Positions 1-64,000 of a stretch of 64,000 bases of DNA are shown piece by piece; positions within the stretch are counted from its first letter, which is position 1, and each line of letters starts with the position of its first letter. A program made the position numbers and the translations under genes. The notes beneath the pieces are model-generated. The model did not search any database, was not told the origin of the DNA, and was given only the letters and a program-made list of their open reading frames with translations. The stretch is taken from assembly GCA_963772865.1 (NCBI GenBank), contig CAVYZA010000021.1, positions 24,332 through 88,331 on the forward strand, written 5' to 3'. The DNA comes from an uncultured beta proteobacterium. GTDB lineage: Bacteria > Pseudomonadota > Gammaproteobacteria > Burkholderiales > SHXO01.

Positions 1-1157
1 CGGTCAACGCCGGCATCGTTGTTGAGGGCGGCCGCCTTGAGCAGCATCTCCCAGGGCTGCGCGTGCGGCGCTGCTGCGGGCGCCCAGCGTTCGCCGAGCG
101 CCCAGAGCGCCTCCACGCGCATGCGGTTGACAGTCAGCGTGCCGGTCTTGTCCGAGCAGATGTAGGTCACCGATCCCAGGGTCTCCACCGCCGGCAGCTT
201 GCGGATGAGGGCATTCTTCTCCACCAGCCGGCGTGCGCCCAGCGCCAGCGCCACGGTCACCACCGCTGGCAGCGCCTCTGGAATCGCCGCCACCGCCAGT
301 GAGATGGCGGTGAGCGCCATCAGCACGAGGGGTTCTCCGCGCAGCACCCCCACCACGAACAGCAGCACGCAGATTCCCAGCACCGCAAAGGACAAAGCGC
401 GTCCGAACTGAGCCAGACGCTTTTGCAGCGGCGTCTTGACTTCGTCCGCGCCACGCAGAAGACCGGCGATGCGACCCAGCTCGGTGTCCATGCCGGTAGC
501 CACCACCACGCCGCGCCCGCGACCATGCGCGACCAGGGTCCCTTTGTAGGCGAGGTTGTGACGATCGCCGATCGCCAGGTCGGCCTGCTCCAGTGCACGC
601 ACGTGCTTTTGCACGGTGTGTGACTCGCCGGTCAGGGCCGCCTCCTCCATCCGCAGCTGGGCGGTCTCGATCAAGCGCAGGTCGGCGGCCACGGCATTGC
701 CGGCGTCCAAGACCACCACATCGCCGGGCACCAGCTCGCGCGCCGCCACACTGGCGGTCTGCCCGTCGCGCAGCACATGTGCGGTGGGCGCCGCCATGGC
801 CTTGAGAGCGGCGATGGCGCGCTCGGCGCGAAAGGCCTGGACGAAACCGATGATCGCGTTGAGCACAACGATCACTACGATCACCACGGTATCGGTGAGA
901 TCGCCGATCACGCCCGAGATCACAGCCGCCGCGAGCAGCACCAGGATCATGAAGTCGGTGAACTGCTCGAGGAGCAGGCGCCCGGGCCCGCGGCGGGCAC
1001 CTTCCTCGATCTCGTTGGGGCCGGTGCGCTGCAGGCGCTGCGCAGCCTCGGCGCTGCTCAACCCCCTGTGGGCATCGCTGCCCAGGCGCTGCAGCACCTC
1101 GTGGGGCGTGAGCAGATGCCAGGCTGCGGGCTCATCGCGATGGGGGCGTGAACGCAT
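1..1157 (-). CDS. Cation-transporting P-type ATPase (type II, Ca2+-like), N-terminal part; runs off the window start
   Basis: Manual reverse-strand translation shows WHLLTPHEVLQRLG (cation ATPase N-terminus), LTGES (~620-636), AIPEALP and ICSDKTGTLT (~130-170). Absent from the ORF track because no stop lies in the window. Start approximate. Confidence 0.9.
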   Translation of the reverse strand, partial: MRSRPHRDEPAAWHLLTPHEVLQRLGSDAHRGLSSAEAAQRLQRTGPNEIEEGARRGPGRLLLEQFTDFMILVLLAAAVISGVIGDLTDTVVIVVIVVLNAIIGFVQAFRAERAIAALKAMAAPTAHVLRDGQTASVAARELVPGDVVVLDAGNAVAADLRLIETAQLRMEEAALTGESHTVQKHVRALEQADLAIGDRHNLAYKGTLVAHGRGRGVVVATGMDTELGRIAGLLRGADEVKTPLQKRLAQFGRALSFAVLGICVLLFVVGVLRGEPLVLMALTAISLAVAAIPEALPAVVTVALALGARRLVEKNALIRKLPAVETLGSVTYICSDKTGTLTVNRMRVEALWALGERWAPAAAPHAQPWEMLLKAAALNNDAGVD

Positions 1158-1160
1158 CGG

Positions 1161-1951
1161 TCATGCAGTCTTGCGCTGTCTCGCCTCGCGCAGGAAAGCC
1201 TCCAGGATCGGCGTGCAGTCGAGCAGATCGCCGCGACCGGGATGGAACTCAGGATGCCACTGCATGCCGTACACGAAGCTCGGCCCGTTCCACCGGATCG
1301 CCTCGATCACCCCATCGGTCTCTCCGCGCGCCTCGATCGTCAGGCCGGCGCCCAGCTCGCGCACCGCTTGATGATGAATGGAGCTGACCAGGCCAGAGCG
1401 CCGACCGGGGAAAACCTTCTCCAGCAGCGAGCCGGGCTCGAACAGCAGCAGATGAGCGTTCTGATCGTACAGCTCGGGATCGTGATGGCGCAGCGCCGCG
1501 GGCACCATGCTGGGAATGTCCTGCCAGAGCGTGCCGCCGTAGGCGACGTTGATCAGCTGGGCGCCACGGCAGATGCCGAGCACAGGCTTGCCGATATCCA
1601 CGAAGCCGGCCAGAAGCTCCATCTCGTAGCGGTCGCGCAGGATATCGCCTTGCCACTCCGGCGCAGCGGGTGATCCCCGTAGCTGCGCGGCGAGACGTCG
1701 GCTCCGCCCTGCAGCACCAGGCCGTCGAGCGCCTCCACATAGTCCTCGACGCTGAGGTTGCCGCGCCGGATCAGCCCGCCCGTCTCGATGGACGGAATCA
1801 TGAAGATGAGCGCGCCATGGGTCATCACCCAGTGGGCGATCGACTGCTCCAGGTACTGCAGCGTCTTGCCGCGGAAGCCCAGCTCCAGGGGACTCTTGTG
1901 GAGGAACCGCGGGGACAGGCCGATCTTCAGGGGTGGGCGGCTGTAGGGCAT
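1161..1951 (-). CDS. Gamma-glutamyl-gamma-aminobutyrate hydrolase family protein (peptidase C26, PuuD-like); frameshift at ~1665
   Basis: N-half from ORF 1553-1951 (LDGLVLQGGADV) plus C-half from ORF 1161-2006 (RDRYE, LGICRG nucleophile Cys, SIHHQAV, QWHPE). Confidence 0.88.
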
Positions 1952-1963
1952 CGGCGCAATCCG

Positions 1964-3100
1964 TCACAGCGCGGCGTCGACGATGCTCGCGCTCCACAGC
2001 TCGCATTGCCGCCGCACCACGTCGCTCAGCGTTCCATGCCGGCGGTACTCCTCGCGCAGCCAGGCGCTCTCGCTCGCGCCCTGCTCGACGGTGCCGCGCA
2101 GCCAGTCGATGGCGTCACGCCCCGAATCGTCGGAGGCGTAGTTGCGGACGGTCGCCAGCGTGCGCAGCAGGTCGGCCTTGAGCGGACCCTTCTCGCGCGT
2201 GCCGGCGTCGATGAAATCGGCCTCCAGTCCGAAGCGGCAGGCCAGGAAGCGATTGAAGCCGTACACGCTGTAGAGCTCGCGGGCGTGCGGGGGCAAACCG
2301 CTGTCGACGAGCCAGCGTGCCAGCGCCTGCGCGAAGGCCGCCAGCGCCGCTGCATGCTCGACGGTCAGTGGTGTGTCGCAGACACGGATCTCGATGGTGC
2401 CGTACTCTGGCTTGGGGCGGATGTCCCAATAGAAATCCTTCATGCTGCCCACCACCTGCAGCCCGCGCATGGTCTCGAAGTAAGTCTCGAACGCCGCCCA
2501 GGTGTCCACCGCCGGCATGTACCCGGACAGCGGAAAGGCGTTGACGCTGTTCAACCGCGCCGAATCGAACGCGGTGTCCACCCCTTGCAGGAAAGGCGAG
2601 GCAGCGGACAGTGCGATGAAATGAGGGATATAGCGCGACACTCCGTGGAGCATGCGCACAGCCTCGTCGCCGTTGCGGCAGCCGACGTGGATGTGCTGGC
2701 CGAACACGGTGAACTGCTTGGCGAGGTACCCGTACAGCTCGCTCAGGAACTGAAACCGCGGCATCGCGTAGATGCGCCTGTCGTTCCAGCGCTGGAACGG
2801 GTGCGCACCGCCTCCGGCGATGCCAAGGTTGAGGCGGTCGGCTTGCCGCACCACCACGTCGCGCAGGGTCCTCAGCTCTGCGAGCAGGCCCGCGTGGGTG
2901 TGCTGCACCGACGTGCTGATCTCGAGCATGCTCTCGGTGATCTCGGGCTTGATCTCGCCTGGATGCTTCTGCTTTTCCAGCAGTCGCAGCAGGTCCGGCG
3001 CCCCGGCGGTCAGATCGTAGTCGCGCCGGTTGACGATCTGCAGCTCGAGCTCGACGCCGAAGGTGAACGGCTCGGACGGCTTGAACGGTAATGTCGTCAT
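1964..3100 (-). CDS. ybdK: YbdK-family carboxylate-amine ligase (glutamate--cysteine ligase 2)
   Basis: FTFGVELELQIV, GQHIHVG, ALSAASPF, YWDIRPKPEYGTIEIRVCD motifs; likely start MTTLPF at 3100. Confidence 0.92.
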   Translation of the reverse strand: MTTLPFKPSEPFTFGVELELQIVNRRDYDLTAGAPDLLRLLEKQKHPGEIKPEITESMLEISTSVQHTHAGLLAELRTLRDVVVRQADRLNLGIAGGGAHPFQRWNDRRIYAMPRFQFLSELYGYLAKQFTVFGQHIHVGCRNGDEAVRMLHGVSRYIPHFIALSAASPFLQGVDTAFDSARLNSVNAFPLSGYMPAVDTWAAFETYFETMRGLQVVGSMKDFYWDIRPKPEYGTIEIRVCDTPLTVEHAAALAAFAQALARWLVDSGLPPHARELYSVYGFNRFLACRFGLEADFIDAGTREKGPLKADLLRTLATVRNYASDDSGRDAIDWLRGTVEQGASESAWLREEYRRHGTLSDVVRRQCELWSASIVDAAL

Positions 3101-3170
3101 CGATTGTCCCCCTTGGACCGCGCGGCGCGCCGCAAGATCCATCCGAGCGCATCACGACTGCAGATGCAAC

Positions 3171-4373
3171 TCATGCTTCACGCGTCTCGCCGGCCAATCG
3201 CAGCGCAAGCTGAACCGCCACGGGGCTCGCAACCGCCAGCAGCAACACGGCAGACAGGACGATCGCCGCCAGCTCCTCGCCGAAGGAAGGGTAGACCTGC
3301 GTGGTGACCTGCACCAGCACGACCGCCACCCCTGCCATTGGGGTAAGCGCGAGCCCAAGGAGGCCGGCTTTGCGCGGGCGCAACCCCGAGAGGGGCGCGA
3401 ACAGGGCGATACCCAGCAGCTTGCCGAACGCGCGTGCGGCGACATAGGCCAGCGCCACCCACCCCGCCCGCAGCAGGTCAGCCGGCGAGAGATAGGCACC
3501 GGTGAGGACGAACAGTCCGATGAAGAAGAACTGCGCGGCAGTCCCGAACTCGACCGGCAGCAGGCTGCGGTAGCGGTCACGGTTGCGCGCCATCACGCCC
3601 AGTCCGAGCAGCGCTATCAACACCGACAATTTCAGGATCACGGCACAGCCCACGGTGACCAGGATCACCCCGACCAGCAATACGAACTGCAGGTCTTCGA
3701 ACTTGCCAAGCCAGCGCGCGAGCAGCAGGATCAGCATGCTCGCGAGCCAGCCCAGCAGCAGCGATCCGGCCAGCAGGTAGACCGGATGCAGCAGCACCAC
3801 GTACAGCCCCGCCTGGTACTGCATGTGCAGCTGCGCCAGCAGCATGGTGAACGTCAGCACCGCAAAGGCGTTGTTGAGCGCGGTCAGGTTCACTGCCTGC
3901 TCGGTGAGCGGTCCGTCGGCGCGCTGATCGTGGATCACCATCAAGAGCACCGACGGCGAAGTGGCCATGCCGATGGCGGCAGCGATCAGCGCATACAGCG
4001 GCGCGACCGACAGGGCAGCGAGCACGAAGTAGATGCACGCGAAAGACAGCGCGCTCTCGGCAAGGCTGGTGGCGAGCAACCAGGGGTTGCGCCTGAGCCA
4101 TTGGTAGTCCAGCCGTGCCCCCAGCTCGAACAGGATCAGCCCCAGCGCCACCTCCAGCAGGATGCGCGCGCTGTCGCGCACATCGTCGCCCACCAGCGCC
4201 AACGTGCTTGGACCCAGCACCAGCCCGGCGAGAACGTAGCCGGTAATGCGTGGCAGCCGCAGGACGCGGCGCAGCAGCTCTCCGCAGATCAAGCCAGCCA
4301 GCAGGGTCACCCCGATCAGCGCGAGTCCACTTACGGGCAGCGGCAGCGAAGGCAGGAAGTCGACGTAGCGCAT
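3171..4373 (-). CDS. Cation:proton antiporter (CPA2/Kef-like membrane domain)
   Basis: 400 aa, highly hydrophobic; LPRITGYVLAGLVLGP, LFELG, ATSP motifs. Confidence 0.85.
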   Translation of the reverse strand: MRYVDFLPSLPLPVSGLALIGVTLLAGLICGELLRRVLRLPRITGYVLAGLVLGPSTLALVGDDVRDSARILLEVALGLILFELGARLDYQWLRRNPWLLATSLAESALSFACIYFVLAALSVAPLYALIAAAIGMATSPSVLLMVIHDQRADGPLTEQAVNLTALNNAFAVLTFTMLLAQLHMQYQAGLYVVLLHPVYLLAGSLLLGWLASMLILLLARWLGKFEDLQFVLLVGVILVTVGCAVILKLSVLIALLGLGVMARNRDRYRSLLPVEFGTAAQFFFIGLFVLTGAYLSPADLLRAGWVALAYVAARAFGKLLGIALFAPLSGLRPRKAGLLGLALTPMAGVAVVLVQVTTQVYPSFGEELAAIVLSAVLLLAVASPVAVQLALRLAGETREA

Positions 4374-4453
4374 GGTGCCTTGCCCTTGTGTATGGCCGCT
4401 ACTTTCAGCCCGCCAGCGCCGGGCCGAAGTGATGATACTGCGACCAGCCCGCC

Positions 4454-5098
4454 TCAGACCACGATGATGTGGACGCGGTAAGGCCCGTGAATGCCCAGCA
4501 CCAGGGTCATCTCGATGTCCGCGGTGCGCGAAGGTCCCGAGACGAAGGCGACCTGGCGCGGGAGCGAACCGTGCTCCCGGCGCAGCAGATCCCAGCCGTC
4601 TTCCATGCTCCGCAAAACGCGTGCCGCGGGCACGATCGCGATGTGAGTGTCGGGAAGCAGACTTGTCACGGGATGGGTGTGCTCACCGGACAGCAGCATC
4701 AGCGTTCCGGTCTCCGCGATCGCGCAGTAGACGCCGGTGATCCCGACCTTGTCGTGCCCTGCGGCCGCGCGCGCTTCTACTTGCAGCCCAGCACCAGACC
4801 AGTCCAGATGGCCGAGCTCGGGCCAGCACACTGCCTGCAGAGGCAGCCCGTTCTGGCCGAGGTAGCGCGCGACCGCCGCCGGCACCTCTGCTGTCCCTGC
4901 CACTTGATCGACCGTGCTGGACAGACTCTCGCAGCGCTCCCGAAAGCGCGGCAGCAGTTCCCAGTTCATGCTCGGCAGCAGGCCGCGCGGATGCTCGGTG
5001 AGCTTGGCGCGCATCTGCGCGCTCTGCTGTTCGGTCAATGGCGCATTGCGCCCGAGCGCGGTGCGGATGCGGCCGAGGATGTTGTCTCTTGCTGTCAT
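4454..5098 (-). CDS. lutC: Lactate utilization protein C (LUD domain)
   Basis: MTARDNILGRIR start, AIAETGTL, SLLP, VSGPSRTADIEMTLVLGIHGP. Confidence 0.9.
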   Translation of the reverse strand: MTARDNILGRIRTALGRNAPLTEQQSAQMRAKLTEHPRGLLPSMNWELLPRFRERCESLSSTVDQVAGTAEVPAAVARYLGQNGLPLQAVCWPELGHLDWSGAGLQVEARAAAGHDKVGITGVYCAIAETGTLMLLSGEHTHPVTSLLPDTHIAIVPAARVLRSMEDGWDLLRREHGSLPRQVAFVSGPSRTADIEMTLVLGIHGPYRVHIIVV

Positions 5099-6216
5099 GT
5101 CAGCTGCTGGTGACTCGTGACTACAAGGCCGGGAACAGAGGATGCTCTGATCCACGAACGCGGGCGTAGGCAGAAGGGCTGCTCATGCCGGGCGGAACCT
5201 GTCGCATTGAGATGCTCGTTACCATGAATCCTCCGGTCATCCGCTTTCCCTAGTCCCGGCCCTCGTGTCAGCGCGACCCGACTGCGCGGCGCTCCCGCCA
5301 CGAACGCCTCGAGGTTGCCGATCAACTGCTCGGCGAAGCCGTGCAAGGCCTCATCGCTGGCCCAGGCGACGTGCGGCGTCACGATGAGATTCGGCAGATC
5401 GAGATCCAGAAGCGGGTTGCCGCCTCGAGGCGGCTCCACCGACAGCACATCGAGCCCGGCGCCGCGGATCCAGCCTTCGCGCAGCGCACGCAGCAGCGCC
5501 GCTTCGTCCACCAGGCCACCGCGCGCAGTGTTGATCAGCAGCGCGCTGCGCTTCATGCGCCTCAGCTGCGCCTCGCCGATCAAGTTGCGCGTCGCGGGCG
5601 TCAGAGGGCAATGCAGGGTGACGACGTCGCTTTCGGCCAGCACCACGTCGAGTGGCGTGTACTCGAGCCCCGGCGCCTTGGGCTCCGGGTGATCGGCGAA
5701 CAGCACGCGCATGCTGAAGCCGCGCGCGATGCGAGCCGCGCCCTGGCCGATCGCGCCCTCGCCGATAATGCCCAACGTCTTGCCGTGCAGGTCGGACAGC
5801 TGCGCATCCATGTAGCAGAACGGTTCCGCCGTCTGCCACAAGCCACGTTGCACATCGCTGCGGTACGCCAGCAGGTTTCGCATCAATGCCAGGATCAGCA
5901 TGAACGCGTGCTCCGGCACCGTGTGCTGCGCGTAGCCCGCGACGTTGGACACCACGATTCCGTTCGCGCGACAGTAGTCCAGGTCGAACACGTCCACGCC
6001 CGCCCCGGCCACCGCGATGAAGCGAATGGCGGGAAATTTCGCCAGCGTCTCGCCGCGCAGCGGGATCTTGCTGGAGACTACGATCGTCGCACCCTTCAGT
6101 CTCTCGTCCAGCTCGTCGAGGCGCGTGACCGGGTATTCCGCCCACGTGTGCGGGAAGCTCGGCGGCCGCAACTCGATCGGCAGGATCGCGCGGTCCAGAA
6201 AGACGATGTGCTCCAC
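5095..6216 (-). CDS. D-2-hydroxyacid dehydrogenase (glycerate dehydrogenase / hydroxypyruvate reductase-like); true stop probably near 5268
   Basis: GIIGEGAIG Rossmann motif, LHCPLT, INTARGGLVDE, LDVLSVEP, TPHVAW. The last ~55 aa look like readthrough into intergenic DNA. Confidence 0.88.
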   Translation of the reverse strand: MEHIVFLDRAILPIELRPPSFPHTWAEYPVTRLDELDERLKGATIVVSSKIPLRGETLAKFPAIRFIAVAGAGVDVFDLDYCRANGIVVSNVAGYAQHTVPEHAFMLILALMRNLLAYRSDVQRGLWQTAEPFCYMDAQLSDLHGKTLGIIGEGAIGQGAARIARGFSMRVLFADHPEPKAPGLEYTPLDVVLAESDVVTLHCPLTPATRNLIGEAQLRRMKRSALLINTARGGLVDEAALLRALREGWIRGAGLDVLSVEPPRGGNPLLDLDLPNLIVTPHVAWASDEALHGFAEQLIGNLEAFVAGAPRSRVALTRGPGLGKADDRRIHGNEHLNATGSARHEQPFCLRPRSWIRASSVPGLVVTSHQQLT

Positions 6217-6230
6217 TGAGTCCTGCGCGG

Positions 6231-7646
6231 TTAGTGCGATCCACTCTTGCGCGCGGCATACAGCTCGCGGAAAGTCTTCCCCGCGGGCGCCGGGAAATCA
6301 CGCTCCGCCGTCCACGCCGAGCCGACCGCCGGCAATCGGTGGAGCAGACCCTCGCGTCCGCCCAGCCACTTGCCGAGCCGCGCCGCGATGCGGGCCCCCA
6401 CACCATAGACCACCGGGCGCGCCGCCGCCCAGGCCCACAGCTTGATCGCAGCGCGCTCGCTCCACGGACGCAGCTTGCGCTCGATCTGGCGTTCGCGCAG
6501 CTTGCGCATGAGATCGGGCAGCGGGATCTTCACCGGGCAGACCACGCCGCATTGATTGCACATGGTCGCGGCGTTGGGCAGGTCGAGCGCGTTCTCCAGC
6601 CCGAGGTAGGCGGGCGTGAGCACCGACCCGATCGGACCGGGGTACACCCAGCCGTAGGGATGCCCGCCGATGTTCTGGTAGACGGGGCAGTGATTCATGC
6701 ACGCGCCGCAGCGGATGCAGCGCAGCGCAGCGCGCAGCTCCGAGCCGAGCACCCGCGTGCGCCCGGCGTCGACGATGATGATGTGGAACTCCTCGGGGCC
6801 GTCCTGGTCGCCGGCCGGCCGCGGGCCGGTGGTGAACGTGAGGTAGTTGCTGATCGACTGGCCGGTCGCCGAGCGCGTCAGCAGGCGCAGGATGAAGGAC
6901 ACATCCTCCAGGCTCGGCAGCACCTTCTCGATGCCGGCGATCGCCACGTGCACGCGCGGCAGCGTGGTGGTCATGCGGCCATTGCCTTCGTTGGTCACGA
7001 TCACCGTGGTGCCGGTGTTCGCCACCAGGAAGTTCGCGCCGGTGATGCCCATGTCGGCGGTCAGGAAGTGCGGGCGCAGAATCTCGCGAGCCTCGCGCGT
7101 CATCTCCCGGATGTCGGTCTTGCGCGGCAGCCGGTGCCGCTCCTCGAACAGGTCGGACACCTCTTCCCGCGTCTTGTGGATGGCCGGGCCGATGATGTGG
7201 GAGGGGGTGTCGCCCGATTCCTGGATGATGTATTCGCCCAGGTCGGTCTCGCGCACCTCGATGCCGCCGCGCTGCAGGAACTCGTTGAGTCCGGACTCCT
7301 CGCCGAGCATGGACTTGGACTTGATGACTTTGCGCACGCGCGCCTGCTGTGCGATGTCCAGCACGAGCTGGTTCATCTGCTGCGAGTCTTCCGCCCAGTG
7401 CACCTTGGCGCCGCGTGCGGTGGCGTTGCGCTCGAACTCCTCGAGCAGGAAATCGAGGTGCTCGAGCGCGCTGTCGCGCACCTGTTTGGCGGCCTCGCGC
7501 ATCGCCTCGAAGTTGTCCAGCTCGAGGATGACTTTGGCGCGCCCCGACACCATGAGCCCGCGCAGGCTGGACAGCGCCTTGAACAGGTTGGGGTCGGCCA
7601 GCTTCTCGGTGGCAAGCTGTTTGAATTGCGCCGATCGGATCTGCAC
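6231..7646 (-). CDS. lutB: Lactate utilization protein B (Fe-S cluster, LUD domain)
   Basis: KSKSM, ETDLGEYI, PSHIIGPAIH, NEGNGR, CIRCGACMNHCP and CNQCGVVCP ferredoxin motifs. Confidence 0.93.
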   Translation of the reverse strand: MQIRSAQFKQLATEKLADPNLFKALSSLRGLMVSGRAKVILELDNFEAMREAAKQVRDSALEHLDFLLEEFERNATARGAKVHWAEDSQQMNQLVLDIAQQARVRKVIKSKSMLGEESGLNEFLQRGGIEVRETDLGEYIIQESGDTPSHIIGPAIHKTREEVSDLFEERHRLPRKTDIREMTREAREILRPHFLTADMGITGANFLVANTGTTVIVTNEGNGRMTTTLPRVHVAIAGIEKVLPSLEDVSFILRLLTRSATGQSISNYLTFTTGPRPAGDQDGPEEFHIIIVDAGRTRVLGSELRAALRCIRCGACMNHCPVYQNIGGHPYGWVYPGPIGSVLTPAYLGLENALDLPNAATMCNQCGVVCPVKIPLPDLMRKLRERQIERKLRPWSERAAIKLWAWAAARPVVYGVGARIAARLGKWLGGREGLLHRLPAVGSAWTAERDFPAPAGKTFRELYAARKSGSH

Positions 7647-8455
7647 TACGGCCTCTCTTGGGGAGAGGGCGCGCGCGCAGGCGCGCTCTCGCGCCTCGTG
7701 CCTCGTGCCTCGCGCCCAGCCTCGCCCTCGCCGGCGACGCCGGCGAGCACTTCGGCCACGTGCAGGACCTGCGTCTTGCTGTCACCACGCCGGCGCAGCC
7801 GCCCTTCGATGTTGAGCATGCAACCGAGATCGCCCAGCACCACCGCATCGGCCCCGGTAGCGACGATGTCCTGGCACTTCTGATCAGCGATGCGCGCGGA
7901 GATATCGCCGTACTTGACGGCGAAGGTGCCGCCGAAGCCACAGCATTGCTCGGGCGCGCTCATCTCTTTCAGGCCCAGCCCGGGAATCCTGGCGAGCAGT
8001 GCGCGCGGTTGCACCTTGACGCCCATCTCGCGCAACCCTGAACAGGAATCGTGGTAGCTGACGGTGCCGCGGAAGCGGCCCGGCACCTGCTCGAGCTTGA
8101 GCACGTTCACCAGGAAATCGGTGAGCTCCCAGGTGCGAGCGGCCAGCCACTCCACCTGTGCGCGCAGCTCGGAAAACTCGGAGAGCAGCTCGGGGTAGTG
8201 CGTTTTGAGCATGCCGCCACAGGAACCCGACGGCACCACCACGTAGTCGCAATCCGCCAGCTCGCGCAGCACTTTGCGGGCAAGCGCCTGCGCGGCCGGC
8301 CGGTCGCCCGAGTTATACGCCGGCTGGCCACAGCACGTCTGCGTGGCCGGCACCACAACCTCGCACCCGGCGCGCTCCAGCAGCTCGAGCGCCGCGAAGC
8401 CGATGCGGGGGCGCACGAGATCCACGAGACAGGTGACGAAGAGAGCCACACGCAT
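7646..8455 (-). CDS. lutA: Lactate utilization protein A (CCG-domain Fe-S oxidoreductase)
   Basis: MRVALFVTCLVD start, QTCCGQP, PSGSCG, YHDSC, CCGFGGTF, DLGC. Confidence 0.93.
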   Translation of the reverse strand: MRVALFVTCLVDLVRPRIGFAALELLERAGCEVVVPATQTCCGQPAYNSGDRPAAQALARKVLRELADCDYVVVPSGSCGGMLKTHYPELLSEFSELRAQVEWLAARTWELTDFLVNVLKLEQVPGRFRGTVSYHDSCSGLREMGVKVQPRALLARIPGLGLKEMSAPEQCCGFGGTFAVKYGDISARIADQKCQDIVATGADAVVLGDLGCMLNIEGRLRRRGDSKTQVLHVAEVLAGVAGEGEAGREARGTRRESAPARAPSPQERP

Positions 8456-8633
8456 GGGAGTTTGCCTTGTGGCCCGCGGCAGCATCGCTGGCGCGACGCT
8501 TCGATGCAGCGGGCGCGGCGATGATAGCATGCCAAAGCCCGAGCAGAGCTCTCGGCGCCAGAGGCGAAGGGCGCCAAGAACAGATCTCGCCGCGCCTGCA
8601 TAGCGCCGAGAAACCAGCGCGCGGTTGTCATGC

Positions 8634-8663
8634 AAACAAAAAGCCCCGCGCGCGGCGGGGCTT
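8634..8663 (-). terminator. Rho-independent terminator downstream of pbpG
   Basis: AAGCCCCGC-N5-GCGGGGCTT hairpin, followed on the minus strand by TTTTTGTTT. Confidence 0.75.
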
Positions 8664-8686
8664 CCAGCTCCAGCGGACAGCAAGCG

Positions 8687-9716
8687 CTACATGAGGCGCT
8701 TACCGCGTCCTGTAGGCACGCCGTCCTCGAGGCGTTCGATCCACTGCTTGATGCGGTTGGCGTCACCAATCCGGGTGAACTTTCCCCACGAGTCGAGCAG
8801 GACGATGATCACCGGCTTGGCGGCGATGCGCGCCTGCATGACCAGGCAGCGGCCGGCCTCACTGATGTAGCCGGTCTTGGACAGTCCAATGTCCCAGGTA
8901 CCGCTGCGCACCAGGCCGTTGGAATTGCGGAACGCGACCGTACTGTAGCGACGCTTCTTGGCGTTGGCGCCCACTGCGACGCGGTGCGAATCCTGGGTGG
9001 TGAACTCGCGAATCAGCGGGTAACGATATCCGGCATTGACCATGATCGCGAGGTCTACCGCGGTCGAGACATTGTCTGGATCCAGGCCGGTGGGGTCTAC
9101 GTAGCGAGTATCGGTCATGCCCAGCTCGCTGGGCGCGCTGGTTCATCGCGCGAATGAACGCGGCGGTACCGCCGGGATAGGTCCGGGCAAGCGCGGCGGC
9201 CGCGCGATTCTCCGACGCCATCAGCGCCAGGCGCAGCATTTCCTGCCGCGGGAGCGTCACACCCAGCTTGAGGCGCGACCGCGTGCCCTTCAGCGTGTCG
9301 ACGTCCTCGCGGGAAATCGTGATCGGCTCATCCAGCGGCAGCTTCGCGTCCAGCACGACGACCGCTGTCATCAGCTTGGTGATCGAGGCGATCGGCATGA
9401 TCGCGTCGGTGTTCTTGGCGTAGAGCAGCTGGCCGTCTTCCTGGTCGATGACCAGCGCAACGGCGGAGTGCAGCTTGAGGGCACTCTGGGAGCCTGCAAA
9501 TGCTTCGGCTACGGTGTTGGAAGGCCGGAACTGCGGCAGCTCGGGCTTGAGCTCGACGGGCTGCGGCAGCGGCTCGGCCTGCTGCAAGCCGGCGACCAGC
9601 GGCACGCCGGCAGGGAGCACGCCGGCAGGCGCGGTGGAGTCCGGCACGCCACTCTGCGCCCACGAAGGTACGGGCAGACAAAGGGCGAGCAGCAGGATTG
9701 TTTCTATTCTTGGCAT
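8687..9716 (-). CDS. pbpG: D-alanyl-D-alanine endopeptidase (PBP7, peptidase S11); frameshift at ~9130
   Basis: Signal peptide, IASITKLM (SxxK), ASEN (SxN), SKTGYI (KTG) across ORFs 8859-9716 and 8687-9118. Confidence 0.9.
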
Positions 9717-9948
9717 ATGACCTCAACGGTTCCTTCGGTTATTGCTCTTCAGGTTGCTCCGAGTCCGACCGGGGCCGCGGTTTCCCGCAGCATAGCCATG
9801 TCTCAGCGTTGCGTCACCCGGACTCTCGCCAGATTTAACGGTCTGCGGCCAGGCAACTTTAAGCAGACACCGTTCCAGCCGGTGTCTTCGCGGCAAAATC
9901 TAGCAAAAATCATTACGTAAGCGCAACATTCTTAAGCTAAAGTCGAGC

Positions 9949-10407
9949 TCAGCGAGGCACCACGGCAGGGCCCGCACCATCGGCCCGCCCGCCGCGGCAC
10001 ACCAGCAACGCTTTGCCCTTGCCCTTGGCCGACCCGTCCGGGTCGCCGATGCCGGTCAGCTCGCGCCGATAGCCGTTGACGGCCTTGCTCTGCGCATACT
10101 GAGGCAGGGCGCTGGCGACGGTGGCCGGCTCCGCATCCAGGATCAGACCGAAGTCGTCACGCGCGCCCTCCTTGCCCGGTGCGAAGTAGAACAAGTGCGC
10201 GGTGATGCCCTGCCCCACCTCGGAACTGGACACGGTCAAGACCACCGCCTCCGCCTCCGGGTCGAACTTCGGCGCCTGCCCGCTCAGCGTCAGGCTGCAG
10301 TTCTCCACTTCCATCAACAGCTCGTAGGCGCTCAGGCCCTGCGCCTGAGCTGGCCAGGACAGCGCCACGCTCGCGCTCAAGGCCAGATATCGACAAACCC
10401 TTCGCAT
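9949..10407 (-). CDS. Hypothetical exported protein
   Basis: Plausible start MRRVCRYLALSASVALSWPAQA with a signal peptide; ~152 aa; no recognised domain. Confidence 0.6.
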   Translation of the reverse strand: MRRVCRYLALSASVALSWPAQAQGLSAYELLMEVENCSLTLSGQAPKFDPEAEAVVLTVSSSEVGQGITAHLFYFAPGKEGARDDFGLILDAEPATVASALPQYAQSKAVNGYRRELTGIGDPDGSAKGKGKALLVCRGGRADGAGPAVVPR

Positions 10408-10435
10408 CGTCCCTCCGTTTCGGAGCGCGATAGTA

Positions 10436-12297
10436 TCAGCCTCCCACGATCGGCGCGGCCTGCGGCGGCGCTCCCGCTTCTTCGCGGCGCTTGGCCTCCT
10501 CGCGCTGCTGCAGTGCCCACATCTGAGCGTACGCGCCGCCGCGAAGCAGCAGCTGCGCATGCGTGCCGCGTTCGACGATGCGGCCATGGTCCATCACCAG
10601 GATCTGGTCGGCGTCCACGATCGTCGACAGCCGGTGCGCGATCACCAGCGTGGTGCGGTCGCGGGCGATGCGGTCCAGCTCGGCCTGGATCGCCTGCTCG
10701 GAGCGCGAGTCCAGCGCCGAGGTGGCTTCATCGAACACGAACACACGCGGGTTCTTCAGAAACGCGCGTGCGATCGCCACCCGCTGCTTCTCGCCGCCCG
10801 ACAGCTTGAGCCCGCGCTCCCCCACCGCAGCGTCGTACTTGTCGGGCAAGCGACTCGATGAAATCGTGGATGTGGGCGGCGCGAGCGGCGTCGATCACCT
10901 CTTCGTGCGAGGCGTCCGGCCGCCCGTAGGCGATGTTGTAGAAGATGGTGTCGTTGAACAGCACGGTGTCCTGCGGCACGATGCCGAGCGCGGCGCGCAG
11001 GCTGCTGCTGAGTGATGTCGCGGATGTCGTGCCCATTGACGGTGATGCGCCCGCCGCTCACGTCGTAGAAGCGGAACAGCAGCCGCGACAACGTGGACTT
11101 GCCCGACCCGCTGTGCCCGACCACGGCCACCGTGTGACCCGCCGGAATCTCGAAGCTCACGTCGAACAGGATCTGGCGCCTGGCGTCGTAGCCGAAATCG
11201 ACGTGCTCGAAGCGCACGCTGGCCTCGCCCGGCGGCAGATCGGGCGCGCCGGGGCGATCCTGGACCTCGCGGTTCTCCTCCAGCAGGCGGAACATCTTGT
11301 CCATGTCGATCAGCGCCTGCTTGATCTCGCGGTAGACCATGCCGAGGAAGTTGAGCGGGATGTAGAGCTGGATCAGCAGGCCATTGACCAGCACCAGGTC
11401 GCCCAGGCTGAGGCTGCGCTGGGCGACGCCCTCTGAAGCCAGCACCATCAGCAGGGTCACCGCGATCGCGATGATCAGGCTCTGGCCGATGTTGAGCAGG
11501 CCCAGCGAGGCTTCGTTGTGCACCTCCGCGTTCTCGAACTTGCGCAGGTTTTCGTCGTAGCGGCGCGCCTCGAAGTCCTCGTTGTTGAAGTACTTGACCG
11601 TCTCGTAGTTGAGCAGGCTGTCGATGGCGCGGCTGTTGGCCTTGGAGTCGAGCTCGTTGGCGCGCCGGCGAATCGCCGTGCGCCACTCGGTCACGCCGAC
11701 GGTGAAGGCCAGGTACACCACCACGGCGACGGCGGTGATGGCAGCGAAACGCCAGTCGAACTTCGACAGCAGCACCGCGGCCACCAGGCCGAACTCCAGC
11801 AACACCGGGATGATCGAGAACAGCATGTAGGTCAGCAGCGTGGAGATGCCGCGCGTGCCGCGCTCGATGTCGCGCGAGACGCCGCCGGTCTGGCGCTCGA
11901 GATGGAAGCGCAGGCTCAGCGCATGCAGATGCCGGAACACCTGCAGCGCCACCCGCCGGATCGCGCGCTTGGAGACGCGCACGAACACGATGTCGCGCAG
12001 CTCGGCGAACAGCGTGTTGGCTGCGCGCAGCAGGCCGTACATCACCAGCAGGGCAAGCGGCACGACCAGCACGGCCTGCCTGGCGTCGAGCGCGTCGACG
12101 ATCTGCTTCATGACCAGCGGCACCGCCACGTTGGCGAGCTTGGCCGCCACCAGGAAGGTCATCGCAACCAGCACGCGCCACTTGAACTCCCACAGGTACG
12201 GGAGCAGCGTCCGGAGGACGGCCCAGTCGTTGCGGCGCGCGGGCGCCGACCCGCCTGCTGAGTCTGCCGGTTGCGCAAGGGCCGAGTGGTGCTGCAT
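10436..12297 (-). CDS. Atm1/ABCB7-type ABC transporter, fused permease-ATPase; two frameshifts (~11010, ~10850)
   Basis: [27 protein letters not shown], Walker [41 protein letters not shown]. Confidence 0.92.
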
Positions 12298-12530
12298 CAG
12301 ATCTCGATGGTGGCGCGCATTTGCATGACGGCGCCACGGTATGGGTGCATGAGGCGGATGAGATAGTGTATGAGCGGTTCGCTATTCTAGCCGCGACTGA
12401 AGGCAGCGCATCGTCGTCGAGCCCACGGTCGCCGGGATCCTCCCCGACATCCGCGCGCCTGCGCGCCACCGCCCTACCCTGCCTATAATCGCCGCTTGGC
12501 GGCATCGCCGCACACCCGAAGGACCTCCGG

Positions 12531-13031
12531 ATGACTGGCAGAACAAGACAACGCGGTCTGGCACTGATGTGGGTCCTGGTAGGCATCTTCGCGGCCGGTG
12601 CGCTGCTGTTCGCGCTCCACATCTGGATCATGCTGAGCTGGAACTACTCCACCGGCGAGCAGGCCGGCTGGGTGCAGAAACTGTCGAAGAAGGGCTTCCT
12701 GTGCAAGACCTGGGAGGGCGAGATGGCGATGGTCTCCCTGCCTGGCGCGATGCCCGAGAAATTCCATTTCACGGTCTGGGACGACGACACCGCGGCGGAG
12801 ATCAACCGGCTCATCGGCCGCCGCGTGGCGCTCACCTACGAGGAGCACATCTGGCTGCCCACCACCTGCTTCGGCGAGACGCGCCACTTCGTCAAGCACG
12901 TCAAGCTCATCGAGGACACGCCCGCACCCATGTTGCTGCCGAGCAATCCCGGCTCCAGCAACACGCCGCCCGCGCAGCCGTCGGCGAATCCAACGCCGGG
13001 AGAGACAGCACCGTCTCCGGCCCGGCCTTGA
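12531..13031 (+). CDS. Conserved hypothetical single-pass membrane protein with Pro-rich tail
   Basis: N-terminal TM helix, then YSTGEQAGWVQKLSKKGFLCKTWEGE. Resembles a widespread uncharacterised family. Confidence 0.7.
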   Translation: MTGRTRQRGLALMWVLVGIFAAGALLFALHIWIMLSWNYSTGEQAGWVQKLSKKGFLCKTWEGEMAMVSLPGAMPEKFHFTVWDDDTAAEINRLIGRRVALTYEEHIWLPTTCFGETRHFVKHVKLIEDTPAPMLLPSNPGSSNTPPAQPSANPTPGETAPSPARP

Positions 13032-13074
13032 GTGCCGGAAAGTTGAGCGTACCCGCCTGCACGGTGAACCAGCC

Positions 13075-14166
13075 ATGACCATCATCGCGAACGTCCACAC
13101 CGACCACTACCTGATCAAGCTGCCGGTGACGCTATCCGACAGCACGCACGGGCAGATGACGCATTTCGAACTGGTCACGGTGCGCATCCGCGACCAGGAG
13201 GGGGCGGAAGGATCGGGCTACACCTTCACCGTCGGTACCAATGGTGCCGCCGTCCACACCACCATCCAGCGCGATATCGCGCCGCGTCTCGCGGGTGAGC
13301 GCGCCGACCTGATCGAAGCGCTGTGGAAGAAGATGTGGTGGGCGCTGCACTATGGCGGACGCGGCGGCGCCGCGGCCATGGCCATCTCCGCGGTCGACAT
13401 CGCGCTGTGGGATCTCAAGGCGCGTCGGTTTGGCGTTCCCCTGTGGACGCTGCTGGGCGGAGACGACCCGAAGGTCCCCTGCTACGCCGGCGGCATCGAC
13501 CTGTATTTCCCGCTCGACACGCTGCTGGCGCAGACCGACGCCAACCTGAAGAAAGGGTTTCGCGCGATCAAGATGAAGGTGGGCCGCCCGAAGCTCTCGG
13601 AGGACGTCGCGCGCGTGCAGGCCATGCGCGAGCACCTGGGCGCGGATTTTCCGCTCATGGTGGACGCCAACATGCGCTGGAGCCCGGATGAGGCGATCCG
13701 TGCCGCCCGCGCGTTCCAGCCGTCCCAACTGACGTGGCTGGAAGAGCCGACCATCCCCGACGACGTGCAGGGTCACGCGCGCATCGTGCGCGAGGGCGGG
13801 CTGCCGGTGGCGACAGGGGAGAACTTGCACACGCTGTACGAGTTCGCGCAGATGATCCACGCTGGCGGCGTAACCTTTCCGGAGCCGGACGTCACCAACT
13901 GCGGGGGCGTGACGGTATTCATGAAGGTCGCGCGCCTGGCCGAGGCTTTCAATCTGCCGGTAACCTCGCACGGCGCCCACGACATCACCGTGCATCTACT
14001 GGCCGCTGCGCCCAACCGCTCGTATCTCGAGGCGCACGGCTTCGGCCTCGACCGCTATATCGCGCAGCCCCTGCAGATCCAGGACGGTTTCGCCATCGCG
14101 CCGGATCGCCCCGGGCATGGCATCGAGTTCGATTGGAAGGGATTGGAGGCGTGTCGCACGTCCTGA
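13075..14166 (+). CDS. Mandelate racemase / muconate lactonizing enzyme family protein
   Basis: AISAVDIALWDL, KMK, metal ligands in VDAN / LEEP / GEN, C-terminal His (TSHG). Confidence 0.9.
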   Translation: MTIIANVHTDHYLIKLPVTLSDSTHGQMTHFELVTVRIRDQEGAEGSGYTFTVGTNGAAVHTTIQRDIAPRLAGERADLIEALWKKMWWALHYGGRGGAAAMAISAVDIALWDLKARRFGVPLWTLLGGDDPKVPCYAGGIDLYFPLDTLLAQTDANLKKGFRAIKMKVGRPKLSEDVARVQAMREHLGADFPLMVDANMRWSPDEAIRAARAFQPSQLTWLEEPTIPDDVQGHARIVREGGLPVATGENLHTLYEFAQMIHAGGVTFPEPDVTNCGGVTVFMKVARLAEAFNLPVTSHGAHDITVHLLAAAPNRSYLEAHGFGLDRYIAQPLQIQDGFAIAPDRPGHGIEFDWKGLEACRTS

Positions 14167-14227
14167 ACGACACCGGTCCGCCGCAGGAGCTGCCGCGGAC
14201 CGGATGCCGATCGGCGTTTCCGTACCG

Positions 14228-14791
14228 CTAGTTCAGGTCCTTCGCCTTCCAGTACTTGGTGCCGGCGGCTGCGATCCCGGCCTGCAGACCGTTCGGCGTC
14301 AGGGTGAAGTACTTGGCGTCCGCAATCAGATTCTCGCCCTTCCCTGGCCCAACCGATTCTCCCTTTGCTCCGGCTTGCGCAACGGCGCCTCCGCCGGCGA
14401 CCCAGCCGCTGTCCACAAACTTCTGCAGGGCTTCCTCGGTCTTGAAGATGATCAGCGTATCGGTCTGCGCCGCGCCGACCTGCAGGCCAGCGCTCGCCTG
14501 GGCGGCGTCCATAAAGGTGTCGGTCCTGGTCCGGTTGTTGTGTACGATGCCCTTGCCGCCTGCGCCACCGACGATGACGCTCATGCCGTACGTGGTGAAG
14601 ATCGCGTACCCTGGCGAGTTCGCCACTGCGCTTTGCAACGTCGGGTCGGCTTTGAAGAACCTGTCGAGCGACTGCTGGGTCGCGTGCCGGATTTCGGTCT
14701 GCTTGCTGGCTTTCTCACTGGGCGTCATGCTGGAGCACGCCGCGAGCGACAGCGCCAATGCTGCGGTGGTGACAACGTTGATCAGCTTCAT
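14228..14791 (-). CDS. YSC84-related (SYLF) lipoprotein
   Basis: Lipobox LAAC; GGAGGKG and SAGLQVGA motifs typical of the family. Confidence 0.75.
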   Translation of the reverse strand: MKLINVVTTAALALSLAACSSMTPSEKASKQTEIRHATQQSLDRFFKADPTLQSAVANSPGYAIFTTYGMSVIVGGAGGKGIVHNNRTRTDTFMDAAQASAGLQVGAAQTDTLIIFKTEEALQKFVDSGWVAGGGAVAQAGAKGESVGPGKGENLIADAKYFTLTPNGLQAGIAAAGTKYWKAKDLN

Positions 14792-14943
14792 GACTGGTTC
14801 CTTTTCTTGGGGAGGGGGATGTGATCTTACTCCGGCGGCTCCCAGGCCGTTTGACCTTGGTAAAAGGTCGATCCCGCCGCGGCCTCGCGGCCGCTCGTTC
14901 GGCTGGCGTCACACGTCCCTTCTGACGACCTCCGAAACGCGGC

Positions 14944-17440
14944 TCAACCGAGCTCGATCGGCTGCGGCTCCGCGTGCCAGATATCCCGGCAGTACTCCCG
15001 GATCGCGCGGTCCGACGAGAACTTGCCCATGCGCGCGACATTGAGGATGGACATGCGCGTCCAGTGCTCGGGATCCGCGTAAGCGCGAGCGACCTCGGCC
15101 TGGCAATCCACGTAGGCCTGGAAGTCGGCGAGCACCATGTACTCGTCGTGATCGAGCAGGCGCTCGACCAGGGGTCGAAACAGCCCGTGGTCGCCGCGCG
15201 AGAAATGGCCACCGGCGATCAGGTCGATCGCTGCGCGCAGGTGCGGATTACTTTCATAGCAGTCGCGCGGACGGTAACCACGCGCCTTCTGGGCGGCGAC
15301 CTCCTCGGCCGTCAAGCCGAACAGGAAGAAGGTTTCCGCGCCGACCTCTTCGCGGATCTCGATGTTGGCGCCGTCCAGGGTCCCGATGGTGAGCGCGCCG
15401 TTCATCGCCAGCTTCATGTTGCCGGTGCCCGAAGCCTCCTTGCCGGCCGTGGAGATCTGCTCGGACAGCTCCGCCCCAGGCAGGATGAGCTGGCTGTGCT
15501 TGACGTTGTAGTCCGGGAAGAACACCACTCTCAGCCGATCGCGCGTGTCGGGATCGCCGTTGACCACCTCCGCGACGGCGTTGATCAGCTTGATGATGAG
15601 CTTGGCCATGACGTAGCCGGGCGCGGCCTTGCCCGCGAACAGCACGGTGCGCGGCACCACCTCAGCCGGTGCGTGCAGCTTGAGCTGCTGGTACGCGGCC
15701 ACAACGTGCAGAACGTTGAGGTGCTGGCGCTTGTATTCGTGGATGCGCTTGATCTGCACGTCGAACAGGCTGGCCGGATCCACCGCCTGCCCGGTCCGCG
15801 TCTGAATCAAGCGCGCGAGTGCGCGCTTGTTGTCGACCTTCACCTGCCGCCAGCGCGCGCGGAAAGTCGCGTCCTGCGCGAACGCCTCGAGCGCCCTCAG
15901 GCGCTCGAGGTCCTTCACCCAGCCGTCGCCGATCGCCTCGCCGATCAGCGTCGCGAGGCGCGGATTGGCCAGCGCGAGGAAACGGCGCGGCGTCACCCCG
16001 TTGGTCTTGTTGCTGAACTTCTCCGGCATCAGCTGAAAGAAGTCGTGCAACGTCTCGCGCGCCAGAAGCTCGGTGTGCAGCGCAGCCACGCCGTTGATCG
16101 CGTGGCTGCCGACGCACGCCAGGTGCGCCATCCGCACACAGCGAGGCGCGGACTCGTCGATCAACGACACGCGGGCGGCGCGCGCCTCGTCGCCGGGATA
16201 GCGGGTGCGAACTTCCGCCAGGAAGCGGCGATTGATCTCGTACACGATCTCCAGATGACGCGGCAACACCCGCCCGAACAGCTCCACCGTCCACTTCTCC
16301 AGGGCTTCCGGCAGGAGCGTGTGATTGGTGTAGGCGAGGCTGCGGCGCGTCAGATCCCAGGCCGGATCCCAGTCCAGGCCATGTTCGTCGACGAGCAGGC
16401 GCATCAGCTCGGCGACCGCCAGCGCCGGATGTGTGTCGTTCATCTGGATCGCATACTTGTCCGCGAGGCTCTCGATGCGCGCGTCGGCCTGGAACAGGAT
16501 GCGGATCATGTCGCGCAGCGAGCAGGACACGAAGAAGTACTGCTGCCCGAGCCGCAGCATCTTGCCCAGGCCCGGCTCGTCGTTGGGATAGAGAACCTTG
16601 GAGATGGTCTCCGAGAAGATCTTCTCGTTCACCGCGCCGTAGTAGTCGCCGGTGTTGAAAGCGGCGAAGTCGAAGGACTCCACCGCCTCCGCCTTCCACA
16701 GGCGCAGCAGGTTGGCGGTGTTCACCCGGTAGCCGAGGATCGGCGTGTCGTAGGCGATGCCTTTTACCACCCGCTCCGGCACCCAGCGCACGCGGTAGCG
16801 ACCGTCGCTCGTCCGTGTAAGGCTCGGTGTGACCGCCCAGCTTCACCTCGAAGGCGATCTCCGGCCGCGCGATCTCCCACGGATTGCCCAGCCGCAGCCA
16901 CTTGTCGGTGCGTTCGACCTGCCAGCCGTCGCGAATCTCCTGGTCGAAGATGCCGAATTCGTAGCGGATGCCGTAGCCGATCGCCGGAATCTGCAACGTC
17001 GCGAGCGAGTCCATGAAGCAGGCGGCGAGCCGTCCCAGGCCGCCGTTGCCCAGGCCCGGCTCCTCTTCCTGGTCGAGCAGCACGTCGAGGTCGAGGCCGA
17101 GTTGTGCGACCGCCTGCCGCACCTGCGCCTCGACGCCGAGGTTGAGGAGGGTGTTGCCCAGATGCGGGCCGAGCAGGAACTCGGCCGACAGGTAGCACAC
17201 CGTGCGGCTGCGCTTGCGTGAGTAAGTCGCGCCGCTGGCACCCCAGCGTTGCAGTACGCGGTCGCGCACGCTCAGTGCGACCGCGGTGTACCAGTCGTTA
17301 AGCGTGGCCACGGCCGGGAAGCGGCCCTGGACATAGAACAGGTTGTCCAGGATGCTGCGCCGGAACGCTTCCGCGCTCAGGCCAGTGCGCACCTCCTCAG
17401 AGGCCGCCGTGGAAGGGGTCGCCTGCGCTTGCGTGCTCAT
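14944..17440 (-). CDS. glgP: Glycogen/starch phosphorylase; frameshift at ~16810
   Basis: [45 protein letters not shown] (PLP-binding Lys). Confidence 0.95.
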
Positions 17441-17637
17441 TGGCTCTCCTGGTGAAAGACTTCCGCGCGACAGCGCTGAGTCTGCAACAGGCGCAAACGC
17501 GCCGAGACTACACCGAAACACGCGCAGTGATTGGCGCAACCCCTGCGGGACGGCCCGACCCGGTGCGGCGGGTGAGATAATTCGTACCCAGGCAAGCGCC
17601 CGCCCTGTCCACCTCGAACGATCGTCCGCCCGATTCG

Positions 17638-18554
17638 ATGACCCCTTCCGCCCTCCCGGCGCAGATCCATGTGATCGTACGCGACTGGCTCAATGCCAAT
17701 CAGGTCGTGTTGCGCGCGCGCGGACAGCAACGTGCTGATCGACACCGGCTACGTCACGCGCGCCGCGACTACGCTCGCGTTGCTGCGCGACTGTCTGCAG
17801 GGCGATCGGATCGATCAGCTGGTCAATACCCATTGCCACAGCGATCACATGGGCGGCAACGCCGCAGTGCAGCGGGCCTATGGATGCACCACACTGATCC
17901 CCGCCGCGGAGGCGCCGCTGGTGCGCGCATGGGATGAGCGGGCCCTGTGGATCGACTATACCGGGCAGCAGGCCGAGCGTTTCGCGGTGGACGGCGTACT
18001 GGAGCCAGGACAGACCTACCGCTGGGGAGAGCTGGATTGGCGAATGATCGCGGCACCGGGTCATGCCGCCGGCGCACTGGTGTTCTGGAACCCGGAGGAG
18101 CGCATCCTGATCTCGGGCGACGCCCTGTGGGAGCGCGGCTTCGGCCTGGTCATGCCGGAACCGGCCAGCGCGCTGGACGAGGCGCAGCAGACCCTCGAAG
18201 CGATCGCGGCACTCGATCCACGCGTTGTGATCCCGGGACACGGCGCGCCTTTCACCGAGGTCGGCGCAGCGTTGGAGCGTTGCTTCGGGCGCATCCAAGC
18301 CTCGCGGGGCGACCCCGTGCGTTTGGCCCGGCAGGCGCTCAAGACAATGCTTGCGTTCATTCTTCTGGACCAGGGGAGCCTGCCGCTCGCCGGGCTGCCT
18401 GCGTACCTGCAGCAGGTTCCCTTCTACAGAGAATTCAACGAGCGCTACGTGCGGCTCCCGCCGACCGAACTGGCCGAGCATCTGGTGGGCGGAGCTGGAG
18501 CGCAGCGGCGCCGCCCACCGGGAGGCGGGACGGCTGATCGCCGGATCGAATTAG
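17638..18554 (+). CDS. MBL-fold metallo-hydrolase; frameshifts at ~17715 and ~18490
   Basis: LIDTG, HCHSDHMG (HxHxDH), PGHA, ISGDAL, IPGHG. Confidence 0.85.
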
Positions 18555-18693
18555 GGAGGCCCTGATCGGTTCCTACGATGCCGTTCCCGCGAAAACCGTA
18601 TCGGCATGGGCCAAGAAAGGTTTCGAGGAACGGCCAAGCGGGAACCCGCGGCCCTCGTACTCCGGGCTCCCTGCTTGCACGGGGATGACTGCC

Positions 18694-20058
18694 CTAACGC
18701 TCGCGCCCGGCCTCCCGAAAGGCCTTGGTCACCGGCGAGAGCAGATACTCGATCACGGTGCGATCGCCGAGCGAGATCTCGGCGTCGACCTGCATGCCGG
18801 GCATCAGCTTGTGGCGCGCGCCGTCGGCTTCGAGCGCCTGGGCCTTGAGCTCGACGATGCTGCGAAACTGAGAGGCAGGCGGGGGTGGTGTGTTCTGTCC
18901 CTCGGGACCGGCGTTGCGCTGAGACTCGTTGGCATCCGCGCTCACGGTTTTGACCACGCCTTCGATCATGCCGTACTTCTGGAACGGATACGGGGCCACC
19001 TTGACGCGCACTTTCTGCCCCTCGTGGACAAATCCGCGGTCGTGGTTGTCTACCCATACCTCGGCACGCAGCGGCTCGTTGGCGGGGACGATCGTCATCA
19101 GCACCGTCCCGGGCTGCAACACAGCGCCTTCGGTGTGCGTAGCGAGGTCCTTGATGGTGCCTTCCTGCGACGCCTTCAGCTCCAGCAGCTCATTGCGGTG
19201 GGCCTGCTTCTCCCACTCCTGGGTGTGGGTCTGGTGGCGCGCGAGGGTTTCCACGCGCTCGCTGTACAAATCCTGGCGGTAGGTAGACTCGATCTGGGCA
19301 ATGCGCTCGCGCGACTGCTGGATGCTGGCGCGGGCGGCCTCGATGGTGTGGGCCTGCCCCTTGAGCTCCTGCGAGGCTTCGATGCGCTGGCGCTTGCGTT
19401 CCTCGTACTGCAGCCGGCCGGCGAAGCCCTCGTCGACCAGCTGCTTCCAGGCGCGCTCCTGGTCTTCGTAGATCGGCAGGGTCTCGCGCAGCTTGGCTTC
19501 GTCGCGGCGCGCCCGCATCAGCCCCTGCTCGGCGCGGCTGAGCGCCGCGCGCTCGCTGCCCAGGGCATCGAGATGCGCCTGGCGGTGGGCGTGGTACTGC
19601 GCCAGCACTTGCGCGAACGCCACCGGATCGTCTTCGGGTTGCGCTTCAGGGGCCGTCCCGGCGAGCTCGGCATCGATGCGGCGCAGCTGCAGACCGGTGA
19701 CCATGAGCTGGCTGCCGATCTGGCGGGTGTCCGCTTGCGACAGGCTGGCGTCCATCCGCACCAGCACCTGGCCGGCCTGAACGAGATCGCCCTCGCGAAC
19801 CAGAATTTCCTTGATGATGCCGGCGTCGGCCGGCTGGACCACCTTGACGTAGCTGGTCGGAACCAGCTTCCCTGGCGCCACGGCGATGACGTCGAGACGT
19901 CCAATGATTGCCCAGACCAGCATCCCAGCGATCAGCGCCAGGAGCAGGTACAGGAACAGGCGCGGGAGCGGCGACGGCGGGTCGCGCTGCAGGCGCAGAA
20001 TCGCCGGGGAGAAATCGAGCGCTTCCGGCCCGGCTGCGGTGGGTGCAGCCTCGCTCAT
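18694..20058 (-). CDS. hlyD: HlyD-family type I secretion periplasmic adaptor
   Basis: DFSP..., TM helix, long coiled coil, YPFQKYG, PGMQVDAEI, RTVIEYLLSP, AGRER end. Confidence 0.92.
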   Translation of the reverse strand: MSEAAPTAAGPEALDFSPAILRLQRDPPSPLPRLFLYLLLALIAGMLVWAIIGRLDVIAVAPGKLVPTSYVKVVQPADAGIIKEILVREGDLVQAGQVLVRMDASLSQADTRQIGSQLMVTGLQLRRIDAELAGTAPEAQPEDDPVAFAQVLAQYHAHRQAHLDALGSERAALSRAEQGLMRARRDEAKLRETLPIYEDQERAWKQLVDEGFAGRLQYEERKRQRIEASQELKGQAHTIEAARASIQQSRERIAQIESTYRQDLYSERVETLARHQTHTQEWEKQAHRNELLELKASQEGTIKDLATHTEGAVLQPGTVLMTIVPANEPLRAEVWVDNHDRGFVHEGQKVRVKVAPYPFQKYGMIEGVVKTVSADANESQRNAGPEGQNTPPPPASQFRSIVELKAQALEADGARHKLMPGMQVDAEISLGDRTVIEYLLSPVTKAFREAGRER

Positions 20059-20127
20059 GAAACGATCCTTGCAGGCATGCGGCGCACGCCTGCAAGGATC
20101 ATGCTAAGAGACTGTGAACTGCGCTTC

Positions 20128-23100
20128 TCAGGCCAGCTTGAGGTCGCCGGCGGTCATCTGGTCGCGCGGCTTCAGCCCTTGCTTGCCGACACCGAAGCTC
20201 GAGGAGCTGATGATCTCCTGCGCGGCGCTCACCCCGATCCCGACCAGCGAACCAGTCGCCCCGTAGGTGTGGGCCAGCTCGCCGCCGAGCGCGTCGTGGT
20301 CGCTGCCGCCTAGATCGAAGCTCGCCAGTCCATTGGTCAGCGCCCACTTGGACAGCCCCGGATTGCTCTTGCGGGCATTGTCGAACGCGCCCACCAGCTT
20401 CTTGAAGTCGAACGTCTCGATCTCCTGGTTGAGCAGAGTGCCGCCCCCGGTCACGCCGTCGGTGACGAATTGGAGCTTGGATACCGCCTGATAGCTGCGG
20501 CCGCGGTACCAGTTATCGAAGGTGATCGTGCCCCCGCCCCCGGTTTCCAGCAGCAGGCTGTCGCCGGAGCGACGGAAGGCCAGATCCTGAAGCTTGATGC
20601 CGGCACCCAGGGACAGGGTGGCGTCGCCGCCATTGCCTGCTTTCACGGTGTCACGCCCGTCGCCGCGGTTGTACGCGATGATGTCGGTGCCCCCACCCAG
20701 CTGGATGGTGTCGTCGCCGGTGCCGCCGATGAACATGGTCCTGCCGGTGCTGGCCTCGAGCACGTCGTTACCGGCGCCGCCGTCCATCAGACCGCCGGCC
20801 GTGGGCGAGATGTCGCTCAGCGAGTCGTTGCCGCTGCCGCCCTGGAGGATGTCCTCCATGTTGCCACCGGCCATGACGTCGTCGCCGCTGCCGCCGAACA
20901 GGTAGTCCTTCCCGGCCCCGCCGTCCATGCGGTCGTTGCCGGCACCCGCCGAGCAGCGTGTCGTTGCCCTCGTTGGTCCAGATCACGTCGTTGCCGGTGC
21001 CGCCGTCGACGGTCACATCGCCGTACGTGTAGCGGCTGCTGGTGAGGTCGACAACGTCGTCGCCGGCACCTGCGTTGATGATCTCGATCCCCACCAGGCG
21101 CGGCCCGGACTGCTGGGCACTGCTCCTGGTATCGTCGAGCAGAATCGCGTCCGCGCTGCTGGTGCCCACCAAGGTGTCGACGCCCGAACCGCCGTTGAAG
21201 ATGTCCTGGCTCTGGCCCATGCCCCTGATGCTCACGCGCTCGCCGCTGCCGTCATAGTCCGGGCTGCCGGCGTTGGTGCGCCGCGAGCTCCGGCGTCCGC
21301 TCCAGGTGGAGTCGGCGTAGAAGTTCAGCGTGTCGTTGCCGGCGCCGGCGTTGAGTACGTCCTTGCCGGCACGGCCATCGAGCGTGTCGTTGCCCGCCCC
21401 GCCGGTGAGAACGTCGTTGCCATTGCCCCCGCGCAGGTTCTTGCCCTGCACCGGAGGCGGCGGCGGGGTTTGGCCGTCCACATTGAGGGCGAAGATATCG
21501 TTCGCGCTCATCCCCTTGGTGTCGGTGGCCACCACCTGAAGCTGCATGCTCATGCGGGCGTTGGCCGGTACACCCGTGGGGGTCCCGCTCAACGTGCGGG
21601 TGGTTGCATTGAAGCTCAGCCAGGACGGCAGAGCCGATCCGTCGGCCATGCGTACGGCGTAGGTCAGCACGTCGCCAACATCCGCGTCGCGGAAGGCATC
21701 CCCCGGCAGCGTCATGCTGAAGGCCTGGCCGGCCTGCGCGCTCTGATCAGCGATCGCCTGTACCAGCACCGGCGCGTCGTTGACGTTGGCCACCGCACCG
21801 CTCATTGCGCTGGTGAGGCTCTGGGCCGTGCCACGCCCGTCGGTGTAGCTGACGGAGACGCGCATGCGGCTGCCCACATCGGCATCGCCCAGCGCGTAGG
21901 TCGAACCGATCGCGCCACTGACGTTGCTCCAGGTCGTACCGCCGTCGGTGGACCGCGCCCACTGGTAGCTGAATGCGCCCAATCCGTCGGCGTCGGCGAT
22001 GCTGCCGGTGTTCGCCGTCAAGGTCTTGTCTTCGGTGGCCTCGCCCGTGAGGCTGACCGCTCCAGTGGGCGCGTCGTTGACGTTGGCCACCGCCGCGCTC
22101 ATCGCGCTGGTCAGGCTCTGGGCCGTGCCATGGCCGTCGGTGTAGCTGACGCTCACCCGCATGCGGGCTGCCGACATCGGCATCGCCCAGCGCGTAGGTC
22201 GAACCGGTCGCGCCGCTGACGTTGCTCCAGTTCGTGCCGCCGTCGGTGGAACGCGCCCACTGGTAGCTGAACGCGCCCAATCCGTCGGCGTCGGCGATGC
22301 TGCCGGTACTCGCCGTCAAGGTCTGGTCTTCGGTGGCATTGCCGGTGAGGCCTACCGCTCCAGTCGGTGCGTCGTTCACGTTCGCCACCGAGCCGGTCGC
22401 TGCGCTGGTCACAGTCTCAACGGTGCCATGTCCGTCGGTGTAGCTCATGCTCACCCGCACCTGGCTGTCCACGTCGCTGTCGCCCAGCTTGTAGGTGTTG
22501 CTGGTCGCGCCGCCGATGCTTTGCCAGGCGGTGCCGCCATTGGTCGAGCGCTGCCACTGATAGCTCATGGCGCCCAGTCCATCGGCGTCCGCGAGGTTGC
22601 TGCTGGCCGTGAGGGTCTGGTCTTCGCGGACCGTACCCGTGACGCTCACCCCACCGGTCGGTGCGTCGTTGACATTGGCCACCACGGCGCTCGCCGCGCT
22701 GGTCAGGCTCTCTGGCGTACCGTGTCCGTCGCTGTAGCTGACATTCACGCGCACCTGGCTGCCCACGTCGCTGTCGCCCAGCGCGTAGCTGGCGCCGGTC
22801 GCGCCGCTGATGTCGGTCCAGCTCGCACCATCGTCGGTTGAGCGCGCCCACTGATAGCTCATCGCGCCCAGTCCGTCGGCGTCGCCTACGCTGCTGACGT
22901 CCGCCGTCAGAACGTGATCTTCGCTGGCCGTGCCCGACACGCTGACTCCACCTGTCGGCGCATCGTTGACGTTGACCACCACTGCGCTGGCCGCGCTGGT
23001 CAGGCTCTCTGGCGTTCCGTGTCCGTCGCTGTAGCTGACATTCACATGCACCTGGCTGCCGACGTCGCTGTCGCCCAGCGTGTACGTGGCGCCGGTCGCG

Positions 23101-25284
23101 CCGCTGATGTCGGTCCAGCTCGTCCCGCCGTCGGTCGAGCGCGCCCACTGGTAGCTCATCGCGCCCAGTCCGTCGGCGTCGGCCACGCTGCTGACGTCCG
23201 CCGTCAGAACGTGATCTTCGCTGGCCGTGCCCGACACGCTGACTTCACCTGCCGGCGCATCATTGACGTTGGCCACCATGGCGCTCGCCGCGCTGGTCAG
23301 GCTCTCGGCCGTGCCGTGTCCGTCGGTGTAGCTGACGTTCACGTGCACCTGGCTGCCCACGTCACTGTCGCCCAGCGTGTAGCTGTTACCGGTCGCGCCG
23401 CTGATGTCGGTCCAGCTCGCACCACCGTCGGTCGAGCGCGCCCACTGATAGCTCATCGCGCCCAGTCCGTCGGCGTCGGCTATGCTGCTGACGTCCGCCG
23501 TCAGAACGTGGTCTTCGCTGGCCGTGCCTGCAACGTCCACCGCGCCGGTGGGCGCGTCGTTGACGTTGGTCACGGTGAGATTGAATGTTTGACTGGCGGA
23601 GGCCGCAGCATCGGCCGCCGTGACCCTGATGCTGAGGGTTCCCACCTGGGCATCGTCAGGGGTACCGCTCAACTCGCCGGTCTCAGAGTTGAAGTGCAGC
23701 CAGGTCGGCAGCAGGCTGCCGTCGCCGAGGCTGGCGGAGTAGCTCAGGGCGTCGCCGTCCGGGTCGCTGAAGGCGCTCTGCGGCAGGAACACCGAACCGT
23801 TCGCGCCTTCCTGGAAGGTCACGTTTCCGAGCGTGGTGCCGGTCTCCGGCGCATGGTTGCCGCGCGCTCGGGGCGTCACTCTCGAACATGTTGCCGGAGG
23901 CCGCGTAGTTGGTCGCGTACTCGCCGCCGGCCGTTGCTACGGTGCCCGTGATCTCGCCGCTGCCCAGATCGAACAAAGGCACCGGGTTGTCCAGGGTGGC
24001 GCCGAACAAGGCCGCCTCATTCGCGTGCACCAGGCTCGCCAGGTCGAACACCCGCACATTCCCCGAGCTGTCGATGAACTGCACGTTGGAGACGGTCTGC
24101 TCCGGATTCTCAGTAAGGGTCCCGCTGTTGTCCAGGTCGCTGTACCACACCAGCAGCATCTGATCGGAGCTGCCCGGCATGAACAGCGTCAGCGTGCCGG
24201 TCCCGTCGATGTAGGCCATCACGTTCTGCGGCGCGATGCCGCCGCCGAAGGAGATGGTGTCCCTGTCGCCTGCCGTCACCCCCGGCATATTGTCCACGAA
24301 CAGCGTGCCGTCGCCGGCGTTGAACAGATACACGTCGTTCCCGGCTCCGCCCGATACGAAAGCGCCGTCCGGGCCGGCCGCGATCACGTCGTCGCCTGCA
24401 TCCCCGTAGATGATGTCCATGCCGGCGCCGCCGGACAGCACGTCGTTGCCGGCGTCGCCGTAGATGCCATCCATGCCGGCGCGACCGTCGATGCGATCGT
24501 CGCCGTCGCGGCCACGGATCTGGTCGTCGCCCAGACTGCCCACCATCGTTTCACCGTCCGCGGTGCCCGTATGGTCTCCGGACACGCCATCGCTGTCGAG
24601 GCCGAGAATCTCAGCCAGGGTAGCGGTGCTGACGCTGCCGTCGTCGTTCTGGAATTCGAACGTGATGTCCATGGGAGGCGGGGTTGGAGCGGCGCCCGCA
24701 GCCAAATCGGGCGGAAGCATGTTGAACACGATCCCCTGGTCCCCGCCCACGGCGACCACGAAGCTGGAGGGAACGCCGAACGAGGTGGTGTTCAGCGAAG
24801 TCTGGATGGTGATGTCCGAAGGGCTGATATTGGGACCAAACCGGATGAGGTTGGTGACCGGCGCATTGATCCAGGCGATCAAGTCGTTGAATGCGGCCTG
24901 GGCGCTGTCCCAATCCACTACACCCGGCACCCACCCGCCATCATCACCGAGCTTTCGCTGCAGGCCATTCAGCACCGTACTGATCTGGAACGGCAGGCGG
25001 CTGATCAGGCTGGAGTCGGCTTCGTTGAAATAGTCGTTGCTGTAGTCTCCGGACTGGCCCGGGCTTGCGCTGTCCAGCGCCTCTTGGGCGGCAATGAGAT
25101 AGCCGGCAAACTGATAGGTACGCGGTGCGGCGAACGTGACCGTGTCCACCCCATCGCCGAGCTCGTAAACGATGACGTTCTTGCCGTTGGCGCCGTCGTA
25201 CAAGTCGTCGCCCGGACCGCTCTCGTAAATGTTGACGTCGTCGCCCGTGTCCAGCCCTTCGCCCGTCAGATGTTCAGTTGCCAT
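20128..25284 (-). CDS. Large RTX / Ca2+-binding T1SS-secreted adhesin-like protein with cadherin/Ig-like repeats (~1700 aa); frameshifts at ~23875, ~22165, ~20945
   Basis: GGxGxDxL nonamer blocks, two He_PIG/CADG-like domains (LPxWLxFN...LSGTP), six ~99-aa NDAP repeats, RTX-type C-terminus. Stitched from four ORFs; GGAGG RBS precedes the ATG at 25284. Confidence 0.9.
21790..23570 (-). repeat. Six tandem ~297-bp intragenic repeats (Ig/cadherin-like modules)
   Basis: NVNDAP-coding motif recurs at ~21780, 22075, 22372, 22667, 22963, 23262 and 23558; unit reads TLTA..IADADGLGAxSYQWARSTDGG..W...YxLGDxDVG..VxVSYTDGHGT. Confidence 0.9.
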
Positions 25285-25453
25285 GATGTGCCTCCAGCTT
25301 CAGCCTTTTGAATTCGTTATGCGTCGGCGCTGCCATCCCCGTCTGCCGCGCCGACACGCGCTCTGCTTCGAACTACGGCTGGCGCACGAAGTCCGGCTCC
25401 CTTGACCGGGCTACTGCCTCGCGCCCCAACCTGTTGTTTCCTGCCGACAGTGG

Positions 25454-25469
25454 CGCAAGGCCTATGCCA
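25454..25469 (-). promoter_or_regulatory. Sigma54 (-24/-12) promoter for the RTX gene
   Basis: Minus strand TGGCATAGGCCTTGCG, an exact GG-N10-GC, ~170 bp upstream of the ATG. Confidence 0.75.
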
Positions 25470-25788
25470 CTAACTGATTGAGTCTGTGAAGCAATGTGAA
25501 GATTCGGGAGGGTGTGACGATGCTGCAAACGCGCTATGACAGAGCTTAAAGCACACGTTGACAGTGCTTCAAACTCACCCCACCGGACCGTTTCAACAGC
25601 GTGTACCTGCGCTCCAACCTTGCAGGCACCTGTTTGGTAGAAGGTCAAATCGTCGTCCCAAACCGACCGCCGCCGGCAAAGGTGCCGTGAATGGGCATCG
25701 GTACGGGTCCGGCATCGGTCGATCTGTCAGAGATTTTGAACTACAAAACAAGGTACTCAGGCCGGCGAGTTCGCCGGAAGCCAGTCGG

Positions 25789-28056
25789 TCAGGAGGCAGC
25801 GGGCGGTGGTACGTCGCCGCCCGCGCTGACACGCGCGGCGGGGGCGAGCTGGCGAGAGGGGCCGATCGTGCCGGGCTCGGCGAGCGGCCGACCCTGGTCG
25901 CCGAGCCGGACGATGGCGTCTACCGCCAGTCCGCGCGGGACGTGGTGGGTGATAAAGAGGATGGTGGTGGAGCCTTTCAGCTGGTTGATGGTGCGCGCGA
26001 AGTGCTCACTGGTCTCGACGTCAAGGTTGCTGGTGGCCTCGTCGAAGATCAGGACCGACGGCCGTTTGAGCAGCGCGCGCGCGATGGCGAGGCGCTGCTT
26101 CTGTCCGCCGGACAGCCCCACGCCGTGCTCGCCCAGCATGGTCTGATAGCCCTGCGGGAGTCGCTCGATAACGTCATGGATCTCGGCTTTGCGGCAGGCG
26201 TCCATCACATCCTGAAAACTGGCGTGCGGATTGGCCATGACCAGATTGTCATAGATTGTCCCGGAGAACAGCACGGTCTCCTGCGGCACCACGCCGAAAC
26301 ACGAGCGCAGCTCGTTGGCCGAGAGATTGCGCAGGTCGCGCCCATCGATCAGGATCTGACCCTCGGTGGGTGGGTAGAAGCCGAGCAGCAGCTTGGACAG
26401 CGTGCTCTTGCCGGAGCCCGAAGCCCCCATCAAGGCCGTGAGCTGGCCGCCGCGCAGGGTGATGTTGAAGTCGCGGTAGACGAACGGATGCTGGTCGCTG
26501 TAACGGAAGCTCACCCCGACCATGTCGATGCGCCCGGCGTTGCGCTGGCTGCGCGCCGGCACGACGGCGTAGGGCTCGGTGGGGATGTTCATCATGTCGC
26601 CGAGGCGCTTGACCGCCACCGAGGCCTGCTGGAACTCCTGCCACAGCCCGACCAGCCGCAGCATCGGCTGGGACATGCGGCTCGCGAACATCTGGAACGC
26701 GACCAGCATGCCGATGGTAAAGCCGTCGTTGCCCATGACCAGCAGCGCGCCGACCACCAGGATCGCCAACGTCATGGTCTGCTCGATGCCGTTGGCGATG
26801 ACGTTCACGGTGTTGGACAGCTGTCGCGCGCCGAAGCCGGCCTTCAGGTAGCTCGCCAGGTAGTCGCCGTAGCGCCGCTCGAGCGTGGGCTCCATCTGCA
26901 TGCTCTTCACGGTCGACATGCCGGCCACGTACTCGGTGACGAAGGCCTGGTTGCGCGCGCCGAGCAGGAACTGAATGTTCAGGCGCTTGCGGAATATCGG
27001 TGTCGCCGCCATGCTGAGCAGCGATATGAACAGCAGTCCGGTCAGCGCGACCAGCGTGAGCTGCCAGCTGTACCAGAACATCACCGCCAGGAAGATGACC
27101 AGGAACGGCAGGTCCAGGATCAGGGATACCGCCGCGCCGGAGAGAAAATCGCGGATCGTCTCCACCCCGTGCAGGCGCGAGACGATCACGCCGGTCGGGC
27201 GCTGCTCGAAGTAGCGCACCGGCAGCCGCAGCATATGGGAGAACACGTGCGTACCCAGCACCGCGTCGATGCGGTTGCCGGTGTGGATGACCAGATATTG
27301 GCGCACCCAGGTCATCGCGGCCGAGAACATCATGAACATCGCAAGTGCGAAGCCCACCACCATCAAGGTGCTGCGGGTCTGGTGGACGATGACCTTGTCG
27401 ATGATCGCCTGGGTGAACAGCGGCGTGGCGAGTGCCATCAACTGGATAGTGAGTGAAGCGAGCAGGACATCGCGCCACACTCTGCGGTGCTTGAGCAATT
27501 CCGGCACGAACCAGCCGAAGCCGAAGCCGCGTTCCTGCACCTCCGGCTTGTCCTCCGCAGCACCCGGCTCGTTGGCCGCCTGCGGCGCGCGTCCCACGGG
27601 CAACACCATGCCGTCGAACAGCGCGGCGAACTCGGTCACCGAGGCCGTTTCGCCGCTCTCCGATCCGGCTCTGAAATAGAGGAAGCGCGTGCCGTCGCTT
27701 TTCAAGATCAGCGCCGGTAAGGCTGGTCCTGGCGCGTCGTCTGCATCGTTGGCGGCCTGCCCAGGCAGCGGCGCCTTCACCAGCGCAATACTCGGCAACG
27801 AGACCTGCGCGAACTCGGTCACCGGCCGCCATTCGCCGACCTGCAGGCCCAGCGCTTCGGCGGCTTCGCCCAAGGTCGCGAGACTATACGGCGGCGCATA
27901 GCGCTGCAGAATCAGCTTCGCGTCGAACGGGATGCGATACAGCTGACACAAGCTGCCCAGCACCCACAGCATCGGCGCAGGCTCGATCGCCTGAGCCAGC
28001 ACTGTGGTGTCATTGGCGCGCGGCGCCACGGGTTTGCGCTTGAACAGAGAAGGCAC
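25789..28056 (-). CDS. hlyB: HlyB-family type I secretion ABC transporter with C39-like N-terminal domain
   Basis: FGFGWFVPELLKHR, ATPLFTQAIIDKV, GASGSGKS, VPQE, LSGGQKQR, DEATS. Start uncertain: GTG 28056 preferred over TTG 28089 because of the promoter position. Confidence 0.92.
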   Translation of the reverse strand: MPSLFKRKPVAPRANDTTVLAQAIEPAPMLWVLGSLCQLYRIPFDAKLILQRYAPPYSLATLGEAAEALGLQVGEWRPVTEFAQVSLPSIALVKAPLPGQAANDADDAPGPALPALILKSDGTRFLYFRAGSESGETASVTEFAALFDGMVLPVGRAPQAANEPGAAEDKPEVQERGFGFGWFVPELLKHRRVWRDVLLASLTIQLMALATPLFTQAIIDKVIVHQTRSTLMVVGFALAMFMMFSAAMTWVRQYLVIHTGNRIDAVLGTHVFSHMLRLPVRYFEQRPTGVIVSRLHGVETIRDFLSGAAVSLILDLPFLVIFLAVMFWYSWQLTLVALTGLLFISLLSMAATPIFRKRLNIQFLLGARNQAFVTEYVAGMSTVKSMQMEPTLERRYGDYLASYLKAGFGARQLSNTVNVIANGIEQTMTLAILVVGALLVMGNDGFTIGMLVAFQMFASRMSQPMLRLVGLWQEFQQASVAVKRLGDMMNIPTEPYAVVPARSQRNAGRIDMVGVSFRYSDQHPFVYRDFNITLRGGQLTALMGASGSGKSTLSKLLLGFYPPTEGQILIDGRDLRNLSANELRSCFGVVPQETVLFSGTIYDNLVMANPHASFQDVMDACRKAEIHDVIERLPQGYQTMLGEHGVGLSGGQKQRLAIARALLKRPSVLIFDEATSNLDVETSEHFARTINQLKGSTTILFITHHVPRGLAVDAIVRLGDQGRPLAEPGTIGPSRQLAPAARVSAGGDVPPPAAS

Positions 28057-28095
28057 CCTCAGGTCTCGGAAAGGTGATAACCGAGTCAACCCGGC

Positions 28096-28111
28096 AGCAA
28101 AGCCTATGCCA
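28096..28111 (-). promoter_or_regulatory. Sigma54 (-24/-12) promoter for the hlyB-like gene
   Basis: Minus strand TGGCATAGGCTTTGCT, GG-N10-GC, with an AT-rich tract immediately upstream. Confidence 0.78.
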
Positions 28112-28349
28112 TCGATTTCTCAAAGAAATTTGAATTCGAATTCACACCTGCGCGCAGCAGCACGCACACCGGGCACAAGAAAGAATTGGCGAGAGCGCAG
28201 GCGATGCGGCCCCGAAAGCGCTGCGCGATCGGCATGACGTTGCCGGGCGCGCGCGGCCGGATGGCGTGTTCCGTTGTCCGGAGTTTCTTCGAGGACGTTC
28301 TTTGCGTCCTTCGCGTTGTGACGCCGCGCGTTGAAAAGCTGCGTTTACT

Positions 28350-29099
28350 CTACTCGCGTGCGAGCAAAGCGGAAAGTGCGGCGTGATCGGAGATGCGTGC
28401 CCAGTCCTGACCGCGATGCACGTGTGCAAGCTTCACGCGGAAGCCGCGCACGTAGATGCGGTCCAGGTGCAGCACTGGCAGGACTGCGGGGAAGCTGCGC
28501 GCCGGACCGTGCCCGTAGGTCTCGAACACCTCGAGGACATCGAGCGAGCGAATCAGGTAGCGGCTCGCACGGCGAGTCCAGTCGTTGAAGTCGCCGGCGA
28601 TGATCACGGGCGCGTCGTGCGGCACCAGGCGCTCGATGCGGGCGATCAGCGCGTCGAGCTGCTTCTGCCGCCAGACCTTGAGCAGGCCCAGGTGCACGTT
28701 GATGGTGTGCAGCGGCTGCGACCAGCCCGGGATGTCCACCTCGCAATGCAGGAGACCGCGCCGCTCCAGCCGGTGCATGGACACGTCCTCGTTATCCCAA
28801 CGCACGATCGGGAACTTCGACAAGATCGCGTTGCCGTGATGGGCGTCGTCGACCACCGCGTTGCGGCCATACGCGAAGTCATGCCACACGGAGTCGGCGA
28901 GATACTCGTACTGCGGCGTCGTCGGCCAGTCGCGGTGGCGCTCGGCGAAGCGGGCGTGGAATCCGACGACTTCCTGGAGGAACACCAGGTCCGGCTCGAC
29001 CGACTGCAGGCGCTCGCGCAGGTCGTGCAGCGAAACACGCCGATTGAACTGCCGGAAGCCCTTGTGGATGTTGTAGGTGAGGACGTGAAGCGTGTCCAT
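28350..29099 (-). CDS. Endonuclease/exonuclease/phosphatase family protein (YbhP-like)
   Basis: LTYNIHKG, FLQEV, HGNAILS, AGDFNDW, LDRIY, SDH. Confidence 0.88.
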   Translation of the reverse strand: MDTLHVLTYNIHKGFRQFNRRVSLHDLRERLQSVEPDLVFLQEVVGFHARFAERHRDWPTTPQYEYLADSVWHDFAYGRNAVVDDAHHGNAILSKFPIVRWDNEDVSMHRLERRGLLHCEVDIPGWSQPLHTINVHLGLLKVWRQKQLDALIARIERLVPHDAPVIIAGDFNDWTRRASRYLIRSLDVLEVFETYGHGPARSFPAVLPVLHLDRIYVRGFRVKLAHVHRGQDWARISDHAALSALLARE

Positions 29100-29102
29100 T
29101 TG

Positions 29103-29219
29103 AGGGGCTAGGGGCTCTTAGGGGCTAGGGACTAGGGGTTAGGGACTAGAGGTGGTATCGAGCGGCGAGTGCCGCTGCGACAACACCCCCTAGCCCCTAG
29201 TCCCTAGCCCCTAGCCCCT
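29103..29219. repeat. Inverted heptamer arrays (AGGGGCT)n ... (AGCCCCT)n
   Basis: About six AGGG(G/A)(C/T)T units at 29103-29150 and about four complementary units at 29186-29219, around a small AGCGGC-GAGT-GCCGCT hairpin. Confidence 0.9.
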
Positions 29220-29650
29220 GGCGGCGCCAGCCGCCGTATCGCCTGCGCATTGCTCCAAGAGAAGCAACGCCCGGCGGCTTCCTCCCAGGGCAGCCACACG
29301 AAGTGCAAATGCTCGCGCGGGGCGAGGCGCACGTCCTGCGACTGCGGCAGCACCAGCCCGAAAACGTGCTCGGTGTTGCGCGTCACCCCCGGTGCATAGC
29401 GCCAGCGCCATTCCGGATAGATCTCGTACTCGTTCTGCAGCTGCCAGTCGCGCAACTCGTAGCGGCGCGCATCGAGCCCGGTCTCTTCTCCCACCTCGCG
29501 TACTGCGGTTTGCTCCAGCGTCTCTCCTTCGTCCTGGCTTCCCGTCACCGACTGCCAGAAGCCTGGGTGATCGGCCCGCTCGAGCAGCAGGACCTGGAGG
29601 TCGGGCGTGTGCACGACCACCAGCACCGATCTCGGGATCTTGTACTTCAA
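29204..29650 (-). CDS. nudB: Dihydroneopterin triphosphate diphosphatase (Nudix)
   Basis: YKIPRSVLVV, FWQSVTGS, Nudix box AVREVGEETG, WRYAPGVTRNTEHVF, FSWSN. Position downstream of aspS is typical; probable TTG start at 29650. Confidence 0.92.
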   Translation of the reverse strand: MKYKIPRSVLVVVHTPDLQVLLLERADHPGFWQSVTGSQDEGETLEQTAVREVGEETGLDARRYELRDWQLQNEYEIYPEWRWRYAPGVTRNTEHVFGLVLPQSQDVRLAPREHLHFVWLPWEEAAGRCFSWSNAQAIRRLAPPGARG

Positions 29651-29656
29651 GACTGG

Positions 29657-29880
29657 AACCGCAGAGGCGCAGAGGCGCAGAGGACCCGCAGAGGAAACCT
29701 CATGACGAGCCCCTCGTGCGTACGCGATAGCAGCAGAGCAAGCCGTGCCACGCGCCAAAAAGGAATGTGCTCGGCGACCCGTATGTGCCTGTGGCCATCC
29801 CCTGCCCGAGCAGCAGCGTCTCCATCCGAATCCATCACGCCTTTCCTCTGCGGGTCCTCTGCGTCTCCGCGCCTCTGCGG

Positions 29881-29882
<2 letters not shown>
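29657..29882. repeat. 41-bp inverted repeat pair built from CGCAGAGG-like units, between aspS and nudB
   Basis: 29657-29697 AACCGCAGAGGCGCAGAGGCGCAGAGGACCCGCAGAGGAAA versus the reverse complement of 29842-29882 (2 mismatches). Confidence 0.9.
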
Positions 29883-31663
<1,781 letters not shown>

Positions 31664-31723
31664 GAAGCGAAGGAAGCCGAGTCGAAGGGGAGAAGGAGAC
31701 GCAGGCGGCGCCGGGACGCCGGT

Positions 31724-32353
31724 CTACACACGGTGCGCAGGCTCCGCGACGGCGGGCGACGACGGGCGCCGCGGCGCAGTGGGAGCCGCCACGCCCATGG
31801 AGATCACGTACTTGAGGGCCTCGTCGACAGTCATGTCCAGCTCGATGACCTCGGAGCGCGGCATCATCAGAAAGAAGCCGGAGGTCGGATTCGGCGTGGT
31901 CGGTACATACACGCTGACATAGTCCCCGTGCAGGTGGTTCGCGACGTCACCGCCGGGGGTGCCGGTCTGAAAGGCGATCGTCCAAGAGCCGTTGCGCGGA
32001 TACTGCACCAGCAGCGCCTTGCGGAAGGCCTGCCCGCTGCTCGAGAACAGCGTGTCGGACACCTGCTTGACGCTGACGTAGATCGACTTGAAGAACGGGA
32101 TGCGAGCCAGCGTCGCATCCCACACTGCGACCAAGCGCTGGCCGATGATGTTGGCGGTGAGCAGGCCGGTCAGGAACACCACCGCGACGGCGAGAACCAC
32201 GCCCAGCCCGGGCACATCGATCCCCAGCCAGCCGCGCGGTTCCAGCACGGCCGGCAGCAGGCTGTCGAGGGTGGTCACGACCAGGTTGATCACCCAGAGC
32301 GTGATCCCGAAGGGGATCCAGATCAGGAGCCCCGTGATGAAGTATTTCTTCAC
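31724..32353 (-). CDS. DUF502 domain membrane protein
   Basis: KKYFITGLL, IYVSVKQVS, YVPTTPNPTSGF; usual neighbour of aspS. Confidence 0.9.
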   Translation of the reverse strand: MKKYFITGLLIWIPFGITLWVINLVVTTLDSLLPAVLEPRGWLGIDVPGLGVVLAVAVVFLTGLLTANIIGQRLVAVWDATLARIPFFKSIYVSVKQVSDTLFSSSGQAFRKALLVQYPRNGSWTIAFQTGTPGGDVANHLHGDYVSVYVPTTPNPTSGFFLMMPRSEVIELDMTVDEALKYVISMGVAAPTAPRRPSSPAVAEPAHRV

Positions 32354-32362
32354 CGAGTGCGG

Positions 32363-32768
32363 TCAAGGCCTATTGGCAGGCCGGAGCCGCGGACTTTTGG
32401 CGGCGGAAGACCCGGACTTGTCACTGGACGACCCCGACTTGTCGCCGGACGACCCGGATTTGTCACCGGACGACCCGGATTTGTCACCAGACGACCCCGA
32501 TTTCTCACCAGACGACTCGGTTGCCCCGGACTTGCCCGTACTTCTCCCCGTCCTTCTTCTCCCCGACGTCCTTCTTGGCAGCGCCGTTGTTCTTGAAGTC
32601 GGTGACGTACCAGCCCGAGCCCTTCAGCTGGAAGCCGGCGGCGGACACGAGCTTGCCCATCTCCGCCTTGCCGCAGCTGGGGCAATCGGTGATGGGTGCA
32701 TCGCTCAGCTTCTGGAGATACTCTTTCTCAAATCCGCAGCTGCGGCAGCGGTATTCGTAGATCGGCAT
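32363..32768 (-). CDS. FmdB-family zinc-ribbon protein with Ser/Gly/Lys repeat tail; probable frameshift near 32540-32570
   Basis: MPIYEYRCRSCG...CPSCG...FQLKGSGWYVTDF; the tail is read in a shifted frame and the end is approximate. Confidence 0.85.
32409..32513 (-). repeat. Five tandem 21-bp units encoding SSGDKSG-like heptapeptides
   Basis: GACCCSGAYTTSTCRCYRGAC units start at 32409, 32430, 32451, 32472 and 32493. Confidence 0.9.
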
Positions 32769-32869
32769 CTTTACCTCGTGAATTCGCAGAAAAAATCCAG
32801 TCGATTATACCGGCATCCGGCCTGCTTCCCTGATATGGGCGACGCCGCGCAAATCCAAGGGGGGACAGC

Positions 32870-33633
32870 GTGAGCGCCCGTCAGACCGGATCGTGGGTCT
32901 TCCCCCGCTTGCTGGCCCACCGCGGCGGCGGCGCGCTCGCCCCCGAGAACACGCTGGCCGGTTTGCGGCTGGCCGACTCGGCTCGGATACGCCGGAACCG
33001 AGTTCGACGTGAAGCTCAGTGCAGAGGGTGTGCCCGTTCTCATGCATGACGAGACCCTGGACCGCACCACCTCGGGGCGCGGCGCGGTGGCGGCCACCGG
33101 CATCGCCGAATTGCTCGCCCTCGACGCCGGCAGCTGGTTCGGTCGCGCTTTCGCGGGTGAGCGTGTACCCACATATGAATCCGCCGCCGGGACCTGCCGG
33201 GCGCTCGACCTGTGGGCAAACGTCGAGATCAAGCCGTGCCGTGGCCGCGAATCCGAGACCGGACACGCCGTCGCTCGAGAATCGGCGCGCCTGTGGGCCG
33301 GATACGGCCACCCGCCGTTGCTTTCGTCGTTCTCGGTCGAAGCGCTGGCCGCGGCCCAGGCCACCGCCCCGGCGCTTCCGCGCGGGCTCTTGGTCGAGGA
33401 TCCGCCGGACGACTGGCGCGGCGCGCTCGCCGACCTCGGCTGTGTCGCACTGCACGTGCTGCATACCGGCGTCACGCCTGAGCTGGCTGGCGGAAGTGCA
33501 CGCGGCCGGCTACGGGCTGCTGTGCTACACCGTGAACGACCCCGCCCGCGCTCAGCTGCTCTATTCGTGGGGGGTCGATTGCATCGTCACCGATCGCCTG
33601 GACCTGTTCGACCCGGCAGCAGATCTGCCCTGA
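32870..33633 (+). CDS. ugpQ: Glycerophosphodiester phosphodiesterase; frameshifts at ~32980 and ~33490
   Basis: LAHRGGGALAPENTL, EFDVKLS, MHDETLDRT, NVEIK, YTVND, IVTDR. Confidence 0.85.
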
Positions 33634-33746
33634 GTTTGCCGCCAGAGCGCAAAGCCGAAGGCGTGGCGGCTTTCGACTCGTTCGGCCGTTCGATTCGTGC
33701 CCCTGGCGCCTTGACGGCACATTCCGAGGCAAGCCGGGCTAGTTAG

Positions 33747-35427
33747 CTAGTCCTTCCCGGACCGCCAGATCGACACCAGCACCCACACCCCGCCAATGAA
33801 GGCGAGCAGAAACCCGAGCAGGCCGAACAGGGGCAGCCCGAACAAGGTCGGCCCCCCGCTCACCGTCATCACGATGGAGGTGCCCACGATGAGCGCGGCG
33901 GTGACAATGCCCACGGTAAGACGGTTGGCGCTGCGCGACAACTGCTGACCGAAATGATCCAGGCGCTTGAGATCCAGCTCGAGCTTCATGCGCCCGCGCC
34001 GGGCTTCCTTCAGCAAGCGTCGCAAGTCGCGCGGCAGGCTCCCGACCAGAGCTAAGGTACTCGACCAGGTGACGCCGCCCGCGGGCCACCAGCGCGGAGG
34101 GCCGATAGCGCTCGCGCATTACCCGGCGCAGGAAGGGCCCCAGGTGCTCGACCAGGCGGAACTCGGGGTCGAGCTTCAGGCCCAGCCCTTCCAGCGTCAG
34201 CAGCGCCTTGAACAGGAGCGCGAGGTCGGATGGCAGCACGATCGAGTGCCGGCGCACGATCCCGGTGATGTCGTTGAGCAGCGCGCCGATGCGCACGTCC
34301 TTGAGGGCTATCTTCTCGTACTCGAAGATCACGTCTCCGACGTCGGCGGCGAGCTTGGCCTCGTCGATGTCGGCGTCACGCACCCAGTCGAGCAGCACGT
34401 CGGTCACCGCCTGCTCGTCGCGCCGCGCCAGACCCCACAGCATGTCGACGATCTCGCGGCGACGCTGCTCGGAGAGCCGGCCCGCCATCCCGAAGTCGAT
34501 CATCGCGATGCGGTTGTCGGGCAGATAGAACACGTTGCCGGGGTGCGGGTCGGCGTGAAAGTATCCGTCTACCAGGATCATCTTGAGGACCGCGTCGGCG
34601 CCGCGGCAGGCCAGGACGCGCCGGTCGAGGCCGGCGGCGTCTACCGCGGCCAGATCCTGGCCGGGAATGCCCTGAACGCGCTCCTGGACGTTCATCGATT
34701 CACGCGTGTACTCCCAGTAGATGCGCGGCACCAGCACGCCCGGGTCGCCCGCAAAGCTCTGGGCGAAACGCTCCTGGGCGCGCGCTTCCTGGGCGAGGTC
34801 GAGCTCCCGCCGCATGGAGCGCGCGAACTCCTCCACCACTTGCGCAGGCTGGTAGCGTTTGGCCTCGGGAATCTCGCTCTCCAGCAACCCGGCCAGGTAA
34901 GCCACGATGCGCAGGTCCGCGTCGATCTTGGGGCGGATCCCCGGCCGTACGATCTTGATCACCACGGCCGTCCCGTCCTGCAGAGTGGCCCCGTGGACCT
35001 GGGCAATGGAAGCCGAACCCAGCGGAGTGCGGTCGAGCTCCCGGAACACCTCGAACGGAGAGCGCCCCAGCGCCTGCTCCAGAGCCGGAAGGAGCATCTC
35101 GAAGGGGACCGGCGGGACGTCGCTCTGCAGGTGCTCGAACTCGGCGATCCAGTCTGGCGGGAGCAGGTCAACGCGGGTCGCCAGCAGCTGCCCGAGCTTC
35201 ACGAAGCTCGGCCCCAGCTCGGCCAGCGCAAGGCGGGCGCGCTGCGCCGGCGTGAGCGCCGCCGTGGGCTCCCGCGCACCCCGGTGCAGGGCCTGCCCGG
35301 CACGCTCCAGCGCACCGACCACGCCGGTACGCCGGACCAGATCACCAAACCCATGCCGCACCAGCACCGAGGCGATCTCGTGCAGGCGCGGCAGGTCGCG
35401 CATGGCTAGCAGCGTTTCGATCAGCAT
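33747..35427 (-). CDS. ABC1/AarF/UbiB atypical kinase family protein; frameshift at ~34050
   Basis: LGPSFVKLGQ, SASIAQVH, FHADPHPGN, IDFGM, two C-terminal TM helices. Confidence 0.9.
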
Positions 35428-35505
35428 GGCACGCGATTATCCGGCTCTGCGCCGACGGTCTGCTCAAGAAGGCCGGGGGCGGGCCGATAGAGCCTGAGCA
35501 AAACC

Positions 35506-35654
35506 GGTGATCGTGATTGGTGATCAGTGGTCAGTGGCGGTGGAAGTGCGCATCGCTGCTCGTGTCAGCCACCGGTCCGACCCATGACCACCGGACGGTC
35601 ACCGTCCAGTCACCGAGGATCCCGAGTCACCGAGTCACCGATCACTGAGTCACC
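35506..35654. repeat. Inverted degenerate heptamer/octamer arrays (GTGATCG/GTGGTCA ... GAGTCACC/GATCACT)
   Basis: Left arm 35506-35537, right arm ~35598-35654 ending 4 bp before the H-NOX ATG. Confidence 0.75.
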
Positions 35655-35658
35655 CAGC

Positions 35659-36201
35659 ATGAAGGGCATCGTCTTCACCGAGTTCCTGGAGATGGTCGAG
35701 AGCCGGTTCGACCCGGCCATGGTCGACCGGATCATCCTGGACGCGCGCGTCCCCTCCGGGGGTGCCTACACATCCGTGGGCACCTACGATCACGGCGAGA
35801 TGTGGAGTCTGCTCGCCGCCCTGTCCAAGGCGACCGACACCCCGGTGCCGGACTTGCTGCGGACATTCGGCCAGCATCTGTTCGGGCGCTTCGTCCTGGG
35901 CTTTCCGCATTTCTTCACGGCGACCGGCTCGACATTCGAGTTTCTCGCCAACCTCAACGGCATGATCCACGTCGAAGTTCGCAAGCTCTACCCGGACGCC
36001 GAGCTGCCCCATTTCGAAGTGCAGGAGCGCAACGCCTTGCGGATGGTGCTGCTGTATCAATCCGCCCGCCATTTCGCCGACCTCGCCGAAGGTCTCATCC
36101 AGGGTTGCGCCGCGCACTTCCGCGAGACGCTCGCGATCAGCCGCGAGAGTGTGGCGGCCGACTCCGGCAGCCGCGTCCGCTTCACCCTGGAGCGCGCATG
36201 A
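35659..36201 (+). CDS. Heme NO-binding (H-NOX/HNOB) protein
   Basis: MKGIVFTEF start, proximal His in IHVEVRKLYPDAELP, YxSxR motif (YQSAR), EGLIQG. Confidence 0.88.
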   Translation: MKGIVFTEFLEMVESRFDPAMVDRIILDARVPSGGAYTSVGTYDHGEMWSLLAALSKATDTPVPDLLRTFGQHLFGRFVLGFPHFFTATGSTFEFLANLNGMIHVEVRKLYPDAELPHFEVQERNALRMVLLYQSARHFADLAEGLIQGCAAHFRETLAISRESVAADSGSRVRFTLERA

Positions 36202-37583
36202 GCGACCAGCGCGACCGCAATCAGCCCTCCGGCCTGGCGGCAGCGCGCGCAGCGCGCGGTGCCCCCGCTCCAGCGAACAGCGAGATGGAGATCCTGCTGC
36301 GGCGGGTAGAGCGCGAACGGCAGGCGCGCAAGCAGGCTGAGCAGTTGCTGGAGCGCAAGAGCGCAGAGCTGTTCGAGACCAACCAGCGCCTGCAGGCGCA
36401 GGCCGCCAAGCTCGAGATTACGGTGCAGGAGCGCACCCGCGCGCTCGAGGAGGCGGCGGCGAGAATGCAGGATGCGCTGCGCACCAAGGGCGAATTCCTG
36501 GCCGTGGTCAGCCACGAGATCCGCACGCCGATGAACGGCGTGCTGGGCATGGCCCAGCTGCTGCAGATGACCGAGCTCACCGACGAGCAGAAGCGCTACG
36601 TCGAGACCATCCAGACCAGCGGCGAGACCCTGCTGACCATCATCAACGACATCCTCGACCTGTCCAAGCTCGACGCCGGCAGCGTGCACCTGGACGCCCG
36701 CCCGGTCGAGGTGCGCGCGATCGTGAAAGAAGTGGCCGATCTGCTCGGCGCGCAGGCACAGAAGAAGAGCCTGTACCTGGACGTGGAGATCGGCGCCGAC
36801 GTGCCGGCGTGGATCAAGGGCGACGCCACGCGGCTCAAGCAGATCCTCACCAACCTGGTGGGCAATGCGCTCAAGTTCACCCACGCCGGCGGCGTGCGCG
36901 TCGCCATGCGCACGCTGCCGCAAGGCCCGGCTCTGGAGTGCCAGGTCCAGGACACCGGCATCGGCATTCCGCCCGACAAGGTCGACCGGCTGTTCGAGAA
37001 GTTCTCCCAGATCGACAGCTCGATCACCCGCCGCTACGGCGGCACCGGGCTGGGCCTGGTGATCTGCAAGCGCCTGGTGGAGGGAATGGGCGGGCAGATC
37101 CGCGCCGAGAGCAAGCAGCGCGAAGGCTCCACCTTCACGTTCGTCATCCCGCTCATGGCGGGGGAGGCGCCGGGCCAGGCTGCGCCCAAGGGCCGGGCAG
37201 CGCAGCCCGCGGCCAACCTGAAGATCCTGCTGGTCGAAGACAACGCGGTCAACCAGATGCTGGCGCTCGGCATGCTCCAGAAGCTGGGGCTGAACGCCGA
37301 CCTGGCCACCGACGGCGCCGAGGCGCTGGAACGCGTGCGCGACAGCAACTACGACCTGATCCTGATGGACATGCAGATGCCGCGCATGGACGGGCTCACC
37401 GCCACGCGCGCGATCCGCGCCATGCCCGAGCTGCGCCAGCCGCGCATCGTCGCGCTCACCGCCAACGCCATGGAAAGCGACCGCGAAGCCTGCCTGGCGG
37501 CGGGCATGGACGACTTCCTGTCCAAGCCCTTCAAGGCGGCGGAGCTGCAGGAGAAGCTGGTCGTGCCGGCGGTGAAGGGCTAG
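36198..37583 (+). CDS. Cytoplasmic hybrid sensor histidine kinase / receiver
   Basis: ATGA overlap with H-NOX; coiled coil; [32 protein letters not shown]; receiver motifs VEDN, LMDMQMP, KP. Confidence 0.93.
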
Positions 37584-37697
37584 TGATCGGTGATCGGGTC
37601 GCATCGGCTGCCATGACCACGGCCCTTTCAGGCGAGGACCGGCCGCCAAGTCGTCCCGCGAGCTCCTGATCACCGATCACCGATCACCGATCACTAG
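37580..37697. repeat. Inverted (GTGATCG)n / (CGATCAC)n heptamer arrays
   Basis: Perfect 18-bp inverted repeat CTAGTGATCGGTGATCGG (37580-37597 versus 37680-37697); right arm has four GATCACC-type units. Confidence 0.9.
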
Positions 37698-37706
37698 AAT
37701 CAGCAG

Positions 37707-38369
37707 TCACTTCTTCCCCTTATCCCGCTCGCCCTCCGGCCGCAGCGCCTCCGACATCCCCTGCAGGATGCCGCTGGCGGCGGCAGCAAAACGCTCGCCG
37801 AAGGTACGCGCTGCCTCCATGCCGGCGAGCGCGCTCTCGCTCATCGTGCTGGCCATGCGGCTGGAGAACTCGCGCGCGGTCTCGGCGATCACCCGCCCAG
37901 TGTCGGTGCCGGTCCGCTGGGCATGTCCGAGCAGTTCCTGCCATTCGCTCTTGACCGTTCCGGCGGTGGACTTGGACACCTGCCGTACCGAGTCCAGAAA
38001 GTCGCCCTCCATCGTGCGCATCGAGTCGAGCCCCTGCTTGAGCTCGTTCTGGGAGAACTCCCGCCCGCGCTCGGTCATCTCCTTGATCGCCAGGCTGCCG
38101 GCCTGCGCCACCTTGCTCATCGCCTGATCCATCCCGGTGAACGCCTCCGCCAGGGCGTGGCGCACCTCCTTGCCGCTCTTGTCCGCGCCGATGCTGATGC
38201 CTTCGGTCATCGTGTGCATCACCTCGCGCATGCCGGCATAGTCGAACTTGCGCTGCCGCAGCGCCTGCAGCATCAGCTCGCGTACGCGGTCGCGAATCTG
38301 GTCGCCGTCTGCCACCGACGCGCTCACCGCGGCGCGCAGCTCGTCGCTGCTCATGCCCTTGTCTTCCAT
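37707..38369 (-). CDS. Alpha-helical hypothetical protein (DUF6781 / phasin-like)
   Basis: GGAGG RBS before MEDKG; Ala/Glu/Arg-rich helical sequence ending ASGILQGMSEAL. Family assignment is tentative. Confidence 0.7.
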   Translation of the reverse strand: MEDKGMSSDELRAAVSASVADGDQIRDRVRELMLQALRQRKFDYAGMREVMHTMTEGISIGADKSGKEVRHALAEAFTGMDQAMSKVAQAGSLAIKEMTERGREFSQNELKQGLDSMRTMEGDFLDSVRQVSKSTAGTVKSEWQELLGHAQRTGTDTGRVIAETAREFSSRMASTMSESALAGMEAARTFGERFAAAASGILQGMSEALRPEGERDKGKK

Positions 38370-38579
38370 TTGCGTCCTCCTTCCGGCTGGCCACCTGGCG
38401 CACTCCACCTTGCCGGAGGAAGCGCCGGTGCACAATCCGATTTGCGTCCACTCTGCGTATGCCCGAACCGAGCCACGCGGCCCTGCCCAGTATGATCCAG
38501 ATTCTGCCGGCTTGCCCCATGGCCGGTGGACTCGTTTATCATCCCGGATCCAACTCTCGCAGATTCTGCCTTTCCGCCC

Positions 38580-39562
38580 ATGCCCCAGCCCTTGCGCGCA
38601 GCCGTCATCGGCGCTGGCTACCTCGGCAAGTTCCACGCCCAGAAGTACGCCGCACTCGAGGACTGTGAGTTGCGCGCAGTGGTCGACGTCGATCCGGCGC
38701 GGGCGAAGGAGGTAGCCGACAGCGTCGGCGCACTCGACCGCCACCGACTACAGGCAGGTGCTGCGCGATATCGACGTGGCTTCGATCGTCGTGCCCACTG
38801 AGCTGCATCACCAAGTAGCGAAGGACTGTCTGCTGGCGGACGTCCATATCCTGGTGGAGAAGCCGGTCACCCGCACGTGTCGACGAGGCCGCGGAGCTGG
38901 TTGAACTGGCCGCACGCCGCGGGCTGACCTTCCAGGTCGGCCATCTCGAGCGGTTCAACCCCGCTATTCTGGCGGTACGGGACCAGATCACGCGGCCGCT
39001 GTTCATCGAGTCCGACCGGCTCGCGGTGTTCAAGCCGCGCGGGATCGACGTGAACGTCGTGCTCGACCTGATGATCCACGACATCGACCTGATCCTGAGT
39101 TTCGTGAGCAGCGACATCAGCGCGGTGCGCGCCAGCGGCTTCCCGGTGCTCACGCCGGCGGTGGACATCGCCAATGCCCGTATCGAGTTCGCCGATGGCT
39201 GCGTGGCCGACGTCTCGGCCAGCCGCGTCAGCCAGACCTCGCTGCGCAAGCTGCGCATCTTCCAGCCCGACCAGTACTTTTCCATCGACTGCGAGAACTT
39301 CCATGTGCGCAGCGTGCGCAAGGAGGGCAGCGGCCTTACGCCAGCCGGCATGCCGCAGATCTCTTCCAGCGAGCAGCAGTTCCAGCAGGCCGATCCGCTG
39401 ATGGCGGAAATCCGCGCGTTCGCGCACGCGGTGCGCACCCGAACCGATCCGCCGGTTACCGGCGCGGACGGCAAGCGCGCCCTGGAAGTGGCGCTCGAGG
39501 TGTGCCGGCAGATGAACCTCACGCTGAGCGCCGTGTACGGTGCAGCCGAAGCGGCGGTATGA
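38580..39562 (+). CDS. Gfo/Idh/MocA oxidoreductase, GnnA-like; frameshifts at ~38735 and ~38878
   Basis: VIGAGYLGKFHAQKY, LVEKP, VGHLERFNP, DVNVVLDLMIHDID, DIANARIEF, ASRVS. Confidence 0.85.
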
Positions 39563-40668
39563 CTGCCGAGCCCACGCCCATCCCCATGCTCGACCTCGCG
39601 GCCGAGTACGCCCTGTTCGAGCCCGAACTCACGCAGTCGCTGCATGCGGTGCTGCAGTCGACTCAATTCATTCTCGGACCGCAGGCAGTCGCGCTGGAAC
39701 GGGAGATCGCCGAGTACTGCGGGGTCGGGCACGCCGTAGCGGTCGCCAACGGCACCGACGCGCTGCACCTTGCTCTGCGGGCCCTCGGGATCGGAGCGGG
39801 CCACGAGGTCATCACCAGCGCGTTCACCTTCATCGGCACAGCCGAACCGATCTCGTACTGCGGCGCCACCCCGGTGTTCGTGGATATCGAGCCCGACACC
39901 TTCAACATCGACCCGGCTGCGGTCGAGGCCGCGATCACGCCGCGCACGCGTGCCGTCATGCCGGTCCACCTGTTCGGGCAATGCGCGGATCTCGCGCGCC
40001 TGCGGGCGATCTGCGAGCAGCGCGGGCTGGCGCTGATCGAAGACTGCGCCCAGGCGATCGGCGCCGACTGGGAGGGCACGCGCTGCGGCGGTGCGGGCGT
40101 GGCCGGCTGCTTTTCTTTCTACCCCAGCAAGAACCTCGGCTGCTACGGCGACGGCGGCATGGTCGTCACCCGCGACGCCAAGCTCGCCGATGAGATCAAG
40201 GTGCTGCGCAATCACGGCAGCCGCACCCGCTATCACCACCACGTCATCGGCTACAACTGCCGTCTCGACGAGATGCAGGCGGCGATCCTGCGCGTGAAGC
40301 TCAAGCACCTGGACAAGCTCAATGCACTGCGCCGCGAGAAGGCCCACACTTACAACCGCCTGCTGGCCGGGACGAGCGTCGTCACGCCGCGCGAGCATGG
40401 CAAGGGCATGCACGTCTATCATCAGTACACGTTGCGCAGCGCGAAGCGCGACGCCTTGAAGGCGGCGCTCGAGGCGGCCCGGATCGGTTCGATGATCTAC
40501 TACCCGATCCCGCTGCACCGGCAGGACGTCTACCAGGAGCTGTACCAGGGCCTGGGCCTGCCGCACGCCGAGCAGGCGGCCGCCAGCGTCGTATCGCTGC
40601 CGATGTTCCCGATGCTCAGCGACGCACAGATCCGCCGCGTCTGCGACGTGGTGCTGGGCGCGCTCTAG
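39559..40668 (+). CDS. DegT/DnrJ/EryC1/StrS PLP aminotransferase, GnnB-like
   Basis: NGTDAL, PVHLFGQ, IEDCAQA, SFYPSKNLG (PLP-binding Lys), NCRLDEMQAA; ATGA overlap with the upstream gene. Confidence 0.92.
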   Translation: MTAEPTPIPMLDLAAEYALFEPELTQSLHAVLQSTQFILGPQAVALEREIAEYCGVGHAVAVANGTDALHLALRALGIGAGHEVITSAFTFIGTAEPISYCGATPVFVDIEPDTFNIDPAAVEAAITPRTRAVMPVHLFGQCADLARLRAICEQRGLALIEDCAQAIGADWEGTRCGGAGVAGCFSFYPSKNLGCYGDGGMVVTRDAKLADEIKVLRNHGSRTRYHHHVIGYNCRLDEMQAAILRVKLKHLDKLNALRREKAHTYNRLLAGTSVVTPREHGKGMHVYHQYTLRSAKRDALKAALEAARIGSMIYYPIPLHRQDVYQELYQGLGLPHAEQAAASVVSLPMFPMLSDAQIRRVCDVVLGAL

Positions 40669-40673
40669 CGGCG

Positions 40674-41849
40674 CTAGAGCGCGAACTCGTGCAGCGCCAC
40701 GCGGTTCTTGGCGATGAACTCCCAGTCGTACTGCACGCCCAGGCCCGGACCCGTCGGCACGCTGACGCAGCCGTCCCGGTCGATGCAGTCGAGCTGATCG
40801 CTGTAGCCGCACTTGTAGACCGGCGGCACCGCGTTGGGGGTGTCGGGACCGACTAGCGCGACCTCGTAGTAGTTGCTGTTGCGCATGGCTGCCATGCAGT
40901 GGCGGTGGGCCGGTCCGCAGGCATGCACCTCGACGTCGATGCCGAAGGCCTCGCCCAGGTGGGCGATCTTCATGGCACCCGTGATGCCCATGTCGTACTC
41001 GGGATCCGAGCGCAGGAAGTCGGTGCCGCCCTGGATCAGGAAGTCGGCCTTGGGTTCCACCCCGCGGACGTGCTCGGTCTGCAGAATCGGCGTCTTGATC
41101 ATCTCGCGCAGCTTGCGATGCGCGAAGGCCGAAGTGCCGCTGTCTCGGAACGGGTCCTCGTACCAGAAGTAGCTGGCTTCATCGCAGGCACGCCCCACGT
41201 ACAGCGCGTCGGCGAAGGTGCGCAGCTCGCAGGCCGGATCGATCATCAGGTTCATCTTGTCGCCGACGACCTTGCGCACGTGCAGCAGGTTCTGCGCTTC
41301 TTCGCGCGCGTTGCCCTCGTTCCACCCGTGGATCTTGAAGGCCCTGTAACCCATTTCGTAGCAGCGCAGCGCGAAGGCGCCGAACGCTTCTTTGCTGTCC
41401 AATCCGCCGTTGCGGTCGCCGTGGTAGGTGCTGGCGTAGGCCGGCAGGCGCATGCGATACGCGCCCAGCATTTCCGATACCGAGCAGCCGAGCTTCTTGC
41501 CGTGCAGATCCCACAGCGCAATGTCGAGGGGCCCGTGACCCATGTGGTCGAACTGGCGGGCCTGGCGCTTCAAGTCGTCGTAGATGAGTTCGCGCTGCTC
41601 GGCCTCGCGCCCGAGCAGGTACGGCGCCAGCATGAGCGTCTGGCCCAGAGCGGCCGAGGAGCCCACCCAGTGCGTGACGTATTCGCCGCGCAACCCGTTG
41701 TCGGTCTGGATCGTCACGGCGTACTTGGTCACCCGCGTCTTCGCCCCCTTCGAGTAGCCGAACGCTCCCACCCCACCCCCGCCCTTCGATCCCAGATTCA
41801 TCGCGTCGAACTGAAAGACGTGGACCTCGACCTTCTTGATGCGGCTCAT
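40674..41849 (-). CDS. Enolase-superfamily (mandelate racemase-like) protein
   Basis: GPLDIALWDL, FKIH, MIDP, YEDP, TEH, EVH, GPGLG; GGAGG RBS. Confidence 0.88.
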   Translation of the reverse strand: MSRIKKVEVHVFQFDAMNLGSKGGGGVGAFGYSKGAKTRVTKYAVTIQTDNGLRGEYVTHWVGSSAALGQTLMLAPYLLGREAEQRELIYDDLKRQARQFDHMGHGPLDIALWDLHGKKLGCSVSEMLGAYRMRLPAYASTYHGDRNGGLDSKEAFGAFALRCYEMGYRAFKIHGWNEGNAREEAQNLLHVRKVVGDKMNLMIDPACELRTFADALYVGRACDEASYFWYEDPFRDSGTSAFAHRKLREMIKTPILQTEHVRGVEPKADFLIQGGTDFLRSDPEYDMGITGAMKIAHLGEAFGIDVEVHACGPAHRHCMAAMRNSNYYEVALVGPDTPNAVPPVYKCGYSDQLDCIDRDGCVSVPTGPGLGVQYDWEFIAKNRVALHEFAL

Positions 41850-42031
41850 GTGTCTCCTCCGTAGATGCCGAGGAGAGCATAGCATCCGCCCTGCTCGGGC
41901 CAGCGAGCGCCTGGCTCCGGGTCTTGCACCGGCTTGTTCTTCGCTCCCATCACGGCGCTCGCATGCCAGCGGCCGGGAGTGCAGCGTCTTGGGCACCCCC
42001 CTGACCAACAGCATATTGCAGGATTGTCGCT

Positions 42032-42046
42032 CGGCACGGATATTGC
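42032..42046 (+). promoter_or_regulatory. Probable sigma54 promoter upstream of the serine protease
   Basis: CGGCACGGATATTGC, an exact GG-N10-GC. Confidence 0.6.
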
Positions 42047-42262
42047 GGACTGTGAGGACAAGCGGTGGTGCTCCGAACCCACACTGTCTGTAAGCTGCTG
42101 AAAAGGTGGATCAGTTGGCACGGAGCGCCGAAGACCGCGGGTGTACCGTGCACTAAGTTGGAGCTCGAAGCAGTGATTTGATGCAAGGGCAACGGCCTGG
42201 TTCCGCAGGTACCTACAGATCAACCCAGATTTGGGAGGAGGTGAAGCGACAAGGAGCGTCTC

Positions 42263-43174
42263 ATGTTTCGCAAGCTGATCGGTACAGCCACGCTGGCCAC
42301 CCTCCTCCCTCTTACGGCCGCGGCGGCCGACAGCTGGGAGATCTTCAAGCAGGTGCGGCCGAGCCTCGTGCAGGTCGTCAGTGTCGGCGCGAGCGGACGC
42401 TATCACATGGGATCGGGTATCACCCTCCCCAACGGCACCGTAGTCACCAATTGCCATGTCACGCTGACTGCCACGCGGGTCATGCTGTTCGGCGGCGGCG
42501 GAGGCGACGGAGCCACACTGGAGGCCGCCGACGTTGCCCATGATCTGTGCAGCCTCACCTTCCCCTCTGTAGCCCGCCCGCCTGTCGAGATCAGAGAGTC
42601 CCGCAACCTCAAGATCGGCGACCCCGTTTATGCCATCGGTTTCAATGCCGGTCGCGCCCTCACATTCCAGGCGGGCGAAGTGGCTGAATTGTTCGAGCAC
42701 GACGGCGCCATGGTCATCCGCACCACGGCCGCCTTCACCCATGGCGCCTCCGGGGGCGGCTTGTTCGACCAGGACGGCCGCTTGGTGGGGATCATCACGT
42801 TCTTCCGCACGCAGCCAGGCGGCACCTCCTATTTCGCGGTTCCGACCGAATGGCTGAAGGCGCTGGAAAACGCGCCTGCGCAGGAGATCGCTCCCTTGGC
42901 GGGAGTGCCGTTCTGGGCCGAGCAGATCGATCGCCAGCCTGCCTATCTGAAGGCGGCCGTCCTGGAAGCCGACCAGCGCTGGGACGACCTTCTCACCTTG
43001 GCGCGGGACTGGACCAGCGCCAACCCCGACGACGGGCAAGCGTGGCTCGCGCTCGCCAAGGCCTCCCTCAACACGGGTGAGCCGGTTGCCGCGCGCGACG
43101 CTTTCAAGCGCGCCAGCGAGCTGGGCATCACTTATCCCGCCGCGGCACAGTGGAGCGTGCTGTTCCCGCAGTAG
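42263..43174 (+). CDS. Secreted trypsin-like serine protease with C-terminal TPR
   Basis: Signal peptide; catalytic triad VTNCHV / HDLC / HGASGG; TPR-like NPDDGQAWLALA. Confidence 0.85.
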   Translation: MFRKLIGTATLATLLPLTAAAADSWEIFKQVRPSLVQVVSVGASGRYHMGSGITLPNGTVVTNCHVTLTATRVMLFGGGGGDGATLEAADVAHDLCSLTFPSVARPPVEIRESRNLKIGDPVYAIGFNAGRALTFQAGEVAELFEHDGAMVIRTTAAFTHGASGGGLFDQDGRLVGIITFFRTQPGGTSYFAVPTEWLKALENAPAQEIAPLAGVPFWAEQIDRQPAYLKAAVLEADQRWDDLLTLARDWTSANPDDGQAWLALAKASLNTGEPVAARDAFKRASELGITYPAAAQWSVLFPQ

Positions 43175-43261
43175 CGTCCAACGCCGGTAACAGCTCTTGC
43201 CGCGGGGCGGCGGGAGTATACTGGGATGCGCTCGGCATCGGGCCGCATTCTGGGGGGCGTG

Positions 43262-43636
43262 ATGGATCCAGTGAAGGTGGCCAACCTGGGCACGCACACG
43301 ATGGTCTCGGGCGCGGACCGATCGGCGGTCGAGGCCAAGGTGGCAGAGCTCGTCAGCAAAGGCGCCAAGCTCGTCTCCAAGGTCGAGGCGCTGGGGCGCA
43401 ACTTTGTGGCGACGCTCGAGGACCGCACGGCAGCGCCCGACGTTGACGGTTGCCGGGTTGCCCGCCTTGGCCTGCAGATCATCGTCACCGGACCGGACCG
43501 CGCGGCCGTGCACAAGCGCGCGCAGCAGCTGATGCAGGAAGGCGCAGTGCTCAAGTCCGGGCCGCAGGAGAACACCAACGGCTGGTCCGCTGTGCTCGAC
43601 GAGGGCGGTGTAGACAAGACCGTGCACCGCTGGTAG
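43262..43636 (+). CDS. Small hypothetical protein with internal duplication
   Basis: Two similar ~45-aa halves; codon usage looks coding. Confidence 0.7.
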   Translation: MDPVKVANLGTHTMVSGADRSAVEAKVAELVSKGAKLVSKVEALGRNFVATLEDRTAAPDVDGCRVARLGLQIIVTGPDRAAVHKRAQQLMQEGAVLKSGPQENTNGWSAVLDEGGVDKTVHRW

Positions 43637-43812
43637 GCGGCGCCCAGCAACCCGCACCGAGGCGATCCTCACGCCGCCGGGGCCATCGTCACAAACCAGT
43701 AACTTCGGTTCCCATCCAGGTGGCAATGGCCGAGCCCGACCTTCGCGGGCAACCCGGTGCCCACACCGGCCTTGTGCCCGGACGCAGAAACCTGTCCAAT
43801 ACGCCAGGGGCA

Positions 43813-43853
43813 TTGTTTCTAAAAGCACTCCCATTTGTTTCTACAAGCACTCC
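43813..43853 (+). promoter_or_regulatory. 19-bp direct repeat (22-bp period) abutting the permease RBS
   Basis: TTGTTTCTAAAAGCACTCC at 43813 and TTGTTTCTACAAGCACTCC at 43835. Confidence 0.55.
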
Positions 43854-43864
43854 AGGGGGGAATC

Positions 43865-45439
43865 ATGGCCAAACAACACTACGAGCAAAGCAAAGAGCAC
43901 GCAGAAGACCTGAAGACGCTGCACAGCATGGGCTATGCGCAGGAACTGCATCGGCGCATGGGCGGGTTTCAGAACTTCGCCATCTCGTTTTCCATCATCT
44001 GCATCCTGGCGGGCGGCATCACGGCTTTTCCGCTGTCGTTGAGCGCGGCGGGCGGTGCCTCGGTGGGATATGGCTGGCCCCTGGCCTCGCTGTTCGCCCT
44101 GATCGTGGCGGCCGCCATGGGACAGATCGCCTCCGCCTACCCGACGGCAGGCGGCATCTACCACTGGGCTTCTCTGCTCGGCGGACGCGGCTACGGCTGG
44201 GTGGCGGCCTGGTTCAATCTGCTCGGCCTGATGTTCGTGGTGTCGTCGGTGAACTTCGGCGTGTTCCTGCTGTTCCGGGACCTGTTCCTGGCCAACGTCC
44301 TTGGCATGGACGTGTCGAACTGGACCAGCAAGGAGACGTTCGATCACGGCTGGTGGGTGCAGACCATCTTCATCACCGTCATCACGATCAGCCAGGCGAT
44401 CCTCAATCACGTCGGCATCCGCGCCACCACCATCCTCACGGACTTCAGCGGCTACCTGATCTTCGTGTTCGCGACGCTCCTGACCGTGGCGCTGCTGTTC
44501 TACGCCCCGAGCATCGACCTGTCGCGGCTGTTCACCTTCAGCAATTTCTCCGGCGACGCAGGCGGCGGCGTCTGGCCGGTGGTGGTCCAGTCCACCGGGT
44601 TCATCTTCCTGCTGGGACTTCTCCAGGGCGTGTACACGATCACCGGCTTCGACGCGTCGGCGCACACCGCGGAGGAGACGCGCAATGCATCGCGCGAAGC
44701 CCCGCGCGGCATGATCCACTCCGTGTTCTGGTCCTTCCTGTTCGGCTACGTCATGATCGCCGCGTTCATCGTCGCCCTGCCCAGCGTCGAGGAAGGCGCC
44801 AAGCAGGGCTGGAACGCGTTCCCGTGGCTCATGAGCCAGTCGGCCATGCCGGTGGTGTTCAAGAACATCCTGATCATCGGCATCGTGATCGCCAACTACT
44901 TGTGCGCGCTCGCCGGCCTCACCTCTACCTCGCGCATGATGTTCGCCTTCTCCCGCGATGGCGGGTTGCCTTTCTCCAAAGCCCTGAGCCAGGTGAGCCG
45001 CAAGTACCGCACACCGGTCAACGCCATCTGGTGGGGAGCCATGCTGTCGATCGTCGCCACGCTGTACGGAAATGCCTTTGTCGTGCTGTCGACGGGCTGC
45101 GCGGTGTTTCTGTATCTGTCCTACCTGATGCCCATAGCGGCCGGGCTGCGGGCGGAAATGAACGGCACGTGGACGTCCAAAGGCCCCTTCCAGCTGGGTG
45201 CTTCGTCGAAGCTCGTGGCGGTTCTGGCGATCATCGGCTGCGCGCTGCTGATCTTCGTCGGTGTGCAGCCTCCGAACGAAAAGGTCGGCTACCTGATCGT
45301 CGCGATGCTGATCGCGATGGTCGTCATCTGGGCCGCCTTCGAGGTGAGGCGCTTCCGCGGTCCTCCGATCGGCGACATGATCGCCAAGCGGCAGGCTGAG
45401 ATCGCGGCGGCCGAGAAGGCGATCGGCGAAACGGCGTAG
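43865..45439 (+). CDS. APC-superfamily amino acid/amine permease (amino acid/choline transporter-like)
   Basis: GYAQELHRRMGGFQNFAISFS, PTAGGIYHW, GFDASAHTAEET, SRDGGLP; about 12 TM segments. Confidence 0.9.
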   Translation: MAKQHYEQSKEHAEDLKTLHSMGYAQELHRRMGGFQNFAISFSIICILAGGITAFPLSLSAAGGASVGYGWPLASLFALIVAAAMGQIASAYPTAGGIYHWASLLGGRGYGWVAAWFNLLGLMFVVSSVNFGVFLLFRDLFLANVLGMDVSNWTSKETFDHGWWVQTIFITVITISQAILNHVGIRATTILTDFSGYLIFVFATLLTVALLFYAPSIDLSRLFTFSNFSGDAGGGVWPVVVQSTGFIFLLGLLQGVYTITGFDASAHTAEETRNASREAPRGMIHSVFWSFLFGYVMIAAFIVALPSVEEGAKQGWNAFPWLMSQSAMPVVFKNILIIGIVIANYLCALAGLTSTSRMMFAFSRDGGLPFSKALSQVSRKYRTPVNAIWWGAMLSIVATLYGNAFVVLSTGCAVFLYLSYLMPIAAGLRAEMNGTWTSKGPFQLGASSKLVAVLAIIGCALLIFVGVQPPNEKVGYLIVAMLIAMVVIWAAFEVRRFRGPPIGDMIAKRQAEIAAAEKAIGETA

Positions 45440-45471
45440 ACCCGATCCCCGGCGGCGATTCGCGGTAAGCT

Positions 45472-45504
45472 GAAAAGTGGGGCGTGCGCCCCACTTTTCG
45501 TTTG
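45472..45504 (+). terminator. Strong hairpin / intrinsic terminator between the permease and downstream genes
   Basis: GAAAAGTGGGGCG-TG-CGCCCCACTTTTC followed by GTTTG. Confidence 0.7.
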
Positions 45505-45513
45505 TGAGTCCAG

Positions 45514-46890
45514 ATGACCTTCGATGTCGCGATCGTCGGGGCCGGTGTGGTGGGCTGCGCCATTGCACGCCGCCTGGCGTTGGGCGGGGCACGCTGTGTG
45601 CTCCTGGAACGAGGCGCGGACATCCTGTCGGGTGCGAGCAAGGGCAACAGCGCGCTCCTGCACACCGGCTTCGACAGCACTCCCGGCAGCCTGGAGGTGG
45701 CATGCATGCAGGCCGGCTATGCGGAGTATCTGCAGATCCGCGAGCGCCTCAACCTGCCCCTGATCGAGACCGGCGCGGTCGTGGTAGCCTGGACCGCCGC
45801 GGAGCGGGAACGCCTTCCGGGCATCGTTGCCCAGGCCCATGCCAATGGCGTGTTGGATGTGCGGCAGATCGCCCCGGCCGAGCTCTATGCGCGTGAGCCC
45901 AACCTCGCGCTGGGGGCACTCGGCGCCGCTGTCGTCCCCGGCGAGCACGTCATCGACCCTTGGTCGGCGCCGCTCGCGTACGTGCTTCAGGCGATGGCGC
46001 ACGGAGCGCAGGTCCGGCGCGGATGCCAGGTGACGGGAGGCCAGCTGGACGATGCGGGCTGGGTGCTCGCCACCGGGACGGGTCCCATCTCGGCGCGGGT
46101 CGTGATCAACGCAGCCGGCCTGTATGGCGACGTGATCGAGACCGTCGCGCGACCCTCGCCATTCGCCATCCGGCCGCGCAAAGGCCAGTTCGTGGTGTTC
46201 GACAAGCCCGCCTATCGGCTGGTGCGGTCGATCATTTTGCCGGTCCCCACCGAGCGGACCAAGGGCGTCGTGCTGGCCCGCACCGCCTTCGGCAACGTGC
46301 TGGTCGGCCCTACTGCCGAGGAGGTCGAGGAGCGCAGCCACGCCTCGGTGGACGAGACCGCGCTGCAGAGTCTGATCGACAAGGCGGTGGCGCTGATCCC
46401 TGCGCTGGCCAGCCACTCGGTCAACGCGGTCTACGCTGGCCTGCGGCCGGCCACGCAGTTCAAGGACTACCAGATCGCCGCACTGCCCGAGCGTCGCTGG
46501 ATCACGGTGAGCGGCATCCGCTCCACCGGACTCACCGGCGCGCTCGGCATCGCGCAGCACGTGGCCCGTCTGTACGGCGCGCATTTCGGCGCCCTCGAGG
46601 AGGCCGACGAGCCACAGTGGACACCGGTTCCCAACCTGTCCGAGGAGCGCCCGCGCGGCTGGCAGCAGTCCGATGCCGGCGAGATCGTGTGCCACTGCGA
46701 GCTGGTGACGCGCGCGGAGGTCGAGGCTGCGTTGTCCGGCCCCCTGCCGGCAGGCGATCTCGGCGGACTCAAGCGCCGCACCCGCTGCCTGATGGGTCGC
46801 TGCCAGGGCTTCTACTGCACCTGGCGGGTCGCGCAGCTCGCGGCGGGGCGGCTCGCGGATGTGCCCGCGCCGGGGAGGCAGGCCGCGTGA
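45514..46890 (+). CDS. FAD-dependent oxidoreductase with C-terminal BFD-like [2Fe-2S] domain (GlpA-like)
   Basis: GAGVVG, NSALLHTG, VCHCELV, KRRTRCLMGRCQGFYC. Confidence 0.85.
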   Translation: MTFDVAIVGAGVVGCAIARRLALGGARCVLLERGADILSGASKGNSALLHTGFDSTPGSLEVACMQAGYAEYLQIRERLNLPLIETGAVVVAWTAAERERLPGIVAQAHANGVLDVRQIAPAELYAREPNLALGALGAAVVPGEHVIDPWSAPLAYVLQAMAHGAQVRRGCQVTGGQLDDAGWVLATGTGPISARVVINAAGLYGDVIETVARPSPFAIRPRKGQFVVFDKPAYRLVRSIILPVPTERTKGVVLARTAFGNVLVGPTAEEVEERSHASVDETALQSLIDKAVALIPALASHSVNAVYAGLRPATQFKDYQIAALPERRWITVSGIRSTGLTGALGIAQHVARLYGAHFGALEEADEPQWTPVPNLSEERPRGWQQSDAGEIVCHCELVTRAEVEAALSGPLPAGDLGGLKRRTRCLMGRCQGFYCTWRVAQLAAGRLADVPAPGRQAA

Positions 46891-48157
46891 CAGAGCACCC
46901 GGTCCTGATCGTCGGTGCAGGACCCGCCGGCCTGTCCGCCGCTGCGCAGCTTGCGAGCCTGGGCATCGATGACGTCGTCGTCCTGGAGCGCGAACAGCAT
47001 GCCGGCGGCGTCCCGCGCCACTGTGGACACCGCGGGTTCGGCTGGCGCGAGTTCGCCCGGCTCCTTACCGGCCCGCGCTATGCAGAACGTCTGCTCGAGT
47101 CTGCCCGCAACGTGGTGGTCCGCACCGGTGTCGCCGTTGTGCGTGTCCACGCCGGGGGTGTTGTCGAGCTGGCGACGCCAGTCGGACCGGCAACGCTCAA
47201 GGGCCAGCGCGTACTGCTCGCGCTGGGCACGCGAGAGTCGCCTCGTGCCGCGAGACTCGTCTCGGGCAGCCGGCCCTGGGGTGTGGTCACCACCGGCGCC
47301 CTGCAGCAGATGGTCTACCTCGCGGACCTGCGTCCGTTCGAGCGAGCGGTCATCGTCGGCTCCGAGCTGGTGTCCTTCTCCAACCTGCTGACCATGCGGC
47401 ACGCACGCATCCGGGCATTGGCGCTCGTCGAGGAGCAGCCGCGCATCATCGCACCTGGGCCCGCACGCGCAATCGCGAGGCTCCTGTTCGGCGCGCGCGT
47501 GCTGACTGGGACGCGAGTGGTCGCGGTGCACGGCGGCGAGCGCGTCACCGGCATCGAGGTGGAGCGTGACGGGGCGCGCGAAATACTGGAGTGCGATGGC
47601 GTGGTATTCAGCGGGCGCTTCGTGCCGGAGTCGGCGATCCTGCAGTCGAGCCATCTCGCCCTGGACCCCGCCACCGGCGGACCGCGGTGGATCAGTACGG
47701 GCGCTGCTCCGATCCAACCTACTTTGCGGCCGGCAACCTGCTCCGGCCCGTGGAGCCGTCCTGGAACGCCTGGGAAGAGGGCCGCGCAGTGGCACGCGCG
47801 ATCGCAGCCAGCCTCCGTCGCGAGCTGCTCAACGCTGAGCGTTTCATTTCCATCCATGCGGAAGGTGCGGTGCGCTACGTGTGCCCGCAGCGCATCGCGC
47901 ATCCGGCGCCGCTGCCTTTCGCTCTCCCGATCAATCTGCGCGTAAGCCGGGAAGTCCACGGCCGCCTGCGCCTGTACAGCGGCTCTCGCGAGATCTGGAG
48001 CGCCCAGCGGCACCTGCTTCCGGAGCGGCGCATTCTGATTCCTGCGCCGGCGCACTTGCCTGTGGACATCGACTCGCTGATTGTCGATGTCGCCGCGGCG
48101 GCAGGCGCTCCGTCGTCACCTGCCACCAGTCACCAGTCACCAGTCACTCGCCAATGA
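46887..48157 (+). CDS. FAD/NAD(P)-dependent oxidoreductase, partner subunit; frameshift at ~47688
   Basis: GTGA overlap; GAGPAG, GGVPRHCGHRGFG, LTGPRYA, GTRE, AAGN. Confidence 0.82.
48124..48148 (+). repeat. Heptamer tandem (CACCAGT)3 at a gene junction
   Basis: CACCAGTCACCAGTCACCAGTCACT immediately before the kinase start. Confidence 0.8.
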
Positions 48158-49596
48158 CCATGTCTTTCGTCGTCGGCATCGACCAGGGTACCACCGGCAC
48201 GAAGGCCTACCGCCTGTCCGCGGACGGTCAGTTTGCTGCGCTTTGCGCAATGGAACACCGCCAGATCTATCCACGGCCGGGCTGGGTCGAGCACGATGGG
48301 CGCGAGCTGCTCGCCAGTGTCATGCGATGCCTGGGGGCGGCGGAAGGCGCTGCCGCCATCGGGATCGCGAATCAAGGCGAGACCGTGATCGCCTGGGATG
48401 CGGACAGCGGGGAGCCGCTGTGCAATGCGATCGTCTGGCAAGACAACCGCACCCAGGCCACGACAGAGCGGCTGAAGGCCGAGGGCGCCGAGCGCATGAC
48501 CCTCGAGCGCGCCGGGCTGCCGCTCGATCCGTATTTCTCGGCCTCGAAGCTCAAGTGGATTCTCGACAACGTGCCCGCCGCGGCGCAGCTCGCCGGCCGC
48601 GGGAGTCTTCGACTCGGAACGAGCGACGCATTCTTCCTGGATCGGGTGGGCGGCGTCTACGCGACCGACGTGACCACGGCTTCGCGCACCAGCCTCATGA
48701 ACCTGGCCACCGGGCAGTGGGACGCCGAGCTGTGCCGCTTGTTCGGCGTGCCCATCGAGCTGCTGCCGCCGATCCGCTCGACCGTGGGCGAGCTCGGACG
48801 CGCCGCCGTCAATGGTGTGGAAATCACCGCGAGCGCCGTCGATCAGCAGGCGGCGCTCTTCGGGCACGGCTGCCGCGCCCCGGGGCAAGCCAAGATCACG
48901 TTCGGCACCGGCGCGTTCGCCCTCGCCGTCACCGGAGGGCAGCCGGTAAGCGCACCCGAATCCGGGCTGCTGCCCACCGTCGCCTGGCGCATCGGCACGC
49001 AGACGACTTATGCAGTCGATGGCGGCGTCTACAACGCAGCCTCTGCGCTCGATTGGGCGCAACGGCTCGGGCTGTTCGCGCGGTTCGACGAGATCGAGCG
49101 CTTCGAGGCGGTGAGCGCCATCGAGCGGGGCATCGTGTTCGTCCCTGCGCTGTCCGGGCTCGCCTGCCCCTACTGGGATCGCAGCGCCGCGGGCCTGTGG
49201 GTGGGCATGGGATTGGAAACGTCGCGCCAGGACCTGGTGCAGGCGGTGCTCGAGGGCGTGGCCCTGCGCAGCGCACAGGCGATGGCGGCAATGCACGCGC
49301 GGCTGCCGCTCGCACCCATCGTGTCCGTCGACGGCGGGCTCTCGCGCAATCCCTACTTCTGCGAGTTTCTCGCGCGGGCTCTGAACCGTACCGTGGCCAT
49401 CCCCGCCACGGCCGATCTGACCGGCCTGGGGATCTCGCAGCTGGCCTACATCGGCGCGGGCTTGAGCTACGACGGGTCGGTCCCGCCCACGGCCGCACCC
49501 GAGCGCACGATCATGCCGAGCGCAGCATTGGCGGACGATCTGCACGCTCGCTTCGCGGACGCGGTGCAGCGGGCGCGCGGCTGGCGCAGCGCCTGA
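48154..49596 (+). CDS. FGGY-family carbohydrate kinase, glycerol-kinase-like
   Basis: IDQGTTG, QIYPRPGWVEHD, NQGET, AIVWQD, DPYFSASK, TTASRT, DQQAAL, KITFGTG, VDGG. Confidence 0.9.
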   Translation: MTMSFVVGIDQGTTGTKAYRLSADGQFAALCAMEHRQIYPRPGWVEHDGRELLASVMRCLGAAEGAAAIGIANQGETVIAWDADSGEPLCNAIVWQDNRTQATTERLKAEGAERMTLERAGLPLDPYFSASKLKWILDNVPAAAQLAGRGSLRLGTSDAFFLDRVGGVYATDVTTASRTSLMNLATGQWDAELCRLFGVPIELLPPIRSTVGELGRAAVNGVEITASAVDQQAALFGHGCRAPGQAKITFGTGAFALAVTGGQPVSAPESGLLPTVAWRIGTQTTYAVDGGVYNAASALDWAQRLGLFARFDEIERFEAVSAIERGIVFVPALSGLACPYWDRSAAGLWVGMGLETSRQDLVQAVLEGVALRSAQAMAAMHARLPLAPIVSVDGGLSRNPYFCEFLARALNRTVAIPATADLTGLGISQLAYIGAGLSYDGSVPPTAAPERTIMPSAALADDLHARFADAVQRARGWRSA

Positions 49597-49610
49597 AGTA
49601 TCCTGGATCG

Positions 49611-50516
49611 ATGCCCATGGATCACCAGCCTCTCGACCGCATCCTGCAGCTGCCTTGCTGGTCTGGCAGGGTCGATCCCGCACCGCTGCTCGGCGGGATC
49701 ACCAACAAGAACTACCTGGTCGCCGACCGCGGGCAGAAATTCGTCGTGCGCCTGGGTCAGGACATTCCGATCCACGGCGTGATGCGCTTCAACGAGCTGG
49801 CCGCGAGCCGCGCAGCGTTCGAGGCGGGCGTCTCGCCCGAGGTCGTCTACGCCGAGCCCGGAGCGCTCGTGCTGCGTTACATCGAGGGGCGTGCGTTGTC
49901 GCCCGAGCTGGTGCGCGACCCCGCGCTTCTTCCGGGCGCAGTGGATCTGATCAAGCGCTGCCATGAGCAAGTGCCCCGCCATCTGCGCGGGCCATCGCTG
50001 GTGTTCTGGGTGTTCCAGGTCATTCGCGGCTACGCGACCGAGCTGCAGGCGTGCGCGAGCCCGCATGTCGAGGCGCTTCCCCAGCTCATCGAGCGCGCCG
50101 AGCGGCTCGAGCGCGAAGTCGGACCGGTGTCCATCGTCTTCGGCCACAACGATCTGCTGGCCGCCAACTTCATCGACGACGGCAAGCGCCTCTGGCTGAT
50201 CGACTGGGACTACGCGGGATTCAACAGCCCGCTGTTCGATCTCGGCGGCCTGGTTTCCAACAGCGAGCTCGGTGAGGATCAAGCCCGGTTCGTGCTGGAA
50301 CGCTACTTCGGCAAGGTCGATCTGGGACTGCAGCGACGATTCGCGGCGATGAAATGCGCGTCGCTGCTGCGCGAGACCATGTGGAGCATGGTGTCGGAGG
50401 TCTACTCGAAGATCCAGTTCGACTACGCCGCCTACACCAGTGATTACCTGGCGCGCTTCACACGCGCTTACGACGAGTTCACGGAGTTCGACGAGCTCTC
50501 CGGGAGCGTACGATGA
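49611..50516 (+). CDS. Choline/ethanolamine kinase-family phosphotransferase
   Basis: GGITNKNY, Brenner motif HNDLLAAN, LIDWDY (C-terminal part of ORF 48081-50516). Confidence 0.85.
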   Translation: MPMDHQPLDRILQLPCWSGRVDPAPLLGGITNKNYLVADRGQKFVVRLGQDIPIHGVMRFNELAASRAAFEAGVSPEVVYAEPGALVLRYIEGRALSPELVRDPALLPGAVDLIKRCHEQVPRHLRGPSLVFWVFQVIRGYATELQACASPHVEALPQLIERAERLEREVGPVSIVFGHNDLLAANFIDDGKRLWLIDWDYAGFNSPLFDLGGLVSNSELGEDQARFVLERYFGKVDLGLQRRFAAMKCASLLRETMWSMVSEVYSKIQFDYAAYTSDYLARFTRAYDEFTEFDELSGSVR

Positions 50517-52960
50517 CCACGCCTCCCTCGGCTGCGCAGGTGGTCATCATCGGTGGCGGCATCATCGGGTGCAGCACGGCCTATCATCTGGCGCGCGCGG
50601 GCTTCAAGGACATCGTGCTGCTCGAGCGCGCGAAGCTCACCAGCGGCTCGACCTGGCATGCCGCCGGCCTGGTCGGTCAGCTTCGCACGTCTGCGAACGT
50701 GACACAGCTTCTCAAGTACAGCGTCGAGCTGTACGACAAGCTGGAACAGGAAACCGGCCTGGCGACCGGCTGGAAGCGCAACGGCGGCTTGCGCCTCGCC
50801 TGCAATCCGGAGCGGCTGGTCGAGATCAAGCGTCAGGCGACGACCGCCCATAGCTTCGGATTGGAAATGCATCTGCTGTCGCCGGCCGAGGCGAAGGCGC
50901 TCTGGCCGATCATGGACAGCTCCGATGTCGCAGGGGCCGCGTTTCTGCCCACCGATGGGCAGGCCAATCCTTCCGATATCGCGCAAGCGCTCGCCAAGGG
51001 CGCGCGCATGCAAGGCGTCAAGATCGTGGAGGATTGCCCGGTCATCGGGATTCAGCTCGACAGCGGTCGCGTATCGGCTGTAGAGACCTCGCACGGCGTG
51101 ATCCGCACCGAGATCGTCGTCAATTGCGCGGGGCAGTGGGCCAGGCAGATCGGACAACTCGCCGGAGTCAACGTTCCGCTGGTCTCGGTGCAGCATCAGT
51201 ACATCGTGACCGAGCCGATAACCGGCGTGCCCAAGAACCTCCCCACCTTGCGCGATCCGGACCGGCTGATCTATTTCAAGGAAGAGGTCGGCGGGCTGGT
51301 CATGGGAGGCTATGAGCCGAATCCGATTCCGTGGGCGGAGCAAGGCATTCCAGACGGCTTCGAGTTCCAGCTCCTGAGCGAGGACTGGGACCATTTCGAA
51401 CCGATCATGACTGCAGGCCCTGGCGCGGGTGCCCGCGCTGGAAAAGGCGGGCATCAAGCAACTCATCAATGGGCCGGAGTCGTTCACGCCGGACGGCAAC
51501 TTCATCCTCGGCGAGGCGCCCGAAGTCAGGGGCTTCTACGTCGGCGCCGGCTTCAACGCCTTCGGCATCGCCTCCGCCGGCGGTGCGGGACGGGCGCTGG
51601 CCGAGTGGATCGCCGCCGGCGAGCCGCCCATGGACTTGTGGCCGGTCGACATCCGGCGCTTCGGCCGACACCATCGTTCGGAGCGCTGGGTGCGCACACG
51701 CACGCTCGAGGCCTATGCCAAGCACTACACGATGGCGTGGCCGTTCGAAGAGTATCGCAGCGCCCGTCCGCTGCGCGTGTCACCGCTCTACCAGCGGCTG
51801 AAGGATCAGGGCGCGTGCTTCGGCGAGAAGCTCGGATGGGAGCGGCCCAACTGGTTCGCGCCGCCCGGCGTCGAACCGAAGGATATCTATACCTATGGCC
51901 GGCAGAACTGGTTTCCTTACGTCGCCACGGAGCATCAGGCCTGCCGCGAGCGCGTCGCGCTGTTCGATCAGACCAGCTTCGCCAAGTTCCTGCTGATCGG
52001 CGAGGACGCCGAACGGGCCCTGCAGTGGATCTGCGCCAACGATGTCGGCAAACCGCCGGGGAGTCTCACGTACACGCAGATGCTGAACGCGCGCGGTGGA
52101 ATCGAGTGCGATCTCACCGTCGCGCGACTGTCGCCAGACCGAGTACTACATTGTTACCGGCACGGGGTTCGCCACCCACGACTTCGCCTGGATTCGCCGG
52201 AACATCCCGCCGGACTGCGCGGATGCCACTCTGGTCGACGTCACCTCGGCCTATTGCGTGCTGGCGCTGATGGGCCCGAGAGCGCGCGACGTACTGACAC
52301 AGGTGACTCACGCGGACTTGTCCAATGCGGCCTTCCCGTTCGGCGCATGGCGCGAGATCGACGTCGCTGGCGCGCTGGTGCGCGCGCTGCGTGTGACCTA
52401 CGTGGGCGAGCTGGGCTGGGAGCTGCACATACCCGTCGAGTCCGCCCTCGTTGTGTATGAACGCTTGATGGAAGCCGGCAAGCAACACGGGATCGTCAAC
52501 GCGGGCTATCGCGCGATCGAGTCGCTGCGGCTCGAAAAGGGGTACCGCGCCTGGGGCAGCGATATCGGCCCGGACCACACGCCGCTCGAGGCGGGACTGG
52601 CGTGGGCGGTCAAGCTCGCCAAGGGCACCGTTCCTGGGGCGTGACGCGCTGCTGGTGCAGCAGTCGCAACCATTGAAGAAGCGCCTGGCCTGCTTCACGG
52701 TGGACGACCCCAGCGTCGTGCTGCTTGGGCGCGAAACGATCTATCGCGACGGACAACGCGTGGGATGGCTCTCCAGCGCAGGGTGGGGTTACACCGTAGG
52801 CAAGAACATCGGCTTCGGTTACGTCCGCAACGCGGCCGGCGTGGACGATACCATGCTGACCTCGGGCAACTATGAGCTCGAGGTTGCTGCCGAACGCATC
52901 GCCTGCCAGCTGTATCTTGGGGCGCTCTACGATCCACGCGCGGCGCGAGTGAAAGCTTGA
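50513..52960 (+). CDS. GcvT-family dimethylglycine/sarcosine-dehydrogenase-like FAD/folate amine oxidoreductase; frameshifts at ~51410, ~52140, ~52630
   Basis: GGGIIG, GSTWHAAG (covalent-FAD His), GPESFTPDG, GWERPNWF, YVGELGWELH, SLRLEKGY, YDP...VKA end. Confidence 0.92.
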
Positions 52961-53310
52961 GCGCGGGTTGCTGGTCGCGATGGCCTTGCCGTCCTGCACG
53001 CCCGGCCTGACTATGATCTGCGCTGCCCGCCCAGGTACCGAAGTAGGTAAAACGCAGAGCGCGGCAGCAGCAAATGAATCTACCGCCCTGTGCTCTGCCG
53101 GCGACAACATCCCGAAGGACTGACAAAACGTGTGCCTTCGGGACGGTGTCGCGAAACAGCACCGGATGGGAAATTCAAGCGTCTCCAGAGCGACATACGG
53201 CGCGCGATCGGCCGCACCCCAACCTTCTCTCTACGGCCTGGATCCTGAGCGTACGATACTTGCTTGCCCACTACGCACCGATTGACGGATAAGGGACGCC
53301 TGTTTTTGCC

Positions 53311-54383
53311 ATGCCAGCAAGAAATCACCAGGGTCCAGCGACGCCTCAGCGCCACGCCTCCATTCTGGCTGCGGCGCTGATATCGGTCACCACCGCGCTC
53401 GGCAGCGTCGTCGCCGCCACCAGCATCCAGGGCGGCGCGATCCCGGGCCCGCTGCCGCTGTTTCCGCGCGACAACTGGTGGAACCTGGATATCTCGCGAC
53501 TGCCGGTGGATCCTGCTTCGGCCAGCTACATCAACTTCATCGGACCGACGAAGACACTCCACCCCGATTTCGGCGGCAACGTCTCATCGGGCAGCGCGCA
53601 GGTATACGGCTTTCCGTACGCTGTCGTCGACAGCACGGTAACGCCGCGCGCCGTCCAGTTTCAATACGCGAGCGAAAGCGACGGAGTCGACCACACTACC
53701 AACCGGAGTGTCCCGTTCTACCCGATTCCCGACGAGGCGATCACGCAGTCGCATTGGATCGAGGGCGGCGATCCGGGCAACGTCGACCTGCGCGCGAGCG
53801 GCGACCGCCACCTGCTCATCGTCGATCGCGAGCGGCGCTATCTGTACGAGCTCTACAACGTGTTCTACGACGGCAGCCAGTGGCGCGCCGGCTCCGGCGC
53901 GTTCTTCGACCTGAACGCCAACGGGCGCCGCCCGGACGGCTGGACCTCGGCCGACGCCGCCGGGCTGGCGATCCTGCCGGGGCTGGTGCGATATGACGAG
54001 GTGTCTCGGGCCCGACGAGATCCGTCACGCGCTTTCGCGTGACGGTGCGCGCGACCAACGGCTATGTCTTCCCGGCGTCCCATCGTGCCGGCTCGACCGC
54101 TGGCGCCCTGCCGATGGGCGCGCGGCTGCGGCTGAAGGCGAGCCGCAACCTCTCCACGTTCACACCGGAAGTGCAGAAGATCTTCCGCGCAATGCAGCGC
54201 TACGGCCTGATCGTCGCCGACAACGGCTCCGACCTGTACGTGAGCGGAACCTACGACACGCGTTGGAACAATGATGTGCTCAACCCGGCCTTCCGCGCGC
54301 TGACGGCGAACGACTTCGAGGTGATCCTGCTCGGCGTTCGACCTCTTCCCGCGCCGACCAACCTGCGCATCACGGATCAATAG
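53311..54383 (+). CDS. Secreted hypothetical protein; frameshift(s) at ~54005-54040
   Basis: Signal-like N-terminus; FPRDNWWN, GDRHLL, WTSADAAGL, LPMGARLRL, YGLIVADNG; ends PAPTNLRI. Confidence 0.75.
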
Positions 54384-54559
54384 CCGGAAGTATCCGTCTA
54401 GTTTCGCAGCTCGTTCCACGAGCGGGCGCCGGCCCCAACGCCGTCAACATCCAGTTGCGTCGCGGACCGTCTACACTTGGCGAAGGTCGACCTTTCCTAC
54501 TCTCCGAGCCGCCGGCCAAGCCGGCTAGCCCGGATATTTCATCAGGACGATCGAGAACC

Positions 54560-56062
54560 ATGAATCAACCAGAAACCCACATCGTGGCTCCGCCCGGCAA
54601 GATAGAGGCCTTCGATGTCGTGATCGTCGGAGCGGGCATCTCGGGCATCGGTGCTGCCTATCACCTCACCCAGCAGTGCCCCGCCATGCGCTTCATTGTT
54701 CTGGATGCGCTGGAAGGTTTCGGCGGCACATGGCGCACACACCGCTTTCCGGGCATCCGCTCGGACAGCGACCTGTATACCTTCGGCTATGCCTTCAAGC
54801 CGTGGACGGGGGCACCCATCGCAACGGCCGCCGAGATCCTGCGCTATCTAGGGGAAGTCATCGACGAGAATGACCTTGCCCCGCACATCCGGTATCACCA
54901 CAGGATCTCTTCGGCACGCTGGTCCAGCCGCGAGAATCTCTGGACGCTCGATGCCACCCGGATGGATACCGGGGAAACAGTCCGGTTCAGCGCAAACTTT
55001 CTCTGGATGTGCCAGGGATATTACCGGCACTCGCGGGGCTACACACCCGAGTGGAACGCAATGGAGACATTCAAGGGCCGCATCGTTCACCCGCAGACCT
55101 GGCCGGAGGACCTGGACTACGCTGGCAGGCAAGTCGTCGTCATCGGTTCTGGCGCCACCGCAGCGACGCTCATTCCGGCGATTGCGGCCGACTGCGCGCA
55201 TGTCACGATGCTGCAGCGCTCGCCGACGTTTTTCAGGACGGGCCGCAATGCGATTGCGATCGCTGACGAGCTGCGCGCGCTCGACATAGACGAGACCTGG
55301 ATCCACGAAATCGTACGCAGGAAGATTCTGTACGAGCAAGACGTGTTCACCCGCCGGACGTTCACGGAACCGGAGGTCGTGAAACAGGAACTGCTCGAGG
55401 CAGTGCGTGCATACCTGGGGTCGAACTACGACGTGCAGACCCACTTCACGCCGCGCTACCGGCCATGGCGGCAACGTATCGCCTTTATTCCCGACGGCGA
55501 CCTGTTCCAGGCGGTGCGCTCCGGTAAGGCATCGGTGGTCACCGATGAAATCGACCACTTCATGCCGACCGGCATTGTTTTGAAATCCGGCAAGGTTCTC
55601 GAAGCGGACATCATCGTCACCGCCACGGGCTTCAATCTCAATGTGCTCGGCGACATCGACTTCGTCATTGACGGCAAACCCCTGGTCTTCTCCGATACAG
55701 TCACCTATCGCGGCACGATGTTCACCGGGGTTCCCAACCTGGCGTGGGTCTTCGGTTACTTCCGGGCGAGCTGGACGCTGCGGGCAGACATGATCGGCGA
55801 GTTCGTCTGCCGGTTGCTCAATCACATGAAAAAGATAGGCGCAAGCAAAGTCACGCCGACGCTTCGCCCAGAGGACAAGGACATGCGGTTGCTGCCCTGG
55901 ATCGATCCGGAGAACTTCAATCCCGGCTATCTCATGCGCAGCATGGATCTGCTGCCGAAACGTGGCGACAAGCCCGCATGGCAGCACACCCAGGATTACT
56001 GGGCCGAAAAGGACGAGTTCCCCGCGATCGACCTCGACGACCCGGCGTTCGTCTATGAGTGA
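54560..56062 (+). CDS. Baeyer-Villiger / flavin monooxygenase, EthA-like
   Basis: GAGISG, GGTW, PGIRSDSD, FKGRIVHPQTWP (FxGxxxHxxxWP), GSGATA, ATGF, ASWTL. Confidence 0.92.
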   Translation: MNQPETHIVAPPGKIEAFDVVIVGAGISGIGAAYHLTQQCPAMRFIVLDALEGFGGTWRTHRFPGIRSDSDLYTFGYAFKPWTGAPIATAAEILRYLGEVIDENDLAPHIRYHHRISSARWSSRENLWTLDATRMDTGETVRFSANFLWMCQGYYRHSRGYTPEWNAMETFKGRIVHPQTWPEDLDYAGRQVVVIGSGATAATLIPAIAADCAHVTMLQRSPTFFRTGRNAIAIADELRALDIDETWIHEIVRRKILYEQDVFTRRTFTEPEVVKQELLEAVRAYLGSNYDVQTHFTPRYRPWRQRIAFIPDGDLFQAVRSGKASVVTDEIDHFMPTGIVLKSGKVLEADIIVTATGFNLNVLGDIDFVIDGKPLVFSDTVTYRGTMFTGVPNLAWVFGYFRASWTLRADMIGEFVCRLLNHMKKIGASKVTPTLRPEDKDMRLLPWIDPENFNPGYLMRSMDLLPKRGDKPAWQHTQDYWAEKDEFPAIDLDDPAFVYE

Positions 56063-56150
56063 GACAACAGCGGTCTCGCGAAACTCGGGATCTCACTGGG
56101 TAACCGTAGAAAATTGCTTAGCGCTGTCGCCGAGTTGAACGCCCAAGAGG
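56063..56150 (+). pseudogene. Remnant resembling a SAM domain of an adenylate/guanylate-cyclase-type protein
   Basis: Translates DNSGLAKLGISLGNRRKLLSAVAELNAQE with no start codon. Confidence 0.5.
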
Positions 56151-56382
56151 GAGGCGGCCAAGAGAATTACGCGTTGACAGAACTGCTGCCGCAACAGGTT
56201 TGAGGTCCTTGTCCTCCCAGAATTGATCGACGCTCCGTCGTTTCATAAGCAGCCCACTCTGAACATCACAACGTCCTCCAGCTCGCGCGTTCCTGGCGTA
56301 CCTGGTTGCGACGGATAGGCTAAAGTAGGGGCGGGCTGCACAGGGCGCTAACATCTCAACTCCAACTTCGACCGAGCCATTC

Positions 56383-57750
56383 ATGAGACCCGAGGACGTC
56401 AAGACCGCCACCGACGCCAGGAAGATCGTAGAGGAGCGCAACCTCACGCACGTCAAGGTCGGCGTGTTCGACATCGAGGGCGTCCTGCGCGGAAAGTACA
56501 TGTCGCGCGAGAAGTTCTTCAGCGCGCTGGACAAGGGCTTCGGCTTTTGCGACGTGGTGCTGGGGTGGGATTCCAACGACCAGCTTTATGACAACACGCA
56601 GTACACGGGGTGGCACACCGGCTATCCGGACGCCGCCGTGCGCATACTGCCCGGATCCTGCCGCGACATCCCGTTCGAGCCCGGGATGCTGTTCTTCCTC
56701 GCCGAGTTCGTCGAAGAGCGCGACGTGCCCTGCCCGCGCGGGCTGCTGCGCCGGGTGCTCGACAAGGCGCGGAGCATGGGCTTCGAGGTATACGCCGGCT
56801 TCGAGTACGAGTACTTCGTGTTCGACGAGACACCGGACTCGGTGCGGGCGAAGCACTACCGCGACCTCAAGCCGATCGCACCCGGCTTCTTCGGCTATTC
56901 GGTGATCCGCAACTCGGTCCACTCCGAGCACTATTTGGAGACGCTGGACCTGTGCGAGAAGATGCGCTTCCCGCTGGAAGCCCTCCACGAGGAGACCGGT
57001 CCGGGGGTGCTGGAGGCCGCCATCGCGGTGGACCGCGGCCTGGAAGCCGCCGACAAGGCCGCGCTGTTCAAGACCTTCATCAAGGTCCACGCCCAGCGCA
57101 AGGGCCGCATCGCGACGTTCATGGCGAAATGGTCGCCCGACTATCCGGGCCAGAGCGGCCATATCCACGTCTCTCTCAAAGGACGCGACGACAAAGCGGC
57201 CTTCCATGACGCCGCCGATGCACATGGAATGAGCGCGCTGATGAAGCAGTTCGTTGCCGGACAGCATGCGCTGATGCCGGAATTGCTCGGCATGATCGCC
57301 AGCACCGTCAACTCCTACTCCCGGCTGGTGCCCGGCTTCTGGGCGCCGACCCACGCCACCTGGGGGGTGGAGAACCGCACTTGCGCGCTGCGCGTGATAC
57401 CGGGGTCGGAGAAGAGCCAGCGCGTCGAGTACCGCATCGCTGCCGCCGACGCCAATCCGTATCTGGCGTTGGCCGCCGCGCTCGGCTCCGGGCTCTGGGG
57501 CATCGAGCACCAGCTCGAGCCGGGCAAGCCCGTCAGCGGCAATGCCTACGAACAGAAGCCGCAGGCGAAGCACGCTCTGCCCGGCACCCTGTGGGAAGCA
57601 GCGCAGCGGTTGAAAGCATCGAAAGCGGCGCGCGACCTGTTCGGCGACGCCTTCGTCGAGCACTTCGCCGCCACCCGCGAGTGGGAAGAGCGCCAGTTCC
57701 GCAAGGCGATCACCGATTGGGAGCTGGCGCGCTACTTCGAAATCATCTAG
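56383..57750 (+). CDS. Glutamine synthetase-like gamma-glutamyl-amine ligase
   Basis: LRGK, FEYEY, HEETGPGVLE, GQSGHIHVSL, NSYSRL, ENR, VEYR. Resembles GlnA-like gamma-glutamylases rather than housekeeping GSI. Confidence 0.9.
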   Translation: MRPEDVKTATDARKIVEERNLTHVKVGVFDIEGVLRGKYMSREKFFSALDKGFGFCDVVLGWDSNDQLYDNTQYTGWHTGYPDAAVRILPGSCRDIPFEPGMLFFLAEFVEERDVPCPRGLLRRVLDKARSMGFEVYAGFEYEYFVFDETPDSVRAKHYRDLKPIAPGFFGYSVIRNSVHSEHYLETLDLCEKMRFPLEALHEETGPGVLEAAIAVDRGLEAADKAALFKTFIKVHAQRKGRIATFMAKWSPDYPGQSGHIHVSLKGRDDKAAFHDAADAHGMSALMKQFVAGQHALMPELLGMIASTVNSYSRLVPGFWAPTHATWGVENRTCALRVIPGSEKSQRVEYRIAAADANPYLALAAALGSGLWGIEHQLEPGKPVSGNAYEQKPQAKHALPGTLWEAAQRLKASKAARDLFGDAFVEHFAATREWEERQFRKAITDWELARYFEII

Positions 57751-57808
57751 AGCAAGTCAGTTGCAAGGTGTGCCCTTATCGTTCGGAGCCACGCCCGTCC
57801 CGAGAACC

Positions 57809-59206
57809 ATGACTGAGACACAGAAAACCATCTCCCCGGTCGACGGTCGGGTCTACGTCGAACGGCCGCTCGCGACCGACGCCGAGATCGGCCGCGTGCT
57901 GGAGCGCGCGCGAGCGGCGCAGGTAAAGTGGAAGCAAACGAAGCTCGCGGAGCGCGCGGCGATCGTTACGCGCTTCATCGACGCATTCGTTGCGCGCAAG
58001 CCAGCAGATCGCGGAGGAGGTCTCCTGGCAGATGGGCCGGCCGATCGGCCAGTCGCCCGGCGAGGTGCGCGGGTTCGAGGAGCGTGCGCGCCATATGGTC
58101 GCGATCGCGCCACAAGCACTCGCTGACCTGGATGCCGGCCCGAGAGAGGGCTTCCGCCGATTCATCCGTCGCGAGCCCCTCGGCGTGGTGCTGGTGATGG
58201 CGCCGTGGAACTACCCGTACCTGACCTCGGTGAACTCGGTGGTCCCCGCGCTCATGGCCGGCAACGCGGTGGTGTTGAAGCATTCCAGTCAAACGCCGCT
58301 CTGCGCGGAGCGATTTGCCGACGCGTTCCGGGAGGCAGGATTGCCGGAAGGCGTATTCCAGTTCGTGCACTGCACCCACGAACAGTCCACGCGCATGATC
58401 GCCTCGCCTCTGCGTCGACTTCGTGGCCTTCACCGGCTCGGTTGCAGGCGGTCAGGCGGTGCAGCGGGCGGCGTCGGACCGCTTCATCGCCACCGGGCTC
58501 GAGCTGGGCGGCAAGGACCCCGCCTACGTGCGCGCCCGACGCGGATCTCGCGCACGCCGTGGAGAACCTGGTCGACGGCGCCATGTTCAATTCCGGGCAG
58601 TCCTGCTGCGGCATCGAGCGAATCTATGCTCACCAGAAGGTCTACGACGCTTTCGTGGAAGGCTATCGTGGAGCTCAGCCGCCAGTACCGGCTCGGCAAT
58701 CCGCTCGATACCAGCGTCAACCTCGGCCCGATGGTGCGCGCACGCGCCGCCGACTTCGCCCGTGGCCAGGTGCGCGAGGCGATTGCCGCAGGCGCGCAAT
58801 CCCTGATCGACCCCGAAGCGTTTCCGTCCGACCGGGAGGGCACGCCCTACATGGCGCCGCAGGTACTGGTGAGCGTCGACCACTCGATGCGACTGATGAG
58901 CGAGGAGAGCTTCGCGCCGGTCGATCGGCATCATGAAGGTGGCGAGCGACGAGGAAGCCATCGCGCTGATGAACGACAGCCGAGTACGGCCTCACCGCCG
59001 CGATCTGGACCTCCGACGTGGACGCGGCCCTGTCGATAGGCGAGCGCGTGGAAACCGGCACCTGGTTCATGAACCGCTGCGACTACCTCGATCCCGCGCT
59101 CGCCTGGACCGGCGTGAAGAACTCCGGGCGCGGCTGTACGCTCTCGGTAGTGGGCTACGAGCAGCTCACTCGGCCCAAGTCGTTTCACCTTCGGGTCAAG
59201 ACGTGA
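57809..59206 (+). CDS. Aldehyde dehydrogenase; multiple frameshifts
   Basis: PWNYP, LKHS, FTGS, LELGGKDP, NSGQSCCG (catalytic Cys), EESF, GVKNSG. Confidence 0.88.
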
Positions 59207-59219
59207 CCCGATTACTCCC

Positions 59220-60398
59220 ATGACCATCGACCCGAAGACCCTCGTCCGCAACTGGAACTACCCCACTGCCGTGCGCTTCGGCGCTGGACGGATCGCAGAG
59301 CTGCCCGCTGTATGCAAGGAGCTGAGCATGCGCAGGCCTCTGCTCGTGACCGACCCCGGGCTGCGCAAGCTGCCGATGATCGAGCGCGCACTCGCGTCGC
59401 TGCGGAGTGCCGGCCTGGGCGACACGGTGTTCTCGGACATCCGGGCCAATCCAGTCGGGAAGAATGTCGAAGATGGCGTGGCTTTCTACAAGGGGCAGGG
59501 TTGCGATGGTGTCATCGCCTTTGGCGGCGGCAGCGCGCTGGACGTCGGCAAGACCATCGCGCTGATGGCTGGGCAAACGCGTCCATTGTGGGATTTCGAG
59601 GATCGCGAGGACTGGTACACACGGGTGAACGTGGCAGGCGTGGCACAGACTATCGCCGTTCCCACCACGGCGGGCACCGGCTCCGAAGTGGGCCGCGCCT
59701 CGGTCATCCTCGACGAAGCCAGCCATCTGAAGAAGATCATCTTCCACCCCAGGATGCTGCCGGCTGTGGTGATTGCCGACCCCGAGCTCACGCTGGGGCT
59801 GCCACCCCGCATCACGGCGGCCACCGGCATGGATGCGCTCGCCCATTGCCTGGAAGCTTACTGCGCGCCGGGGTTTCACCCGCTCGCCGACGGCATTGCG
59901 CTCGAGGGTATGCGCCTCATCAAGGAGTGGCTGCCGGTCGCGGTCAAGGACGGCAGCAACGTGACGGCGCGCGCGCACATGATGGCCGCGGCGAGCATGG
60001 GTGCAACCGCTTTCCAGAAAGGGCTTGGCGCCATCCATTCGCTCAGCCATCCGGTAGGCGCGCACTACAACACGCACCATGGCGAGACCAACGCGGTCGT
60101 GATGCCCTACGTCCTCGCATTCAACCGCCCCGCTATCGAGGATCGGATGACGCGGCTCGCGCGTTACCTGGACTTGCCCGACCCCGGCTTCGCCGCGGTG
60201 CTTGCCTGGGTGCTTGCGCTGCGCCAGGAGATCGGCATTCCCAACACGCTCACCCAGCTCGGGGTCAAGGAGAGCGACCTCGACGTGCTGGTCCCGGAAG
60301 CCGTGGAGGATCCCTCCACGGGCGGCAACCCGCGGCCAGCGGGGGCCGCTGAGATGCGCGAGATGTTCGTCAATGCCATCCACGGGCGGCTGCCCTAG
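59220..60398 (+). CDS. Iron-containing alcohol dehydrogenase
   Basis: GGGSALD, PTTAGTGSE, DALAH, HSLSH, HHG. Confidence 0.93.
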   Translation: MTIDPKTLVRNWNYPTAVRFGAGRIAELPAVCKELSMRRPLLVTDPGLRKLPMIERALASLRSAGLGDTVFSDIRANPVGKNVEDGVAFYKGQGCDGVIAFGGGSALDVGKTIALMAGQTRPLWDFEDREDWYTRVNVAGVAQTIAVPTTAGTGSEVGRASVILDEASHLKKIIFHPRMLPAVVIADPELTLGLPPRITAATGMDALAHCLEAYCAPGFHPLADGIALEGMRLIKEWLPVAVKDGSNVTARAHMMAAASMGATAFQKGLGAIHSLSHPVGAHYNTHHGETNAVVMPYVLAFNRPAIEDRMTRLARYLDLPDPGFAAVLAWVLALRQEIGIPNTLTQLGVKESDLDVLVPEAVEDPSTGGNPRPAGAAEMREMFVNAIHGRLP

Positions 60399-60433
60399 GC
60401 CATCGCACTCGCGGCCGAGCGCTCAGCGTCTCG

Positions 60434-60990
60434 ATGAAGCGCATCTTCCGCTGGCTCGGAACCGCGGCATTCGTGCTGGTGGCCTCCGCTGTGCTGCTGG
60501 AGGTGGCGCTGCGCATCCTGGCACTCGTGCCGGGCAAGGCCGCCGGCCTCACATCGGATCCGCAGGTCGGTCTCGTCGGCCTTCCGCACGTCGCCGTCGG
60601 CGAGGTCAAGACCAACTCGGCTGGATTCAACGACCGCGAATCGGTGGCGGGTGCACCGCCGCCGAGGGCCGTCTTCATCGGCGACTCCTTCACCTTCGGG
60701 ATCACGTCGTTCCAACAGAATTTTCCGTACCTGGTCGAGGCGAAGCTGGGCGGGCCGAGCGTGTTTCCCGTCGTCAACCTTGGCGTTCCCGCGACCGGGC
60801 CGCACGAATACCTCGCGATGCTCGAAGAATCGCGCGCTGGCATTGCAGCCGGAGTGGATCGTCGTCACTCTGTTCACGGGCAACGACATCCACCAGGCGC
60901 ATCTCCACTATCGCACCCTGATCTTCCTGGGCGGGGCCAGGCTGGTGTACGACCCGGTGCGGCTGGGCACGCGCTGGGACGAGTACTTCT
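60434..60990 (+). CDS. Membrane-anchored SGNH/GDSL-like protein, 5' part only (truncated at the junction; frameshift at ~60835)
   Basis: N-terminal TM helix, TNSAGFND, FIGDSFTFG, VNLGV, FTGND. Confidence 0.72.
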
Positions 60991-62713
60991 CGTCGCCGCC
61001 GCCGACGTACTTCCCGACCAGATTGATGCGCTCGACCGGCAGGTAGAGCCGATCGCCGCCCTGGTACTCGAGGTGCAGGAAGTCGCCCTCGGTGTCGGCG
61101 ACGTTCAGGTGCTTGAGGCCGCGATAGAGCCCGATGCCGTGGTCGACGTGCACGACGTAGTCGTCGGCCTTGAGCTCGGCGAGGCTCGAGAGCACGTCGG
61201 CGGCGCTGACCTTGCGGACGCGCCGGTGCTGGCGGCGCTCGCCGAAGATCTCCTCCTCGCCGATGAAGACCCAGGGCTCGGCGGGCAGGCGGAAGCCCTG
61301 CGAGAGCGAGCCGTCGACGATCACCGGCGGGCCCGCAGCCGCCGGCGAGCATGCGCCGGCAGCGGCTCGGTCGCCATCGCGACGTCGACGCCGTTGGCGG
61401 CGAGCAGGCCCTGCAGGCGCGTGCGCTGGCCGGCGCCGGGGACGACGATGAAGGTGCGCCGCCCCTCGGCGCTCCACTCGCGGATGCGGTCGGCGACGGG
61501 CTTCAGGCTCGGCGTCGCTGCTGCTGGGTGCGCGCGCGCCGTCGACGTCGGCGAGCGTGTAGCAGGGCACCCGCAGATGCCCGGCCGTGCCGGCGAGGCC
61601 GACCAGCGGATCGAGCTCGACCGTCGGCAAGCGGCTCGCAGCGCCGTCGCGCACCTCGTGCGGCGTCATGCGCGAAGCGCTCGGCGGGCGCGAAGAAGCG
61701 CCGCGCCTCCTCGGCCTCGCGGGCGCGCTGCTGAACGAGCGCGAAGGTCGCGTCCCACGCGCTCTCGACGCCGGCCGGATCGTCGATCCAGAGCCGCACG
61801 TCGGCCGGCAGGTAGTCGAAGAAGGTCGCGAGCCCCTGCGGGTAGACGTAGGGCGCCACGAACTCGACGCCGGGAAAGAAGAGCCCGTTCTCGAGCGCGT
61901 CGCTCATGGCGTTGCGGTCGAGGCGCGCCATCTCGATCTCGATGGCGCGCACCTCGACGGCACGGCGCGCCTCGGGCGTGCTGCAGATCGGCGAGCGACG
62001 CCTCGCGGACCGGGATGATCACGACCTCCTCGCGCTGGTCGGACGAGCGCTGCGTGTCGGGATCGAAGGTGCGGAGGCTCTCGATGCGGTCGCCGTCGAG
62101 CTCGAGCCGGAACGGCGCCGCGTCGAGCGGCGTGAAGACGTCGATCAGCCCGCCGCGCACGCTGAACTCGCCGCAGTCCTCGACGACCGGCACGCGCAGG
62201 TAGCCCCACGCGATCAGGTGCTGCGCGAGCTCCTCGGCGTCGACCTCGTCGCCCTCGACGAGGTAGCGCATGGCCTCCTTGACGACGGCGCGCGGCAGGA
62301 GGCGCTGCATCACCGCGTCGGGCGTCGTGACGACGATCGGATCGCGGCCGTGGATCAGGTGGAAGAGCGTCGCGCATGCGGTCGTGGACGACGGCCGCCG
62401 GCGGCGACACCGGCTCGAAGGCCGGCACGTCCCACGCCGGGAACGACTGCACGCGCCGCTCGAGCGCCGGCGTCGGCGCGGATCCTCACCGAGAAAGAGC
62501 GCGAGATCGCTCGCGAGCGCCTCGGCCTCGGCCGCGCCCGACGCGAGCACGACGAACGGCGACGGCGCGGCGCGATACGCCTCGGCGATCAGCAGCGCGC
62601 GCGCGCCGCCGCGCAGGCCCTCGACGCGCAGACGCTCGCCGGCCGCGCGTCGTCGACGCGCGGCGCACGGCGTCGCGGAGCGACGATCCGTCCTCGTGAG
62701 GTAGTGGCTGCAT
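60990..62713 (-). CDS. mfd: Transcription-repair coupling factor, N-terminal half, truncated and heavily frameshifted
   Basis: GEFSVRGGLIDVF, IESLRTFDPDTQRS, DYVVHVDHGIG, LEYQGGDRLYLPV. The translocase half is missing. Confidence 0.88.
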
Positions 62714-62817
62714 ACACGACCGCCCACGCGGGTCGTCGGGACCCGGCGGGTGAAGGGGCAAGCTACCAACGCGACCAGGTGTCGCAACAACGCGCGTCGA
62801 CGGCGCTGACGGTGCCG

Positions 62818-63938
62818 CTACGGACAGACGAAGCCGACGCAGTTCGCTTCGCCGTTGTCGCTCGCCTTGTTGCCGCCGCCGTCGACGGCGATCGTCTCGG
62901 CGTTGATGCCGACGAGGGCGTTCGCGGTCGCCGTGTTCTTGGCGGCGATCGTCGTCGTGCTCACGACGTTGATGCCGTTCAGGCGGTTCCCGGTCACGAC
63001 GTTCCCGTCGACGCGCACGCCGCCCGGCAGCGTTCTTCACGAGCACACCATTGCGGTCGTTGGCGCGGGAACGGTTCTTCTCGACGATGCTGCCGTCGCT
63101 CGCGCCGTCGACGGTGAAGCCGTCCTGGCGCGTGCCGGTCGCGTCGTTCTTGGTGACGACGGTCGCCGGCGCGTCGACCACGAGCACACCCTCGCCGTCG
63201 CACGCGGCGAGCGAGCTCTTGGCGACCTCGTTGCCGGTGCCGCCGGTCACCCTGATGCACGGACCGTCGCCGTGGTCGATCGTGTTGCCGGTCACGAGGT
63301 TGCGGTCGCCGTTCACCGAGACGCTGAAGTGGCTGATGGTGAGCTGGTTCTTCCGCACGATGTTGTCGTTGCCCGCGATCGCGATCGCCGCGAACGACGA
63401 GTCGCCGCCGCCGCTCGCGATGAAGACGTTCTTCTCGATCACGTTCTGGGCAGCCGCCGACATCGGACGCCGTAGCCGTCGCCGACGATCGTGCTCTTGC
63501 CGATCTTGGCAGAGCTGGGCGACGTCCAGGTCGATCGCGGCCGTGGTGCACGACTTGACCGTCAGGCCGGTGATCGCGGTTTTGTCGCCGCCCGCGACGT
63601 CGATGCACTTGTCGAAGTCGCTGACGGTGCCGTTCTTGATCACGACCCCGTCGAACGCCTGCGGGTTGTCGATGCCGACGTCGCCGAGATCCTCGTCGCC
63701 GGAGAGCGTGAAGCCGTTCAGGTCGATCGTGATCTTGTCGGCGCCGATGATCAGCGCTTGCAGCGCCCGTGCAGGCGAGGTCGGCGGTGAGCTTCAGGTC
63801 GGTGGTGAGCGTGTCGCCACATGCGACCTGCGCCGTGGCGGATCCAGCGGATCCTACCCCGAACACACCACACAGCATCGCGAGCACGACGGCACGGCAG
63901 GAAATCGTCATGGCGAAAACGGCTAACAGAATGCGCAT
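62818..63938 (-). CDS. Secreted right-handed parallel beta-helix (PbH1/NosD-like) repeat protein; frameshifted
   Basis: Signal peptide, ACGDTLT, IDLNGFTL, repeated N-x-(V/I)-x-x-N rungs, DGGGNKASDN and a C-terminal Cys pair. Confidence 0.75.
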
Positions 63939-64000
63939 TGCGTCGCCAACGCGAGCGCCGCGACCGGCATGGACTTGGTCCGAGGTTTCGTGACAGAGAA

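Follow-up and report, generated by a model that had tools for sequence, protein, structure and literature searches.

A soil Burkholderiales island that joins a predicted ethanolamine-to-glycine route to two further kinase-plus-flavoenzyme modules

Results

A single island in a soil Burkholderiales genome (G000) combines genes for the known ethanolamine-to-glycine route with two further modules, each made up of a kinase and flavoenzymes. Rather than one fixed pathway, the region comprises four modules (M1 to M4) that recombine between genomes. We read it as a working catabolic island for ethanolamine-type amino alcohols, in which the broken reading frames are assembly errors and not signs of decay, and we give this reading about an even chance.

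The 11 genes lie at 43865-60398 of the window (the whole 64,000-nucleotide stretch of DNA that was analysed), all on the plus strand (Table 1). Pfam matches recover the run described in an earlier sequence-only reading, nine named genes and two called inserted, with the same coordinates, order and strand. From the permease through the GcvT-family gene the intergenic spacing is 74, -4, -4, 14 and -4 nt: M2b overlaps both its neighbours by 4 nt, M2a at its start and M2c at its stop, and the M3b start overlaps the M3a stop (ATGA). The overlapping or near-overlapping stop and start codons of the earlier reading are thus confirmed for 45514-52960, which the last four of these values span, but not further downstream, where the gaps are 350, 179 and 320 nt from the GcvT gene through the hypothetical and monooxygenase genes to the ligase, then 58 and 13 nt from the ligase through the ALDH to the Fe-ADH. 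No island enzyme reached the cut-off of any model in the NCBIfam scan.

Table 1. Genes of the island, in window positions
Feature	Position	Strand	Length or remark
APC permease (M1)	43865-45439	+	524 aa
GlpA-like protein, DAO+Fer2_BFD (M2a)	45514-46890	+	458 aa
Partner flavoprotein, Pyr_redox_2, NOX-like (M2b)	46887-48157	+	Pfam
FGGY kinase (M2c)	48154-49596	+	480 aa
Choline_kinase-family protein (M3a)	49611-50516	+	301 aa
DAO+FAO_M+GCV_T enzyme, DMGDH-type (M3b)	50513-52960	+	about 815 aa
Hypothetical protein	53311-54383	+	no Pfam match
Flavin monooxygenase	54560-56062	+	weak Pfam matches
Gln-synt_C ligase (M4a)	56383-57750	+	455 aa
ALDH (M4b)	57809-59206	+	Pfam Aldedh
Fe-ADH (M4c)	59220-60398	+	392 aa

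The hypothetical and monooxygenase genes stand outside the conserved modules; among 80 loci with a choline-kinase-like (ChoK) gene, each occurs in L019, a contig of the close relative G020, only. The hypothetical protein is probably secreted and has no Pfam or NCBIfam match. The flavin monooxygenase gives weak Pfam FMO-like and Pyr_redox matches, and its translation carries the motif FKGRIVHPQTWP, which we take to mark a Baeyer-Villiger-type enzyme.

The permease and the probable ethanolamine-to-glycine module

M1 is a predicted APC-superfamily amine permease nearest the GABA/choline-type subfamily (Pfam AA_permease_2, 170.6 bits; best NCBIfam match TIGR00907, 233 bits against a cut-off of 598), and would import the amines. 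It falls outside the ethanolamine-permease equivalog. An orthologue of 78-86% identity adjoins the Glp-like genes in 9 of the 13 Burkholderiales genomes compared, as does one of about 58% in two more; others, at 48-53%, adjoin ChoK-DMGDH in Methyloceanibacter-type loci.

M4a is a putative glutamine-synthetase-like gamma-glutamyl-amine ligase (Pfam Gln-synt_C, 330.9 bits) that reaches no equivalog cut-off in NCBIfam (219 against 429 for GlnA, 192 against 650 for gamma-glutamylputrescine synthetase). Among solved structures it is closest to 5DM3 (230 bits), which we take to be the C. salexigens enzyme. M4b matches Pfam Aldedh on one frame (163 bits) and retains its position-3 substitution bias, and M4c matches Pfam Fe-ADH and ADH_Fe_C. 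Orthologues of M4c, at 57-62% identity, directly follow ChoK-DMGDH in Kiloniella (L091, L042) and share a cluster with it in L030, L065 and L079. The order permease-ChoK-DMGDH-GlnA-like-ALDH-(Fe-ADH) is collinear in L030, L065 and L051, while L079 and L077 hold the same permease/M3/M4 set in a different order, so that several distant genomes place ChoK-DMGDH next to a GlnA-like, ALDH or Fe-ADH gene.

Judged by homology, M4 probably encodes the published B12-independent route, in which ethanolamine would pass through gamma-glutamyl-ethanolamide and gamma-glutamyl-aminoacetaldehyde to gamma-glutamyl-glycine (PMC6529630, PMC10132767). The gene for the final amidohydrolase step would lie outside the island: the window holds no phosphatase, no gamma-glutamyl-glycine hydrolase or amidohydrolase and no regulator, and an FGase-family gene is present on contig C9 of the same genome. 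Clusters for the route are those of Streptomyces coelicolor (GlnA4, SCO1610-1615; PMC6529630) and Phaeobacter sp. MED193 (eto; PMC10132767), and it is also attributed to Chromohalobacter salexigens (cited in PMC6529630). As far as the consulted portions of these accounts describe them, the clusters share with the island a GS-like ligase, an alcohol dehydrogenase and an aldehyde dehydrogenase beside an amine transporter, which is an APC permease here and a TRAP system in Phaeobacter; they differ in including the amidohydrolase and a regulator, and in lacking the two additional modules. The sequence-only reading had called the whole a candidate undescribed pathway; the ligase, ALDH and Fe-ADH part had already been described in the same sources, and M2 and M3 are uncharacterised modules.

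A predicted kinase-demethylase pair

M3a is, by its sequence, a choline/ethanolamine-kinase-family phosphotransferase (Pfam Choline_kinase, 60.9 bits), with motifs HNDLLAAN and DWDY invariant across 14 aligned orthologues; among solved structures 3DXQ is the nearest (97.6 bits), and the best NCBIfam match is the GntI N-oxide kinase (159.9 bits, cut-off 357). M3b is a predicted dimethylglycine-dehydrogenase-type (DMGDH-type) FAD/folate N-demethylase, a class that has no curated equivalog model to score against. Its Pfam DAO, FAO_M and GCV_T matches fall on separate frames, and four collinear pieces match the intact orthologue of the same-genus genome G017 at 74-89% identity. This orthologue aligns over its full length with rat DMGDH (4PAB, 598 bits). 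With DMGDH, sarcosine dehydrogenase and the A. globiformis oxidase DMGO (4PAB, 5L46, 1PJ5) it shares the full four-domain architecture, the covalent-FAD histidine, the His/Tyr dyad and the folate domain; unlike them, it is constantly coupled to a kinase gene.

The two genes are adjacent in at least 71 of the 80 loci, which are drawn from Alpha-, Beta-, Gamma- and Deltaproteobacteria; in 71, the DMGDH-like gene lies downstream of the ChoK-like gene on the same strand at a distance of -60 to +250 nt. Outside these, the best DMGDH match is at +884 in L084 and the gap is 288 nt in L093, and five of the 80 loci have no DMGDH-like gene within 3.6-10 kb downstream. Variant arrangements are ChoK-DMGDH-DMGDH-ChoK (L068) and ChoK-DMGDH-ChoK (L044). 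Neighbouring DeoR regulators (14 of 80 loci) and IMPase-family genes (7 of 80) support phosphate-ester intermediates.

The gene pairing is observed; in the chemistry that we infer, the kinase would phosphorylate N-methyl- or N,N-dimethyl-ethanolamine, our best guess at the pair's substrate and one already put forward by the sequence-only reading. M3b would then strip the methyl groups oxidatively and pass the C1 unit to tetrahydrofolate, and the resulting phosphoethanolamine would be dephosphorylated and enter M4. A comparable logic is known from the anaerobe Eubacterium limosum, whose MthK/MthB/MthC/MthA form a choline:tetrahydrofolate methyltransferase system working on phosphocholine (PMC12155760). 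In the part of that account used here, as in our proposal, an amino alcohol is phosphorylated, the phosphate ester N-demethylated and the methyl carbon delivered to tetrahydrofolate; but the Mth kinase is serine-kinase-like and not of the choline-kinase family, and a corrinoid-dependent MttB-family methyltransferase acts on quaternary phosphocholine in place of an FAD/folate DMGDH-type oxidoreductase (PMC12155760). No corrinoid or MttB-family match was found among the island genes scanned with Pfam. Flavin amine oxidation takes tertiary or secondary amines as substrates, not quaternary ones, and the island demethylase should therefore do likewise.

A glycerol-kinase paralogue with two flavoproteins

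M2a is a predicted G3P-oxidase-like FAD dehydrogenase whose C-terminus is a BFD-like [2Fe-2S] domain (Pfam DAO, 189 bits; Fer2_BFD, 26.7 bits), scoring 198.5 bits against the NCBIfam type-2 G3P oxidase model (cut-off 460) and 133.9 bits against GlpA (cut-off 552.8). Among solved structures M. pneumoniae GlpO is the nearest (4X9M, 119 bits), and M2a keeps the equivalents of GlpO His51, Lys258 and Arg320, residues of catalysis and phosphate binding. The role of His51 has been described (PMC10726252). M2b has an intact orthologue of about 409 aa in L110. M2c carries Pfam FGGY_N and FGGY_C, with the motif NQGET where GlpK has NQRET. Aligned with the canonical GlpK of G097 and G020, three of three M2 kinases have Gly in place of the glycerol-binding Arg and keep the Glu, Trp, Tyr, Asp and Phe positions. 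Because M2c scores 417.7 bits against TIGR01311 (GlpK, cut-off 590), and because a canonical GlpK (>700 bits) is encoded elsewhere in three of the four carriers tested (G020, G058, G097), we regard it as a glycerol-kinase paralogue and not ordinary GlpK, in line with the earlier reading of this NQGE-type kinase.

In the 13 Burkholderiales genomes, EutA and a fused EutBC come after the M2 kinase in four and an EutB-like gene in one; M2 stands alongside GlnA-like genes in six and ChoK-DMGDH in one, and near any Eut, M4 or M3 gene in nine. The metagenome contig L126 has the order GlnA-ALDH-GlpA-like-partner-FGGY, and L116 shows no match in the 3.1 kb past the kinase. The four relatives with permease-M2 ahead of EutA and fused EutB-EutC resemble the short eut operons of Proteobacteria (permease and EutBC, with or without EutA); our literature search found no eut operon with the three M2 genes between permease and eutA. 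The window itself holds no eut genes, and tblastn with EutA/EutBC over the whole genome (65% complete) found none.

A glycerol kinase with an FAD-dependent G3P dehydrogenase is known from the Thermococcus-type GlpTk-NOX-MOX complex and from GlpABC (PMC11962113). M2 likewise places an FGGY kinase by a DAAO-fold dehydrogenase and a NOX-like (Pyr_redox_2) flavoprotein, and the BFD-type Fe-S domain of M2a is as in GlpA. Compared with these systems as outlined in the sections of that source we drew on, M2 lacks a MOX or GlpC subunit, its kinase has the Arg-to-Gly change and exists alongside canonical GlpK, and an amine permease heads the module, which is set among ethanolamine genes. With its glycerol-binding Arg lost, the kinase would phosphorylate a second, glycerol-resembling amino alcohol, with serinol, 3-aminopropane-1,2-diol or ethanolamine itself as candidates, and the GlpO-like dehydrogenase, its phosphate-binding and catalytic residues kept, would oxidise the phosphate ester to a triose-phosphate-level product.

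Discussion

Co-occurrence, examined across these genomes, upholds the earlier grouping of genes at the level of modules. A possible, though rather unlikely, alternative is that ordinary enzymes sit side by side in a phospholipid head-group salvage island that needs no new chemistry. M2 would then be a second glycerol kinase and G3P dehydrogenase for the glycerol moiety, M4 would handle ethanolamine, and M3b would be the normal DMGDH of the choline-glycine betaine-dimethylglycine sequence, with the Fe-ADH and ALDH resembling GbsB and GbsA. M3b could indeed be the organism's plain dimethylglycine dehydrogenase, since it is the sole DMGDH-type gene found in G000, whose heterotetrameric sarcosine oxidase (sox) genes lie on another contig; with catalytic residues kept, the similarity to mammalian DMGDH might be about that of a true orthologue. 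OpuAC-type importers upstream of M3 in 26 of the 80 loci point the same way, as do the GlpO residues retained in M2a. Distant M2 triads (L128, L130; kinase 52-55% identical) have no permease, GlnA-like, ALDH or Fe-ADH match alongside; their neighbours are DeoR regulators and ABC binding proteins, as in glp regulons, a context that fits an ordinary glycerol-phosphate-type role. Salvage by ordinary enzymes leaves unexplained, however, the ChoK-like kinase, the DMGDH-like gene's most constant partner; it also sits poorly with an FGGY kinase that has lost its glycerol-binding Arg and stays under the cut-off for GlpK, and the 261 bits of the Fe-ADH to the GbsB choline dehydrogenase model, which favour it, are far under the cut-off of 550.

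The sequence-only reading had proposed instead that both kinases phosphorylate one imported N-substituted amino-polyol, which the GcvT enzyme N-dealkylates into a C3 part, entering the Glp-like module, and ethanolamine, entering gamma-glutamylation. All modules are co-oriented, the permease through the GcvT gene resembles one operon, and the permease-M2-M3 order recurs in four other genomes (L015, L016, L018, L019). We nevertheless consider a single C3-bearing substrate for all modules very unlikely because the modules occur apart: M3 is found without M2 in 76 of the 80 ChoK loci and in G017, which has permease-ChoK-DMGDH and no Glp-like genes, M2 without M3 in 12 of 13 genomes of the order (within the fetched flanks), and the first block and the GlnA-like block of G020 are 11.5 kb apart. 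To our knowledge, moreover, DMGDH/GcvT enzymes transfer only C1 units to folate, never C3.

Four of the 11 genes are out of frame: ten single-base indels fall within 16.5 kb, and the hypothetical gene has another frame break in this stretch, near 54005-54032. One base is missing from M2b at about 47681 (three-frame read; one gap against G020), and extra bases occur in M3b at 51412, 52133 and 52626 and in the ALDH at 58002, 58413, 58534, 58666, 58922 and 58980. The ALDH shows seven single-base gaps against the G020 copy, which reads in a single frame after residue 25. Errors in the assembly are the most likely source of the indels, since rpoB and rpoC also carry one frameshift each in this genome, completeness is only 64.7% despite 38 contigs, and G020 is broken at other positions of the same genes and in genes intact here; furthermore, in every segment third codon positions show substitutions relative to G020 3 to 18 times more often than first or second positions, the bias in broken segments equalling that of intact neighbours. 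No in-frame stop codons were seen inside the collinear pieces matched to orthologues. With six indels in 1.4 kb, against one per roughly 4 kb in rpoB/rpoC, the ALDH may be a case of true decay of that single gene. That the partner flavoprotein, GcvT gene and ALDH are all true pseudogenes in an island no longer working here, as the number of breaks and a density exceeding that of rpoB and rpoC might suggest, is highly improbable on this same evidence.

Our preferred reading remains a working island of recombining modules, in which M2 and M3 probably feed glycerol-like and N-methylated amino alcohols into the ethanolamine-to-glycine route.

Organisation of the island and integrity of its reading frames

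Every real gene between 43865 and 60398 lies on the + strand, and Pfam assignments and gene spacing bear out the gene list and coordinates of the sequence-only reading (see table). We treat these genes as four modules: the APC permease (M1); a GlpO-like dehydrogenase, its NOX-like partner flavoprotein and an FGGY kinase (M2); a ChoK-like kinase and a DMGDH-type enzyme of the GcvT family (M3); and a GlnA-like ligase, an aldehyde dehydrogenase (ALDH) and an Fe-ADH (M4). Genes for a trypsin-like peptidase, an enolase-superfamily protein and a DegT-type aminotransferase precede the island, and by eye it is followed by a lipase-like ORF and an mfd-like gene; no regulator or amidohydrolase adjoins it. 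Naming of ten island proteins with NCBIfam gave no model at its curated cut-off. A scan of 43000-61000 returned no promoter-like sites (1.6 expected) and 10 terminator-like sites (8.4 expected), and in a search of public sequencing runs for the window at most 0.19 of the sampled words matched. The first of the two genes between M3 and M4 encodes a protein of ~355 aa, probably secreted and with no Pfam or NCBIfam match; both it (~85% identity) and the adjoining Baeyer-Villiger-type monooxygenase are kept in G020, a genome of the same genus, and it was absent from all other loci examined.

Features of the island and of the compared loci (frame breaks in genes 3, 6 and 10 are relative to the G020 contig; negative gaps are overlaps)
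Feature	Position	Strand	Content	Gap to next gene (nt)	Frame breaks
Gene 1, permease		+	APC permease	74
Gene 2, GlpO-like dehydrogenase		+	DAO+Fer2_BFD	-4
Gene 3, partner flavoprotein		+	Pyr_redox_2	-4	1 base missing, ~47681
Gene 4, FGGY kinase		+	FGGY kinase	14
Gene 5, ChoK-like kinase	49611-50516	+	Choline_kinase	-4
Gene 6, DMGDH-type (GcvT-family) enzyme		+	DAO+FAO_M+GCV_T	350	extra bases at 51412, 52133, 52626
Gene 7, hypothetical protein	53311-54383	+	no family	179	near 54005-54032
Gene 8, monooxygenase		+	flavin monooxygenase	320
Gene 9, GlnA-like ligase		+	Gln-synt_C	58
Gene 10, ALDH		+	aldehyde dehydrogenase	13	six extra bases at 58002, 58413, 58534, 58666, 58922, 58980
Gene 11, Fe-ADH		+	Fe-ADH
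mfd-like frame (by eye)	60908-62817	-	spread over at least 3 frames
rpoB, rpoC, same genome, outside the window	C14:35989-44361		each two adjoining pieces in different frames
M3 genes	L068:10001-16719		ChoK-DMGDH-DMGDH-ChoK
M3 genes	L044:10001-14305		ChoK-DMGDH-ChoK
Kiloniella binding protein	L091:5844-6854		closest solved relative 4XZ6
Eut genes	L110:13650-17338		EutA, then 734-aa ORF fusing EutB (large) and EutC (small)
M2 genes	L114:566-8574		~8 kb between partner flavoprotein gene and FGGY paralogue
M81-family (MlrC-like) peptidase	L120:15614-18289		after GlnA-like/ALDH/Fe-ADH; LysR regulator follows
M81-family (MlrC-like) peptidase	L121:14835-16277		after GlnA-like/ALDH/Fe-ADH

Four of the island genes are out of frame, which could reflect true pseudogenisation. 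This is unlikely, and we attribute the indels to errors of assembly. The G020 contig, 83-90% identical to the window, has its own breaks at other sites, which affect the GcvT-family gene and also two genes unbroken in the window, those for the enolase-superfamily protein and the monooxygenase. In every one of 14 segments, those with broken genes among them, differences between the two contigs are 3-18 times commoner at the third codon position than at the first or second. Outside the window both rpoB and rpoC are split, and marker-gene completeness is 64.7% over 38 contigs, which together mark the whole assembly as indel-rich, a caveat that applies to any apparent pseudogene in this genome. 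A small doubt remains for the ALDH because of its high indel density, six in 1.4 kb. Homopolymers were considered as a cause and rejected: only the missing base lies in a short C run, and all nine extra bases fall outside runs of 5 or more. Read by eye, the mfd-like frame is a further example of indel errors.

A ChoK-like kinase paired with a DMGDH-like enzyme

A profile of 14 ChoK-like orthologues was searched against the species-genome collection, and at least 587 confirmed stretches encode a relative, with isolates of Rhizobium, Roseovarius, Labrys and Kiloniella among the carriers. Neighbourhoods were counted in the best 80 of these at least 587 loci, at 55-87% identity. In 71 of these best 80 the kinase gene is followed on its own strand by a DMGDH-like gene, spaced -60 to +250 nt from it; the DMGDH-like gene is found 288 nt away in L093, at +884 (best match) in L084, and farther off in L077 (1.6 kb) and L034 (4.5 kb), and 5/80 have no DMGDH-like gene within 3.6-10 kb. 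Also present in the same best 80 are an OpuAC-type binding protein (26/80), DeoR (14/80), ALDH (12/80) and an APC permease (10/80), followed at 7/80 each by a class-III aminotransferase, an IMPase-family phosphatase, a GlnA-like gene and Fe-ADH. These counts are lower bounds, as many loci stop at contig ends, and each neighbour cluster takes its name from a single member scanned with Pfam. Because stop-to-stop ORFs run together where the DNA is GC-rich, and neighbour clusters merge as a result, single loci were read individually.

Read in this way, Kiloniella laminariae has the order DeoR, OpuAC binding protein, ABC ATPase, fused permease, ChoK-like, DMGDH-like, Fe-ADH. Three loci (L030, L065, L051) hold the permease, ChoK-like, DMGDH-like, GlnA-like and ALDH genes (and Fe-ADH), and two (L079, L077) hold the same set in a different order. 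In G017, of the window's genus, permease, ChoK-like and DMGDH-like genes are intact and directly adjacent, with sucAB-lpd-like ORFs beside them by eye. The order permease-M2-M3 is found in five genomes, namely the window, G020, L015, L016 and L018, contigs reached twice (L018, L019) being counted once. Kinase and demethylase are also seen to duplicate jointly (L068, L044), as if there were one pair per methylation state. In five loci from Rhizobium and other Rhizobiales (L043, L074, L076, L081, L082) an OpuAC importer gives way to a sugar-type ABC system (SBP_bac_1/8 binding protein and MalK-like ATPase) together with a GFO/IDH/MocA oxidoreductase, all encoded ~1-6.5 kb ahead of the kinase gene. 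In rhizobia the substrate may thus be an amine that resembles a polyol or an opine.

The ChoK-like protein matches PF01633 at 60.9 bits, above the gathering score of 29, and H179-N180-D181...N186 and D198-W199-D200 are invariant in the 14 ChoK-like sequences; we take these HxDxxxxN and DxD elements to be the phosphotransfer motifs. The four pieces of the window's GcvT-family gene are collinear with the intact 815-aa G017 orthologue, and an intact Kiloniella orthologue carries all four domains (DAO, FAO_M, GCV_T and GCV_T_C). The G017 protein aligns over its full length with rat DMGDH (4PAB, 598 bits) and conserves DMGO His48 (covalent FAD) and the catalytic His225/Tyr259, the His/Tyr dyad being named in PMC5082570. 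The motifs STWHAAG, VQHQY and LIYFKE can be read in the window's own frames.

As a side observation, among solved structures the Kiloniella binding protein is closest to 4XZ6 (268 bits), presumably the TMAO-binding TmoX, and among NCBIfam models the window's ChoK-like kinase best matches that of the N-oxide kinase GntI, at 160 bits and short of the cut-off. Neither score comes near identity, and an amine N-oxide as the M3 substrate is therefore mentioned only as an aside, a very distant prospect.

A glycerol-kinase paralogue among ethanolamine-type genes

Against the GlpK equivalog TIGR01311 the FGGY kinase scores 417.7 bits (417.3 in the genome search), short of the cut-off of 590. Canonical GlpK enzymes encoded elsewhere in G020 and in two relatives, G058 and G097, score 710-716 bits, and the same three genomes also hold the paralogue at 384-408 bits; in the window's own, incomplete genome the paralogue is the only GlpK-type match seen. 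The glycerol-binding residues of E. coli GlpK we take to be Arg83, Glu84, Trp103, Tyr135, Asp245 and Phe270. In all three M2 kinases aligned with two canonical enzymes NQGET replaces NQRET (Arg to Gly), and the remaining five positions are kept. The 80 metagenome loci kept have NQGET in 9 and NQRET in 69.

The M2 dehydrogenase likewise falls below curated cut-offs (198.5 vs 460 bits for NF033460; 133.9 vs 552.8 bits for TIGR03377). Its closest solved relative is M. pneumoniae GlpO, whose His51, Lys258 and Arg320 all align to identical residues; in work by Elkhal et al. from 2015 the lysine and arginine are reportedly phosphate-binding. His51 is the proposed base (PMC10726252). Whereas canonical GlpABC has GlpB and GlpC, the M2 partner is a Pyr_redox_2 flavoprotein, and no third gene precedes the kinase. 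Pairing a GlpO-like dehydrogenase with a NOX-like flavoprotein has a precedent in the Thermococcus type, in which a NOX-like protein accompanies a DAAO-fold G3P dehydrogenase (PMC11962113).

Orthologues of the DAO+BFD protein (57-76% identity) were found in 13/400 other genomes of the order, and flanks were fetched for all 13. The permease adjoins the M2 triad in 11/13, and the FGGY paralogue is present in 11/13; of the other two, one contig stops short of the gene and L118 has none within 19.9 kb. Partner and kinase genes are adjacent everywhere except in L114. Behind the kinase come EutA and a fused EutB-EutC in L109, L110, L111 and L117, and a EutB-like gene in L119; in the four loci with the fusion the Eut genes directly follow the paralogue. 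GlnA-like genes (49-64% identity) share the cluster in L109-L111, L118, L120 and L121, the full GlnA-like/ALDH/Fe-ADH triad being divergent from the M2-permease block in the last two, and L115 has permease-M2-ChoK-DMGDH as in the window. At least one ethanolamine-type module thus accompanies M2 in 9/13; of the remaining four, three end at or inside the M2 module, and L116 continues for 3.1 kb past the kinase with no match to these modules. A closed-genome relative is among the M2 carriers.

In the metagenome scan 7 of the 80 kept loci carry the paralogue type (52-63% identity). One (L126) has the order GlnA-like, ALDH, DAO+BFD, partner and FGGY, preceded by the permease and followed by Fe-ADH. 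Two others (L128, L130) encode ABC binding proteins and a divergently transcribed DeoR regulator instead, and no ethanolamine-module query matched them; these count against a strict link between M2 and ethanolamine.

The GlnA-like module

The ligase matches Gln-synt_C at 330.9 bits and the GlnA equivalog at 219 (cut-off 429), so that it is GS-like and not a glutamine synthetase, and its closest solved relative is 5DM3. With the ALDH and Fe-ADH close behind it, M4 has the make-up of a GlnA4-type gene set. No gamma-glutamyl-glycine amidohydrolase was recognised in 60399-64000 (by eye, with one scanned ORF lacking a Pfam match); an FGase-family gene lies on contig C9 of the same genome. A permease, dehydrogenase, aldehyde dehydrogenase, GlnA4 and amidohydrolase are proposed to yield glycine in S. 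coelicolor (PMC6529630), and in Phaeobacter phosphoethanolamine induces this same set of enzymes (PMC10132767). M4 has the composition of this ethanolamine route and is the already known part of the island. In L120 and L121 an M81-family metallopeptidase follows the triad, and it may take the place of the gamma-glutamyl-glycine hydrolase found in Streptomyces, which is of the formylglutamate-amidohydrolase type.

Discussion

The gene associations were observed directly, and all of the catalytic steps are inferred. For M3, the constant pairing with overlapping codons, the joint duplication and the DeoR and phosphatase neighbours suggest that the amine would first be phosphorylated and its phosphate ester then N-demethylated oxidatively. 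The same logic is proven for phosphocholine in E. limosum, there with a corrinoid enzyme (PMC12155760). The MthK/MthB system and M3 have in common only the order, kinase first and then demethylation, and no island gene has a Pfam match to an MttB-family methyltransferase or corrinoid protein. Flavin amine dehydrogenases require a nitrogen lone pair, so M3 would be expected to act on tertiary and secondary amines (the phosphates of dimethyl- and monomethyl-ethanolamine) and not on phosphocholine. That M4 or Fe-ADH is repeatedly attached to M3 would fit ethanolamine as the product.

In M2 the kinase has lost the cationic arginine that binds glycerol, the permease is of the amine type and ethanolamine genes lie nearby, all of which points to an amino alcohol rather than glycerol as the probable substrate. 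Conservation of the phosphate-binding and catalytic residues suggests that the dehydrogenase acts on a G3P-like phosphate ester. With serinol, M2 would give DHAP and ammonia directly; with ethanolamine it would give phosphoglycolaldehyde.

It could be argued that these are ordinary enzymes, a second glycerol kinase and a plain DMGDH, given that the island's GcvT-family gene is the sole DMGDH-type gene in this genome, with sarcosine oxidase genes elsewhere, and given the context of L128 and L130. This view is weakened, however, by the FGGY kinase falling short of GlpK membership, and it leaves the ChoK-like kinase unexplained. One might also read the 43865-52960 operon as a single new B12-independent ethanolamine route on phosphate esters. 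The Arg-to-Gly enzyme would then be an ethanolamine (amino-alcohol) kinase, and the GlpO-like and NOX-like proteins a phospho-amino-alcohol dehydrogenase converting phosphoethanolamine to phosphoglycolaldehyde and NH3, or serinol phosphate to DHAP and NH3; M3 would feed in phosphoethanolamine made from N-methylated ethanolamines. Such a route would account for the setting of M2, with an amine permease ahead of it and Eut, gamma-glutamyl or demethylation genes alongside; we nevertheless rate it as quite unlikely. The original scheme of one N-substituted amino-polyol, split by the GcvT-family enzyme into a C3 part and ethanolamine, fails because the modules occur independently.

In the largely open-access literature searched, we found no paper on the kinase-demethylase pair and none on a glycerol-kinase-like module among ethanolamine or amino-alcohol genes. 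The pair occurs in hundreds of species with no described function found in that literature, and if it acts on phosphate esters it would be an aerobic counterpart of the corrinoid system reported in 2025 from a gut acetogen. With no glycerol-binding arginine, an amine permease in front and ethanolamine genes around it, the M2 paralogue points to a second way into this metabolism that has yet to be described. Both ideas are directly testable, M3 in named isolates and M2 in a relative whose genome is closed. Every membrane releases ethanolamine, N-methylated ethanolamines and related amino alcohols, compounds through which the cycles of carbon, nitrogen, phosphorus and C1 units are connected in soils and in the sea.
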